Positions 1 through 64,000 of a stretch of DNA of 64,000 nt are shown piece after piece. Made by a program: the position numbers and the translations under genes. The stretch is from Hyaloraphidium curvatum SAG 235-1 (lineage: Eukaryota > Fungi > Monoblepharomycota), in the NCBI GenBank assembly GCA_025558095.1, contig JAIVFI010000021.1, positions 186,001 through 250,000 on the forward strand. Reading direction: 5' to 3'. Position 1 is the stretch's first letter; every line of letters begins with the position of its first letter. The notes under the pieces were generated by a model that saw only the letters and a program-made list of their open reading frames with translations, searched no databases and was not told the DNA's origin.

Positions 1-100
1 GGGGGCCAAGGGAGGGAAGGAGGGGTGATGCGCCCGGAATGGAGGGGGAGGTTGGGGATACCCGTGGATTATGTGCTTGCTGCAAGAGACCCGATACCCT

Positions 101-145
101 GCAAGAAGCTGGTTGCAAGAAGCTGGTTGCAAGAAGCTCGTTGCA
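101..145. repeat. 14-bp tandem repeat (GCAAGAAGCTGGTT) x~3
   Basis: gcaagaagctggtt gcaagaagctggtt gcaagaagctcgtt gca read directly. Confidence 0.85.
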
Positions 146-301
146 CGTCTATTTCGCGGGAGGAAGTAGGATAACCGTGGCCGAGCGGCCCCAATCTCGA
201 ATCGACCAAGCTAACTAATACAACAAATCACCTCGAAAGACCATAGTCAGCACGCGCCATGCTCCCCAGCACCACCACTCCGCGGTCCACCCCGCTCCCA
301 G

Positions 302-1435
302 TCACTTTCCCTCCTCACCCCCCTCGACGGCCTCCAGCGCCCTCAACCGCCCCTGGACCGCCCCTCCCCCCCTCCGCTTGAGCATCCCCTTGATCTCCCC
401 GATCAGCGACGTGCGCGAGCGGGTGAGGTGCACCTTCGGATCCGCGGGGCGGGCGGGCGGGTCCGAGGTGAGGGTGGGCGTGGTGTCCTCTCTCTGCGGG
501 GATCCCGAGGCGCGGGACGCGGAGCGCAGCACGCGGCCGTCGAGCATGCCCGTCTCCGCGACCCCGGGTTTAGCGGGCTCGGGCGACGCGGCCCGCACGC
601 TTTGCCGGCGGCGGTTGAACTCGACGGCGAGCGAGTGCACGAGGTACGCCGGGATCGGCGACGGCGCGTCGGGCGGGGTGCGCGGCTTCTTGCGCTGCTT
701 GGGTTTGGCCGAGGGGTTGGCCTTCTTGGGCTTCTTCTTGCGGAGGGGGGGCTGTTCCGAGGGCGCGGGGAGCAGCGCGCGGCGGAGCTTCTTCCGCTTC
801 TTGGGGTCCTTCTTGCCAGAGGGCTTGGCGGGGTCGGAGCGGCGGGCGGTCAGGGGCTTGCGACGCTTGACGGGGGGCCGATGCACGGTGCGGTCCGAAG
901 GGTCGGCGTCCGAGGCGGGGCTGATGCGTCCGAGGGAAAAGGCGGGGGAATTGTCCGGCGAGTTCTCCGAGTCTTCGCCCTCGAGGAGCTCGTCGAGCCT
1001 GCGCTTGGCGCGGCGGGCGGTCTCGGGCGCGGTGGGGTCCATGGGCGGGTGCCTCGGTCCGCGCCGCGAGCCGTGCCCGCGCTCTGGCTCCGCATCGGAA
1101 TCGTCCTCGAACTCGAATTCCTCGTCGACGCCCTCTTCTTCTTCCGGGGGAGACGCCGCGCCGCCGAACCCCCCGTCCGCGCCGTCGAACTCGAACGACA
1201 GCGGTTCGCCGCACTCCTCGGCGTCGCACCATGCGGAGTCCCACGGCACTTCGTCTTCCGCTGCGTCTGTGTGAGAAGGGCCGCCGAGCAAAACGACGTC
1301 GTCGCAGCTCGAGATGTGCGCGGGGAGCGGGGTCCCGGCGCCAAAGAGGGACGAGAGCAACATGGCCGTCGGGTGGGCCGGCGCGGGGGGGAGGAGCGGT
1401 GCCGTCCGCGGCATCGGAGCGTCGGCGAGCTTCAT
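302..1435 (-). CDS. Hypothetical low-complexity protein with acidic and Lys-rich tracts (probable nuclear protein)
   Basis: 377-aa ATG ORF with EEEE/DD tract and KKRKK/RKKKPKK NLS-like clusters; no recognisable domain. Confidence 0.55.
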   Translation of the reverse strand: MKLADAPMPRTAPLLPPAPAHPTAMLLSSLFGAGTPLPAHISSCDDVVLLGGPSHTDAAEDEVPWDSAWCDAEECGEPLSFEFDGADGGFGGAASPPEEEEGVDEEFEFEDDSDAEPERGHGSRRGPRHPPMDPTAPETARRAKRRLDELLEGEDSENSPDNSPAFSLGRISPASDADPSDRTVHRPPVKRRKPLTARRSDPAKPSGKKDPKKRKKLRRALLPAPSEQPPLRKKKPKKANPSAKPKQRKKPRTPPDAPSPIPAYLVHSLAVEFNRRRQSVRAASPEPAKPGVAETGMLDGRVLRSASRASGSPQREDTTPTLTSDPPARPADPKVHLTRSRTSLIGEIKGMLKRRGGGAVQGRLRALEAVEGGEEGK

Positions 1436-1765
1436 TCCCGGGCGGCCGAAGGCGCGCGGTGCGGCGGTTGGCGCGGTGCGCGCCGGGGAGTCGACGCGGA
1501 TCGCCGGGGCGCGCGGGGCCGCGGGCGTCCACAGACGGCTGCCAACCGCGGATGCGCGCCGCCTTCGTGCAGCGGACTGTTGCCGCCGCCCGCGGAGGGC
1601 CGTCCGGCACGCGCGCTGGTCGCGGGAAGGTGACGGTTGCTCAGATCCAAGAGTGTCCCGAAAAATGAGTGAACGCTCTCAGAGCCCCAGGGGCTTTCTT
1701 TGTCACTCCTATTGCACGCTTCACACGCTTCCACCGCCGCATCTACCTCCGATTCGCCCTCTAAA

Positions 1766-2955
1766 ATGCCCGTTCCCGACTCTGGCTTCCCCCAGCCCCC
1801 CAAGGACCACACCCAGAAGGACAAGCACACGGGAATCCAGTCGGAGATGGAGACCCAACCCCTTTCGGACAAGCTCGAGGCCCCCGGCGGAAAGGGCCTG
1901 GAGGACTACAAAGCCGCCGGCAAGCTGCAAGGAAGGCGCGCGGTCATCACCGGTGCGAGCTGCTCCGCCCGCCGGGTGCCCGCGACGGAGTTCGGAAACG
2001 CTGAGCTGTCCACCCCGCACGCGCAGGCGGGGACTCGGGCATTGGCAGGGCCGTCGCCGTGCTCTTTGCCAAGGAGGGCGCGGACGTGGCCATCGCGTAC
2101 CTGCCCGAGGAGCAGAAGGACGCGGAGGAGACCAAGGGGATGGTGGAGAAGGAGGGAAGGAAGTGCGGGCTGGTCAGGTGCGACCTGAGCAAGGGGGAGA
2201 AGGAGGCCGCGAGGGTGATCCAGGAGGCGGTCAAGCAGCTCGGGGGGCTGGACGTGCTGGTGAACAACGCGTCCATGCAGGTGCGTGGTCCCTGCGCTGT
2301 CGATCCGGCTTCCGAGCTCGGGATCAACACACGCATCCGTCTTCGCACAGGTGATCCGCGAGTCAATCGACCAGCTCAAGGAAGAGGACATCGATGCCAC
2401 CTTCGCCACCAACATCAAGGCCATGATCTTCCTCTCCAAGCACGCCGTCGTGCGTCCTTCCCTTCCCTCGCGCACATTTCCCCTCCTGACTCTCACTCAC
2501 CCCACTTCCGCATGATCGCAGCCCCACCTCTCCCCCGGCTCCTCCGTCATCAACACCACCTCCGTCACCGCCTTCAAAGGCTCCCCCAGCCTGCTGGACT
2601 ACTCCTCGACCAAGGGCGCCATCGTCGCCTTCACCCGCTCGCTGGCGATGCAGCTCGTCCAGAAGGGGATCAGGGTGAACGCGGTGGCGCCGGGGCCGGT
2701 GTGGACGCCGCTGCAGCCCGTGAGCAGGGACCAGGGGAACCTGGAGGGCTGGGTGGAAGAGGGAGTGGGCAAGATCGGGCGCATCGGGCAGCCGGCCGAG
2801 ATCGCACCCGGTGCGTGCGCCCCGCCGTCGATCCGTCCGCGCGGAAGGATTCATGCCGGTGTCTGCACGCAGCCTACGTCTTCCTCGCCTCGCAGGACGC
2901 TTCCTTCTTCGAGGGTCAGACGCTGCACCCCAACGGCGGCCAGTTCACCGCCTGA
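1766..2955 (+). CDS. Classical short-chain dehydrogenase/reductase (glucose/ribitol dehydrogenase, YhxC/YdaD-like); 5 exons
   Basis: Introns 1953-2026, 2281-2350, 2450-2521 and 2811-2872 (GT..AG) join TGGDSGIG, NNAS, YSSTK and RVNAVAPGPVWTP motifs in one frame. Confidence 0.92.
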
Positions 2956-3464
2956 TCGGACCCCCGGACCGAAACGCATAGCTAGATTCCACTGTCGTCG
3001 ACTTTCTCCTTTCCATAGACAAATTTGCCCGGCCTTAGCCTTAGCAGCTCGGCCCTGCGATTGGGAACAGCGATGGGAACAGCTTGCCGCCCGGGAGCGG
3101 AACCGCAGCGCCCGACGCGAGCTCCTTCATGGCGTCCCCCATGATTTGCACGGTGGCCTCCGAGCGCAAGGACAGCGCACGGTCCGACAGAAAGGGGAGA
3201 TAGGGGACCGGCGTGTCCTTGAGCGGCGCCCGGAAAAGCGACCATCAATGCCCGTCGACGTCGACAAAGTTCGTCGAGGCGCTTCAGGACTGCGCATCGG
3301 AGTCGCCCAAAGGCGAGATCGCCAGGGCCCCCTCAGCCCCGGCCTCGTTGGGAAAGATACGTCGTTCATTCCAAATATTGCCGTTGATGAAGGAGCGCCG
3401 ATGGAATGCAATAGAGAACGAATGAACGGGCATCGTACACTTCTGTTGATACCTCCCGAACACT

Positions 3465-4713
3465 CTAGCATCCAGCGCAGTTGTACTCAACGCTAAACTT
3501 CTTTGCTACCCCCGGGCAGATATCGCCGAATAGATCGTTCCTGGTGAAACCGTTAACGAAGCCGAGCGCAAGCAGGGAAATTGCAACCCACAAGTATTTC
3601 GGAGCCTGGCACCTCTTGGGGTTTTGCGTAGAGCAATGGTGGCGAAGGGCATCCAGCACATTCTTCCTAGAACAGTTCGGATTGCTTGGGCAAGGTTGTG
3701 ATGCTTCCGCACTCTTGGTCTCGTCTGGTCTGGTCTCCTGGTATTTCCCTCGGCGTCCCAATACACGAGGTGGATCGATGAAGTACTAGAACAACATGAG
3801 CGCAAAATCTGCAACATGAGCGTGAACACTCACCGTTGCTTTTAGAATGCATAAGGTCCCATCAGCACACTCGATGTTTTTGTCGCTCTGGCTCTCCGCA
3901 AACAGCAGCGACTTGACTTGAGCCTGCTGCTCTTTGCGCTTCCGTTCCGCGGCCTCCTGCTCCTCGAGCTCCTTCTGCTTCCGTACAGCCTCCTCATCCT
4001 TAATGCGCTTCCGTTCGTCGGCTTCCTTCTCCTCCTGCTTGCGCCTCCGCGCCTCCTCCTCCTTCTCCCTCTGCTTGCGCTTCTGTTCGGTGGCTTCCTG
4101 CTCCTCCTGCTCCTTGCGCTTTTTGGCTTCCTCCTCCTCCTTGCGTTTTCTTTCGGCCGCCTCCGTCTCCTTGCGCTTCCTTGCCTCGTCCTGCTTGGAT
4201 GGTCCGGGCTTGAGGCACTTGTATTTAACCTCCAGGTATGCCCCCGTGCCGGCGCAATCGGCGGCCGCCGGGTACAGGTCCGTTACGCGGGCCTTGCAGG
4301 TCTGCTTGTTCGTGCAGCTTTCGCTGACCGCGTCCAGGATCGCTGCCCTGGTGGCCCTGTCCGCTTCCGGGCATTCGGGCTCCTCGTCCTCTTCGTCCTC
4401 GTCCTCGTCCTCTTCGTCCTCGTCCTCGTCCTCTTCTTCGGGCCCTGCCCCTGCGCACGAGCCGGCGCCTCTCGTCGTCGCCGTCGTCCCCGGCGCCGCA
4501 CTCGTCCGCCCGCTCGCCGACGCCGAACGTCGCCGAAACCGCATGCACCACTTTTCCGCGGGGACACGAGGCCTCGAATTTCATCGTGTCCGCGCACGCG
4601 AGGACGGTGCCGCCGGCGGGCGTCGAGGAGGTGATGGGCTTGCCCCGGACCGCGGCGCCGGCGCCGGCCGCCAGGAGCGCGAGCGCCGCCAACACCGCGC
4701 CGACGGAACGCAT
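3465..4713 (-). CDS. Secreted protein with two SUEL/Gal_lectin-type domains separated by an E/K/R coiled coil; apparent frameshift at ~4440
   Basis: Signal peptide MRSVGAVLAALALLAAGAGA; domain 1 CPRGKVVHAVSATFG...CTNKQTC...DCAGTGAYLEVKYKC; intron 3786-3833; domain 2 ...CSRKNVLDALRHHC...DLFGDICPGVAKKFSVEYNC. Confidence 0.7.
4381..4440. repeat. Imperfect (TCCTCG/TCT) microsatellite encoding a poly-E/D tract on the minus strand
   Basis: tcctcgtcctcttcgtcctcgtcctcg... read directly. Confidence 0.8.
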
Positions 4714-5016
4714 CGCGCGCGGAGGGTAGCGCTCCAGGGGTTTGACGATAGCCTCGTCTCGGGGGCAAGGTATCTGCCACGCGTCCTTGGACCCGTTTTC
4801 GAGGCGCCCTCCGCCACCGACGGGGAAAAGGCGTCCTCGCCGCACAATCCGATCCCGGTCCTTATGATCAAGCACTATAGCCCGTTCAGGAATGAGCCCC
4901 TTAGCACCCTTGCCGTGACCCTCGCTCGCCGAGCGCCCGCACGACGAACCAAGCATGAATCGCGCATTCACTCTTCCGATAGTAGGCATCCGTACGCCGA
5001 GCACCCGCCAGCACCG

Positions 5017-6767
5017 CTAGCTACCCCCATCCCCCCCCATCCCGTCCCGCAGAACCCACGCCACCCTCGCCCTGAGCGCCTCCCACGTCTCCAAACAGTC
5101 CTCCCACCTCCTCCACGTCGGAAACGCCCTCCCCAGCGCCCTCTCCACCTTCTCCCTCCCCACCCCCAGCTTATCCGCGGCGAGGGCAGCCTGCTCCCCC
5201 AACCACGCATCGAACGCCCTCCTCCTCCCCGCCAGCAGCCCCGGCACGCCGTCCTGCGCGCACCCTCCCGCCGCGCGCGCGAGCCACACCTGCCCCGCCC
5301 TGCTCCGCACCAAGTTTTCCCCGCCCTCCCCCTGCACCCCCGCGAGCGCGAGCAGCCTCCTTTTCTCCTCCGCTCCGTATATCGGCCATCCCCCTCCCCC
5401 GCCCCTCCCGGGCGCGACGAACCCGGCGAAAAGCCAGCTGCCCCCGCACATCACCCCCGCCAGCCTCACGCGCGTCTCGCCGCGGGGGCTCCACGCGCCG
5501 TCGGACCACTCCTCGTACGGCCCGGCGCCGACGCTGGGCGAGTGGAACGCGGAGGGGCCGGGGGGAGGGGGGTCGGTGAAGCGGTGCAGGAGGAGGAAGT
5601 CGGACGCGGCGGGGTGCAGCCGGAGGGAGTGCGGGGGGTGGGAGAGGAGGGAGTTTGACCAGGAGGGGTCGGGGGTGGGGAGGTCTGCGGAACGTTTGGG
5701 GCGGGCGGTCAGATCCGGCATCGGGAACGCGGGCGGCGGCGCCCACCAAAGGAAATGGCCCTGTCGTACGACACGAGCACCTTCCTCGACGTCCTTTCCC
5801 CCCTCGGCACCCCCCGATGAGGCACCCCCTCGCGCTCGAGCCAGTACCACCACTCGCTCCTCGACTTGTGCTTGCTCCTCGCGGCCGAGAACAGCCCCTC
5901 CTCGTCGTCGAACGCGTCCGCGCGGGGCGCGAACCGCCACACCCCCGAGGGCGAAACGGAGAGCAGCTCCATCCGCACGGGGCGGTTGCGCGCCGCCCGG
6001 TGGTTGGGCCGGGTCTCGACGACGAGCGACCAGCGGCCGTCGCGGAAGCGCGCGAGGAGGGCCGAGGGGGCGAGGGCGGAGAAGAGGCGCGAGAGGCGGC
6101 GGAGGCGGCATATCTCGGGGAAGGGGAGGAGCGGGAGGATGTGCAGGGAGAGGAGCTCGCCTGGGAGGGTGGCGAGCGTGGGGGGTGCGGGAGCCGGGGC
6201 GTCGGCAGCAGGCTGGTCGACGCCCCCCGATGCGTCCGACGGGCACTCTGTTGCGCCGGAGGACAGCGAGTCGGGCGATGCGGGGGCCGCCAAGGTGCAG
6301 CGGGCGACTGCGCGGCGGAGCAGCGTCGCGGCGTCGTCGGCCTCTTCTTCCCCGTCCTGCTCCCCGTCCTGCTCCCCGTCCTGCTCCCCGTCCTGCTCCC
6401 CGCCCGGGTCCTCTGCATGCTCCTTCCCCGCATCAGAGTCATCCAGCCTGCTGCCTCTGCCCACAGCATGCCCATCGCCAGCGTGGGCGCCCCACGGGTT
6501 TTTGCCCTCCAGCACCTTTGCCCAGTCCTCCGCCCTGCGCGGCCGCGGGGCGACGGCGGTCCGCGGGCTGTCCTCGCCGGGTGACGCCACGGAGAGCGGC
6601 AGCCACGCGGTCCGCGGCGAGTCCTCCGGCGACGGCGATGCGGCGGGCGACACGGCGGGCGAGACGGCGTCGGAGAGCGTCAGCAGCGGCGGCACGCCCG
6701 CCGACTCGAGCGGGCCCAGGCCGAAGCCGGTGCGGGCGCTGTGCCACGCGGGCTGCGGGCCCGCCAT
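5017..6767 (-). CDS. F-box domain protein
   Basis: F-box-like LATLPGELLSLHILPLLPFPEICRLRRLSRLF; intron 5685-5746 joins ORF 5709-6884 to ORF 5017-6246; (EQDG)4 repeat at 6350-6400; start uncertain. Confidence 0.72.
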
Positions 6768-7009
6768 CGGCCTCCGCGGAAAAGGGAGGGGGTGGAGGGC
6801 GTCGGAGTCGCGTGCGCCGCAGCACTCTGCTGATCCGCGGAAAATCGGGACTCTAAGCGGGATCTTAGGTCGGGCACTGCCCACGGCTTTGGGGCGGTTA
6901 GCGCTCCCTTTTCTTGGCCTTAACGCCTAAACCAAACCGACCGCCACCTCACCCTCCACTCCATGGCCATCAGGCTTTCATAGACAGCGTGGCCCCCTCC
7001 CGGCTGACG

Positions 7010-9291
7010 ATGAACGGCGTCGCAGCGCCGCCCGGCGTCGACGCGCTGCTCGTCCCGTCCGCGGCGCCCGGCGCGATCCCGCAGCCGCCGTCGCTGCCGC
7101 CAACACCCCGCCGCGCGTCCGCCGTCGTCGAGTCGATCCTCCGCGAGAGCCTGCGCGACGGCGACACGCTGCTGGAGGACGTCGCCGCGTCGGGCGCCGA
7201 CGCGAGCAGCTCCGACGACGACGGCGAGGCGGCGCCGGTGAGGGCGCGCGGCGAGCTGCCGGGCGCCGCCGAGGAGGCCGGCCGCTTCACAAAGTGGGGG
7301 TTGGGCGGCTTCGAGTTCGTGTCGCGCGAGTCGACGTGGAACCGCGTGCTGCGGTGGCCGCTGCTGGGCTTCATCTTCGCCATGCTGCTCGCAGACGCCG
7401 TGCTGTACCTGCTCGTGCGGCTGGCCGTGGTGGTCTACGAGGACCTCATCGTGTGGCGCGGCAAGTCGCGCCGGCTGCGGGACGCGGTGCATTCCGCCCG
7501 CACCTACGCCGAGTTCAAGGCCGCCGCCCGCGAGCTGGACGCCCACCTGGGCAACGAGGCGTGGAAGCGCCGCGTGGACTCGCTGGACCACGACGCGGAC
7601 ACGGTGATCCGCACCGCCAGGCGGCTGGACAAGTACCGCGCGCGGGGGGACCTGCGCCGCCTGCGCGAGGTCCTCCTGCACGGCGCGCTCAAGCCGAACC
7701 ACGGCGGCGTCGAGAACCCGGGCCTGTACTCGCACACCTACTGGGGCACCAAGCACGGCGTGGAGCGGTTCGTCGCGTCGACCATCGCCGCGCTGGACTA
7801 CGTCTCGGCGACGCCGTACCTGTCGGCGGCCGAGAAGCGCGATTTCTTCAGGAAGGCGGCGCACCAGTACGGCCGCTCCGCGCTGCTCCTCTCGGGCGGC
7901 GCCGGCCTCGGTTACTATCAGTAAGCCTCCCGTTGCCGCCTTCTTGTCGTTCGCTGACCCCCCGGTTTAGCCTCGGCGTCCTCGACGCCCTCATCTCCAA
8001 CGACTGCCTCCCCGACGTCATCACCGGCACCTCTGCCGGCTCCCTCATCGCCGCCATGGTCGGCGTCCGCACCCTCGACGAGATCCGCCGCGACATTCTG
8101 ACCCCGGAGCTGCACCGCATCCTCACCGCCTGCTCGGAACCCTGGACCGTCCGCATCCGCCGCTACTTCCGCGAGGGGGCGCTGTTCGACATCAACGACT
8201 GGTACTCCAAGATGTCCGTCGTCACGGGGCACATCACCTTCCTCGAGGCGTTCCAGAAGACGGGCCGGGTGCTCAACGTCTCGGTCGTCCCCGAGGAACC
8301 CGGCGCGCCCCCGAAGCTGCTCAACTACGTCACCGCGCCCGACGTGCTCGTCGCCTCGGCCGTGCTCGCCTCCTCCGCCGTGCCGGGGATCCTCAAGCCC
8401 GTGGAGCTGCAGCGCAAGACGGCCAGCGGGAGGGTGGTCCCCTTCAAGGGCGCGGGCAAGTGGTGGCGCGACGGGTCGCTGAGGGTGGACATTCCGGGGG
8501 AGCAGCTGCACAGGCTGTTCAACGTAAACTACTCGGTCGTGTCGCAGGTGAACCCGCACGTGGGACTGTTCTTCTACGAGCGGAGGGGGGCGGCGGGGGT
8601 GCCGACGGCACACAGGGGCGGGAGGGGGTGGCGGGGCGGGTTCATCCTCGGTGAGCCGTGCCGTCGGCGGTGCCGTCGGCGCGAGACTGACGCGGTGCGG
8701 CGGGGACAGCGACGCTGGAGCACCACCTCAAGCTGGACATGATCAAGTGGGCCAACCTGCTGCGCGACATGAGCCTCCTGCCGCGGTACATGGGCGTCGA
8801 CCCGTCGCTTTTTTTCCTTCAGAACTTCGAGGGCAACCTGACGATCGTGCCGCGGAGCACGCTGACCGGTGACGCCGACCCTTCCCCGCCTTGCGGCCCC
8901 GCTGATCACGCCCGCCGCAGACTACCTCTTCCTCCTGGACGACCCCTCGCGGGACCGCCTCGTGAGCTTCTTCCGCGGCGGCCAGCGCGCCGCCTTCCCC
9001 AAGGTCCACGCGGTCTCGAACCGCCTCCGGATCGAGCAGGCCGTCGCGCGCGGGCGCGCCGCCGCGCGGCGCGAAGCGCGCGAGGAGCGGCGCGCGGCGC
9101 GGACGCGGGGGAGCGACGTGGCGGGCGTCACGAGCGACGGGGAGCGGTCCGTGGATGCCGGGCCGGGGTGGGCGGCGATGACCGGGGGGCCGGGGGGCGA
9201 GGCGCAGGCGGCGGATGGGGAGGAGGAGAGCGAGGCGTGGAGCGCGGAGAGCGTGAGCGGGGGGTCGGGGGACGAGGGCGAGCGGTTGTGA
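7010..9291 (+). CDS. Patatin-like triacylglycerol lipase/phospholipase (TGL3/4/5, SDP1-like; DUF3336 + patatin)
   Basis: LSGGAGLG, GTSAG nucleophile, WRDGS and VSQVNPH motifs; N-terminal TM segment; introns 7921-7970, 8651-8709, 8869-8920. Confidence 0.92.
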
Positions 9292-9532
9292 GTCGGCGAC
9301 GGGGGGTTGGGGATACCAGGTGGACGTGAGATTGAATCCAATTGCATTCAGTTTACAAGTGCCACGTGACGCGTCCGCGCCGTTGTCTCAAGTGAAATAG
9401 CATCAGTTTACAGCCAAAGACAATGCGAGAAGTGGGATGGATGGATGGATGGAGAAGGTGGCAAAATGGCCGCAGTGAGTCAGATGGCGACGGCCACCAC
9501 TGATCCATCCCCACGCGTCGGGATCGCGTCCA

Positions 9533-10204
9533 TCAGATCCCGGCAAACAGCTCGTCACCCAGCATGCTCAGCTCCGCAGCCTGGGCCTTGATTTCTTCCT
9601 CGGATGGCGCGTCGGCCACGAGGGGCAGGTCCGTTGTCGGGCCGGCGGATGGCTGCTGCGGGGCGTGCGCCTGCGCCAGCATCGAGCACGCGGCCAGCAG
9701 CTGCGCGAGCGTGCGCGCGTCGACGAGCGCGTACGGCGTGCCGGGCAGCAAAAACGCCGGGAATCCGGGCGCGGGGAACGGCGCCATCGCGGGGAACGGG
9801 AACGGCATCCCCGCGGGCGGCGCGCCGGGATGGCCCATCTCGGGCATCGCAAACTCGATGGGCGACGCGCAGACCGTGGCGGTGTCGGAGGACGCGTCGG
9901 AGGGCGGCGGCGCGTCGTCGGCGCCCGTCCCCTGCGCCCCCGCGGCGCCGCGCTCCCAGCTGCCCCGCTGCCCGGCCTTGCGCCGCGCGCCTCGCGTGCA
10001 TGCCGATGCCTTCTTGACGCAGCGGCCGCACGGGATCTTGCCGTCGCACTTGCGCCTGAACCAGAGCGAGTCAGCTGTGTCCCCACCGGAGCCCTGGGCT
10101 GCCCACCGCACGCCGCGGCAACCGTCGCAGCTGGTCCGCATGAGCAGGAACGGCGCGCCTTTCATCGCCCCCGCCGCGTCGCTGCCGGCCCCGTCCGACA
10201 TCAT
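9533..10204 (-). CDS. Small Zn(II)2Cys6 (GAL4-type) transcription factor
   Basis: Removing the 51-nt intron 10056-10106 gives CDGCRGVRRKCDGKIPCGRCVKKASAC (canonical 6-Cys spacing). Confidence 0.88.
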   Translation of the reverse strand: MMSDGAGSDAAGAMKGAPFLLMRTSCDGCRGVRWAAQGSGGDTADSLWFRRKCDGKIPCGRCVKKASACTRGARRKAGQRGSWERGAAGAQGTGADDAPPPSDASSDTATVCASPIEFAMPEMGHPGAPPAGMPFPFPAMAPFPAPGFPAFLLPGTPYALVDARTLAQLLAACSMLAQAHAPQQPSAGPTTDLPLVADAPSEEEIKAQAAELSMLGDELFAGI

Positions 10205-11896
10205 CAACTGGTTTTTGAGTCAGAGAGGGGAAGGGGAAGGGCAGGCGATTGTTCCCGACCTTGCTCCCTGTCCAGCCAGGCCAGCCCCAGCCGGTTCTTC
10301 CCACCGGATCGCCGGGGATCGGACGCAACCGGCTGCATCCGCGGAGACCGGCCGGTTCGGATTCAGCCGCGATGGATCGTCCGGGAATTTGCTGGGCGGA
10401 GGAAGCGCGCGAGACGCCTCGTTACTCGGGAGTTTGGGTCTCTTCGCTCTTTCATCATCCGACGGATCGCAATCCATTCTTCGATAATCTATGGATTTGG
10501 TTCAACCGCCCTTTGTGCCTTTGCATCTGATATGTTCCCCGGTCACGGTGCTCTGCAGATCGGGCCGCGCCAACCTCCGTGGCAGGGAGGCGAGCGGATC
10601 GGCCACGCTGCCTCTCCCCTTTTTGGGTTACGCCAATCGCAATCTCTTCATGCCGGCCGCCGGTCGACAACCCCTGTAGCCGCAGCTCGGGCACCTCTCC
10701 GGCGCGGGCATTCATTTCCACCCTCCATCGCGCTGGGCCAGGGGGCCGTTGCCCAGCAGAGGATCGCTCCTCCTTGTTGTCCTCATCCGCATCGCCGCAT
10801 TCAAGGCACCGCCCTCCCCGCGCGAGACGCCAGACCGGATTTCCGCCGGTTCGGGACCCGGACAATCGCCGGCAAACATCTCCGCGCCTCGGCGGCCCGG
10901 CGGGGCCACGAGTCGCGTCGGGTTGGACGCGCTGCCCCCTGGGATCATTCGATCGTCATCCCTTGATCGGTTCCCGTCGGCCACCGAGCGGCCACCTGCG
11001 GCCACTTCCGGGGCGGCGGCGGCGGGCGAGGATTGTGTAAAGCGCCCGAGGGTCTCGAAGGAAACTCGGATCGCGTTGCCCGGCCCGCGCCCGGGCGGGA
11101 ACTTCGGCTGTGGCGGACTTCGGGCGCCACACCGGCGGCCCCGACGGCGGCGATAACGGCCCGTCCGAACCTCCAAGATGGCCGGGAGGTCCGTCGGCCT
11201 CCGGATGGGGATCCGCAGCAGAGTTGCTTGGTGTTCCGTTCCTCCGGGTTCGCCAACCATGCCGCCCGCCCTGATCGCGGCCGCCCTGGCCTCCCTGCAA
11301 GAAGACCAACGTGTAAAAGACACAAACCAGTCTCTTGAGCAGGGACGTTTATATCCAGACCAGGTCTTTGGGGCACGTCACAGTGGATTGATGACGGATG
11401 GACGGCATTCTGGGACAGCGGATGCGCAAATAGGCGATCACGTGGGCGCAACAGGGTCGCCGATGCAAGACATGTACACCACTAAAGCTCTCCGGGGCGG
11501 CAACATCGCTACGCCTCCGAGTCGTGCGCTTTGCCCCCCGAGCTCCTCAGGTCGGCGGCCGAAAATCCACCGAATCGCCCAAGTCGCCGAAGTCGCCCAC
11601 CGACTCGCCAAAGTCGTTCCCAGGGCTGTGGCATGCGATAAGTCAAGCCCCAAATACGAAATCTCGTGAAGGAGTACTGTCTGCGACGTCTGGTGGAGGC
11701 TGCTGAGAAAGTCATCAACGACTTGCGTTGCAAATCAATCAGCGGCCCCGTCCGGCTGCAGCTGTTCCCGATGGAATGACTGCAATCAACGTGCCGATGG
11801 CCTGGCCGCTGCCGTCAAAGGGAGATCCGGATCCCGTTGCCGAGCTCGGCATCAAGCTCCATGAGGACCTTCGGCCACTGCGAAAGTGTCGTCAGT

Positions 11897-13158
11897 TCAG
11901 GAACTGATCAGGTCGCGCAAAACACCCACATATTTCTCGAAGGTCGCCGAGTGGTTGATCCGCCTCTGGATGAGGATGCGCCGCGCGGTGTCCTTGGTGT
12001 TCCACGCCTTGAGGTTCTCCGCCGACGCCGCGATCGCCGCCTTGGCCTCGGGGCTGAGCTCCTTGGCCCTGAGCTCCGGCAGCGGGTGCATCGGTCGGTC
12101 GGGATCCGGAGAAAGGAAGCACGGGATGCTGATCCGCCGTTTAGGCGCCTTGTTTGCGTTGACCCGGTGCATCGTTGCCAGCAGGTAGCCGGAGGTGACG
12201 TTCATCAGCGGCATGCCGACGTTGACGATCACATGGCCCGGCAAGGGCGGCGCGGCGATCCATTTCCCAGAGTGGTTCAGCACCTCGAGCCCGTCCGAGT
12301 CATTGATCAGCACGGTGAGGAAGGCCGTGGCATCCCTGTGTGCGTTGAGAGACAGCGGGGAGCCGTCGTCGGCGGCGCGGGGAAGGAGCGCCTTCCTCTC
12401 CTCGCTGGCCTCTTCGAGCGGGGTGTAGTGCAGGATGCGAACGCTGGCGAACCCGCGCCGCTCGCCAGCGGGGCCCCAGAACCAGGGATCGAAGGCGGTT
12501 TCGGGCAGTCCCAGCATCTCGGCCGTCAGGTGCTGCAGAGTCTTGTTGAGCCGATCGCACGATGCCAGGTGGGCTTCGAAGGCTTCTTTGAAATCTGGAA
12601 GGTCCGGCCACACATTCGGGCCATAAAGCACACGACGATGGAGTGGAATCCGCTCGTCGTGTGGCGGCTGCTCGGGATGGTCATAGCTGTAGTGGAACTC
12701 CTGCAGCAGCTCGGTCTTCTTTGGCGGCTGCAGGACACGATTTTTCAGAACACGGACGCTGCCAAGCAGTCGAACCCACCTGGTAGCCGAAGAAGTTCCG
12801 GTTCTCCTCGAACTTGAGCAGCCTCTCGTAGGGCAAGTCGTAAACTGGTGGCCGAGCTCAAACAGCCTCTGCTGCGTAGCGTCGTCGACTGCGCGAAACC
12901 GGTCAATGGCGTCCGTGGGAGACGACAAGACCACCGACATCCTTCCGCGTTCTTGACGTAACAAAACCCCACGTCTGCCAAAGCGTGCCTGAGGTCCGCT
13001 ATAAGGCCCTTCCGATCGGTCTTCAACTTCGCCAGGTCGACGATGGGGATGGTCGTGAAGTCCTGAACAGGAGCAACTTCAGGGGCGGCTCCCGACCAAA
13101 AGCACGCGGTGGCCACCACCTTCCGACCCGCCCCGTCGCCAGTGCTCGACGATGCCAT
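11897..13158 (-). CDS. 2-oxoglutarate/Fe(II)-dependent dioxygenase (isopenicillin N synthase-like; DIOX_N + 2OG-FeII_Oxy); apparent 1-nt frameshift at ~12843
   Basis: IPIVDL...ALADVGFCYVKN, HRD (HxD), HRV and RISIP motifs; introns ~12891-12938 and 12728-12779. Confidence 0.88.
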
Positions 13159-13283
13159 GACAGCTTGAGGCTGCTTTGTCCTTCGGGAGTATTCACCTCC
13201 GTTCGGAGGTCCGGAGTTGTCGGCGGAAGCAGCGCAGCGTTTCTGAGAATCGCGCGCAATCAATCGCGCCGTTCAGGCCCGCG

Positions 13284-15234
13284 ATGGAGGCCTTCGGCAG
13301 CCTCTCGCCGACTAATAGACCAGTTCTTCTCGATTCAGAGACGCTCCTTGCCACGCAGTCAAACGTTGGGCTCTACCAGGGGTGGGAAGCGGTCGTGGAG
13401 CCTCGGTATCGACTTTCCCGCCTCACTCCCTGGCGACAAACAGGAAGCAGCGAGACGTGGAGCACGATACAGGCATCGCGTATTGCACCTCACACCGCAT
13501 CATCTGGATCGATGAGCAGCGGCCAAAGGACAACTCGCTGCAGCTGCCGCTGGATCGCGTGTCGGCCATCGAGCCCATCGTCGGTATTCCGGACGCGTTT
13601 GCTGGTCCCGGACGCGTCTGACTTTGGTTTCCGGTTGTCTTGGGCGCGCAGCAAGGGCTCTTCAAGTCCTCGCCCAAACTCCGCCTCATGGTGCAGGCCC
13701 GCTCAGCCGTTCTGGCGCCACAGCAGTCGCGCCTTGCCTCTCCCACCTCCCCCACCTTGCCAATCGTCAAGCCAGCCGTCCCCTCCTGGAAATGTTCCAT
13801 CTGCTCCCACCTCAATCCCCCCACTGCCGCCAGCAAGTGCGAGCTGTGCGGGGTGCCGCGGAGCGCGTCTGCGTCCGCGGAACTGTTCCTCGCGTGCCCG
13901 GCCTGCACGTTCCTGAATCGCGTTGTTGCGGGCACCGCACGTGCCTGCGAAGTGTGCGGGACGCAGCTTCCCGTCGTGCCGAACGCGCCAGGACGACCCG
14001 AGCCCGGGCCCCCGGCTACTCCGGCGGAAGTGTCATGCCCGGCCTGCACTTTCGTGAATCCTGCCTCGGCGGACAAGTGCGACATGTGCGGGACGAAGCT
14101 GGCCAAAGCGACGGCTGCCCCGCCGCCGCAGTTGGTCTCTGAAGGGGATAATTCGCCGCGCCGGTCGTGGTCGAGCAGCTCGCTGCCGGCAGCAGCACCT
14201 GACGGTCCTTCCGGTGCGACCGAAACCGTGGAGATCAAGCTTTCCTTCCGCGGGGGCGGTCAGGCGGCATTTTTGGACAAGCTACGGCAGGCCATGTCAG
14301 GCCGAGCCTGGGAGAAGAAGCTGCCGCCGACCCCGCCGGCACCGGGGTCGAGCAAATCCGCTCCCCTGCCCCAGAAACCCGAGCCGCCTTCCGCGGGCAT
14401 TTCCGGCATCATCCGGACAATGGACAGGCAGCAGTTTGAAACCACGGCGACGATGGACCGCGCCTTCCGAGATCTTGACGCTCTCATGAGGGAGGCCGGG
14501 GAGATGGTCAAGCTGGCGGAGCAGATTTCGTCCAAGCTGTCGCGCGACGAGGCGAATTCGGACAGCAAGGAAGCTATCGCCTTCCGTTCGTACCTCGCCG
14601 AGCTCGGCATCTCGAATCCCGTCACCAGGTGAGGCCGGGCCGCCCCAAATGGTTTACCTATCTTGATCGCCTTGGATTTGCAGGGAATCGGCGGGCGACA
14701 TCTTCCACCAGGAACTGGCCAAGCAGCTCGCCGATTTCCTCGTTCCCGTGCTCACTTCCCCGACGTCCCCGGGGATGATGTCCCTGGTGGACGCCTACAC
14801 GCTCTTCAACCGCGCCCGGGGCGTCGCCCTCATCTCCCCCGACGACATGCGACGCTCGGCGTCTCTCTTCGAGAAGCTTGGGCTGCCGCTGCGGCTGCGT
14901 ACCTTCCCGAAATCGGGGCTGGTGGTGGTGGAGAGCGAGGATGTGAGCGAGGAGAGGATCAGCGAGAGGGTCTGGAGCCTGGCGAGCTCCAAGGCGAAAG
15001 GCCTCACGGCTTTCGGCGTGGCGGGGACGCTGGGCACCAGTGTTGCCCTGGCGGGCGAGTGGCTTCTGGTGCGTGCCGTCTGGAACGATTTTGGTGTGTG
15101 GCTGACAGTCGCGGCAACGGCAGATGACCGAGGCGCGCGGTCTGATCTGCAGGGACGAGACGGTGGAGGGCTTGCGGTTCCACGACAATCTAATCAAATT
15201 CTTCGAGATGCCGCAAGACTACCGGGTGGCGTGA
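13284..15234 (+). CDS. VPS36: ESCRT-II subunit Vps36 (split GLUE domain, NZF zinc fingers, EAP30 winged helix)
   Basis: GLUE motifs ([26 protein letters not shown]), [42 protein letters not shown]; four introns. Confidence 0.93.
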
Positions 15235-15275
15235 AGCCCGGCTATGTACAGCAATACCAGAGATACCCCCGAACC

Positions 15276-16506
15276 TCAGTGCCCGTTGGCCTGGCCGGTC
15301 TTGGACAGTTTCTCCTTGAGGAGGCCGCGGAGCTTCTCGGCATCCTGTTCCGAAAACGTGAGATCGAGCGCACGACCGGCAAACAGCGCGGCGACAGACC
15401 TTGTGGAAGTTCCGGATGCCCTCGCTCAGCTTCTCCGTGGCCATCGCGTCCTCGTTCATGTCCCAGCGGAACTTGCGTTCGTCGTCGATGTACGAGACCT
15501 TTTCGATGTCGAGCCCCTTGGCCTTGTCGGCGCTCAGCTTGGGCTCGAGCTCCTTGGCGTCGGCCGCGAGCTCGCCCAGGAGCGCGGGCGAGATGGTGAG
15601 GAAGTCGCACCCGGCGAGCTCTGTGATCTCGCCCGTGTTGCGGAACGAGGCGCCCATGACGATGGTCTTGTAGCCGTGCTTCTTGTAGTAGTTATAGATC
15701 TTCTGCACGGAGAGGACGCCGGGGTCGGCGTCGGCGGCGTAGTTCTGGCCCGTGGACTTCTTGTACCAGTCGAGGATGCGGCCGACGAACGGCGAGATCA
15801 GGGTGACCTGGGCCTCGGCGCAGGCAACGGCCTGGCAATCCGGTGCGTCAGCACAAGCCAATACACTTCAGAGACATGTTTGAAGTCACCTGAGGGAAAC
15901 CGAAGAGGAGGGTGAGGTTGCAGTGGATCCCGTGGTCCCGCTCCAGCTCCTTGGCGGCCTGGATGCCCTCCCAGGTGGAGGCGAGCTTGATGAGCACGCG
16001 CTCCTTGTCGATTCCGACCTCCTTGTACAGCGCGATGATGGACTGGGCCTTGGCAATCGACCCTTCCTTGTCGAAGGACAGCCTGTCCGAGATCGTGAGC
16101 TGGACTCGGGGACAAGCTCCATGGCGGCACCCACGCGGCGTCGACCTCGGTGGACACCCGGCCGGGGATGACCTTGAGGATCTCGGTGCCAAAGTTGACG
16201 CAGACCTTGTCGAAGGCCAGGGCGACCTGCTCCTTGATGCTGCCCCCCTTCTTGGCCGCGTACTCCACCGCGGCGTCGATCAGGTGGGCATACTGCCGGC
16301 GATGGGCGGCAAGCGAGGCGCTCGTGAGGAATGCAGCCGCGCAAGAGGGGGCCGGGAGCCACCTTGGCGTTCTGCGAAGCCTGCAGGATGAGCGACGGGT
16401 TGGTGGTCGCGTCCTGCGGCTTGTACTGCGCGATGGCCTCGAAATCGCCGGTGTCGGCCACCACGGTGGTGTACTTCTTCAGCGACTCGAGCGCCGAGAC
16501 GGTCAT
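15276..16506 (-). CDS. TAL1: Transaldolase
   Basis: [77 protein letters not shown] across five exons. Confidence 0.97.
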
Positions 16507-16672
16507 CGCGGTGTCTGGGTGGCAACTGGTGTTTCGGAAGTAACGGAGCCGTCGGCTGAACGGCGGAAGCACTCGTCGCGCACTCGCGCGCGCGGGCCGT
16601 GTGCCCATCACGATCGGCGGTGCGCAAAACCGGCCAGCCGCGCGGCTCCCGCGGCGGGCGAAAGCGCCTGCG

Positions 16673-17170
16673 ATGGCGATGGCTGCGTCGCGGGCGCCGC
16701 CGGGCGCGCTCTCCGCGGCGGCGTGGGCCGTTCGGACGAGTCCCCCGCGTCCCCCGAACGCCCCCCAGCGCCGCACCGCCTTCGTGGTGCCGATGGCCGA
16801 CCTGCCGCTTTACTCGCCCAACTCGCACCGGCCCCGGAACACCGCCGGCCCGCGCGCGCAGGTGCCGCGGCCCGCGCCGGCGCAGAAGGCCCAGGCGCAG
16901 CCGCGCCTCCTGGAGAGCATCCCCGCCTTCGTGGCGCGAACGGAGAAACGCAATGCGGCCGCCGAGGAGCACGCCAGGATTCCCCTCTTGTTCCACTGCT
17001 CGACGCTGCTTTTCCTCCTGCTCGGCGTGGCACGCCGCGAAGCGAGCTCCCGAACCGCCGTGCCAGTGGAGGTGGTAACTGCTACAGCGGTTGCGGCCGT
17101 CGCTCCTGTCATTCCGGCGGTTCCTTGTGCGGCAGAGCGTGCTGATTGCCCAGCAGAACCGGGAAACTAG
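16673..17170 (+). CDS. Hypothetical small protein with a hydrophobic segment
   Basis: ORF divergent from TAL1; [17 protein letters not shown] segment; weak support. Confidence 0.3.
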
Positions 17171-17780
17171 TGTGCCGCGCTTCGGAAACGAACGGGAAAC
17201 CGTGGACACTTCTTGGACTCGAACCCTTGAATCCCAATACCTCCATACTCTCCACTGTCAATCTCTCCTTGCCTTGGAAGCTCTCTCGAATCTACGCATC
17301 ACTGTAATCTTCATCTGACTTGACTGGAATTGGCTTCGGGGCCCGTGCGGCGCGCACGCGGACTGAACTTGGGATGGCGACCCGTGGCGACGGACTTGGA
17401 TTGACACTGCGTTAGGGAGCGAGCTTGGCGTAGTCGTTGATGAAGATCGCTCACAGCCGCTCGGAAGGAACATGTAGGCGGTGAAGATTATTCAAAAGGC
17501 CCCTTTCGTATCATCGGATGGTAGCTCATCCACATGCGCTGCTTTTTTGCGTGCGATAGGGCCCGAGCTGGATGGTTTTTTCGTGTTCTTGTTGTGATTG
17601 GGATTCCTGGGGACACCGACATTGCGGACCTCAAATGACATTGCTCAATCCGCTGTCAAGTTCTTCTCAAACCATGTGGAGGGTGCCGCTGTGGAATTTG
17701 CCCAAGAACATGTATAAAGTTGGGCTGCTTGTGGGTTAGCTCGCGTTCTTTCCCGTTTTCCCTGACGCTGAGTTGGCGCA

Positions 17781-19069
17781 GTGAGACGCCTAGCCGAGCG
17801 AGACTCCCCCTCCAGCGGCGCGATCCCGATGTTCAAGCTGCCTTGGATGCCCGGCTTCAAGGAAGGCTTCGAGCAGTTCAGTTCGTGCCGCTCGGGCACG
17901 ACGTTCCACAGCGCTGATATTTCGACCAGGGACCGCCGCCAGGGAAGCCGGGCGGCGAGGACAACGACTTCCGGATCAAGTTCGGCGAGTCGCTCTACCT
18001 CAGCTGCTCGACCACAATCGGGGTCTTTAGCCGCAAGGCCGCCCCCTGCGTGTTTGCCGACAAGGCGCAGGGACCATGTTCATGAGTGCGCCCGAGCCCA
18101 GCGGGAAGCAGTCATTCCGCGCCGGCAAATACTGCCTCGCGGTCGACCGCAAGTCCAACGTCGTACTCACGCCGTGCTTCGTCGACCAGCCCAACGGTGT
18201 GTGGATCTACGACGGCGTCACAGGCCAGCTCTCCTCCAAGGGCTCGGGCGTGGCACGGGCGTCCGATCCCCGCACCGAGATCACGAGGGCCGACGTTGAG
18301 TATGCGTCGCTCGCCAGCGACGGCAAGTGCATCACGGTCACCAAGAGCAAGAAGGTCAGGGTGATGCGCTCCAACGTCGATTCAATCGCGAGCATGAAAG
18401 TGCAGCGATTCACCATGCGGATCAATGTCGAGTCCATCAACCTCGGCGACCTCGTCACATTCCATGCTACGGGCCTCTACGAGCACTCGTACATCGCCGC
18501 GGATCCTGCGGACGGCAGCGTCGCCCTCAAACCCGGCGACCTGGACGTGCAGCAAGCTGACAACCTCGCCGCCTTCAAGGTCGTCGAGCAGCTGTGCGGG
18601 GCCAACTACCACTCCACCCTCGAGAGCGTGGCAAAGCCGGGCTTCTACCTCTCGAGCGTGCCCGGAAAGCAGCCCGGGCTCGTGCTCACGGACAAGCCGG
18701 CGAACAAGAACCACGCGTGCTGGCTGCCGACGCCGGGCCCGGCGAGGCCCAAGTACGCATCGGGCTGCCCGGGCATCATCTTCGGGCTGCGGTCGCGCGG
18801 GGTGGAGGGCACCTTCCTGCGGGCGACGGAAAAGGGGCAACCTGATGCTCTCAGGCGCACCGAACGAGTTCATGCTCTCGTGCTGGCGGCCGGTCCCGCC
18901 GCTGGGGGCGCCGTCGGCGGCGAACCCGTTCCCCGATGCCGGGGGCGAGCCGGAGGACAGCCCCGTCGGCGGGATGCAGGAGGAGGACATTGCGTCGGCT
19001 GGCATGGAGGACGAAGAGGAGTCCGGGGAGTTTGGCTCGCGGTGCCTCGATCCGCGCCGGAAGCTTTAG
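17781..19069 (+). CDS. Beta-trefoil lectin-like protein (ricin-B-like plus AbfB/CBM42-like domains); 5' end uncertain, frameshift at ~18835
   Basis: YCLAVDRKSNVVLTPC...VWIYDG.TGQL (ricin-like); SYI...AAFKVVEQL...STLESVAKPGFYL (AbfB-like); C-terminus continues in a shifted frame (GNLMLSGAPNEFMLSCWRP). Confidence 0.55.
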
Positions 19070-19651
19070 GACTTTAGGACGAGTTTGTGCAAACATTTGG
19101 TTTTGGCATAGGATTGGTCATCTCGTTTGATTGAAACATGGACGCTTGCGGTGGCTCGGCCGGCGTTTTGGCGCTCGCGGTGAGCGGCGGACGCTGCGGA
19201 GCCACGACGACTCGGCGGCGGCGCTCGGCGGTCGACTACCCCCGTCGCGTGCGCATCAGACGCGTCGGTGGCGAAGAAGGGGATTTCCGCAGCCCAAGGC
19301 CCTTGAAATGACGTGGTGCCGCAGCAAGCTTTTGGGAACGGATTGGGGTGTTTTGCGTGTGGAGGCTGAGGAGGGTCCCGGTCTGCCGCACCGCACCGCC
19401 GCCGCTTGACAGCAAGTGGCCGTAACCGTCTCTGAAACGGCAAACAGCCGGATCTGAAACTCCGCAGCGGGCTCCGCTGCCCGAAGCCGAACCTCGCTCC
19501 GCCGGAGACCAGCTTCGGCACAGCCCATGGGGACGGGCGTCAGCGCCATCCCCCGATGACTCCGCGACCGCCGGGCCGCAGCGACGCCCGGGGACTGCCC
19601 ATCGCGGCCTCCGCCGGCGTCGGCGCACTCTCACGCGCGAGACCTGGCGCG

Positions 19652-21741
19652 ATGCGGGGCTGCCGGGCCTCCGAGGGCCGCCAGACCGGCGCACCGCTCC
19701 CGCGCGGCCGCCATGGACTCCCGGCACCCCCGCCGGCGCCGCGTCGCTCGCGCGTCGCCGCATCCGCCGCCGCTCTTTCTCTGCTCTTAGGACTCGCGAT
19801 CGCGGTGCTTGCTCGTGCCGTCGGTGCCCAGGTGGCCCCAGGGCGCCCGGCCGGTCTCATCGCCTCCAAGCTGGCCGTCGAACGCAGCTCCAACATGTCG
19901 GCCATCGCCCAAACCCTGCACGGCAACGTGCCTCTTCTGATCCCTCTCGAGCCGGATCCGGCCGCCACCGCCACCCGCCGCGCGGCCGTCGCGCCGAACG
20001 CCATTGCCTCGAAGTTGCCGCAACGCACGACCACCAGGCGCGGCGGCGTGGTACGGATCGCCAACGGGCGCCGGTGCTCGGTCAACAGCCAGTGCTTTTC
20101 CCGGTGCTGCACGAGGCAAAGGTCGACCGACGGCCTGCTGCGGTGCCAGCCGGTGGCCGCGTGCGCCGTCAAGAAGACCACCACCAGGAAGGCCGTGCGC
20201 AAGACGACCAAGCGCGTTCGGATCACGACCAAGCGCGTCCGAATCACGACCCAGCGCCCAGCAGCAGCCGTAAAACCGGAGTGGGAACAGTGCGAAGCGT
20301 CGACCGAATGCGCCTCGGGTTGTTGCTCGGTGCAATGGTCCAACGACGGGGTGTTTAAGTGCCACCCCGTGGGCTCGACGGGCTGCGTCGCCCGGGTGAC
20401 GCGGCCGACGACCACCAAGCAAACGGGATCTGCCCCCACGAGCGACCTCCTGGACCTATGGATCCCGTGCTACGCTGCCTCCGACTGCCAGTCGAACTGC
20501 TGTTCCGTCGTGTACTCGAGCGACGGCATCTGGAAGTGCCACCACTCCGCCGTCTGCGCCATCCCGACCACCAACACCCCACCCGCCGTGCCCACGCGGA
20601 CGGCCAAGAGCGTGGGCGGGACCGCCGAGTTCGGCGTCCACGTTTCGTGGGGCAACGAGCCGGGCGTGGTGCAGGAAGCCGACGGCAGCCTCGCTGCGAT
20701 CGCCGCCAGGATCGGCCGCACCCCCTCCTTCGTCGGCGATTTCTTCTCCTTCGGGACGAGCGACGTGCCCAACGGCCTCGGAACGCAGTGGATCGTCGAC
20801 CACGCCACTCTCACCCGGCCGGTGCCCAACGGGTTCCTCATCACGCTGATGCCGTGGGACGGCCTCGCGTCCATCACCGACGCCCACCTTGCCGAGCTGC
20901 AGCGGGCCATCCGACTGGTTTTCGCGGCGGGAGTGAGGATCGTGCAGGTCAGATTCGCGCCTGGTACGTCAGCTGAACACTTTCACCTTGGCGAGGAGAT
21001 TGATTGCCTTCTTCTCAGAGATGAACGGGAACTGGTACCCGGCCTGGAGCATGCAGCCTGAACGCTACCGAGGTATGCTTGGCAGGCCGCTGATCGTCGA
21101 GAAGATTCTGACTTCGGTGCTTTAGCTACCTTCATCCGGGTGGCGAAGGCCGTTCAGGCCGCAGGAGCTCTGTCGGTTTGGGCACCAAATGTCCTCGGTA
21201 TGTCCTGTGCCTGATACGGCCGATTCATTCAATTGACTCCATTTTGGCAGACTGCTGGCGGTCGAGCGACGACCCGTACGGTCCCTACTTCCCGGCCGAA
21301 GATCCGTCCTCGGTGGACATCGTCGGCCTCTCCTTCTACCACATCGACAACACCTACAACGGCACCAACGACGTGCCGCCCCCCGACAAGCTCGTGCGCA
21401 CCCTCACGGGCTGGAACCTCCGCACGCGGATCCACTGGCCCAACTGCGACTACGTCGGGCGGTTCGCGGACCGGTACAGCAAGCCGTTCCACCTCACCGA
21501 GACCGGCGCGATCTACCGGCCCGGGCGCGGCGGGGCGTCGGAGCTGGACATCAAGCGCGCGTGGTGGAGGCAGCTGTACAACGGCACGGCGATCGACCTC
21601 CTCGGCATGGGGTTCGTGGGGTGGTTCGAGTTCTTCAAGTTCGAGTACGGCGAATGGCGGGATTTCCGCTTCACGTCGCCGGGAATGCTGAGGAGCTTCA
21701 TCGCTGACCTGCCTTTCGATCGCTTCCTGTTTACTGCTTGA
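19652..21741 (+). CDS. Secreted glycoside hydrolase family 26-like enzyme with three N-terminal 6-Cys repeats
   Basis: Hydrophobic signal/TM; spliced VRFAP/EMNGNWYP (acid/base Glu), DPYGPYFP, VDIVGLSFY, PFHLTETG (nucleophile), IKRAWWRQ, WFEF; introns after 20963, 21072, 21197. Confidence 0.8.
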
Positions 21742-21950
21742 GGCGAAGGACACATCATTGAGCGAGGAGTGGGACACAACATCCATACCACGGCATCATC
21801 TTGTTCGATAGACACATATGCATGTATTGGCTATATCCTAGTTGATCATCTTTGTCCTTCGAGTTCCAGTTGTGCTTTCGACCTGACGGGGTGTCGGCCG
21901 CTGGTGTGCGTGGCGCGAAGCAAAGAACCAAGCGCGTCGGAACGCTTCCG

Positions 21951-23657
21951 ATGCTGCCATTCAGCATCGGCGGACGGCGACGGCGGCTCTTTGCCACCGT
22001 CCTCGTCTCTCTCGCGGCGGGCATCGCGTTTGCGTCCCTGACGGCATGGCCATCGGACTGGTTCGGGGACAAGGACAGCGCGCTCGAGCACCGGCTGCAG
22101 CGGGAACTCCAGGCCGCCGAGGGACCGCGAAAGTGCTACGTGGCCGGCGCAGAGGATGCTGACGGGACAGTTGCGGCCGAAAAAGGAGCCCTCAAGGCAT
22201 GTCCGCCGCTGCAGGACCTGCCCAAGGGATGCCCGCTCCCTCCCGACGATTTGCGCCGGGATCTGGACCGCCAACCGGTGACTTTCTGCGGGGTTGATGG
22301 CTCCCGCACGGACATGGATCCCAAGGACCACAAGTGCCCCGTGCCGATGAGGAACGTTGCCCGGGACAGGTGCGGGCAGGCGGACATCAAATCCTGGGAG
22401 GTGCTCCGCTCGGCGTCCTATTCGCCCGGATTCAGCCTACCGTACGGATGCCCGCACCAGCTGTATGCCGCGTTCAGCGGCGAGAGCGCGGCCTACTACC
22501 CGGAGTTCGTCAACGGCAAGGAGCGGGGCGCGTACAACCTCTCGGTCAACTACCGCTTCGATTCCGACGTGCCAGTCACCTACTTTGACCCGCCGGTCTA
22601 TACACTAAGGGCTGCCCCCGAGCCCTATGCGGAGAAGAAGGCGCGGCCGGCGGTGGCGACGGCCTTCGTGTCCAACTGCGGCTCGCACAACAACCGCGAG
22701 TTCTGGCTCTCCGAAATGATCCGCCTGCTCAAGGTGGAATCGTACGGGCGCTGCCACAACAACGCGCAGATCGACAAGGACATCCAGACGCGCTTCCGGA
22801 ACGACCAGTGGCGCCTCAAGGTGGAGGTCTCGCGGCGGTACTTGTTCCAGCTCGTCTTTGAAAACAGCGACGAGCCCGACTACGTCACCGAGAAGTTGTA
22901 CCAGGCACTCGAGGCCGGCACGGTGCCGGTCTACATGGGCGCCAAGGGCCAGGCATGGCGGCACGTGCCCAACCGGACGTCGATCATCTACGTGGCCGAC
23001 TTCAAGGACCCCGAGGCGCTCGCCGCCCACATCACCAAAGTGGCCGAAAACCGGACTCTCTACGAGTCGTACCTCGAGTGGAAGAAGTACCCGTTCTCGA
23101 AGGAATGGAAGGAGCTGGAACGGATAGCGTTTGTGGGTTGGCGGTGCCGCGCGGCGCACCTGATCGCGGGGATCCCGTTCCGCTGGCGGGGCGCGTTCGA
23201 CGACCAACCCGAGGGGATATGGGATTACGGATCAGCTTGGGATTTGCGGGAGAACACAACTCTTCCGCGGACTGGCAAGTCGCCGCCGGGATCTTCCTTC
23301 AAAGATCCCTGGGAGGACGGCGCGGTCGGGTGGAAGGCGCTGCGGAGGGATGCCTGGCTCGCACGGCGGAGAGAGCAGCTGTTACGCGGGCAGTCGGTTG
23401 CGGACGTCGCTGCGTTGAACGAGGGGGAGGGGATTACCTCCCTGATCGCGGGGATCGCGACCATGGGCATGTTTGTCGGTGTTTCGGCGCTGGTGCTGGT
23501 CGGTATCGTCCTGTATAGGGCCAAGCTGCGGCGCCAGCGGTCCGAACGGATCCGGGTGCGGCGGCGCGGACGCTCAATGTCGCCGCCGATGACGCTGCCC
23601 ATCTTGATTGGTGGGCCGGACGTGGACGTACCGCCAGGGCGCCTGCCGGCGCCGTAG
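21951..23657 (+). CDS. Alpha-1,3/1,4-fucosyltransferase (GT10)
   Basis: N-terminal TM; FVSNC, SYGRC and the GT10 motif YLFQLVFENSDEPDYVTEKLYQALEAGTVPVYMG; no intron needed. Confidence 0.9.
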   Translation: MLPFSIGGRRRRLFATVLVSLAAGIAFASLTAWPSDWFGDKDSALEHRLQRELQAAEGPRKCYVAGAEDADGTVAAEKGALKACPPLQDLPKGCPLPPDDLRRDLDRQPVTFCGVDGSRTDMDPKDHKCPVPMRNVARDRCGQADIKSWEVLRSASYSPGFSLPYGCPHQLYAAFSGESAAYYPEFVNGKERGAYNLSVNYRFDSDVPVTYFDPPVYTLRAAPEPYAEKKARPAVATAFVSNCGSHNNREFWLSEMIRLLKVESYGRCHNNAQIDKDIQTRFRNDQWRLKVEVSRRYLFQLVFENSDEPDYVTEKLYQALEAGTVPVYMGAKGQAWRHVPNRTSIIYVADFKDPEALAAHITKVAENRTLYESYLEWKKYPFSKEWKELERIAFVGWRCRAAHLIAGIPFRWRGAFDDQPEGIWDYGSAWDLRENTTLPRTGKSPPGSSFKDPWEDGAVGWKALRRDAWLARRREQLLRGQSVADVAALNEGEGITSLIAGIATMGMFVGVSALVLVGIVLYRAKLRRQRSERIRVRRRGRSMSPPMTLPILIGGPDVDVPPGRLPAP

Positions 23658-23797
23658 CGATGTACAGGGTGCAATGGAATGATTGCGGAAGATTCCATTA
23701 ATTCCATGTCCAAAATCTCGGCTACTGCCTTGTGACTGCCCACCAGATGACCTAAAGAAGAAGATGGCATGATGATCAGCAGCAGATATTGAATAAT

Positions 23798-24694
23798 CTA
23801 GGATTGAGCACCTACCAAAGGCAAAACGATGACCTGCAACGGCAGGATAACGAGCCAGACGCAAATCATCCATCGTCGAACCTTCTTTCGGAACACAGGA
23901 TCATCTGGGCAAACGGCACACGGTAAGCGACAAAGCTTCGAAAAGTCCGTGTCCAGAAACCCACAGTATTCGGGTGGGAATCGCGTAAACTGGTTGTTGG
24001 ACGCAGCGCCGTCCCGGCTTGGTCTCCCGGCAGAGGTCGGAGACAGGCACGCCGCGTCGGTCAGGCTCGTCCTCGGCACGGCATCAAAGTGCAGCGGTGG
24101 CCCCGTCACGGTCACCGACGACGCGACCGCAACGATGTTCGGGCGCGTAAGCGATCCGATGGTTAGTTCCGCCACGGGTATCCTCGCGCCCTGCGACCGC
24201 AAGGGGAGGCGGGACGCGGTCGCACGGCTCGCGACGGGTCCGTGGACCTGCTGCGCCGCCAGAAACGCCTCCAAGTTCTCCACGGGCCGCAGGAGGAAGT
24301 TGATGTCCGTTGGCGGCCTCTGTGCCGCCGCGTCCGCGTACGAGGGAAGTTCCCCCGCGGCGGGCGGCTCAATGTCAAACGGAGAAAGCACAGCGTCCAG
24401 AGGATCTGGGCCTGCTATCGCAGGCGGTGGAGGAGCAGGAGCTCCATCGTCCGATTCAGGCTCCGATCCGTCCGCTAAAGATTCCTCGTCCGCGGTATGT
24501 CGGGTGTGGCGAGCAACCAGCTCTGCCGGTGACGCAAAAGACGAATACGATGGCGGAGGGCTTTGTCCGATATCGTCTCCCGTGCCATCAGGGCTCGTCA
24601 CGGGCGACACAGGTACCGGCACGGCGGTGATAGATTGCGAGACCTCGGGCCGCTCCGGGCCGGCTCCACCGCCGCTGCCCGGCGTAATGTCCAT
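23798..24694 (-). CDS. PY-motif membrane protein (possible Rsp5/NEDD4 adaptor)
   Basis: PPPSY and LPSY motifs; Cys-rich segment followed by a C-terminal TM helix (WMICVWLVILPLQVIVLPLV). Confidence 0.55.
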   Translation of the reverse strand: MDITPGSGGGAGPERPEVSQSITAVPVPVSPVTSPDGTGDDIGQSPPPSYSSFASPAELVARHTRHTADEESLADGSEPESDDGAPAPPPPAIAGPDPLDAVLSPFDIEPPAAGELPSYADAAAQRPPTDINFLLRPVENLEAFLAAQQVHGPVASRATASRLPLRSQGARIPVAELTIGSLTRPNIVAVASSVTVTGPPLHFDAVPRTSLTDAACLSPTSAGRPSRDGAASNNQFTRFPPEYCGFLDTDFSKLCRLPCAVCPDDPVFRKKVRRWMICVWLVILPLQVIVLPLVGAQS

Positions 24695-24766
24695 CTCCGC
24701 GTAGAGCCGGTTATTTAGACGAGCTCAAACGGAACTCCGGTCGGCAGTAGAGCCGCAGATCGTCAC

Positions 24767-25873
24767 ATGACTCCTGAGAAGGCGCGTCGCAATTTCGCGG
24801 TGCACCGAACAATCGGTGCGATGGGGCTCCTCTCCCTGCTGTGGACTGTTCTCGGGCTCCTGCCATCGCTTATGTGGCACGTGTGCTTCACGCTGCCGTG
24901 GCGATGGCTCTCGGACCGGTTCCGCGGGGCGGCGGAGCGCCAACGCCGGGCGGCCCGCGCCAGGCGCAAGAGCGTCGCCGAGGCCGGCAGCGGCCTGTAC
25001 GGCCTCGCCCACCGCGCGCTCAACTTCGAGGACCCGATGCACGAGTCGATGTGGCTGAACATGGGCCTGTGGCGCGGGGCGCACACCTTTGTCGGCGCCT
25101 GCGAGGACCTGGCGGACCTGGTGGCCCGAGCGGCCCGCGTCGGCCCCGGCTCCAGGGTCTTTGAGGCCGGCTCGGGCTGCGGCGACTCTAGTTTCCACAT
25201 TCTCACGGCGTTCCGCGCCCGGAGTGTGTTTGCAGTCACGCTCGAGCCCGTGCAGCACTACGTCGCCGTCAACCGGTCGCGGAAGCTGGGCCTCGAGGCC
25301 GGGACCAACTTCCTGTTTGGCGACGCTGCCGATCCCAACGACTGGACACCGACGCCCATCGAGGCGTGGGAAAACACTTTCGATGCCGCGATCTCTGTCG
25401 ACGCGGCCTACCACTTCGAGACGCGGCAAAAGTTCCTGCAGCTCGTGTTCGACCGCATCCTCCGGCCCGGCGGCCGCTTCGCCGCGGCGGACATCGTCGC
25501 CGGCCCCGGATTCCGGGACTACCTCGGCGACGGGACCGCGGGCCACCCCGTGTTCAGGGACGCGCTGCAGTACGCCTTCCGCGCGGCGCACCTGCCCTAC
25601 GAGAACCTGTGGGATGGCCCGCGGGAGTACGAAGAGCGGCTCCGGCGGATCGGCTTCGCGGAGGTGCGGGCCGAGGATATTTCCGAGGACGTCTTCCCGG
25701 GCTTCGTCAGGTTCCTGGACAGGTTCGCCGAGGCGTGGTCGCCGTCCGGGTTCGAGGAGAGGCTCGAGGTGCTCTACTTTGCCGCGGTCAGGGAGCTCAT
25801 CCGCTTCCTGCACCAGAAGCGGGTGCTGGCCTTCGTTCTGGTCAGCGGCAGGAAGCCCGTCGAGGCGGCTTGA
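24767..25873 (+). CDS. Class I SAM-dependent methyltransferase
   Basis: WLNMGLW, VFEAGSGCGDS (motif I), ISVDAAYHF, RILRPGGRFAAAD. Confidence 0.88.
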   Translation: MTPEKARRNFAVHRTIGAMGLLSLLWTVLGLLPSLMWHVCFTLPWRWLSDRFRGAAERQRRAARARRKSVAEAGSGLYGLAHRALNFEDPMHESMWLNMGLWRGAHTFVGACEDLADLVARAARVGPGSRVFEAGSGCGDSSFHILTAFRARSVFAVTLEPVQHYVAVNRSRKLGLEAGTNFLFGDAADPNDWTPTPIEAWENTFDAAISVDAAYHFETRQKFLQLVFDRILRPGGRFAAADIVAGPGFRDYLGDGTAGHPVFRDALQYAFRAAHLPYENLWDGPREYEERLRRIGFAEVRAEDISEDVFPGFVRFLDRFAEAWSPSGFEERLEVLYFAAVRELIRFLHQKRVLAFVLVSGRKPVEAA

Positions 25874-25984
25874 CCAAAAAAGAATCAATTATGATACCTC
25901 GGTTACGTGTCTCCTTTTCTAGTTCCGCCTTCCGACTCCACAAAGAATACCTTTCGCCTCTGCCCGCCCCAGCCCCGCCCGCCT

Positions 25985-27468
25985 TCACGCCGCCGGCTTT
26001 CGCAGGAGCATGAAGAACATCGGCGTGAAGATCTCGCGCCGGCCCCCCTCCACGAGGTTCCGCGCCGCGAGTTCCAGCACCTCGTGCGCCTTGACGGTGC
26101 CCGCCGGCGCGATGCGGAGGAGCTCGAGCGCCCGGGAAAGCTTGTCGGTCGCGGCGCTGCGGGACCGGATCAGCCTCGATCGGAACAACGGCGAGGCGAC
26201 GACGACCCACCGTCCCCAAGGCGCCATCAGAGCGCACTTGAAAAAGCCGTCAAAAGTCCTCTGGTACGAGTACTCGCCCGCCAGCACGGACCACCAGGGC
26301 TCCTGATCCCCGCGCGCGATCAGCCACCCAACGCCGCCCCACGCAGAAGCGGCACACCCACCTGCCCCGGCCCCATCTCCGCGAGATCCTCCGTCTCCAC
26401 CACCTCGAACCCCGCCTCGATCGCCGCCTTCACGGCGTCCTCCGTGCTCACCAGCTTGGGCAGCGAGTCCCCCTCCTCGATCCCCCTGATGATCGCCGCC
26501 TGCTCCGCGTCCGCGGGATCGTACCGCGCCGTCGTGCACCACTCGTAGTTGGCGTACAGCGCGCCGGGCTTGAGCACCCTGTGGATCTCCCTGAACACGC
26601 GGACGAGCGCGGGCGCGTGGCAGGTGGCCTCGATCGAGTATGCCGCGTCGAAGGAGCATTCGGCAAAGGGCATGGCGAGGAAGTCGCCGTGCTGCGCCGC
26701 GCACAAGGGGGAGAGGCCCGTCTGCGAGGCGTAGGCGTTTGTGCGGGCGACCTGGGCGCGGTTGTTGTTGATGCCGAGGATGGAGGCCGAGGTGAGGCGG
26801 GCGATGTTGCGCATGGGGCCGCCTGCCGGAAACGAGGGGTCAGAAGGGGCGGGGTGGGGTGAAGGAGGGGGAGACGCACCGACGCCGCAGCCAACGTCCA
26901 GAACCTTGGCTCCCTGTCGGCGGTGATCCCGGTCAGAACCGGCCCGCGGGCACCACCACAACAAAATCAAGCACCTTCTTGAGCCCCAGCTTCAGCGCGA
27001 GGTAGTCCTCGTGCCGCAGGATGCAGTTGCCGAAGCTGTCCCCCGTGAAAAGCCGGCAAAAGTGGAACGACTGGCCCCATCCGTATTCGTAGAAGCTGGT
27101 CGGGCGTAAAGGGGGGAGGGGAAGCGTCAGCGAGGCCGAATGGAGCTCGCGGAGGGGCAGACGCACTCGGTTACGAGATCGTAGACTTTGGTGGCAAACG
27201 CGGGGGGACGAAACGCGCCCGCGGGCGGCGGTCAGCTCGGTCCGCTCGCCGCGGTCGGAAATGCCTCACAGTGGTTCACCATGTCCCGCGATTTTTCCAT
27301 GCGGAGCTCCTCCCCGTGCCCGTTGGCGGTGGACCACATCTCCGAGTACGCGTCGGCGGTCTTCTTGTGCGTCTCCCCGGCATCGCCGGCTTTCTTCGAG
27401 GCGAACGACGAGAGGATGTTGGAGTAGGTCACCGCGCCGGCCGCGGAGCCGTTGCCGTCGGGCGCCAT
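25985..27468 (-). CDS. ERG6: Sterol 24-C-methyltransferase
   Basis: [53 protein letters not shown]; multi-exon with a 19-nt microexon at 27167-27185. Confidence 0.93.
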
Positions 27469-28065
27469 GGTGGGTGCGGTGCGGCGCGTCGTTTCTCCGC
27501 CACCGTGGCCGGCGGTCGGGAATCAAACGATCAGACCACCCACCAGCCCGCAAATCCCCCCTTGAAAATCGCTCCAGGGAAGCACCGTCCGCAACGAGGC
27601 ACGATCAGAACGGCATTTTTGCCTCTCGTTGTTGCTGGATGCAGAGATGCGCCTTTTCGTCGTCCGCATCGCCGCGAGGGCTCTGGTGATTTAGCCGGTG
27701 TCACTCGCGCAGCCTAAATGCCCGGCGCGCGGACGCGCACTTCCCGTCCCCATGGCGCGCGGAAAAAGAATGATGCAGCTCAGCTGCAAGCGATCCGTGG
27801 GATTTGGCTGCGAATTCGGAGCAGGACGCTGATGGAGCGATCTCACGGCGTCGACGAACAAGCGCGGCCCGGCAGCGCGGCAAAGCACCCTTCCCAGATG
27901 CAGTCGGAACTTATACGAACTGGTTGAGCGGTCCTAATTCTCCTGGCGTTGAATTCATTCGGGGAGAAGCCGCCCGTCGCCGCCTTGCGTGGCCGCTATA
28001 CATATGCCAGTCGATCAGAGCCAAGAAACGCGCTGTTGAACAACGCGTCGCTCACACAATCCGCG

Positions 28066-29982
28066 ATGCGCCTCGCTGAAGTCGAGTCCGGGCCCGAGCA
28101 CGGCGCGCTCGCATCGCTGCTGGGCGCGTCGCTGCTGCGGGCCGATGGCGCGGCGGAGCCCACCGCCGCAGCACTCGGCCACGCGTCGTTCGTGCTCCTC
28201 CTCTTCACCGCCGACCATTCCGTGTCGGGCCGCCGCATAGCGCCCGCCGTCGCCGCGTTCGCCCAGCGCCACGCCGAAAAATCCATCGCCGTCGTCGTCG
28301 CGCCCACCGACGCCGAGCCCGCCGCCGCGCTCTCCTCGCTCGCCGCGCTCGACCCGCCCGGCGCACACGCTGTGCCGCTGGAAGCGACCCCCCGCCTCGA
28401 GGCGCGCTTCGGCATCCGTGGCGTGCCCGCGCTCGTGGTCATCGACGCCGGCGGGGACGCGCTGTGCACCGACGCGCTGCCGAGGCTGCTCGAGGACCCC
28501 GCGGGCGAGGGCTTCCCGTGGGCTCGGAGAACGGTGTGGGAGGCAGTGGCGTCGGCAGGGCTGGCGAAGAAGATGGCCGACGGGAGCGAGGCCGAGGCCA
28601 CCGTGGAGGAGCTGCGGGCCGCGGACACGATCGCCGTGCTCTTCTCCGCCGACTGGTGCGCCCTGTGCCCGCCCCTCCACGCCCTCCACTCACCCGGTTC
28701 CCACCAACATTACAGGTCCCCGCCGTGCCGCGCCCTCCTCCCCTACCTCGCCCCCCTCCTCTCCCTCCCCTCCCCCCCGGCCCTCCTCCTCGTCCCCTCG
28801 GACGCCGACCCCCCCGGCCGCGCGCAGCAGCTCGCCCTCCTCCCCGCGGGAACCTTCTCCCTCCCGTGCGACCCCGACGCCGAAGCCGAGCTCGCCGACC
28901 TCCTCGGGGTCACCGGCATCCCCGCCCTCGTCGTCCTCCGCTCCGACGACGGCGCCGCGATCTCGCGGGACGGCGCCGAAAGGATCAAGCGCGACCCCGC
29001 AGGCTTCCCGTGGCCCCCCCGCGCCGTCGTGCGGATGGCCGACGCGTTCGCCGCCGACTCGCGCGGCGTCGTCGCGGCGTTCGAGGAGCTCCTGTCCCCC
29101 TCGGAGCTCGACGCGTTCGAATCCGTCGCCGCCTCGCGGCTGGGCGGCGCGTGGGTGTTTGCCCGCGCATCGGAGCCGGCGCACGACTGGGACGCCCAGG
29201 AAGGCGAGCCCGACGACGAGGCGGACGCGGTCAGGTCGCTGCACAGCTTCCTCACCCGCGCGTACGGGTACGCCGTCGCGCACGGCTCGGCGGTGGTCGC
29301 CATCGGGCCCGGCAGGAGGGAGGTCTGGGCGTGGCCGGTGGAGGGCACCGCGGGCGCCGTGCTGGGTGTCGCCGGGGAGGCGCAGAGGCCCGGGACGGGG
29401 GAAGTGACGGCCGAGAGCTTGGAGGGGTGGCTGGCGGGGATCGAGGACGGGGAGGTGGAGCCCGAGGCGCCGAGGGCGCTCGATACGGGCACGTCGTCGG
29501 AAGAAGAGGAGGAGGAGGTGGAAGGGAGCGGGGACGAGGACTCGATGTGGGAGTCGGAGGGGGACGAGGACGACGAGTACCCGCTCTCGGCGGCGGACCT
29601 GCAGCAGCAGATCTCCGCCTTGATTCTCGCGCAGGCCGCGCGGGACTTTGAAGAAGCCGGCGGGGAGGGGGGCGAAGCGCCCGGCGGGCCGGTCGGGGGC
29701 ATGCAGGGGCTGATGGAGATGCTCGGGTCGCGGCCGGGGGCGGTGATCGACCTGCGGGAGCTGCTGGCGGGCATGGAGCACGCCGGGATCGCCGGGGACG
29801 ACGACGAGGATGATCCCGAGGGCGAGGGCGTGCATTGGGAGATCGAGGTCGGGAGCGACGGAGGCGGAGAGGGAACGTGGGAGGTGCGGCGGGAGGACGG
29901 GATGTGGGAGGAGGTTCCTCAGGCGGACCGGCCGGCCGCGGGAAATGCTGGCGCGACGAAGCCCGACATGGGGGACGAATAG
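28066..29982 (+). CDS. Nucleoredoxin/tryparedoxin-like protein with tandem thioredoxin folds and an acidic tail
   Basis: Two repeats of LLLF(T/S)ADx...RFG(I/V)xG(V/I)PALVV...DPAG(EG)FPW; probable intron 28656-28715. Confidence 0.8.
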   Translation: MRLAEVESGPEHGALASLLGASLLRADGAAEPTAAALGHASFVLLLFTADHSVSGRRIAPAVAAFAQRHAEKSIAVVVAPTDAEPAAALSSLAALDPPGAHAVPLEATPRLEARFGIRGVPALVVIDAGGDALCTDALPRLLEDPAGEGFPWARRTVWEAVASAGLAKKMADGSEAEATVEELRAADTIAVLFSADWCALCPPLHALHSPGSHQHYRSPPCRALLPYLAPLLSLPSPPALLLVPSDADPPGRAQQLALLPAGTFSLPCDPDAEAELADLLGVTGIPALVVLRSDDGAAISRDGAERIKRDPAGFPWPPRAVVRMADAFAADSRGVVAAFEELLSPSELDAFESVAASRLGGAWVFARASEPAHDWDAQEGEPDDEADAVRSLHSFLTRAYGYAVAHGSAVVAIGPGRREVWAWPVEGTAGAVLGVAGEAQRPGTGEVTAESLEGWLAGIEDGEVEPEAPRALDTGTSSEEEEEEVEGSGDEDSMWESEGDEDDEYPLSAADLQQQISALILAQAARDFEEAGGEGGEAPGGPVGGMQGLMEMLGSRPGAVIDLRELLAGMEHAGIAGDDDEDDPEGEGVHWEIEVGSDGGGEGTWEVRREDGMWEEVPQADRPAAGNAGATKPDMGDE

Positions 29983-30168
29983 GTCCTTGCTGCCGCAGGT
30001 CGGCATCTTTCTCGGACACGTGGGACGCCTGGGACGTGTGGCATCTCTAGCGGATCTCTTCATGGCGAACAATAGCACTGAATCAACGTCGTCGACGCCC
30101 TCGCTCGAGCCCAACATCCTTCCCATCAGGTCACCATATCATCAGATCCCCCGGGCTTCCTCAGACCG

Positions 30169-31573
30169 TCAGATCCCCCCCGGCTCCATGAATCCCCCGC
30201 TGTCCTCCGTCTCCCCCACCACCAACCACCCCCCCTCCTCCTTGTCCTCCCTCCCGTCGTCCATCACCACCGCCCCCCTCCCCCCGTCCTGCCTGTACCG
30301 CCTGTCCGCGATCCTGCGCGTGTACACCGCCGAGCTCGCGGCGAGGTAGGCCAGCACCGAGGCCAGCGTGCCGGGCAGGTTGTAGATCCCCGCCACGAGC
30401 CCCGGGGGCAGGTCCGAGGTCGCGAGCAGGCGGACCAGCTTCCTTGCCAACGGCGGGCCGTGTGCGGCCGCGAGGGAAGCGAAGGCCACCGCGGCGCGCC
30501 CCGCGAGCCGGCCGGCGCCCAGCGCCGCGTCGGCGGCGGCGTGGGCGGCGGTGTGCGCGAGCGAGTCCCGGGGTTCCGCGGCGATGGGGGGGTAGGTGGT
30601 GCCGTCGGATGCGGATAGAGGGGTTTGGGAGGTGGAGGGGGTGGGGCCGGCGGCGAGCGAGGCCAGGGCCGAGATTGAAATGGCGGTCGCATTGCGGAGC
30701 TGCGGGTAGGCCTGGAAAGGAACGGGGCGGATGGGCCCGGATCAGATAAGACCGTTGCTGGCTGCAGCATAGGAAGGTTACCTCGCGCACGAGCCCCTCG
30801 ACGGCGCCCCGCACCGCGTCCACGCGCGCCCGCACGTCGTCGGACCACTCCTCCTCCCTGAATCCCCTGACCGCCTGCCACACGGACCGCGCCAGATCGG
30901 CCGCGAGCGGCGGCAGCCTCGACGCCGCCGCCGCGGCCGCCGAAGCGAGCGTCGACAGCTGCGCCAGCGCCGTCGGCGGGTCCTGCACCGCCTGGCGCGC
31001 CTCGTGCTCGGCCCACGCGTCCGGCCACCTGTGCACCGAGTTGGCCATGCCGTAGTACTCCTCGTAGTGCTTTGCCACGTCGTAGAAGTCGTCCCAGTCC
31101 ATCTCGGGTGCCGAGGGCGCGGTGTCGACGCGCGGAGGCGGCTCGCGGGGGACCACCTGCGGTGCGGCGGCCACCGAGGGCACCGACGGCACCGCCGGGT
31201 AGGCGGAGAAGGCGTACGGCAGCGGCGGGAAGTCCGCACGGTCCGCGAAGGAGCGCACGCTGTCGCCGTTCAGGGTGCCGTTCATGTCGCCGAACGAGAA
31301 TGCGGGGTCGGCGGGGTACAGCCGCGACGCCGCCGCCGACGCCGCGCCGCCGTCGGCCGACTCGGAGAGCAGCAGCGGGCGCGGGGCTGAGAGCTGCGCG
31401 GAAACGTCCCTCCCATCGCCCACGTCGGTCGCCGCCGGGGGCTCCTCCACCGCGACCTGCCCCCGCTCCTCCCGCCCGGCCTCCGCGCCGCCGACTTCGG
31501 CCGCCTCGGCGCGCTCGCGTCGCCGCTCCTTCTTGCGCTCGCGCTCACGCGGCCGCACGGCAACCGCTTCCAT
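30169..31573 (-). CDS. Hypothetical protein (spliced; exact model uncertain)
   Basis: Long ATG ORF with coding-like composition, intron ~30712-30781, hydrophobic C-terminal ORF 30169-30489. Confidence 0.5.
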
Positions 31574-31804
31574 GTCTGGTTGGTTTGGACAGTTCGGAGG
31601 TCACATGAGCGGCGGGACGCAAGCCCCGCGCCCTCCTCGCCATACCGCGCAGATGCGAAACAAAGGCGGCTTCAGCATAAAGCATTGTAAAGGAGATCCT
31701 CATATGCACATATGTACATCCGGCACCCGACCGCCAGCGGCCTCTACACCCACTCGACAAAGCCCACGTCTCCCTTCCCCGAGTCACCAACTCGTTCCAA
31801 AACA

Positions 31805-34023
31805 TCAGCTCACGAAACGACGGGTGGGATCCGCTGCCGGCCAGTACATCTTGAGGTCTGGCAGCTCGACGCAGGCATCTGCAGCGCCATTCCCGCCCCG
31901 GGCGGCCCAGCAGCTCAACCCAACAGCTTCCCCCTCGGCGTCGACAACCTCGTGCATCTCGGTTTCCGCAAACATCGACCTCCCCCGGTAATCGTCCTTG
32001 TGGTACGTCTCCCCGATTTTGACCTCGGAGCTGAAGGTGACCGCACGCTGCCTGCCAGACCCCGTCACGGATCGCAGCTTCGAGGCCGAAGGCACCGGCG
32101 ACCCGTCGTACGCCGTCGGTCCCTCGCTTCCGCCCTGCCACAAGTCCGACTCCCGGTCCCCGATCCCGGCCGCCAGCGAGTCGTCGTGGAACACCTTCCC
32201 CGGAAACGCCTGCGCGCGGCGGTCGGGCACCTCGGTCGCGCAGGCCCAGCACCCGCCCTCGGCCGCGTCCCCGTGCGGGCACACCCTCGCCACCACGCGG
32301 GCCATGCGCAGGCCGAGGAGGTCCGTGCGGGAAATGGCTGTCCGCTCCCCATCGAGGAAGGCCGCGATCGTGTCGGCCGTGGCAGCGCAGTGCGGCATCC
32401 CCGAGGCGCGAAGCACCGCGACGCACGCAGAAACATCGTCCAGCAGGGATGCGCAGCGCTCGAGGTCGGCGCTCGATTGGGCGCCGCTGCGGCAGGCGTG
32501 CCGGAGTTCGAGCAGGCGGATCCACGAGCCGTGCGTCGCGGCGATGCAGAAGATGATCGTGTACACACTCCCCTTGATCTGCTCCGGGGTTGAGCTGCGC
32601 AGGAAAGTGCGTATCCCCGTGCAAACCGCGTCCGCGGCCCGCGTGGCCGTCGCGTAGTTAGTCGAGGAGAACCAAACGCTCAGCTGCAGCGCGTTAAGGG
32701 CGCTCTCAACCGTGTCCGGGTCGCTTTCCGTGTTCGTCACCAAGGCGCTGCTCATCACCGACGATCCACTGTCCTCGGAATGCCTCTCGGGATGAGAGTG
32801 TTCGTACTCGACCTCCTCTGCGAGGTCGACGAAAGGCTCGGGCGAGACGCCGAGCATCCGGAGCATCTGCATGTGTGTGAGGAACCCGAGCGCCTCGTGC
32901 AGCCTGAAACCCTCCCCGAACATCGCTCGGAGTCCCGCCAGGTCCCCAGCACGGAACGGAGCGGCGACCGTGCGCGGCACCGCCGCCTCGAGCCCCGCCA
33001 TGGCCTCCCGCAGGCGCGCCATCCTGTGCACTGCGCGCTTTGCCAGGCCCCTCGTCGGCGCGGGCATTCGCCCCGCACACTCGGCCGCGAGCACCTCCGT
33101 CGTCGACATGCCGGCCTCCGCGGCGCACCACCTCGCCTGGCGGCCGTGCTCGAGGCCGGCAATGTGCACGAGCAGCTCGAGGTGCGGAACGCCGGTGTCG
33201 GGCAGGCCTCCGACCATCTGACGGAGCATGTCGTAGCCGTCGGGCGTGTCGAAGGAGTCCATCCAGCGGAAGGCGTCCGCGCAGGTGAATGGCAGGATGA
33301 GTTCGAGAGTGTGCTTGGGGATAGGGCCGTTCTGCCTGCTCAGGGCGGGACTTGGGAGATTGCGGTGATGGCACCCAACGGGCACCGTGGGGAATTCGAT
33401 GGACGGGTCCAGGAGGGGTTCCGTCCTTGTTTGCGAGGCGAGGACGCTGCGTGACGGGAGGGACGGGCCTGGTCAGGAGAGAACCGTGCCCGCAATTCAC
33501 GTCGCTGTACCCACAGCATGAAGCTGACGCCGACCCAGAACAGATCGAGCCACAATAACCAGACCAGGAGGTCGTCCACGGTCTCGAGCCGCGGCGGGGT
33601 CACGCCCCCCTCGCCCGGCACGCGGTCCCGGCGCCAGAGGCTCACCAGGACGCCCAGCAGGTTCCGCGAGGCGCCCGGCCGTGCCATCGTGGTCTCCACA
33701 AAAACGAGGGCGAGCACCACGGCGAGCTGCAGCGCCAGGGCGTCCTCGGTGTGGCCGGTGGCCAGTCGCGCGAGGCCGCGGCGGACTTCCTCGTCGAACA
33801 GCTCCTCGAGCACCGCCTTCTCGGGCGCCCCGAGCGTGAGGGCTCCCAGCCACCGCGCGGCTGCGACGACGGGGGCCGAGTTGTAGATTCTGTGGAAGGG
33901 CGAGCTGTCCGGGCCGTGCGGCGAGGCGCGTGCGGCCGCGAACAGCTCGGCACGTAGCAGCCGGCGGACGGGCGCCACCGCCGCCACAAAGGCCTCCTCG
34001 AAGGCAGCTGCTTTCGCAGGCAT
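31805..34023 (-). CDS. Family A copy A1: headless fungal-TF MHR-like protein with CPHG..CWAC motif and PP1-docking-like tail
   Basis: Exon 1 MPAKAAAFEEAF...FML, intron 33447-33514, exon 2 to stop 31805; near-identical to A6 (59084-61289). Confidence 0.8.
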
Positions 34024-34448
34024 TGCTCCGGTCTTGGCGACGTGAAGCCGGTTAGGGACAGATTCGATTGGGCGGGTGGGGGTCCCGAGGGAGATCGTGG
34101 AGACCGTGGTCTGGACAACCGGCGGCAATCACTTTTTCAGGGCAGTCCGGGTGGTTCCCGATTCCCGACACACCAATTTTTCCCATCGAACCGGTCCATA
34201 CCGCATCGCGGGGCACCGGCAACGCAGATCGTTGCCCGGGCGCCTTCGGAGAGCTAGGTGTCGCATCGTCACCCTGGTCCCGCCGGAAGCTTTCATTGAC
34301 ACCGGCACCTACGGTTCCCGCCGCCTGGACTCTTCTCTTTGGCCCCAACGGAGTCCGACCTTCGGAAACCGTGCGCAAACACCCTGAAACAAGCTCTGAC
34401 TCCCAGAATCTCGGGTTGCTTTGCCATCTCGTCACCCCCCACCGGCCG

Positions 34449-34918
34449 ATGACCGCCTCGCAGCCGGCGCAGTCCGACCGCCGCGCGCAGGCGTTTCCGG
34501 GGAAGGTGACCGCCGCGCGCAGGCGTTTCCGGGGAAGGTGTTCCACGACGACTCGCTGGCGGCCGGGATCGGGGACCGGGAGTCGGACTTGTGGCAGGGC
34601 GGGAGCGAGGGACCGACGGCGTACGACGGGTCGCCAGTGCCTTCGGTCTCGGAGCTGCGATCGGTGACGGGGTCTGGCAGGCCGCGCGCGGTAACCTTCA
34701 GCTCCGAGGTCAAAATCGGGGAGACGTACCACAAGGACGATTACCGAGGGAGGTCGATGTTTGCGGAAACTGAGGTGCGAGACGGCTTTGATGCCGTCGA
34801 CAGCGGCTTCGGGTGCACAAATCTTGCGGCGTCGCCTCTGGGCCGCAGGGATGCAGATACCTGCGGCCTCCCGGACCTTAGACCTTTCTGGTCTGACTTC
34901 GGATCTGCTTTGGTGTAA
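34449..34918 (+). pseudogene. Chimeric C::A gene (first 9 codons of a family C gene fused to the C-terminal tail of A3), frameshifted by a 32-bp tandem duplication
   Basis: ATG ACC GCC TCG CAG CCG GCG CAG TCC matches the C2 start (MTAQQPPQS); from 34478 it matches the A1 tail DRRAQAFPGKV...RAVTFSSEV...LPDLRPFW; duplicate units 34476-34507 and 34508-34539. Confidence 0.8.
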
Positions 34919-35450
34919 GCTTTCGCCGGTACCCCGTGCGCTGTGGTGGCGGGAGCGGGGCTCGGCAGCGGGCTGCACTCGAGGATCGGCGGACCGAAGA
35001 GTGCCGCGTCGGCATGCGGCACCGGCACCGGCCCCGGCGGGGGGAACATGGGCGCCGCCAGGCGCTCGGCGAGGCACGGGGTCGGGTCGTGCGCCGGGCG
35101 GCCCGGGATAGTGCGGGGCGGCGGCGAAGGTGACGGGTACGGCCCGAGGAGGGGCTCTGGTGCGTTGTATGTGCCCGGTGGATCGGATGGATGCAGCGCG
35201 AGGACGGGTCAGTTCCGACTGCCACGGGGTGGGCGGCACGCAGACACGCACCCCAGAAGTCCGCCGCGCCAAATGGAAGCAGCCAGCCTGCGCCGTCCCG
35301 CGTCCATGCGCCGGCGGCAAACGGGTCGGCGGCGCCGTCGGCGGAGGGCGACTCGCCGCCCGTGGCCAGCATCGGGCCGTCGCGCCGCACGGGCGGCAGG
35401 CCGCACTCGGAAGGGTCAGGGGGCTTCGGCTGCGTGGTAACAGGTGGCAT
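34919..35450 (-). pseudogene. Family B copy B0: N-terminal part of the bZIP gene, truncated before the bZIP domain
   Basis: PDPSECGLPPVRRDG..GAADFWG matches B2 exon 1 YDPTEWGLHPVRRGG..NAADAWG with the same GTGCGT donor; LGPYPS..LAAPMFP matches B2 exon 2; no basic region follows. Confidence 0.65.
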
Positions 35451-36588
35451 CGTTGGGCGGCCCGGACGGCGCCGGGGGCCGTGAGCTGCTCGAACAGGGT
35501 CGGGATCCGGAAGCAAAGCTGACAATGAAAGCTACCGACCGGATGGCATGGGCGAGGAACACTGAGCTATCTCAAGGTCGTCAGACAGTAATGCGAGGAT
35601 CGGGTATCCAGCGATGCGGTGTTCGTTGCTCTGTTGAGCCATCGTGGAGCGGGAGTGGCGGGAACCACCCAATACGAAGACTCATAAGGGGAAAAGAAGT
35701 TTCCAAGGAGTTTCGGGGGGCCTTGGCGCCATATTCGTTGATGGAATGAGGTCACAATGCAGGTCCGAAACATGAGACCGTGTCTCCAGACCGTGGTAAG
35801 ACCTGGCGTCGGAGACGACGTTGTGGGTTCACGAGCCCGAATCCCGGCGCCGCCGAGCACGCGGCGGCCACAGCGAGACAGCCTTGCCGCGGCGCTGTTG
35901 GAAGCAAGCGAGGCAAAGCGAGAGCTTCGGCCGCCCGATGGCATTCGCACACGGTTCCGGGAATCGCGCGGTGGCGGGGTCCAGACTCTGGGGATTCCAT
36001 GCCGAGGGCAGGCGGCGAGGGACGATAGCGATCGGATGGAGCCAACGATACGGCAGCTGGGTATCCGAAGAAGACCGATAGAAGTCCGCCGGCTCCGGCG
36101 TCCCGGGATGCGCTAGCAGTGGCCGCTCTGTCGGAGCGGCGGTGCCCCGATTCACCCCCGCGGCCCGAACCCGAAAACAGTTTGGGTCTTGCCCACACCT
36201 GGAGGTCGTCAGGGCTCTACATCGCGTGGCACGTTGGGCTGCGGGCACAGCCGTGTGCTGCCGCCCGGGAGGAAAGCAAAAGGGATGGCGATGTGATCGG
36301 GTCATGGTTGATTGCCAGTTTCATCGGCGTTTCATCGGCGCCCGTAGCAGCATGCGGCCGGAACTGAATAGGATTCGACCGCAGAACTAGCTGCTGATTT
36401 GATTTCGACCCCGAATCCCCTTTGCCTTGGCTTTGGTCGCCGTCTACTGCCGCTCCTGGCGGCCGGATCGCAGCCCGCGATCTCTCGGTGCATGTGCGCG
36501 AGTCCAGACCCAGGCTCCCCGACCGCAACCCACCGAGGGGTGCGTTCAGGTCTGTTGCACTGCCGTCACTCGGACTACTCTGCCGGCG

Positions 36589-38702
36589 ATGATGGCCGCC
36601 GCGGCGTTCGAGGCGGCTTTTGTGGCCGCGCTGGCGCCGGTGCGCCGGCTGCTCCGCGCGGACGAGTTCGCTGCCGCCCGCGGCTCCCCGCCGGGGCCGG
36701 AAAGCTCGCCCTTCCACCCCATATACAACTCGCCACCCGTCGTGGCTGCCGCTCGATGGCTGGGTGCCCTCGCGCTCAAGGCACCGGAGACGGAGGCGCT
36801 CGAGGCCCTGTTTGACGAGGCTGTCCGGGACGGCCTTGCGGCACCCGCCGCGGGACACACCGAGGACGCGCTGGCGCTGCAGCTCGCCGTCGTGTTCGCG
36901 CTCGTCTTTGTGGAGTCCACCACAGCCCGGCCCGGTGCGTCCCGTAACCTGTTGGCGGTGCTGGTGGCCCTGTGGCGGCGCGACCGGGTGCCTGGCGAGG
37001 CCCGGACGCCGCCACAGCAGCTGGAGACCGTGGACGACCTCCTGCTTTGGCTGCTTTGGCTCGACTTGTTTTGGGTCGGCATCGGATTCCTGCTGTGAGT
37101 GTACTGCGCAGGCGTCTCTGACTTCACGGGACATACAATGAGTTTAACGTCTCCGCATCCAGCGCTCTCGCTTCGCAGACGAGGACGGAGCCGATGCTGG
37201 ACCCGGCCGTTGAGTTCCCTACGGTACCGGTCGGATGCCACCATCGCGACCTGCCCAGGCGTGGGGTGCGCCGGCAGGACGGCCCGATTCCGCAGAGCAC
37301 CCTGGACCTCATCCTGCCCTTTACCTGCGCCGACGTCTTTCGCTGGACTGACGCCTTCGACGAGCCCGCAACCTCGGAAATGCTGCGCCGCATGGTCGGC
37401 AGCCTGCCCCGCGCAGGCTTCGCGCATTTTGAGATGCTCCTCCACGTCGCCAGCCTCGAAAACGTGCGCCTCGCAGCATGGTGCGCGGAGGAGGCGGGTA
37501 TGTCGGCGCTAGACGTGCTGGCCGCCGGATGCGCCGCACGCGGAGCCCCGGGGCAAGGGAGGGGGCTGGCCGGCCGCGCCGTGCAGAGAATGTGGCGCTT
37601 CCACGGGGCCATGGCCAGACTAGCGGCGGAAGTGCCCCCTCCCGTGACGGCGGCGTTCGCGGCTGGAGATGCCGCGGCATTGCGGGCCATTTTGGGGGAC
37701 GGCCGCGGGCCCGAGAAGGCTATATCCTTCCTCACGTACCTGGAAATGCAACGGATGCTCGGCGTGGCGCCTGAGCCGTTTGTGGGCCTCGGCACGGACA
37801 ACGTCGGGGCATCTGACGGACCGGAAGACGACATTTCCTCCGTGGGGAGTGGCTACAACGACTTGGACCTGAACGGTGGCGCCCACCAGGACCTCAAGTT
37901 GGAGGTCTGGTTCGCGTCTGCCCTGAGCAGGACAGCAGCACGTGCCGCCGACTCCATCTGCACGGGGATCCGCTCCTTCCTGCGCGGGCAAACCCCGGAG
38001 ATGGTCGGTAAAAACCTGTACACGATCATCTTCTGCATCGCCGCGACCCACGCCGCGTGGATACGCCTCCTCGAGCTGCGGCACATCTGGCGGCATGGCC
38101 GGCGGCTGTACTTCTCCCTCACGGATCGCAGCTCGAAGCTGCTCGCCGACGTTTCGCTGTGCATCACTCTCCTCCGAGTCTCGGAAATCCCGCACTGCGC
38201 CGGCACTGCGGACATGATCACCGCTTTCCTAGATGGCGAACGGACCGCACTGTCGCGCACGGATCTGCTCGGCCTGCGCATGGCCCGGACGGTGGAGGGG
38301 CGTTGCACCCATGGTGGGGACGCTGCGGATGGCGGGGTCTGCTGGCAGTGTGCGACCGACACCCCCGGTCCTGGACCGCAGAGCTTTGGGGGGGAAGTGT
38401 TTCCGGAGGACACGCTGGCGAACGGCGCCGCGCCGGACTCGTGGTCGTTTGGGAGCTTCGACGGCATCACCTTGGCGGAGGAGAGCTTTCCGGCGGGCTC
38501 GGGTTCGGACCGGGGAACGCTCGCTGAAGGTAGTTCTTGGTTCACCGCGAATGTCGACTTGGTTGAGGCCTCGGGCGGAGGGAACGACGGTGGGCAGGCG
38601 AGAACCAGCAGCATGGAGGCCGTCCTTCGGCCCAGTGTGAAAGAGCTCCCAGACCTCAGGATGTATTGGCCCGTGAGGCACAGCTTGGGAGCCCGTGTTT
38701 AG
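36589..38702 (+). CDS. Family A copy A2 (diverged; keeps CTHG..CWQC and terminal LPDLRMYWP but lacks the RAVTF motif)
   Basis: Exon 1 AAAFEAAFVAALAPVRRLL..., intron 37095-37162 at the conserved position, exon 2 open to 38702. Confidence 0.8.
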
Positions 38703-38865
38703 GCCGCCGCCACGCATTCCTTGTCAGCAGCCGCAAAGAGCACAAATAAATGCTTCGGCGGCGCCCAGCTGGAACGCCCCAAGATCCGGGTCTCGGCTCC
38801 GCGCAACTACCACAGCTCCCACGAGGCAACGCATCTCATCTTTGCCTCAACGGAGAGGTTTAGAG

Positions 38866-39213
38866 CTATTCCATGTTGGCCTTGAGCATCGAGGTCCCAT
38901 CGACCTCGTAGTCGTCCGAGCCGCAGTCCGAATCCGAATCGTCACCGGCGCTGCGTGCCAGGTAAGCAATTGAGCACGGCCTGCACGGCGCGCCGCGGGC
39001 CACGCCGTGCGCGCATGTAGCGAAGCCGTGTCCGCAGCGGTGCGGTTCGGGGAACAGCCCTGCGAGAGGCGTGCGGGCGGCGTCTGCACCATTGCGGATG
39101 CGCGGGGGAAGCGTCTTCGCGGCGAGGGTGAGCAAGTTCACGTCGGCCGCCTGCGAGGGGCCACCAATGGGGAGCGACATAATCGCCGCGAGGGCGGCGG
39201 CGCGAGAGGCAAC
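38866..39213 (-). pseudogene. Family C copy C1 body, decapitated by an inversion
   Basis: AAALAAIMSLP..TLPPRIRNGADAARTPLAGLFP..CAHGVARGAPCRPCS..DDSDSD matches C2 (57470-57994); its start codon is now at 34449. Confidence 0.78.
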
Positions 39214-40618
39214 TCGGGCACCTCGGTCGCGCAGGCCCAGCACCCGCCCTCGGCCGCGTCCCCGTGCGGGCACACCCTCGTCACTATGCGGGCCATGCGC
39301 AGGCCGAGGAGGTCCGTGCGGGAAATGGCTGTCCGCTCCCCATCGAGGAAGGCCGCGATCGTGTCGGCCGTGGCAGCGCAGTGCGGCATCCCCGAGGCGC
39401 GAAGCACCGCGACGCACGCAGAAACATCGTCCAGCAGGGATGCGCAGCGCTCGAGTTTGGCGCTCGATTGGGCGCCGCGGCGGCACGCGTGCCGGAGTTC
39501 GAGCAGGCGGATCCATGAGCCGTGCGTCGCGGCGATGCAGAAGATGATGGTGTACACACTCCTCTTGATCTGATCCGGGGTTGAGCTGCGCAGGAAAGTG
39601 CGTATCCCCGTGCAAACGGCGTCCGCGGCTCGCGCGGCCGTCGCGTAGTTAGTCGAGGAGAACCAAACGCTCAGCTGCAGCGAGTTGGATATGCTCTCGA
39701 CCGTATCCAGGTCGCTTTGGGTGTTCGTCACCAGGGCGCTGCTCATCATTGACGATCCATCGTCCTCGGAATGCCTCTCGGGTTGGAAGTATTCGGACTC
39801 GACCTCCTCTGCGAGGTCCACGAAAGGTTCGGGCGAGACGCTGAGCATCCTCACCAGATGCACGTTCGTGAGGAACCCCAGCGCCTCGTGCAGCCCAAAT
39901 TCCTCCCCGAACATCACCCGCAGTCCCGCCAGGTCCCCGGCAAGGAACGGAGTGGCGACCCTGCGCGGCACCGCCGCCTCGTGCCCCGCCATGGCCTCCT
40001 TCAGGGTCCAGGAGGGGTTCTGTCCTTGTTGGCGAGGCGAGGATGCTGCGTGACGGGGGGGGTCCGGGTCAGGGAGAGAGCCGCGGCTGCGATGCACATC
40101 GCTGTACGTACAGCATGAACTGATGCCGATCCAGAACAGATCGAGCCACAACAGCCAGACCAGGAGGTCGTCCACAGTTTCGAGCCGCGGCGGGGCCACG
40201 CCCGCCTCGCCGGGCACCCGGACCCTGCGCCAGAGGCTCACCAGGACGCCCAGCAGGTTCCGCGAGGCGCCCGGCCGGGCCATCGTAGCCTCGACAAAGA
40301 CAAGGGCGGGCACAACAGCGAGTTGTAGCGCCAGGGCATCCTCGGTGTGGCCGGCGGCGGGGCGGGAAAGTCCGCGCCGGATTTCGTCGTCGAACAGCTC
40401 CTCGAGCACCTCGGTCTCGGGCGCCCCGAGCGCCCTGGCGCCCAGCTATCGCGCCGCCGCGACGACGGGCGCCGAGTTGTGTATCCTGTGGAAGGGTGAG
40501 CTTTCCGGCCCCTGCGGCGAGGCGCGCGCGGCCGCGAACTCCTCGGCGCGATAAGCCTGCTCAACGGAGCCAACGACGCCACAAAGGCAGCTTCGAAGCC
40601 GGCGGCGGTCGTGCTCAT
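39214..40618 (-). pseudogene. Family A copy A3 (frameshift, nonsense codon, internal deletion, tail moved by inversion)
   Basis: 1-nt frameshift ~40550; TGG>TAG at 40446-40448; ~390-bp deletion at ~40004 relative to A6; homology stops at ATEVP/39214. Confidence 0.82.
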
Positions 40619-41628
40619 CGCGAGATCGCTCTGGACGACGAGGACACTCTCCAATCGGGTGGTTTGGTCTGGCCGTGCGGCACTTCTGACTCGAGCCGGT
40701 CGGCAATCCCCGATTCGTCAGGAACTCTGCCGCTCGCGCATCGCCATGCAAAAGAATCCAACGGCATCGAATGGTTTTCGTTTGATTCCATTTCGAACTC
40801 GGAACGGCGGTGCGCGGTAGTCCGCCATTGCAACGGGCTGGGAGGGAGTAAAGCGCATGGCAAAAGCAAGACCCGCCCGGCCGACTCCTAGGTCTTCCTC
40901 TCCAGGGCGAGCATAGCCCGCGTTGCGACCGGCATGCGCCGGATAATCAGAATGAGCACCGGTGCCTTTTTGATCTTGTTTCATGCTTTAAGCTTTATAA
41001 TCGGCGGTGGGGTAATTGACGGAAGAACCACCGGAAGACACGGAAACCATTCGGCTATTGCCCCGTGCGGAGCAAATCGTGTTCGGCTATCCCGGGTCGC
41101 CCGCGGCGGCTGTGTTTGGGAAAGACATTCTCTACAGCTCTCTCGCGGCTCCTTGGCATGCAACCTGACTGTTCCGGAATCCGACCGCCTGGTCGGCGGC
41201 GAGGCGCGTGCCCGATGCGGGCGGCTTTCAACTCCTTTCCGGCCATTTTTTGAGTCGGTGGTGGTTTCAATGTCTGACGGATCTAATGCGGGTGAACGTC
41301 TACAATACATTAGGCCGCATCGGTGGTGGTTTCTGTACCCATGCGGCCGCACCGACAATCGTTTCCGATCGACAAGGCTCGCCGGACACCGGAATGCACG
41401 TCATTCGGAGGCCTTTGAAAAGGACAAAGAAGGACGTCGGGTGCGGGTCGCCCCCTCTAGTCAAGGGCCCTCAAACCGGCTGAGAAAACCGGAGGAAAGT
41501 CACGGCTGCACCGGGTCGAACCGCTGTGGAATTTGCTCCTGGCCCGCATCCATACGCATCCATCACCGTCCGAGGTTCGCCGCCGGGCAGCAGACCCGCT
41601 CCACCATCGGCGTGCTCGCCCCGCGGTC

Positions 41629-43737
41629 CTACGCCCCCTCCCCGTCCCCGTCCTCGTCCGCCGCCTCCCCCGCCATCAGCACCACCTCCCTCCCCATCTC
41701 CACCTCCCGCCCCGCCGCCAGCCCCTCCAGCGCCTCCGCGGCCTCGGCGGCCCCCGGCCACCCGCTGGCCCTCAGCACCCCGATGCACGCCGCGAACTCC
41801 TCCTCCGGCCCGCCGGCCCCCCTGCGCAGGAGCAGCGCGTGGAACGCCGCGGCGTGCGAGGCGGCGGAGCACACCGAGGGGAGCTGCAGGTCGCGCGCGT
41901 GCTCCGCGCGGGAGAACCGGGAGAGCAGCGCGCGCATGGTCGCCGAGACGCGGAGCGCGCGGTCGGTGGCGGCGGAAAAGGCGGGGAGGGCGGACCACGC
42001 GGCGAGGACGGCCGGGGGGGCGTGGAGGGCGAGCTGGTCCGGGGGGCCGGGGGAGTTGAGCAGCATCCCCGCGAGGCGCACGGAGGCGAGGTGCGCGAGG
42101 AGGCGGTGCTTTTGCATGGAGTCGAACGAGGCGGGGAGGGGGCAGGCGAGGGGGTCCGGGGCGAGGAGGGGGGCGGAGAGCGCGGATTCGTGGGCGGCGA
42201 GGGCACCGCGGAGGAAGAGCAGGCGTGAGACGGCGGCGGGGAGGTGCGGGTGCGAGAGCAGGCGGGCCGCGTCGGCCTCGGAGATGCCCGCGGCGCGGAG
42301 CGGCAACGGCACCGAAGAAGCGGTGGCGCCCAGCGAGAGCAGGTGCTCGCCCACGAGCACATCCAGCGGGCTCAGGGACGCCGACTCGGAGGCCCACTTC
42401 CAGAAGGCGTGGACCTGCGAGAGGAGGTAGCACGCCAGGCTGGGCATGAAGGTCGTGCGGCTGCGGTCCAGGTCCGCGACGCATCGCGCGAGCACGGCGG
42501 TACGGGCCCCGGGAGGGAAAGACGGGCCGTCCTTGGGGTCCATCCAGACAAAGAATTCGCGCGCGCGGAAGGGCGGCGCCTGCGCCAGCAGTTCCGCCAT
42601 CGGCGGGTCCCCCGCGCGCGGTGACGGCATCACCGAGTGGAACGCCTCGTCCGTGGCCGGCAGCGGCACGTCCGGAAAGTGCAGCACGTCGAACGACGGC
42701 GGTGTTTCGGAGCCCGCGGCCAGCGTGAGCTCGAAGGTCGCGGCGACCCAGAACAGGCGCACCCAGTGCTCGCGCCGGAGCCAGTCCTGCGGGGTGAGGT
42801 TGAATGCACCGCCGCCGCGCCCGCCGCCCTCGATTCCCGTGTGCTCCCACATGCGCGCCACGTGCGCCAGCGTGTGCCTTGCGGTGACCACCTGGCCCAT
42901 GGGCCAGAAGGCGAGGATGGCGCAGACGGTGAGAGAGAGCATCAGCGCGAGGTTCTCTGGCGTCCGCAGGCGCTCGCCCGTGACTGCACCGGTGGACACG
43001 ATGGCGTCGGCGGCCTCGGCCCAGAAGCGCCCGAGGCCCTCGGCGATGCGGCGCTGCACCCGCCGCTGCAGCGCCCGCACTGTGCCGTTCAGGTCGTGCG
43101 CGTGGCTGTAGCTGCCCACGAAGGTGCCGGGGTAGATGCCCGCCCGGACCAGTCTGGCGCCGATCCAGCACAGGGCGTCCATGAGCAGCGGGTCTGCGTG
43201 CGTGCGGGCGAACCAGCCGTCCGCGGGCGCCGAGCCGGGGCCGGACCCGCGCAGGAAGAAGGCACGGAAGGCCGGTGGGTGGAATGGGGCGGCCGAATGG
43301 CGGGGCACCAGGTCGGAGAAGGCGCGCACGAAGAGGAGGCGGGCGTCAGCGGTGAGCCGCGGGTCGTCTGCGGCGGGCGGCAGCGGGCGCGGCGGCGCCG
43401 GGACGAGCGGGAGCGGCTGCGCGGGGAGCCCGAGCTTGGCGGCGAGGTCGGCGGCGAGCGCGGCGTCGAAGTGCAGCCCGAAGAGCGCGGCGTCGGCGTC
43501 GCCGTCGGAGCTCCACGCGGGCGGCGTGCCGGGCGAGTCCGAGAGGCGGCCGCGCAGCAGCGGCGGCCCCGCCGCGACCCGCCGCGCGAGCGACGCCTCC
43601 GCCGCGCCCGCCGCACCCCCGCCGGCCGCCTCCCGCGCCACGCGCGCCCCGCACCGGCCGCAGCCCGGCGTGCCCACCGCGACGGCCGCCCAGCACAGCG
43701 AGCACACCTCCGGCGGCCGCCCCGTCGCCGCGGGCAT
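41629..43737 (-). CDS. Fungal transcription factor-like protein (MHR/Fungal_trans-like domain) with N-terminal CxxC..CxxC; distant full-length relative of family A
   Basis: WLRREHWVRLFWVAATFELTLAAGSETPPSFD..FPDVPLP (MHR-like); CSLC..CGRC near the N-terminus; C-terminal ACIGVLRASGWP matches family A ACVAVLRASGMP. Confidence 0.7.
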   Translation of the reverse strand: MPAATGRPPEVCSLCWAAVAVGTPGCGRCGARVAREAAGGGAAGAAEASLARRVAAGPPLLRGRLSDSPGTPPAWSSDGDADAALFGLHFDAALAADLAAKLGLPAQPLPLVPAPPRPLPPAADDPRLTADARLLFVRAFSDLVPRHSAAPFHPPAFRAFFLRGSGPGSAPADGWFARTHADPLLMDALCWIGARLVRAGIYPGTFVGSYSHAHDLNGTVRALQRRVQRRIAEGLGRFWAEAADAIVSTGAVTGERLRTPENLALMLSLTVCAILAFWPMGQVVTARHTLAHVARMWEHTGIEGGGRGGGAFNLTPQDWLRREHWVRLFWVAATFELTLAAGSETPPSFDVLHFPDVPLPATDEAFHSVMPSPRAGDPPMAELLAQAPPFRAREFFVWMDPKDGPSFPPGARTAVLARCVADLDRSRTTFMPSLACYLLSQVHAFWKWASESASLSPLDVLVGEHLLSLGATASSVPLPLRAAGISEADAARLLSHPHLPAAVSRLLFLRGALAAHESALSAPLLAPDPLACPLPASFDSMQKHRLLAHLASVRLAGMLLNSPGPPDQLALHAPPAVLAAWSALPAFSAATDRALRVSATMRALLSRFSRAEHARDLQLPSVCSAASHAAAFHALLLRRGAGGPEEEFAACIGVLRASGWPGAAEAAEALEGLAAGREVEMGREVVLMAGEAADEDGDGEGA

Positions 43738-43954
43738 CGGGTGGCGGTCGAGTTCTTCTGCGCGCGGCGAGAACAGAGAGTGCCCGCCGCACTTGCCACT
43801 CCGCCACCTCGATGCCCCCACTCTGCAGCGTAGGCCATTCATCGTGGCCAGCTCCGACAAATCGGATCGGCAAGCCTGTGCCGCGTCGGTTGCATCCGAC
43901 AGGCGGGCGCTCACCGACGTGTCTCCCGAAGGCTCTTGGATGGGTCGTCTCGTT

Positions 43955-44320
43955 GACGCGGGCCATCGTGGTCTCGACGTACACCAGTGCGAGCACGACG
44001 GCGAGTTGCAGCGCCAGGGCGTCCTCGGTGTGGCCGTTGGCGGGGAGCGAGAGGCCGCGGCGGACTTCCTCGTCGAACGCCGTTTCGAGTGCCGCCGCCT
44101 CGGGCGCCCCGAGCGCGAGGGCACCCAGCCACCGCGCTGCCGCGAGAACGGGCGCAGAGGTGTAGATTCTGAGGAAAGGAGAGCTTTCCGGCCCGTGCGG
44201 CGAGGCGCGCGCAGTGAAGAGCGCCTCGGGCGGGAGGAGCCGGCGCACCGGTGCCAGCGCAAGCGCGAATGCGTCTTCAAAGGCAGCTTCGGCCTCGGTG
44301 GATGTCGCTCTGTCGGGCAT
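43955..44320 (-). pseudogene. Family A copy A4, 5' fragment only
   Basis: MPDRATSTEAEAAFEDAFALALAPVRRLL...YVETTMAR matches A5; homology ends ~43955. Confidence 0.8.
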
Positions 44321-44964
44321 AGCTCAAGATGGTGGCAGGGAGTGTAGTGCAACTTCCGCCCCTGGGTCCGGGCGCTCAATCACCTTGCAATTTCGGCTGT
44401 TCGGGATCGGTTCGGGGCCCAAACGAAAACGAAACCACCGCCCCGGAGATCGCCGGCTGGTGCGCGGCTTGCTTGCAAACAGGATGCCCAAGGAAATCGT
44501 AAATCACTGCTCGACCAGGCATTACTGATCGCGGTGCCTTGGTATGCGACTGCGCGAGATACGGAAATTTGCGCCTTGTCCCCTAGCCGCCCGCAACACG
44601 GCGGGCACGTGCCGGCGCAAGGCGCCGGGCGGCCGCGAGCGGTATCCGTGTGCAACATCTTTCCGGTTATCGCGCGTGGGTCCAACTGGGAACTGGCAGG
44701 TCTGGGGGCTGTTGGAGCGGGGTTTCACTGCTATGGGCCTGGACCGCGGGCCGGCCGCCCCCGGACACCGACCAGACGAGTTAGGCGGCCTTGTCTAGCA
44801 CGCGAAACATGGCATCGCCATCACAGGGGTCAAAGGCAAAGTGATCCCATGCTTCTCGCGTGCCTCGTACCGACCCAGCTGCGGCCTGCGCGGCCTTCCA
44901 CGCCAGAAACGTAGGCCGCTCGCTCCTGCAGCCGGACTCGCCTCTGCGCCGCGGCGACAGCTCA

Positions 44965-45507
44965 AGGTCGTCGACACATACCGATGCACCAGTGCCCCTC
45001 GCCTGCCCTTACCCGTCGCCGCTGTCGCCGCCCCGGACCTCCCTGCCCGCACCCTCTGTGCCCGCGCACGACCTGGCCCAGTTCCCGCCACCGCGCCTCG
45101 CCGCGCACCTTGCCTCACCCATGTTCCCGCCGCTGGCGCCGTTGATGCCCTTGATGCCACCAGCCGATGCCCCCGTCTCTGCCCCGTCGGCTCCAGCGCT
45201 CTGCCGGCCGCCGCACCCGACCCGCCCCGGCGACGCCTCGACTATTGCCCCGAAGGTGCTCGCCAACGCAGCCTCTCGCCTCTTTTCGCTGCGACCGGCG
45301 AAGCTATCCCCCGCACAGCGCAAGCAGTGCGTTGCGCACATCCTCAAGAGGCGCTCGCGCAACACGGCCGCCGCGCGCCGCGGCCGGGATCGGCGGAGAG
45401 CTCACGAGGAGGAGCTCAAACTCAGGGTCGCGGAGCTCGAGGCCGAGAACAGCGAGCTGAGGGTGCGCGCAGACCTGCTGGCTGCGATGGTGGCCGCCTC
45501 ACCATGA
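44965..45507 (+). CDS. Family B copy B1: bZIP transcription factor lacking exon 1 (possibly starts at ATG 45121, or is a pseudogene)
   Basis: KRRSRNTAAARRGRDRRRAHEEELKLRVAELEAENSELRVRADLL; the ~760 bp carrying exon 1 in B2 (53305-54070) is absent here. Confidence 0.72.
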   Translation, partial: RSSTHTDAPVPLACPYPSPLSPPRTSLPAPSVPAHDLAQFPPPRLAAHLASPMFPPLAPLMPLMPPADAPVSAPSAPALCRPPHPTRPGDASTIAPKVLANAASRLFSLRPAKLSPAQRKQCVAHILKRRSRNTAAARRGRDRRRAHEEELKLRVAELEAENSELRVRADLLAAMVAASP

Positions 45508-45986
45508 CTGACCGTCCGGGAGCCCCGGGCGGAGGTACAATCCGGAGGCGGGGAGGACCACCAAAGATCTTCTTGGTCGCCTTAGTCCATGTGTTCCGCA
45601 ATATGGCAAAGTGTTCAGTGGTGGCCACCCTCACCATTCGAACAACCCGGGGGCTTCGGTGCGGTGCGGAAGAGCGGATTGAACTACTTGCTCACCCGAT
45701 GCCTTTCACGGCGTCGCTTGCTCATATCTGGTGAGCAACACCATATGGTCAGGCACTTCCTAGCTTGCCACTCTGACGACGACCCAGAAGATTGTCCATC
45801 TACTGTAAGCTCTCCCTCGGATCCGTGTCCTGGCGCGGGAGCTCCGCACATTCGCATACACACGGTGAATCGTATGTTCCCGAGCCCTTAAACGTTGTAG
45901 CTCCAATATTCCAGGAAGTCCACCGCCGTGTCCGCGGTAGGGCCCAAGCGGCCGTTGTGTTTAGTTGTTTGGGCGCGCTGTTCGCG

Positions 45987-47068
45987 ATGTGGACGCGTTC
46001 GTTGCGACGACCCGCGGTGCACCGCAGTGCCCGTGGCCTGACCGTATGGATCGCACCGTTGACGGGCACTCGCCAGCCCGCTGGGAACGCGGTGCCGCTG
46101 CCGCTCCCCGCGAACGCTGTGGTCGGTGACGTGTCCCGCGGGGCCCGCCGCGCGCTGGCGCCCAGCAGCTTGGACGCCGTGCCGCCCTCGCGCGTCTTGG
46201 TACTCGGCATGCCGGGTGGGCGGCCGTTGGATCCGGCGTCGCCGGTGGACGGGCTGGCAGAAGCGCCGACCGGTCCCGGCACCTCGTCCTCGAACCCGCT
46301 GTTCGTGGCGCCGGCCGCCAAGACGTTCATTGTGCCGATGGACTACGAGGAGGCCGGAGCTGCCGTTCCGGGCCGCTTCCGTACCTGCACCGTGGCGTCG
46401 GACGCCGAGCTGCGCGCCGTGCTGGCTACCTTCAAGTCGTCAGGCCTCGACTTGCTTGACCCCGACGGATCCGGCGGCGTCAGGTTCGCCTGCACCTACG
46501 ATCAGCTCGTTGATGGGGCGACCTACCTCCCGGCGTCACCCTTCGCGCGAGCCCTCGCGGCGCAAGACAGGTGGACCCAACTAGAGGACAAGGCAATGGA
46601 GGACGAGACTAGGAAGCGCATGATCGGTGCACTTGTGGACGAGCTGGGGGATACGGTTGAGCTGCCCCGGGAGGTCAAGGGCCTCGATGGCGGCGTCCGT
46701 CAGGAATGGGAAGGAATTTTCTTCTCTCCGAGCCGCAACACTCTCTTTCTCCTTGAGGCAAAGCACGCGGTCGATGCGGTCAGTCGTGGCCCGCTCGCGG
46801 AACTTTTGCGCGTTTGCCAACTAATCCATGGTCGCAGGCAAAGATCGACAAGATCGCTTCTCGCGTCCTCGAGTACCAGAACATCATCCGGCATTCTCGC
46901 CACGGCGGCAGGTCCCCATATGATCCCTCGTTGCGCTTGGTAGTGGTTGTTGCCGGGACCTTCTTCCCGCAGGCGGCACAGGACTACGCTCGCGGCCGCG
47001 GGATGGTGCCCATGGTGCCGACGGGCAGCAGGTACGGTTTGGTGGACTCCCTGGACGGCGGGCCTTAG
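45987..47068 (+). CDS. Crinkler (CRN)-like protein: ubiquitin-like header + PD-(D/E)XK restriction-endonuclease-like C-terminal domain
   Basis: TVW...AVVGDV..L.AV.PSRVLV...LDP..PV...GTSSSNPLFV header pattern; E..T...QEWEGIF...LFLLEAKH nuclease-like motif; intron 46779-46837. Confidence 0.65.
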
Positions 47069-47246
47069 TGGAGCCCGGCGGGATGCTCGGGCCGGGTGCT
47101 TGCTCTTGGTCGACGTGGGGACGGTACTGTGGCTTGTTTTTTTTTCGTTGCGCGGACGTGTAGGCAAGGAGGTCAAAGGAAGCAGTGGTCACGGGCTGTG
47201 GGCATCTGCTTCGGGGCTTGGGGCTTGACTGGTCGATTCCGCGGTA

Positions 47247-48890
47247 ATGTCGGACGCGTCCTTGGCCTCGCTGCCGACCGAGATCCTCGATGCCGTGCTC
47301 GCCCGGCTCGTTCTCTCCTCCTCTTCCGCATTTCCGGACGCGTCGCAGTGGGACGTGCGGTCCGCGGCGCGTCTGGCTGCCTCCAACCGCGCGTGGTTCT
47401 CCGCGGTTCGGGCGCGCCTGGACGCGCTGCTGCCGCTGTGGGCGCCCGGGCTCGCCGCTTCTTTTGCCGAACACTGCGTGGAACGCGACTATGCGGTCGG
47501 ACGGAGGGCGTGGGCGGCGATGCGCCGGGGGACGCATTCGGCCACAGCGGAGGACGCGCCCGGGGCCGACCACGACATCCCGGCCCCGCAATACTCGCTC
47601 TCGCTGCTCGTGCGCTTCGCCGTCGCCACGCGTTTCCGCGTGCGGTGGGCCGAGCTCTCCCTCGAGGCCTTCCTGCTCCCTTCCTTCCACCCGCCGCGGC
47701 AGGCCGACCCGCACCGCGCGCCAACGCTAGCCATGCAGCTGGTCAGGGCGCTGGTCACCGCCCTGCCGCTCCTCCCCCGACCGGCGTTGCACACGGACAC
47801 GTACCAGCCTCCCATCTGGACGCGGGCTCCCTGGGAAGAGGCCGCTCGAGAGGACGAGTTTGCCGCCCTGGATGCCCTCGGAACACCAGTGGACAGCCGC
47901 CCGCAGTGGGACGCGTGCATCATCGTCGAGTGGCCCCTGCGCTTCTGCGTACCGGAAGGGATTGGCGGCGACTCGCACGCGAGCGACATATCTCTGCTCG
48001 CCGTCGTCGGCATTTCTGGCCGCGTCCGGCTCGCCAACTCGTGGCGCACCCTGCCGCACGCCTGGCTCTCCTTCCCCCCGGACCCGGAACACCCGGACCG
48101 CCTCCCCTCGGGGACTTTGGACGCCGCGCGCCGCCTCGCGGCGCCCCTCCTGGACCCGTTTGCGCGGGGCGACCTCGACGCCTCCTTCCTACCCCGGGTG
48201 CACAAGGCCTTCCGCCCGCGGCTCACCGAATACCCCGACCCGTCATACCAGGTCTTCAGGCTCAACTGCTTCCCAGCCGCGGGCGCGGAAGCGCTGCTCT
48301 TTGCCCTCGAGGAATCCGCGCGCCTGGTCGCCCTCTCGCTCCTCTCTCACCTGATCGCAGATGCCGCATCCCGCCTCGCCGCGCGCTTCCCCCTCCCGTC
48401 TTCGGTGCTCATCCGCTCCGCCGACTCGTTCCCCTCGCCTTCCCCCTCCCGCAAACCCAGCGCGCGCCCGCACCCCGCCCTCTCCCGCGCCCTGCGCCGC
48501 GTGCTCCCCGCCCTCGTCCTCACCCCCCCGCTCTCCGCCCTCCTCGCGTCCCCGCCGTACCTCTCCGCGCGCACCCGCCGCACCGCGCTCGCACTCTCCG
48601 CGCTCTCGCGCGCGCAGCATCCCCCGGAGGAAGGCTGGCCGGAGCGGTTGTGCCCGCGGGACGGCGATCCGGGGGAGGTGCGCAGGCGCTTCCACGGGTT
48701 CCTCTCCTCGCTGCATTCCCCGGGGGGCCCCGGGGTGGGGACAGCCGAGTGGCCGCTGTTCCTCCTGGACCGCGCCGCGGGCGTTGTTGAGGACGCGGAG
48801 GCGCAATTGGGCGAGGCACTGCGCGCCGCCATGCATGGGCAGGACGGCAGCGGGCTCGTGCACGTGCTGGAGCGGATGCGCGTATATTGA
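47247..48890 (+). CDS. F-box-like protein
   Basis: 547-aa ATG ORF starting SLASLPTEILDAVLARL...VRSAARLAASNRAW. Confidence 0.65.
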   Translation: MSDASLASLPTEILDAVLARLVLSSSSAFPDASQWDVRSAARLAASNRAWFSAVRARLDALLPLWAPGLAASFAEHCVERDYAVGRRAWAAMRRGTHSATAEDAPGADHDIPAPQYSLSLLVRFAVATRFRVRWAELSLEAFLLPSFHPPRQADPHRAPTLAMQLVRALVTALPLLPRPALHTDTYQPPIWTRAPWEEAAREDEFAALDALGTPVDSRPQWDACIIVEWPLRFCVPEGIGGDSHASDISLLAVVGISGRVRLANSWRTLPHAWLSFPPDPEHPDRLPSGTLDAARRLAAPLLDPFARGDLDASFLPRVHKAFRPRLTEYPDPSYQVFRLNCFPAAGAEALLFALEESARLVALSLLSHLIADAASRLAARFPLPSSVLIRSADSFPSPSPSRKPSARPHPALSRALRRVLPALVLTPPLSALLASPPYLSARTRRTALALSALSRAQHPPEEGWPERLCPRDGDPGEVRRRFHGFLSSLHSPGGPGVGTAEWPLFLLDRAAGVVEDAEAQLGEALRAAMHGQDGSGLVHVLERMRVY

Positions 48891-49217
48891 CACCCCGCCT
48901 GCGAGCGCGTTTGGAGGGTCACCGCCGGCCATGGCTGCCTGCTGGGCCGGGCGATATGCGTGCGTAGCTGCGCGGAGGTGTGAGACAGCGGTGAAGCAGG
49001 AAGCGGCGAAGCTGTCACGGCCTTCATCGCTTCGGAAATCGATGACAGTACCGAGTTTGCATTGACGCGAATACATCGATCTTTCTGACTTGCGCTTCGT
49101 TGTGAGATGCATCTCCGGCCGGCTTCTCGGTCGGCACATGTTCAGCTCTGACTGTTGATAGACCCGTCTCCGACATCTGCTTTTCCCGCAAGTTCTACGA
49201 GACCGGGATCGGAGCAT

Positions 49218-49982
49218 TCAGCTGACGTTCAGGGTCCCGTCCGACTGCCCCGCGTTGGTGCCGGACGAACCCGGGTGGCTGGCGCGGTAGGACTGCCTCC
49301 CCCTGGGGAAGTGCGACGGGTACCTGTACCTCACGGTCGCAACGCCCTGGTGGTTGGTGGTCGCGCTCCCGGCCCCGGCGCCGCGCACGGTGAAGTTGAT
49401 CCGCACGTTCCGCGCGGCCTGATTGTTGTCCGCCCGCCTGACGGTGGCCCGGAGGGTGACCTGCTGGCCTCTGCGCACGGAGGCGTGGGTGACGGTGATG
49501 TAGAGGTCGACCTTGCGGGAGCATCCGGAGCGGGAGGGGCAGGTTCCGAGGTTGCGAGCGCTCAGCTGCCAGTGCCCGCCTTCCCTGCGGCTGGAGCACG
49601 ACGCGAAGAGCACGCATTCGCCGCCGGCGGCGTCGTTGCCCTGGAACGCGATGTGCGTGCATCGGCCGTCGTCATCGCAGTAGGTCTCGCACTCCCGGTG
49701 CGTCGCCACAGAGAAGCGCCCCAGGGGTTCGCCGCAGCACTGGGAACCGTAGCGGCAGTACTCGTACTGCAGGGGGTCGAGAATCTCGGTGCAGTCGCCA
49801 AGCACGCCGGTGCCTTCGTAGCCGGAGTTGCAGGAGCAGTACTCGCTTCCGTAGTGGTACACGCACTGCGCGTTGATGTCGCACTGCGTGCCCAGAGGCC
49901 CGCAGGGAAATTGGGCGTTCGCGCTTGAGCAGGCCAAGGTCAACGCGGCCAAGATAAGGAGGGGGAGTGTGCGGACGGACAT
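49218..49982 (-). CDS. Secreted EGF-like + PAN/Apple-like + bacterial Ig-like (Big) domain protein
   Basis: Signal peptide; CDINAQC..YCSCNSGYEGTG..C (EGF); ECETYCDDDGRCTHIAF..ECVLFASC (PAN); GQQVTLRATV..INFTV..GSATTNHQGVATVRY..YRASHPG (Big-like); intronless. Confidence 0.75.
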   Translation of the reverse strand: MSVRTLPLLILAALTLACSSANAQFPCGPLGTQCDINAQCVYHYGSEYCSCNSGYEGTGVLGDCTEILDPLQYEYCRYGSQCCGEPLGRFSVATHRECETYCDDDGRCTHIAFQGNDAAGGECVLFASCSSRREGGHWQLSARNLGTCPSRSGCSRKVDLYITVTHASVRRGQQVTLRATVRRADNNQAARNVRINFTVRGAGAGSATTNHQGVATVRYRYPSHFPRGRQSYRASHPGSSGTNAGQSDGTLNVS

Positions 49983-50862
49983 CTGGCGAGGCGGCACACG
50001 GTCAGACGTTGCAGGTCGAGGCGTCCCATACTCCCCGCCGTGAGCCCCGAGTCTCTGGCTCCACGGAAACGGATCGAAGCTTTCCCACCTTGAAATTTCG
50101 TCTGTGCGTCGCGGGATCGGACGGGGCTGGAGCCTTGACGTGGCGCGAGGCTGCGGTGGGCGCGGCGTCGGGCGTGAACGGGCGCTCCGTGAAGCCCAAT
50201 AACCGATGGTAGGGGGCAGCGAGACGGCGGGCCCGATGCGTTGGAGCAGCGCAACGGCACAGCGCAACGGCAGCAGCTCCGTGACTGACTGACTCTCTGA
50301 CGGACTTTTCCAAACAACGATCTTTAACTTGCAACACCTGAGATGGCGAAAGGAGGACCGAAATCGAGCTGTGCAGTCTACGGACTATCTCCTGGGAAGG
50401 TACGGGGCCGGCCCATGCATGTCCAACGGCGGACCCTGTGTCGGTCGGTCCGTCAGGTTACCGGCACCAGCCGCCGCTCCCGGGGAAAGCGTACTCGCGG
50501 ATCTTGCGATTTGGCGATGGCCGTCGGGGACGGGGACTGGCAAGCGACCGGAGAGATAAGCCACGGTCCCATCTTCCGGCCCCTTTGCTCTGCGCGATAC
50601 CGAAAGGCCGAAAGGAACTCACCCCGAAAGCAGTCAATGACCGATCGACGGATCGGTGCCGTTGCACTTCGCGTCGATCAATCCGAGGGCCTCCGCATCG
50701 CGTATCGCGATCGGAACCACCCAGTCACGGTGTCGCCTTGGGGCACGCTGCACTCCGGAAATACCAACGGGCCCCAGGACGGCCGAGCTTGCTCGGGGAA
50801 CGGAGCAGCTCCGTCTGTACTGAACCGCTGCGCAACACCGCTCCCCCTCCCTCGACGTCCAA

Positions 50863-52506
50863 TCACAGCTTGGCCCCCTCCCCCTCCCCCAACACCACCC
50901 ACCCATTCTCCACCCTCCCCTCCACCCCCGCATCGCTCCAACCCCCCTGCCCCGCCGCGCGGACCCACACCCTCCCCCCCACGCCCTTCGCCGCCGCGTT
51001 CGTGAGCACCCTGAACCTCCTCCCCGGCTCGTCCGAGGTGGCAAAGAGCGGCACGCCGGCGCAGCCGAGATCCGTGCGAACACGCACCGCGCGCCCGTCG
51101 TCCTTCTTCAGCTCCGACGGGAGGGAAGGGAACGAGGGCGGGAGGCCGGGGGCGCAGTACGCCAGGGCGCGGATTTCTTCCACGCATCCGGGGAGCGGAA
51201 AGCCCAGCTCCGCCCCGGGAAGCAGGCAGACGGTCTCGATGCCCTCCCTGCTCACCAGCTCCTTGGTCTTTTCCGGGGACAGCGGGCGGGAAAGGAGGTG
51301 CAGCGCCCTCCCGGCTAGCGCGCATTCCAGGGCGAGCACGAGCAGCGCGTGCGCGCCGGCACCCGGATGCGCCTCCCGCGGGAACACGGCGAGCAAGGCC
51401 CCGCGCTTGTTCCCCGCGAACCCGCCCGGGGTGGGGAGGAACCCCGACGCAGGCTCGCACGGCGCCCTCTGCGCGCGCGCGAGGTGCGCCAGGTCCGCGT
51501 AGAGCGCGGAGAAGGCGTGCTGGCCCAGTTCCGCGTGAGAGACGGAGAGGGGGAGGGCGAGAGGGCGGGCGCGGTCGTCTTTCTGCGCGGCGGCGTGGAT
51601 GAGGGCGGGGGAGGGGCCGGGGGGTGGGTGGGGAGAGGGGAAGGCGAGGTCGGTCCAGAAGGGGTTGTTGCCGGATTCGTGGCGGACTTGTCGCGAAAGC
51701 GGACGGGTCAGCAAAGGCAGAAGTGGGCGGCAGCTGGCGAGGGACCCACATTCCGGCCAAGGCGTGAAGCTCGGTGCCGGCTTGCCCGGCTTGTCGCCCT
51801 CGTCCTTGCCCGCGTGGTAGGCCGACGGGTACGCCGAGTAGGGCTTGTTCCCCGGCGGTGGCAGCAGCACCGTCGCCACGGGCCTGATGATCTCGAACGA
51901 CGCCGACGGATGCTCCTGGGCCTCCTCGCCCTCCTTGGCCTCCTTGGGCTTGGCCCCCGATCCCGCCAATCCCAGCGCGACCAGCCTCTCCGCGCCCACG
52001 AACTGGCACCTGGCCCCGCTCCCGAGCTCCATCGCCGCCTCCGATGCGCTGTCCCCGCCGGCGGCCAGCACCCCCTCGTCCAGAATGGCCACCTCCCTCC
52101 CCAGCGCCGCCGCGGCCCAGAACGCGTGCAGCCATTCCGATCCCACCGGCGCGCAGCCCGGCACGTGCGACGCGTGGAGCACGACCCTGCCGCGGCCGGA
52201 GCCGTACTTTGGCATCAGCAGCGCGCGCAGGGCCGACGCGACGGCGGCCAGCGAGTCGTGGAACTGCGACCTGGCGGGGGCGCCCGAGTCGCCGTGGACC
52301 GCGATGCAGACGGTGCCCGACGCGGCGCGGTCGCGCAGCGCGAGTTCGAGCAGCGCGCGGGCGTCGCGCGGCGCGCCGGAGAAGGCGCGCGGGGCGGACT
52401 GGTCCGCGCCGGCGGGCGCGAGCGCAAACAGTCCGGCGGCGGAGAGCGCGGCGTCGACCTTCGGCCACGTCGGCGGGTCGCCGGACACGATGCGGCGCGA
52501 TGGCAT
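50863..52506 (-). CDS. Hypothetical protein; C-terminus weakly resembles a degenerate ANL (AMP-binding) fold
   Basis: Long ORF with a probable in-frame intron ~51690-51750; ELVSREGIETVCLLP and GRVWVRA..GWSDAGVEGRVENGWVVLG. Confidence 0.55.
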   Translation of the reverse strand: MPSRRIVSGDPPTWPKVDAALSAAGLFALAPAGADQSAPRAFSGAPRDARALLELALRDRAASGTVCIAVHGDSGAPARSQFHDSLAAVASALRALLMPKYGSGRGRVVLHASHVPGCAPVGSEWLHAFWAAAALGREVAILDEGVLAAGGDSASEAAMELGSGARCQFVGAERLVALGLAGSGAKPKEAKEGEEAQEHPSASFEIIRPVATVLLPPPGNKPYSAYPSAYHAGKDEGDKPGKPAPSFTPWPECGSLASCRPLLPLLTRPLSRQVRHESGNNPFWTDLAFPSPHPPPGPSPALIHAAAQKDDRARPLALPLSVSHAELGQHAFSALYADLAHLARAQRAPCEPASGFLPTPGGFAGNKRGALLAVFPREAHPGAGAHALLVLALECALAGRALHLLSRPLSPEKTKELVSREGIETVCLLPGAELGFPLPGCVEEIRALAYCAPGLPPSFPSLPSELKKDDGRAVRVRTDLGCAGVPLFATSDEPGRRFRVLTNAAAKGVGGRVWVRAAGQGGWSDAGVEGRVENGWVVLGEGEGAKL

Positions 52507-52766
52507 GGCGGGATGCGGGGCGGGGAGACAATCGGATCGCGCGAGTCGGTGCGGACGGGTCGCGCCCGGAACACGCTGCGAAGTGCCGTGCTCCCTGACT
52601 GCATCAATCGCGCGAGCGAGAAGTGAGATCCGCTCTTCCGCACCGAACCCATCTGTCGTATGCGGAACACGTGCACAAGGCGACCAAGCTGCTCTCGGTC
52701 CTCGCTCTGGGTCCTTCCCGCCTTCGTGTTCTCCCTCTCGGTCCCCAGGCCGGTGCGATCGATCGC

Positions 52767-53568
52767 TCACGGTGAGGCGGCCACCATCGCGGCAAGCATG
52801 TCTGCGTGCACCCTCAGCTCGCTGTTCTCGGCCTCGAGTTCGGCCACCCTGAGTCCCAGCGCCTCCTTGTAATCGCTCCGCCTGTCGCGGCTGCGGCGCG
52901 CGGCGGCGGTGTTGCGAGAGCGTTTCTTTAGGATGTCCGCAACGCACTGCTTGCGCTGTGCTGGGGAGAGCTTCGCGGGGCGCAGCGAAAAGAGGCGTGA
53001 AGCTGCGTGGGCGAGCACCTTCGGGGCAATAGTGGAGGCGTCGCCGGCCGGAGTCGGGCGCGGTGGCCGGCAGAGCGCCGGAGCCGGCGGGGCAGAGACG
53101 GTGGCGTCGGCCAGCGGGCTCAGAGGCATCAGCGGCGCCTGGAACATAGGGGCGGCGAGGCGCGCCGCAAGGGGCGGTGGCCGGAACTGGGCCAGGTCGT
53201 GCGCGGGCAAAGGCGGTGCGGGCAGGGAGGTCCGCGGCGGCGACAGCAGCGACGGGTACGGGCCGGTGAGGGGCACGGGTGCATCTGGGTGCATGTTCGA
53301 CGACGCAGGACGGAGGAGCTGGCGGTCAGAACTCTTACTGCGGGGCTAGTGGCCTTCGCGGCGCACGCATGCACGCACCCCACGCGTCGGCCGCGTTCCA
53401 AAGCAGCTCCAAGCCGGCGTCGTTCGGTGACACGGCGTCGCCAGCAAGCAGGTCGGCGAGCAAGTTGGCAAACAAGGGGTACTCGTCGGGCTCGCCCGCG
53501 ACCAGCGGCTGGCCTCCGCGGCGGACCGGGTGCAGGCCCCACTCTGTCGGGTCATAAGGCTCTTTCAT
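52767..53568 (-). CDS. Family B copy B2: intact bZIP transcription factor
   Basis: Exon 1 MKEPYDPTEWGLHPVRRGG..., probable intron 53285-53378, then KKRSRNTAAARRSRDRRSDYKEALGLRVAELEAENSELRVHADML. Confidence 0.82.
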
Positions 53569-54650
53569 CGTGCGGTGTGGGAACGAAAACAGCGGCAAGG
53601 TGCCAGGTGATTCGGAAGTTCCAGGCGGCGGGAACTAAGTCAGGCCGGGTGACAAAGCAAAAGGCCCGACGTTCATCGCGCACTCAATGACGGACGGAGC
53701 CGCCGGAGTTGGCCCATTAGAAGCTAACCTGAGACTGCGATGTCGTGCCAAGCGGAAAGCGTAGATTCCGGTTGTGTGTGAACCGACGAAAACCACCAGA
53801 GCGGGTTGAGGGTCCAGACCGTAGTGGAAGCCCCCCTCGCGTGGGCGCGCGCTTCGCCCGGACCTTTGACGTCGACGCCAGGACTTTGCCAATGCACGGC
53901 GGCACGATGCAATCGCGCTATGGACTGCTCCATGCCAAGGGCGGTCATTCCGGGCCGCCATTGCTTCCTGGCCTGGCCAGTTGTCAGCATGTCTCGGCTG
54001 CTCGGCCGGCAGCATCAAACGATGCAGCGAAATGCCTGCTCAGAGATTCGCGTGCCCGTGCGCATCACCCATGAGCCGTCGCCGCGGCGCAGAGGCGAGT
54101 CTCGCAGCAGGAACAAACAGCAATCGCGGCGCTGGGCGGAAGTCTTCGCAGGCCACGGTAAGAGGCACGCGAGAAGCATAGTATCGCTTTGCTGGTGACC
54201 GTCGCGACGGCGATGCGGTATTTTGGGTGCTAGACGAGGCCGCCAAGTCGTCCGGATCGGGACTCCAAGGGCAGCCGCCGCCCCGCGGTCCAGACCCAGA
54301 GAGAAGCCTTGCTCCCAGGCAACGGACCTGCCAGTTCCCAGGTGGACCCACGTGCGATAACCGGGAAGAGGCTCCACACGGATACCGCTCGTGACCGCCC
54401 CATGCCTTGCGCCGGCACGTGCCCGCTGTACTGCGGGCGGCTATGGGACAAGGCGCGATTCCGTATCTAGCGCAGTCACATATCAAGGCACCGCGACTGT
54501 GAATGCCTGGTCGACGGGTGGTTTACGATCTCCGTGGGCATGCCGCCCGGGGGCGGCGTTTTGATTTTTTCCCTTGGGTCCGGAACCATCCCGAACAGCC
54601 GCGATTGCGAGTGAGTTCCCGGACTCAGGTGAACCACATTCCCTGCAGCT

Positions 54651-56560
54651 ATGCCCGACAGCGCGACAACCACCGAGGCCGAAGCTGCCTCCGCAGGCGC
54701 ATTCGCGCTTGCGCTGGCGCCGGTGCGCCGGCTGCTCCCGCCCGAGGCGTTCTCGGCCGCGCGTGCCCGCCCGCACGGGCCGGAAAGCTCGCCTTTCCAC
54801 AGAATCTACACCTCTGCGCCCGTCCTCGCGGTGGCGCGGTGGCTGGGCGCCCTCGCGCTCGGGGCGCCCGAGGCCGGGGCGCTCGAGGTGGCGTTCGACG
54901 AGGAAATCCGCCGCGGCCTTTCCCGCCCCTCCACCGGCCACACTGAGGACGCCCTGGCGCTGCAGCTGGCTGTCGTGCTTGCACTGGTGTACGTCGAGAC
55001 CACGATGGCCCGGCCGGCCGCGTCAAGGAACCTGCTGGCGGTCCTTGTGGACCTCTGGCGGCGCGACCGCGTGCCGGGCGAGGCAGGGGTGCCACTACCG
55101 CAGCTGCAGACTGTGGACAACCTCCTCATCTGGCTGCTGTGGCTGGACGTGTTCTGGGTCGGTGTCAGCTTTCTACTGTGGGTTCTAAATCTTGAGCGCC
55201 AATTTGCCGATTTTTTTGACCAGGCTTTCCCACTGACTACAGCGTGTTCGCATGGCACACAAAGACTGAACCCATTGTTGACCCTGCCATCGAATTCTCC
55301 ACCGTGCCAGTAGGATCCGCCCACTGCGGCCTCCCCCGGCCAGCCCTGCATCGCCAGGGCGGCCCGATTCCCCAGAACACCGTCGACCTCATCTTGCCCT
55401 ACACATGCGCCGACGTCTTCCGCTGGATGGAAGACTTCGACCATCCCGGCGGCTTGGAAATGCTGCGCCGCATGATTGGGGGCTTACCTGACGCCGGCTT
55501 CCTGCATCTCGAGCTGCTCCTGCAAGTCGCCGGACTTGAACAGGGCCGCCAGGCGAAGTGGTGTGCCGAGCAGGCAGGCATGTCGACGACCGAGGTTCTC
55601 GCCGCCGAGTGCGCAGGTGGCATCCCCGGGCCGGCGAGGGGCCTGGCCAGACACGCCGTCAAGAGGATGGTGCGCCTGAGGGAAGCCATGGCGGCGCTCG
55701 AGGCTGTGGTGCCACGCAGTATCGCCTTTGCGTTCCTTGCCGGGGACCTCGAGAAGCTATGCGCCATGCTCAATGACCACGCCGAGCTGCACGAGGCACT
55801 TTCGTTCCTCACCATCATGCAAGTGCTCAAGATGCTCGGGGTCGCGCCCGAGCCGTTCGTGGACCTCGCGGAGGAGGTAGTGACTGCGCTATACTCCGAG
55901 ACACCTTTGCCGGACAACGCATCCTCCGTTACGAGCAGAGACAGCGACGTTGATACCGCCACCAGCAGATCAAACACCCTGAAGCTCAGTGTCTGGTTCT
56001 CCTCGGCCAACTACACGACGGCAGCTAGCGCCGCGGATGCCGTTTGCACGGGGATCCGCAGTTTCTTGCGCAGCTCGACCCCGGAGCAGATTAAGAGCAG
56101 CGTGTACGCCACCACCTTCTGCATCGCGGCCACGCACGCCGCGTGGATCCGGCTGCTCGAGTTGCGGCACCTCTGCCGCAGCGGCCCGCAGTCAAGTGCA
56201 GACTTTGGGCGTTGCACTGCTTTGCTGGGCGACGTCTCGGTCTGCACCGCAGTACTGCGCGCTTCGGGGATCCCGCGCTGCGCCGGCATCGCCGACATGG
56301 TCGCCGGCTTCCTAGACGGCCAGCGCACCGCCATTTCCCGCACGGACCTCCTCGGCCTTCGCATGGCCCGCGTCGTCACCAGGGTGTGCCCGCACGGGGA
56401 TGCGGCCGAGGGCGGATGCTGGGCGTGCGCGACCGAGGTGCCTGATAACAGCCCCCAGGTGTTCCCGGGCAGGGTGTTCTTCGACGACGCGCTGGCGGCC
56501 GGTATCGGACGCCGAGAACCGGACTCGTGTCAGGGCAGGAGCGAAGGGCCGAATGTGTAG
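54651..56560 (+). CDS. Family A copy A5 (stops early; the ancestral tail survives as a degenerate out-of-frame remnant to ~56800)
   Basis: Intron 55178-55242 at the conserved position; CPHG..CWAC retained; downstream VEVGETQQRKEDDRATSVFAE and ELPDLRM remnants. Confidence 0.8.
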
Positions 56561-57469
56561 CCGGCAAACCGGCCTCGGAGCTGTGTGTCTCGGGGTCGGC
56601 ATGATCACAGTCACCTCCGTGGTCGAGGTCGGCGAGACGCAACAAAGAAAGGAGGACGATCGGGCGACGTCTGTGTTTGCCGAGAATGCGCGCGGGGGCA
56701 TGGATGAAGGACAAGAGTCCTTGAACCCGAGCAGCTTAGCAGCGACGGGTGGTGAAGGAGCTGCACAGAGCTACCGGACCTTCGGATGCAATGTCCCTTA
56801 CCGACCCCCTGTCTTCGTGATGGGATAACTTGGTGGCTTCGGGAGGGAAGGAGGTGGCTTATCGCGCGTGTGTGTGTTTGGGGGGGCGGGGGTTGGTTCT
56901 TGAATCTCTCTAGTTCTCTGAAACGCCGATCACCCGCCTCCGCCTGCCTTCCCCGAGGTCGGATCTACCGCTGCCGTACCCCGCGCCGCCCTTTCGCTGG
57001 ATCGCGCATCTCCAGCACAGTCTCATAGCGGCGCGCGGACCCCAGTCGACTCGTCTTCTGCTCTTGTCAACGTTTTCTCGCGCCTGCCTCCCGTTCCGCC
57101 CCGATCCGTTGTCTCGCACCGACTTGGATCTCTCTGGACGCGGATCTTGGATTATCTTGGGATTTCTCAAGTGAGCAATCGTCAACGTCGACGTCGACCG
57201 GCCGCCCCTCGCCAGAGACCCATAAGGCGTCGGTTCGGAGTTGGCAGACCCCATGCAACTGGGCCTTCGGGCTCAGGGTAATGCAGTGACCTCGAGCACT
57301 GCGGCACTGCTCGCTTTGGGGCGCGTTGTTTTCTTCACGCGCGGGTAGTCGGCAACTTGCGTCGAGTGTCTGGAAGTTTGGAAGCAAATCCGTGGGCGAA
57401 GGTGCAAGTCTCCCAGAATAGAAAGACATCTAGCGTATGCACACGGTGGCGGAAGACCATCGTCTGGTT

Positions 57470-57994
57470 TCAGGCCATATCGGGCCTCGGAGGCGCCGAG
57501 ACGCGAGCCATGATGACCGCGGGGCCTCTTGGCGTCCCAACGCTGCCATCGGAGGCCCCGCCGGGCAGAAGAGGCCCCCGGCCTGGCCCGAGCGTGACAG
57601 AGGAGCCCGACACCACGCTGGCGGACGTGTCCGTCGTCGCCCCGGCCTTGTAGCCGCGCTCGTCGTCGTCCGAGCCATCGTCCGAGTCCGAATCGTCCGC
57701 GTCGCGGTGCGCCGAGTACGCAGCGGAACACGGGGCGCACAGCGCCCCACGGGGCACGCCGTGGATGCACAGCGCTTCACCCTCGCCCCGGCGGTGCGGC
57801 CGGGGGAACAGGCCGGCCAGCGGCGTGCGGCCGACGTCGGCGCCGTTGCGGGTGCGCGGCGGGAGCGTGTGTGCCGCGAGAATGCAGAAGTCTGCGGCGG
57901 CCTCGGAGGGGCGGCCGGCGGGGAGTGAGAAGACGGCGGCGAGGGCGGCGGGGCGCACGGCGGCTGCGGACTGCGGAGGTTGCTGGGCGGTCAT
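57470..57994 (-). CDS. Family C copy C2: small protein with CIHG..CAPC motif and acidic DDSDSDDGSDDDE tract
   Basis: 174-aa ATG ORF; paralog at 34449 + 38866-39213 conserves the protein sequence. Confidence 0.7.
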   Translation of the reverse strand: MTAQQPPQSAAAVRPAALAAVFSLPAGRPSEAAADFCILAAHTLPPRTRNGADVGRTPLAGLFPRPHRRGEGEALCIHGVPRGALCAPCSAAYSAHRDADDSDSDDGSDDDERGYKAGATTDTSASVVSGSSVTLGPGRGPLLPGGASDGSVGTPRGPAVIMARVSAPPRPDMA

Positions 57995-59083
57995 CGGCCG
58001 TTGCTAGGCTGGCAAAGCGACAAAAGGCGAGATGATGGGAACCAGAGCTTTCGTCCTGGGGTTCGCGCACGGTTTCCGGAGGACGCTCTGTGGGGCAAAG
58101 CTGAGGGCAGGCGGCGGGAATCAAGCAAGTGTCCGGGGTTGCCGACGACCTACATGCGATCGATCCCCGCCATGCGACAGCAAGCTCCGGAAAACCACCG
58201 GACAGCGCTCTGCTTTGCCGGTGTTCCGCCATGCGCCATGGACCGCTCCATCGGATGCATTGGTCGGCGGCCGCATGGTCGGGAAACGGGAACCACCCAG
58301 CAGCGGCTCAAAAAAGAGAGGGTCCCCAATGAGTTTAGCCGCGCCGACGCGCGCCTCGCCGACCTCAGATCATCGGGCCCAGGAGCTTGCGGTTGCATGC
58401 TTGTGGGGCGCGAGAACCCCGCGTGGACTGCTCCGCGCCGCCTTGTCGGGCAGATGTCGCCGGGTGACCGACGTGACCGAGGTCGTTCGTCACGCTTCCA
58501 ACCGAAACCAGTCGCCTCCGCTCGGCAGTCTGGCGGATGGATTTCCGGACCGTTCGATAGTTGATCTCACTTGTTGCCGGCCCGCCAGGAGACATTTGGG
58601 CCCCTCGCGCACTCCGACCTCTGGCCGTTGGGGGTCTGGATTCGAGTGGTTCTTCCGTTCTTTCCGTTCCGACCGCACGATCCCGAGCACAGAGCAGACC
58701 TAAACATGCACCGGTGTCCTTCGGTGAGACTATCCGGGACAATTCAATATCAATGCCTTCCTGCTGTCCATCGTGGAAGCAAGGCGCGAGACGTCCCGCG
58801 GGGTCGACTTTGCCACGCAAGTCAAGCTCCCTTTTGGCTTTGGCAGACGGCAGCTTTCGCTTCAGACGTCCTGAGGCCTAAGGTGTATCAGCCGCGGACT
58901 ACCTTACGCTTCACCCGGGCGGTGGACGCTTCAATCTTCCTTTGGTCTTGACCGGGCGGCAACTTGGGATTCCCATTGGGCAGGGAGTGCAGACAATCCC
59001 GCGCCTTCAAGGTCCAGGCGGGGGGTGATCCCACCAACCACCGACGGATCCTCAACCGGACATCGCCGTCAACAGATCCCACG

Positions 59084-61289
59084 ATGCCCGCGAAAGCGGC
59101 CGCCTTCGAGGAGGCCTTTGTGGCGGCGCTGGCGCCCGTCCGCCGGCTGCTATGCGCCGAGCTTTTCGCGGCCGCGCGCGCGTCGCCGCATGGGCCGGAA
59201 AGCTCGCCCTTCCACCGAATCTACAACTCGGGCCCCGTCGTGGCAGCCGCGCGGTGGCTGGGAGCCCTCACGCTCGGGGCGCCCGAGACGGCGGTGCTCG
59301 AGGAGCTGTTCGACGAGGAAGTCCGCCGGGGACTTTCCCGCCCCGCCACCGGTCACACCGAGGACGCCCTGGCGCTGCAGCTCGCCGTGGTGCTCGCCCT
59401 CGTCTTTGTGGAGACCACGATGGCCCGGCCGGGCGCCTCGCGGAACCTGCTGGGCGTCCTAGTGAGCCTCTGGCGCCGCGACCGCGTGCCCGGCGAGGCG
59501 GGCGTTACCCCGCCGCGGCTCGAGACCGTGGACGACCTCCTGGTCTGGCTATTGTGGCTCGATCTGTTCTGGGTCGGCGTCAGCTTCATGCTGTGCGTAC
59601 AGCGACGTGAATTGCGGCCGCGGCTCTCTCCTGACCAGGCCCCACCCGTCACGCAGCGTCCTCGCCTTGCAAACAAGGACGGAACCCCTCCTGGACCCGT
59701 CCATCGAGTTACCCACGGCACCCGTTGGGTGCCATCACCGCGATATCCCAAGTCCCGCACTGATCAGGCAGAACGGCCCTATGCCCCGGCACACTCTCGA
59801 CCTCATCCTGCCGTTCACATGCGCGGACGCCTTCCGCTGGATGGACTCCTTCGACACGGCCGACGGCTCCGACATGCTCCGTCAGATGGTCGGAGGCCTG
59901 CCCGACGCCGGCTTCCCGCACCTCGAGCTGCTCGTGCACATTGCCGGCCTCGAGCACGGCCGCCAGGCGAGGTGGTGCGCCGCGGAGGCCGGCATGTCGA
60001 CGACCGAGGTGCTCGCGGCCGAGTGCGCGGGGCGAATGCCCGGGCCGACGAGGGGCCTGGCAAAGCGCGCAGTGCAGAGGATGGCGCGCCTGCGGGAGGC
60101 CATGGCGGGGCTCGAGGCGGCGGTGCCGCGCACGGTCGCCGCTCCGTTCCGTGCTGGGGACCTGGCGGGACTCCGAGCGATGTTCGGGGAAGGTTTCAGG
60201 CTGCACGAGGCGCTCGGGTTCCTCACACACATGCAGGTGCTCCGAATGCTCGGCGTCTCGCCCGAGCCTTTCGTCGACCTCGCAGAGGAGGTCGAGTACG
60301 AACACTCTCATCCCGAGAGGCATTCCGAGGACAGTGGATCGTCGGTGATGAGCAGCACCTTGGTGACGAACACGGAAAGCGACCCGGACACGGTTGAGAG
60401 CGCCCTTAACGCGCTGCAGCTGAGCGTTTGGTTCTCCTCGACTAACTACGCGACGGCCACGCGGGCCGCGGACGCGGTTTGCACGGGGATACGCACTTTC
60501 CTGCGCAGCTCAACCCCGGAGCAGATCAAGAGGAGTGTGTACACGATCATCTTCTGCATCGCCGCGACGCACGGCTCGTGGATCCGCCTGCTCGAACTCC
60601 GGCACGCCTGCCGCCGCGGCGCCCAATCGAGCGCCGACCTCGAGCGCTGCGCGTCCCTGCTGGACGATGTTTCTGCGTGCGTCGCGGTGCTTCGCGCCTC
60701 GGGGATGCCGCACTGCGCTGCCACGGCCGACACGATCGCGGCCTTCCTCGATGGCGAGCGGACAGCCATTTCCCGCACGGACCTGCTCGGCCTGCGCATG
60801 GCCCGCGCGGTGGCAAGGGTGTGCCCGCACGGGGACGCCTTCGAGGGCGGGTGCTGGGCCTGCGCGACCGAAGTGCCCGACCGCGGTGCGCAGGCGTTCC
60901 CGGGGAAGGTGTTTCCCGACGACTCGCTGGCGGCCGGGATCGGGGACCGGGAGTCGGATCCGTGGCTGGGCAGGAGCGAGGGGACGACGGCGTACGACGG
61001 GTCGCCGGCGGCTTCGGTCTCGAAGCTGCGATCCGTGACGAGGTCTGGCAGGCAGCGTGCGGTCACCTTCAGCTCCGAGGTCAAGATCGGGGAAACGTAC
61101 CGCAAGCACGATTACCGAGGGAGGTCGATGTTTGCGGAAACCGAGATGCACGAGGTCGTCGGCGCCGAGGGGGAGGCTTTTGGGATGAGCTGCTGGGCCG
61201 CCCGGGGCGGGAACGGCGTTGCGGATGCCCGCGTCGAGCTGCCGAATCTCAAGATGTACTGGCCAGCCGCCGACCAAGTCGCTTCGTGA
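59084..61289 (+). CDS. Family A copy A6: intact headless MHR-like protein with CPHG..CWAC and PP1-docking-like tail
   Basis: Exon 1 59084-59592, intron 59593-59656, exon 2 to 61289; RQRAVTFSSEVKIGETYRKHDYRGRS; terminal LPNLKMYWP. Confidence 0.82.
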
Positions 61290-61364
61290 GTAGATGCGTG
61301 ATTGTTCTGATTGGGGGGCCCACAAGTGTGACGCCGGTTCACGGGCCGGATTGGCAAGCCCGCA

Positions 61365-62351
61365 ATGTCCGCCGCCCCTCCGGACAGCGATGCCTCCCCG
61401 CCCCCCGCGGGAACCCCCTCCGGTGACGACGCCCCGCCCGTCCCCGTGGACGCCGACCCTCCGGACCCCTCCCTGGCGCCCGAGGACACGGCCACGTGCC
61501 GCATCTGCCTCGACGACGCCCCGCTCTCCCTCCTCGTCTCACCGTGCGCCTGCCGCGGCTCGATGAAACACGTGCACCGCGCTTGCTTGGACCGGTGGCG
61601 CCTCCGGAGCCGCAAGGCGTCGTCCTTCTCGAAATGCGACTACTGCGGCACCCCGTACCGCGTTCGGAAAACGTGGTGGGCCCCCTTCGCCCGGGCGTGG
61701 GCGTGCAGGGCCGCCGTGTCGCTGCTGATCATCGCGCTGGCGGTGATGGGGCTGGGGTACGCGGCGAGGCTGGCGGTGTGGTGCGCGAGCGCGGCGGGGT
61801 GGCTGCCGTCGTGGTGGGGCGCCGGGCTGGTCGCGGAGCTGCTCCCCGCGCTGGGTCTCGTCGATTCCGAGGAGGACTATGCCGACGGGGATCGGCACGG
61901 CGGGGACCGGAACGCGGTTGCGGGGACCGGGACCGAGTACGACGTGTTGACGCCGCCGGCATCGGCGGCGGACCTGCTCTCCCCCTGGTCCTCGCTCCTC
62001 CTGGGCGCCTGCGCCTTTGCCGCCTGCGGGATATGGCTGCTCGTCTCGGACCTCGCCCGCGCCGTCGGCGCGCGGGAACCCCCGCCGCGCGCGCGCCCGG
62101 CCGGCGACCCCGCCGGCGGCGGCGTGCCGGGCGCCGGATTCCCGCAGGACAACATCCCCGGCGACCCCGCGCCCGCCGCGGGCGCGGGGGGCGGGTGGCT
62201 CGGCGGGCTGGCGGTCACGGGCAGCGCCGGGATGACGGTCTTTGTGCTGCTGATCGTCGGAGCGATCAGGGCGGGGTTGGTGGTGTGGGAGGCGGTGAGG
62301 GAGCGGTGCGAGAGGATGCTGCTGGGGCTGGATGTGGACTACTTGGAGTGA
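61365..62351 (+). CDS. RING-CH (MARCH/RINGv) membrane E3 ubiquitin ligase
   Basis: CRICLD..LVSPCACRGSMKHVHRACLDRW..CDYC followed by several TM helices. Confidence 0.9.
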   Translation: MSAAPPDSDASPPPAGTPSGDDAPPVPVDADPPDPSLAPEDTATCRICLDDAPLSLLVSPCACRGSMKHVHRACLDRWRLRSRKASSFSKCDYCGTPYRVRKTWWAPFARAWACRAAVSLLIIALAVMGLGYAARLAVWCASAAGWLPSWWGAGLVAELLPALGLVDSEEDYADGDRHGGDRNAVAGTGTEYDVLTPPASAADLLSPWSSLLLGACAFAACGIWLLVSDLARAVGAREPPPRARPAGDPAGGGVPGAGFPQDNIPGDPAPAAGAGGGWLGGLAVTGSAGMTVFVLLIVGAIRAGLVVWEAVRERCERMLLGLDVDYLE

Positions 62352-62776
62352 CGGCCGGGTCGTGGGTTTGGGGAAGCGGGGGGGAACTCTGGCAGGGCTG
62401 TGCTGCGTCTTGGGGTAGTTTGGGGAATTGTACTGCTGATGCGGCATCCGGATCGTCGTCGTCTGTAGCAACTGATTGGATCGCTGAGAATACGCGTCTA
62501 CGACTCGCCGCCCTGCGGTTTGGCGCCCCGGATTCGTGGCAAAGAAGCCCGTCCGATTGGTCCCTTCTGATGCGAAGGGCCGCCCGCCTTGCTGCAGCGA
62601 CACTGCGGCCCCTGGAACCCGGCCGCACGCAGCTCCCTTCACAAAGAGCTTAGTCCGAGGCCGACCGAGGGAACATCCCGCCCGATCGCGCGGTGCCGTC
62701 GTCGGCCCATCCGGTCGGGCACCGACGTCATCCCCAGCCCCAGGCATCCGCCCGCCCAAATCACCCCGAACCGGCC

Positions 62777-63406
62777 ATGCTCTCCCTCCCGCGCAGCTTC
62801 ACCCGGGCGCCGTCGCCCCTCGCCCCGCCGTCGCCGTCGCTCGCGCCCTCCGCGGCGCCGGGCCCGCCGCGCGGGCTGTCCGCGTCGTGCGGCTCGGGCG
62901 CGTCGTCCTCGTCGGGCGGCTGCGCGCACTCGGACGCGGGCGGCGACGACGACGGCGCGTGTTTCCTGTGCCTCGTCGAGCGCGGCTCGATGTCGGGCGG
63001 CGCGGCGCCCTCCGCCCCGCGCGGCCGCGAACCGCGCTACAACTCGCTCCCGCGCCCGTCCTCCTCCGCCCGCGCCGCGTCCCCCGGCCCCGCCTCCCTC
63101 CGCGACCTCAAAAGGGCGCAGACCTCCCCGCCGGCGCAGGAGCCGTCCCGCGGCGGCGGATTCGTCGCCGCCATCGCGTCGCTCCCCCGCGAGGCGGCCA
63201 GGGAGGTGCGGTGGACGCTGGAGGACCTGGACATCGCGGCGCCGCGGCGGCCCGCGACACCCTCCGTCGCGGACGATCCGGGGCCGAGGAGGACTGCGGT
63301 GCCCGCGGTGTACGAGAACTCGCTGCAGGAGGCCGTGCTCGCCGCGCGGAGGAGGGAGCTGGCCAAGGGGCAAACGGCGCAGCAGGCCAAGTACGGGGCA
63401 TTGTGA
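62777..63406 (+). CDS. Hypothetical protein
   Basis: ATG ORF with coding-like codon use; no recognised domain. Confidence 0.45.
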   Translation: MLSLPRSFTRAPSPLAPPSPSLAPSAAPGPPRGLSASCGSGASSSSGGCAHSDAGGDDDGACFLCLVERGSMSGGAAPSAPRGREPRYNSLPRPSSSARAASPGPASLRDLKRAQTSPPAQEPSRGGGFVAAIASLPREAAREVRWTLEDLDIAAPRRPATPSVADDPGPRRTAVPAVYENSLQEAVLAARRRELAKGQTAQQAKYGAL

Positions 63407-64000
63407 GAGTCGTGTGGGCGGGATAGTTGCGTGGATCTGTCGCGATTCTTTGTCCTTCATTGCGGCGGCGCGGTCGGTCGATGGACGGGCGATTCCGCGC
63501 TGGCTTGCCAGGGACGGGCGACTGCAACGATGGTCCAATACGCACACCCAACAGATGGCCGGACCCGTGGCACGCTTCTCCGCCCCGGCGCACCCCTCCG
63601 GCTTGCACACCCTCTTCCCCGACGCCGGGAACCTCTCCAGCGCCGCCGCAGACCTGACGGGCCGCCTCCGCAGCTCTCCCCCGCTGTTCCCGGCCATCCT
63701 GTCCGCGCAGGACCCGCGGAAGGTGCACGCTCGAATCACATCGGAATCACATGGCCTCGATCGAAGCCGGCAGGGGCGCCGAGGAATAAAGCACTTTAAG
63801 CTCATCGAGATTGCGCCTGAATTAGCTACATCGTTGGACAAGGCTGGTGCACGCCACGGCATGGGCGCCACGCCGGCGTGAGGGGAGAGGGAGCCGCCAG
63901 CGGTCCGCCGCGGGCTCCTGCTATCCGCCGACGAGAAGCATGCCGGGTTCCAGCAAGGTGAAAGCGTTCAGGTCCATGACCGGGAAGACGAGCGAAGCCC

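Follow-up and report, generated by a model that had tools for sequence, protein, structure and literature searches.

Proteins without the DNA-binding domain of their family that have kept its dimerisation or ligand domain and modulate their full-length kin are known from the nuclear receptors SHP/DAX-1 and from the Id proteins. Divergently transcribed gene pairs in several sub-loci are known from the HD1/HD2 mating-type genes of basidiomycetes. In fungal transcription factors (TFs), the middle-homology region (MHR) of PnPf2 mediates dimerisation and protein contacts (bioRxiv 10.64898/2025.12.09.693112). The usual cause of 'MHD-only' proteins, which show an MHR and no DNA-binding domain, is a missed head exon, and both the existence of genuine cases and the function of an MHR without a head have been stated to be open questions (PMC10141177). 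The RVxF-ΦΦ-R string for docking to the phosphatase PP1 is used here as defined in PMC7599070. In a literature search that was not exhaustive, no paper was found describing a family of headless MHR proteins with a PP1-type tail.

Layout and rearrangement of the window

The window analysed here is a stretch of 64,000 nucleotides of the early-branching fungus Hyaloraphidium curvatum SAG 235-1 (GCA_025558095.1, contig JAIVFI010000021.1, 186,001-250,000 of the forward strand). It is best explained as holding a duplicated, partly decayed gene cluster, belonging to a modular family that is present in H. curvatum and in at least one other organism. A sequence-only reading had listed six A-like (headless MHR), three B-like (bZIP) and two C-like (small zinc-motif) stretches, all of which were found at the places and in the orientations that it gave (Table 1). 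Missing from its list were D, a seventh member of the family, and the tail conserved at the C-terminus. Its five head-to-head pairs held in part: B2/A5 and C2/A6 were intact, whereas the other three of the five each had at least one broken member. In the window as a whole, A1, A2, A5 (with a short tail), A6, B2 and C2 were intact; A3, A4, C1 and B1 were broken, and no bZIP was found in B0 when all frames were searched.

Table 1. Features of the window, numbered from its first letter
Feature	Position	Strand	Description
A1	31805..34023	-	intact headless MHR protein; tail with CxH..CxxC and RVxF-ΦΦ-R; predicted intron 33447-33514
Chimera	34449..34918	+	left breakpoint of the inversion; C1 (first 9 codons) fused to PP1-docking tail of A3; frameshifted through a 32-bp tandem duplication
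B0	34920..35450	-	5' exon (B-like) plus proline-rich part; lacks bZIP; approximate 3' limit
A2	36589..38702	+	MHR and zinc site intact; RVxF motif gone; predicted intron 37095-37162
C1, 3' part	38866..39213	-	moved by inversion
A3	39214..40618	-	broken: frameshift near 40560, internal deletion 40004/40005, tail taken off by inversion
D	41629..43737	-	distant A-family MHR gene; N-terminal CxxC-x10-CxxC head; tail absent
A4	43958..44320	-	5' fragment of ~120 codons; sister of A5
B1	44967..45509	+	bZIP exon left; deletion at 44967 removed exon 1 and the proximal promoter
B2	52767..53568	-	intact bZIP gene; predicted intron 53285-53378
A5	54651..56560	+	MHR and zinc site; stop precedes PP1 motif
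C2	57470..57994	-	intact, 174 aa; NGxDV-x2-T motif, CxH..CxxC (57728-57769), acidic stretch
A6	59084..61289	+	intact headless MHR protein with tail; predicted intron 59593-59656
A6 putative zinc site	60822..60863	+	C-x-H-x7-C-x2-C
A6 candidate PP1-docking motif	61056..61124	+	RVxF-ΦΦ-R, neurabin/spinophilin type

The listed pairs arose by copying of a single A-C-A-B cassette. With the inversion undone, one cassette reads A1-C1-A2-B0, and its mirror image is A6-C2-A5-B2; A4/B1 repeats A5/B2 in part. Since they were copied from one cassette, the pairs do not represent five independent events. The 4.7-kb inversion split C1 and shifted the 3' end of A3 to 34476-34918. It was also observed that this inversion had created a new C::tail fusion.

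The A family was spread across >25 contigs of the H. curvatum genome; the genome-wide counts of A, tail, B and C loci given below are lower bounds based on coordinates. The dN/dS values among A paralogs were 0.11-0.5, indicating purifying selection. In exon trees, of which the base was without resolution, the A genes were not grouped by partner type.

Ancestry of the A proteins and the missing head

Each spliced model was searched one exon at a time, and the structure model of A was built on the database gene model P0002. Neither A nor C gave a match in Pfam, no A member matched PF04082, and Foldseek alone yielded no significant match for A. The descent of A from fungal middle-homology proteins, proposed in the sequence-only reading, was supported by a homolog with a zinc cluster and by folds of the Cep3/Fungal_trans type. 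A second organism (SRR26194948) was found to encode an A-family protein with Pfam Zn_clus (PF00172) and no tail, which matched the family profile with an E value of 5e-121. The nearest solved fold to the A model was Cep3, with 354 aligned residues, an rmsd of 5.8 and a Z of 11.4, which falls below the safe level for helical folds; the model also lay near Fungal_trans/Zn_clus atlas clusters (TM 0.59/0.51 by target). A is a headless member of the Zn2Cys6 MHR family. The A-family proteins of the two organisms are ~30% identical, and the wider distribution of A is known from a word search only. Apart from H. curvatum proteins, word searches gave a single Logan protein.

The description of A as headless was confirmed by what was found upstream of the genes: no Zn2Cys6 half-site preceded any A copy of the window. 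RNA contigs ran unspliced over the start codons of A5 and A6, reaching 416 nt and 533 nt upstream of the ATG, respectively. The starts of A1 and C1 were 426 bp apart with no CxxC between them. Among tailed genes, a zinc cluster was detected in 0/41, compared with 36/89 ordinary MHR (Fungal_trans) loci, in a Zn_clus scan that overlooks intron-split clusters and on family members that are not statistically independent. The Zn2Cys6 cluster was present only in tail-less relatives, and the homolog in the second organism likewise appeared headless over 560 bp. For the window copies the loss of the head is real; it also seems to hold over ~40 paralogs. A5 is transcribed and spliced, as its intron (55178-55242) was removed in an RNA contig.

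The conserved tail and its C neighbours

Most A genes finish in a conserved tail, which holds a putative CxH..CxxC zinc site and a neurabin-type RVxF-ΦΦ-R motif. The motif was found in 25 of 28 tails (strict RVxF in 21) and in none of 5600 shuffles. When the tail profile was compared with the PDB, five of the six best matches were neurabin, spinophilin or CASC5/KNL1 chains, each of them weak (E 0.17-0.5). In the A model the motif region had a pLDDT mostly <60 and no regular structure, consistent with predicted disorder. PP1-type catalytic genes are present in the H. curvatum genome. Of the four intact copies in the window, A2 and A5 have lost the PP1 motif. In addition, ~30 tail matches had no detected MHR attached. 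Head-only, tail-only and stand-alone-tail forms coexist and, together with the new C::tail fusion, show domain exchange in progress.

The linkage of A with C was found again beyond the window, for example as a head-to-head pair on contig C8. Outside the window, 4 of 15 C matches (3 loci) lay ≤5 kb from a tail, against an expected 0.33; most C genes and most tails had no linked partner. Both the tail and C carry a CxH..CxxC motif. Two origins of C were considered. For homology between C and the A tail, the profile match was limited to the zinc motif (probability 10%) and gave no support outside it. The idea that C is the split-off first exon of its TF neighbours on contig C35 was rejected, since C ends in a stop and those TFs have an intron-split Zn2Cys6 of their own. 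The structure model of C was of low confidence (pLDDT 59), a fold search with it found nothing (best Z 2.4), and atlas look-ups for C gave nothing usable.

The reading that we favour, and to which we give slightly more than even credence, is that the A proteins are PP1-recruiting co-regulators derived from zinc-cluster factors, with PP1 binding as a prediction. A would bind PP1 through RVxF-ΦΦ-R, and its MHR, a region of dimerisation and ligand sensing in other fungi, would direct the phosphatase to its substrates, zinc-cluster factors or others; A would act as a co-regulator rather than as half a TF. C would be a small zinc-motif protein, encoded beside TF clusters and genes with a tail, that probably serves the module as an adaptor or modulator, and the bZIP would have been captured once into the cassette and then copied along with it. 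PP1 recruitment is a built-in hypothesis that can be tested by one point mutation. A wider proposal is tentative, and we lean against it: the headless MHR proteins, together with microproteins consisting of the tail alone and with the small C proteins, might assemble with zinc-cluster TFs and deliver PP1 to them, possibly under the control of MHR ligands. If true, this modular layer would be a phosphatase-based fungal counterpart of the nuclear-receptor co-regulators without DNA-binding domains.

Alternatively, the gene order could be functionless, a product of segmental duplication in TF-rich, rearranging regions, with A as a functional PP1-docking protein and C and B as unrelated passengers. 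The mirror-image cassette, the inversion and the deletions are consistent with this, as are the ~40 partnerless loci among 43 A loci, the confinement of the C/tail match to the zinc motif, and the position of C, which in 8/15 cases had a TF gene of some kind ≤5 kb away, in varying orientations. The linkage of C with tails may itself reflect the clustering of young regulatory genes. However, in both organisms C stands head-to-head with a gene that bears a tail, despite the low identity of their A-family proteins; in the second organism it faces a stand-alone tail gene that adjoins two zinc-cluster-type TFs. The C/tail-gene pair on contig C8 repeats the arrangement at a dS of ~1.4 to the window copies. 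A functionless order is judged to be rather unlikely.

The bZIP genes, remaining alternatives and known systems

The sequence-only reading had proposed a split TF, in which A is the sensor, the head-to-head bZIP binds DNA and a shared promoter co-expresses both. We regard this as improbable. B2 passed the PF00170/PF07716 cut-off, and a basic region with zipper was recognised in B2 and B1 and not in B0. The B2/A5 pair is intact and both genes had contigs in one RNA run, where, from contigs from which strand and level are not readable, all four genes showed some coverage. The A/B orientation persisted as A2 and A5 drifted apart to 60% identity, and both B-paired A genes have lost the PP1 motif, which the C-paired ones have not. 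On contig C8, an A gene has a generic bZIP match ~0.8 kb upstream, on the same strand, which might be a fused exon. Nevertheless, the A/B arrangement has only one origin, B0 lacks a bZIP, and only fragments are left of B1/A4. Of 43 other A-family loci, none was within 10 kb of a B-like bZIP, none of the six other B-like genes outside the window was within 10 kb of an A gene, and no head-to-head A/bZIP pair was found elsewhere. The claim that B supplies the DNA-binding half was thus not supported, and A homologs without a partner, which the sequence-only reading had named as evidence against itself, made up ~40 of the 43 loci. Three contigs of the second organism showed no bZIP by A, tail or C genes, and the A/B and A/C intergenic regions had no common promoter element beyond duplicated segments.

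A mating-type or self/non-self locus of repeated divergent pairs, to which the window had been likened, would fit the head-to-head pairs and the rearrangement, but it is very improbable given the purifying selection on the paralogs, the number of contigs over which the family extends, and the lack of any homeodomain or NLR-type domain among the scanned proteins. Hardly credible is the idea that the A genes are ordinary Zn2Cys6 TFs with an overlooked head exon, for although annotation errors account for >90% of MHD-only entries (PMC10141177) and an intron may split the first Cys and conceal the cluster in the H. curvatum genome, the unspliced leaders, the CxxC-free gap, the matched control and the second organism largely refute it for the window copies.

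Compared with the HD1/HD2 pairs, the A locus has no homeodomains, most members of the family are unpaired, and there is no sign of diversifying selection among paralogs. The RVxF-ΦΦ-R string and its spacing match those of neurabin/spinophilin, Phactr and yeast Bni4 (PMC7599070), whereas the A tail sits on a TF-derived body or apparently stands alone, has no PDZ or RPEL and no clear W element, and its docking is predicted. With the Zn2Cys6-MHR (GAL4-like, 'CeGAL') TFs, of which Cep3 is the structural example, A shares the MHR-like helical body, and one member from the second organism retains PF00172; tailed A proteins differ in lacking a DNA-binding head and a PF04082 match and in the added C-terminal zinc site and PP1 motif. 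The MHD-only proteins, too, have an MHR and no DNA-binding domain; most of them are errors of annotation (PMC10141177), whereas the A family, with its many paralogs and its occurrence in a second organism, looks like a real case. The likeness to SHP/DAX-1 and Id proteins is an analogy only, as the folds are unrelated and A has gained a phosphatase-docking motif.

Ancestry of the A genes and the PP1-type motif of their tail

The A genes of the window derive from the middle-homology region (MHR) proteins of the Zn2Cys6 type. Outside the window (C21:186001-250000 of the 31.9 Mb assembly), at least 43 further A loci were found in the H. curvatum genome; all genome-wide counts were lower bounds from coordinate-only scans, and spliced gene models were searched exon by exon. 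A was not recognized by Pfam. A structure model of the A homolog on contig C8 (pLDDT 74) matched Cep3 best among 48,161 chains (Z of 11.4 and 11.2, ∼355 residues, rmsd 5.5–5.8). In Foldseek the match at rank 2 was likewise a CBF3 chain, which alone was not significant, and the structure atlas gave one Fungal_trans cluster and one Zn_clus cluster. For helical proteins, these fold scores should be regarded as moderate. MHR descent was more firmly indicated by the sequence of an A-family protein belonging to a second organism (Logan SRR26194948, GC ∼54%), which matched the family profile with an E of 5e-121 and carried PF00172 at its N-terminus.

C-terminal of the MHR, the A proteins carry a tail with, in order, C-x-H-x(6-11)-C-x2-C, [KR]-V-x-F, x3-V-x-V and T-[YW]-x3-[ED]-Y-x2-R, frequently with a terminal LPxL-x2-[YF]W. 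A conserved PP1-type motif has been gained by the family; of the 28 tails aligned, 25 contained it, and it never occurred in shuffled sequences. When the tail profile was compared with the PDB, neurabin-1, spinophilin and CASC5/KNL1 accounted for five of the top six matches, and the displayed neurabin and spinophilin alignments covered their RVxF segments (E 0.17–0.5). The motif region was disordered in the C8 model, and two clear PP1-type catalytic genes were found in the genome. Head, body and tail have been mixed in a modular way: 37 of the 67 tail matches outside the window were attached to an MHR, and ∼30 had no detected MHR beside them, the weakest of which may be unrelated RVxF proteins. 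The motif was kept in A1, A6 and the C8 copy, all paired with C genes, and was gone from A2 (by internal divergence) and A5 (by an early stop), the two genes paired with B genes.

Linkage of C genes to the tail

The C family consists of about 17 small genes in H. curvatum with invariant G-x-D-x3-T and C-x-H..C-x2-C residues. In a search of 1.84 billion representatives, the only credible relatives beyond H. curvatum came from the SRR26194948 organism. C genes were linked to the tail in both organisms. Outside the window, 4 of 15 C matches were located within 5 kb of a tail (three loci, on contigs C8, C35 and C2; 0.33 expected) and 8 of 15 within 5 kb of some transcription factor (TF) gene; the A/C pair on contig C8 was head-to-head, like those of the window. 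On the three contigs examined from the second organism, one of three C genes was head-to-head with a stand-alone tail gene. A reading in which functional A genes have mere passengers as neighbours appears rather unlikely.

Positions of features in the window and at other loci (G000, H. curvatum genome, followed by the contig; L053, one contig from SRR26194948)
Feature	Position	Strand	Remarks
C::tail chimera	34449-34918		product of the inversion; since frameshifted by a 32-bp duplication
4.7-kb inversion	about 34476-39213		breaks both C1 and A3
D	41629-43737		seventh A-family member; four-Cys head, no tail
Two-exon gene	45987-47068	+	nuclease-like acidic motif, Crinkler/REase-like by eye; exon 1 without Pfam match
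547-aa ORF	47247-48890	+	F-box-like start by eye; no Pfam match
EGF, PAN, Ig-like domain protein	49218-50000	-	
Stretch between A5 and C2 3' ends	57050-57450		very high RNA contig depth (∼2300 in one bin), with loose ends; may be an element that is repeated or abundant; no match among other loci compared
RINGv (MARCH-type) protein	61365-62351	+	immediately 3' of A6
bZIP match	G000:C8:810007-810141	+	65-codon frame; separate gene or fused exon
C8 island with A/C pair	G000:C8:504000-524000		lower GC (55-63%), long ORFs, several preceded by a short repeat; 1243-aa DUF5906 protein (primase-helicase-like by eye), two F-box genes, kinesin-like gene; appears to be an island of endogenous viral or mobile origin
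C35 cluster	G000:C35:130000-140500		three C genes, C fragment, one A-family gene, two Zn2Cys6-MHR TFs (first Cys codon apparently intron-split; overlooked in Pfam scan)
Contig C2 cluster	G000:C2:248000-262000		tail-less A-family gene, C gene, two stand-alone tail genes (one with degenerate RVxF); layout similar to L053
Tail arrays without detected MHR	G000:C36:498000-505300; C25:570000-582500; C37:511400-512600		
Second-organism C/tail cluster	L053:1-10417		C and stand-alone tail gene, neighboured by two zinc-cluster-type TFs, a P450 and a hydrolase, in 10 kb

Cassette history and the bZIP genes

By self-comparison and translation, the six A-like, three B-like (bZIP-like) and two C-like stretches of the sequence-only reading were recovered, with intact frames for A1, A2, A5, A6, B2 and C2. 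The A genes have two exons and a phase-2 intron of 64–68 nt, which was spliced out of A5 in an RNA contig. Besides being cut by the inversion, A3 carried a frameshift and had lost an internal segment; of A4 only a 5' fragment remained, and B1 lacked exon 1. With the inversion reversed, the order A1-C1-A2-B0 was the mirror image of A6-C2-A5-B2, and A4/B1 was a partial copy of A5/B2. Therefore the five head-to-head pairs previously listed, whose stretches do exist, have a single origin for A/C and a single origin for A/B, and only two of them are intact. The dS of A1 versus A6 (0.1–0.2) was far below that of C1 versus C2 (0.72), which fits gene conversion or a later copy.

It had been proposed that A is the sensor of a split TF for which B supplies DNA binding. 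This was mostly not supported, and such a split TF with a bZIP seems improbable. B2 was an ordinary bZIP by Pfam; translation of the window revealed no bZIP in B0, and a genome-wide coordinate scan placed none of the B-like genes outside the window closer than 10 kb to an A gene. Partners mostly did not recur, ∼40 of the 43 outside A loci having neither B nor C beside them. A generic bZIP match was located ∼0.8 kb upstream of a C8 A-family gene on the same strand. Thus, from the C/tail and A/B neighbour counts, the link that recurs joins C to the tail module, in TF clusters, and is not one of A with bZIP.

RNA contigs of one run covered B2, A5, C2 and A6, which is evidence of presence but of neither strand, level nor co-regulation. 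Selection on the copies is purifying, with dN/dS of 0.11–0.5 for A, 0.3–0.56 for C and 0.19–0.26 for B1/B2. The diversification expected of a self/non-self recognition locus, to which the cluster had been likened, was not seen in these values (of paralogs, not alleles), and such a locus is very improbable.

Loss of the DNA-binding head and proposed role of A

The head has been lost in A. As 'MHD-only' database entries are mostly annotation errors (PMC10141177) and an intron is able to conceal a Zn2Cys6 cluster in H. curvatum, headlessness was tested directly. No Zn2Cys6 half-site was found across any A-to-partner interval in the window, and the A1-C1 gap was only 426 bp. RNA contigs were unspliced over 533 nt upstream of the A6 start and 416 nt upstream of the A5 start. 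Genome-wide, none of 41 tail-bearing genes had a Zn_clus match near the start, whereas among 89 ordinary Fungal_trans loci 36 had one (Fisher p of 9e-8, members not independent); the single A-family locus with such a match in H. curvatum was tail-less. The earlier observation that A lacks a DNA-binding domain was thus borne out, and it is exceedingly improbable that A is an ordinary factor with an overlooked head exon.

We consider it somewhat probable that A docks PP1: it would carry PP1 via its MHR to zinc-cluster factors or other targets, and C would serve as an adaptor or modulator. For PnPf2, the MHR is described as driving both dimerisation and contacts between proteins (bioRxiv 10.64898/2025.12.09.693112). 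No description of a headless, PP1-docking MHR protein family was found in a literature search, and the window locus offers good access to this putatively PP1-docking family. The RVxF-ΦΦ-R string of the A tail is the same as that of PP1-interacting proteins, as defined in PMC7599070.
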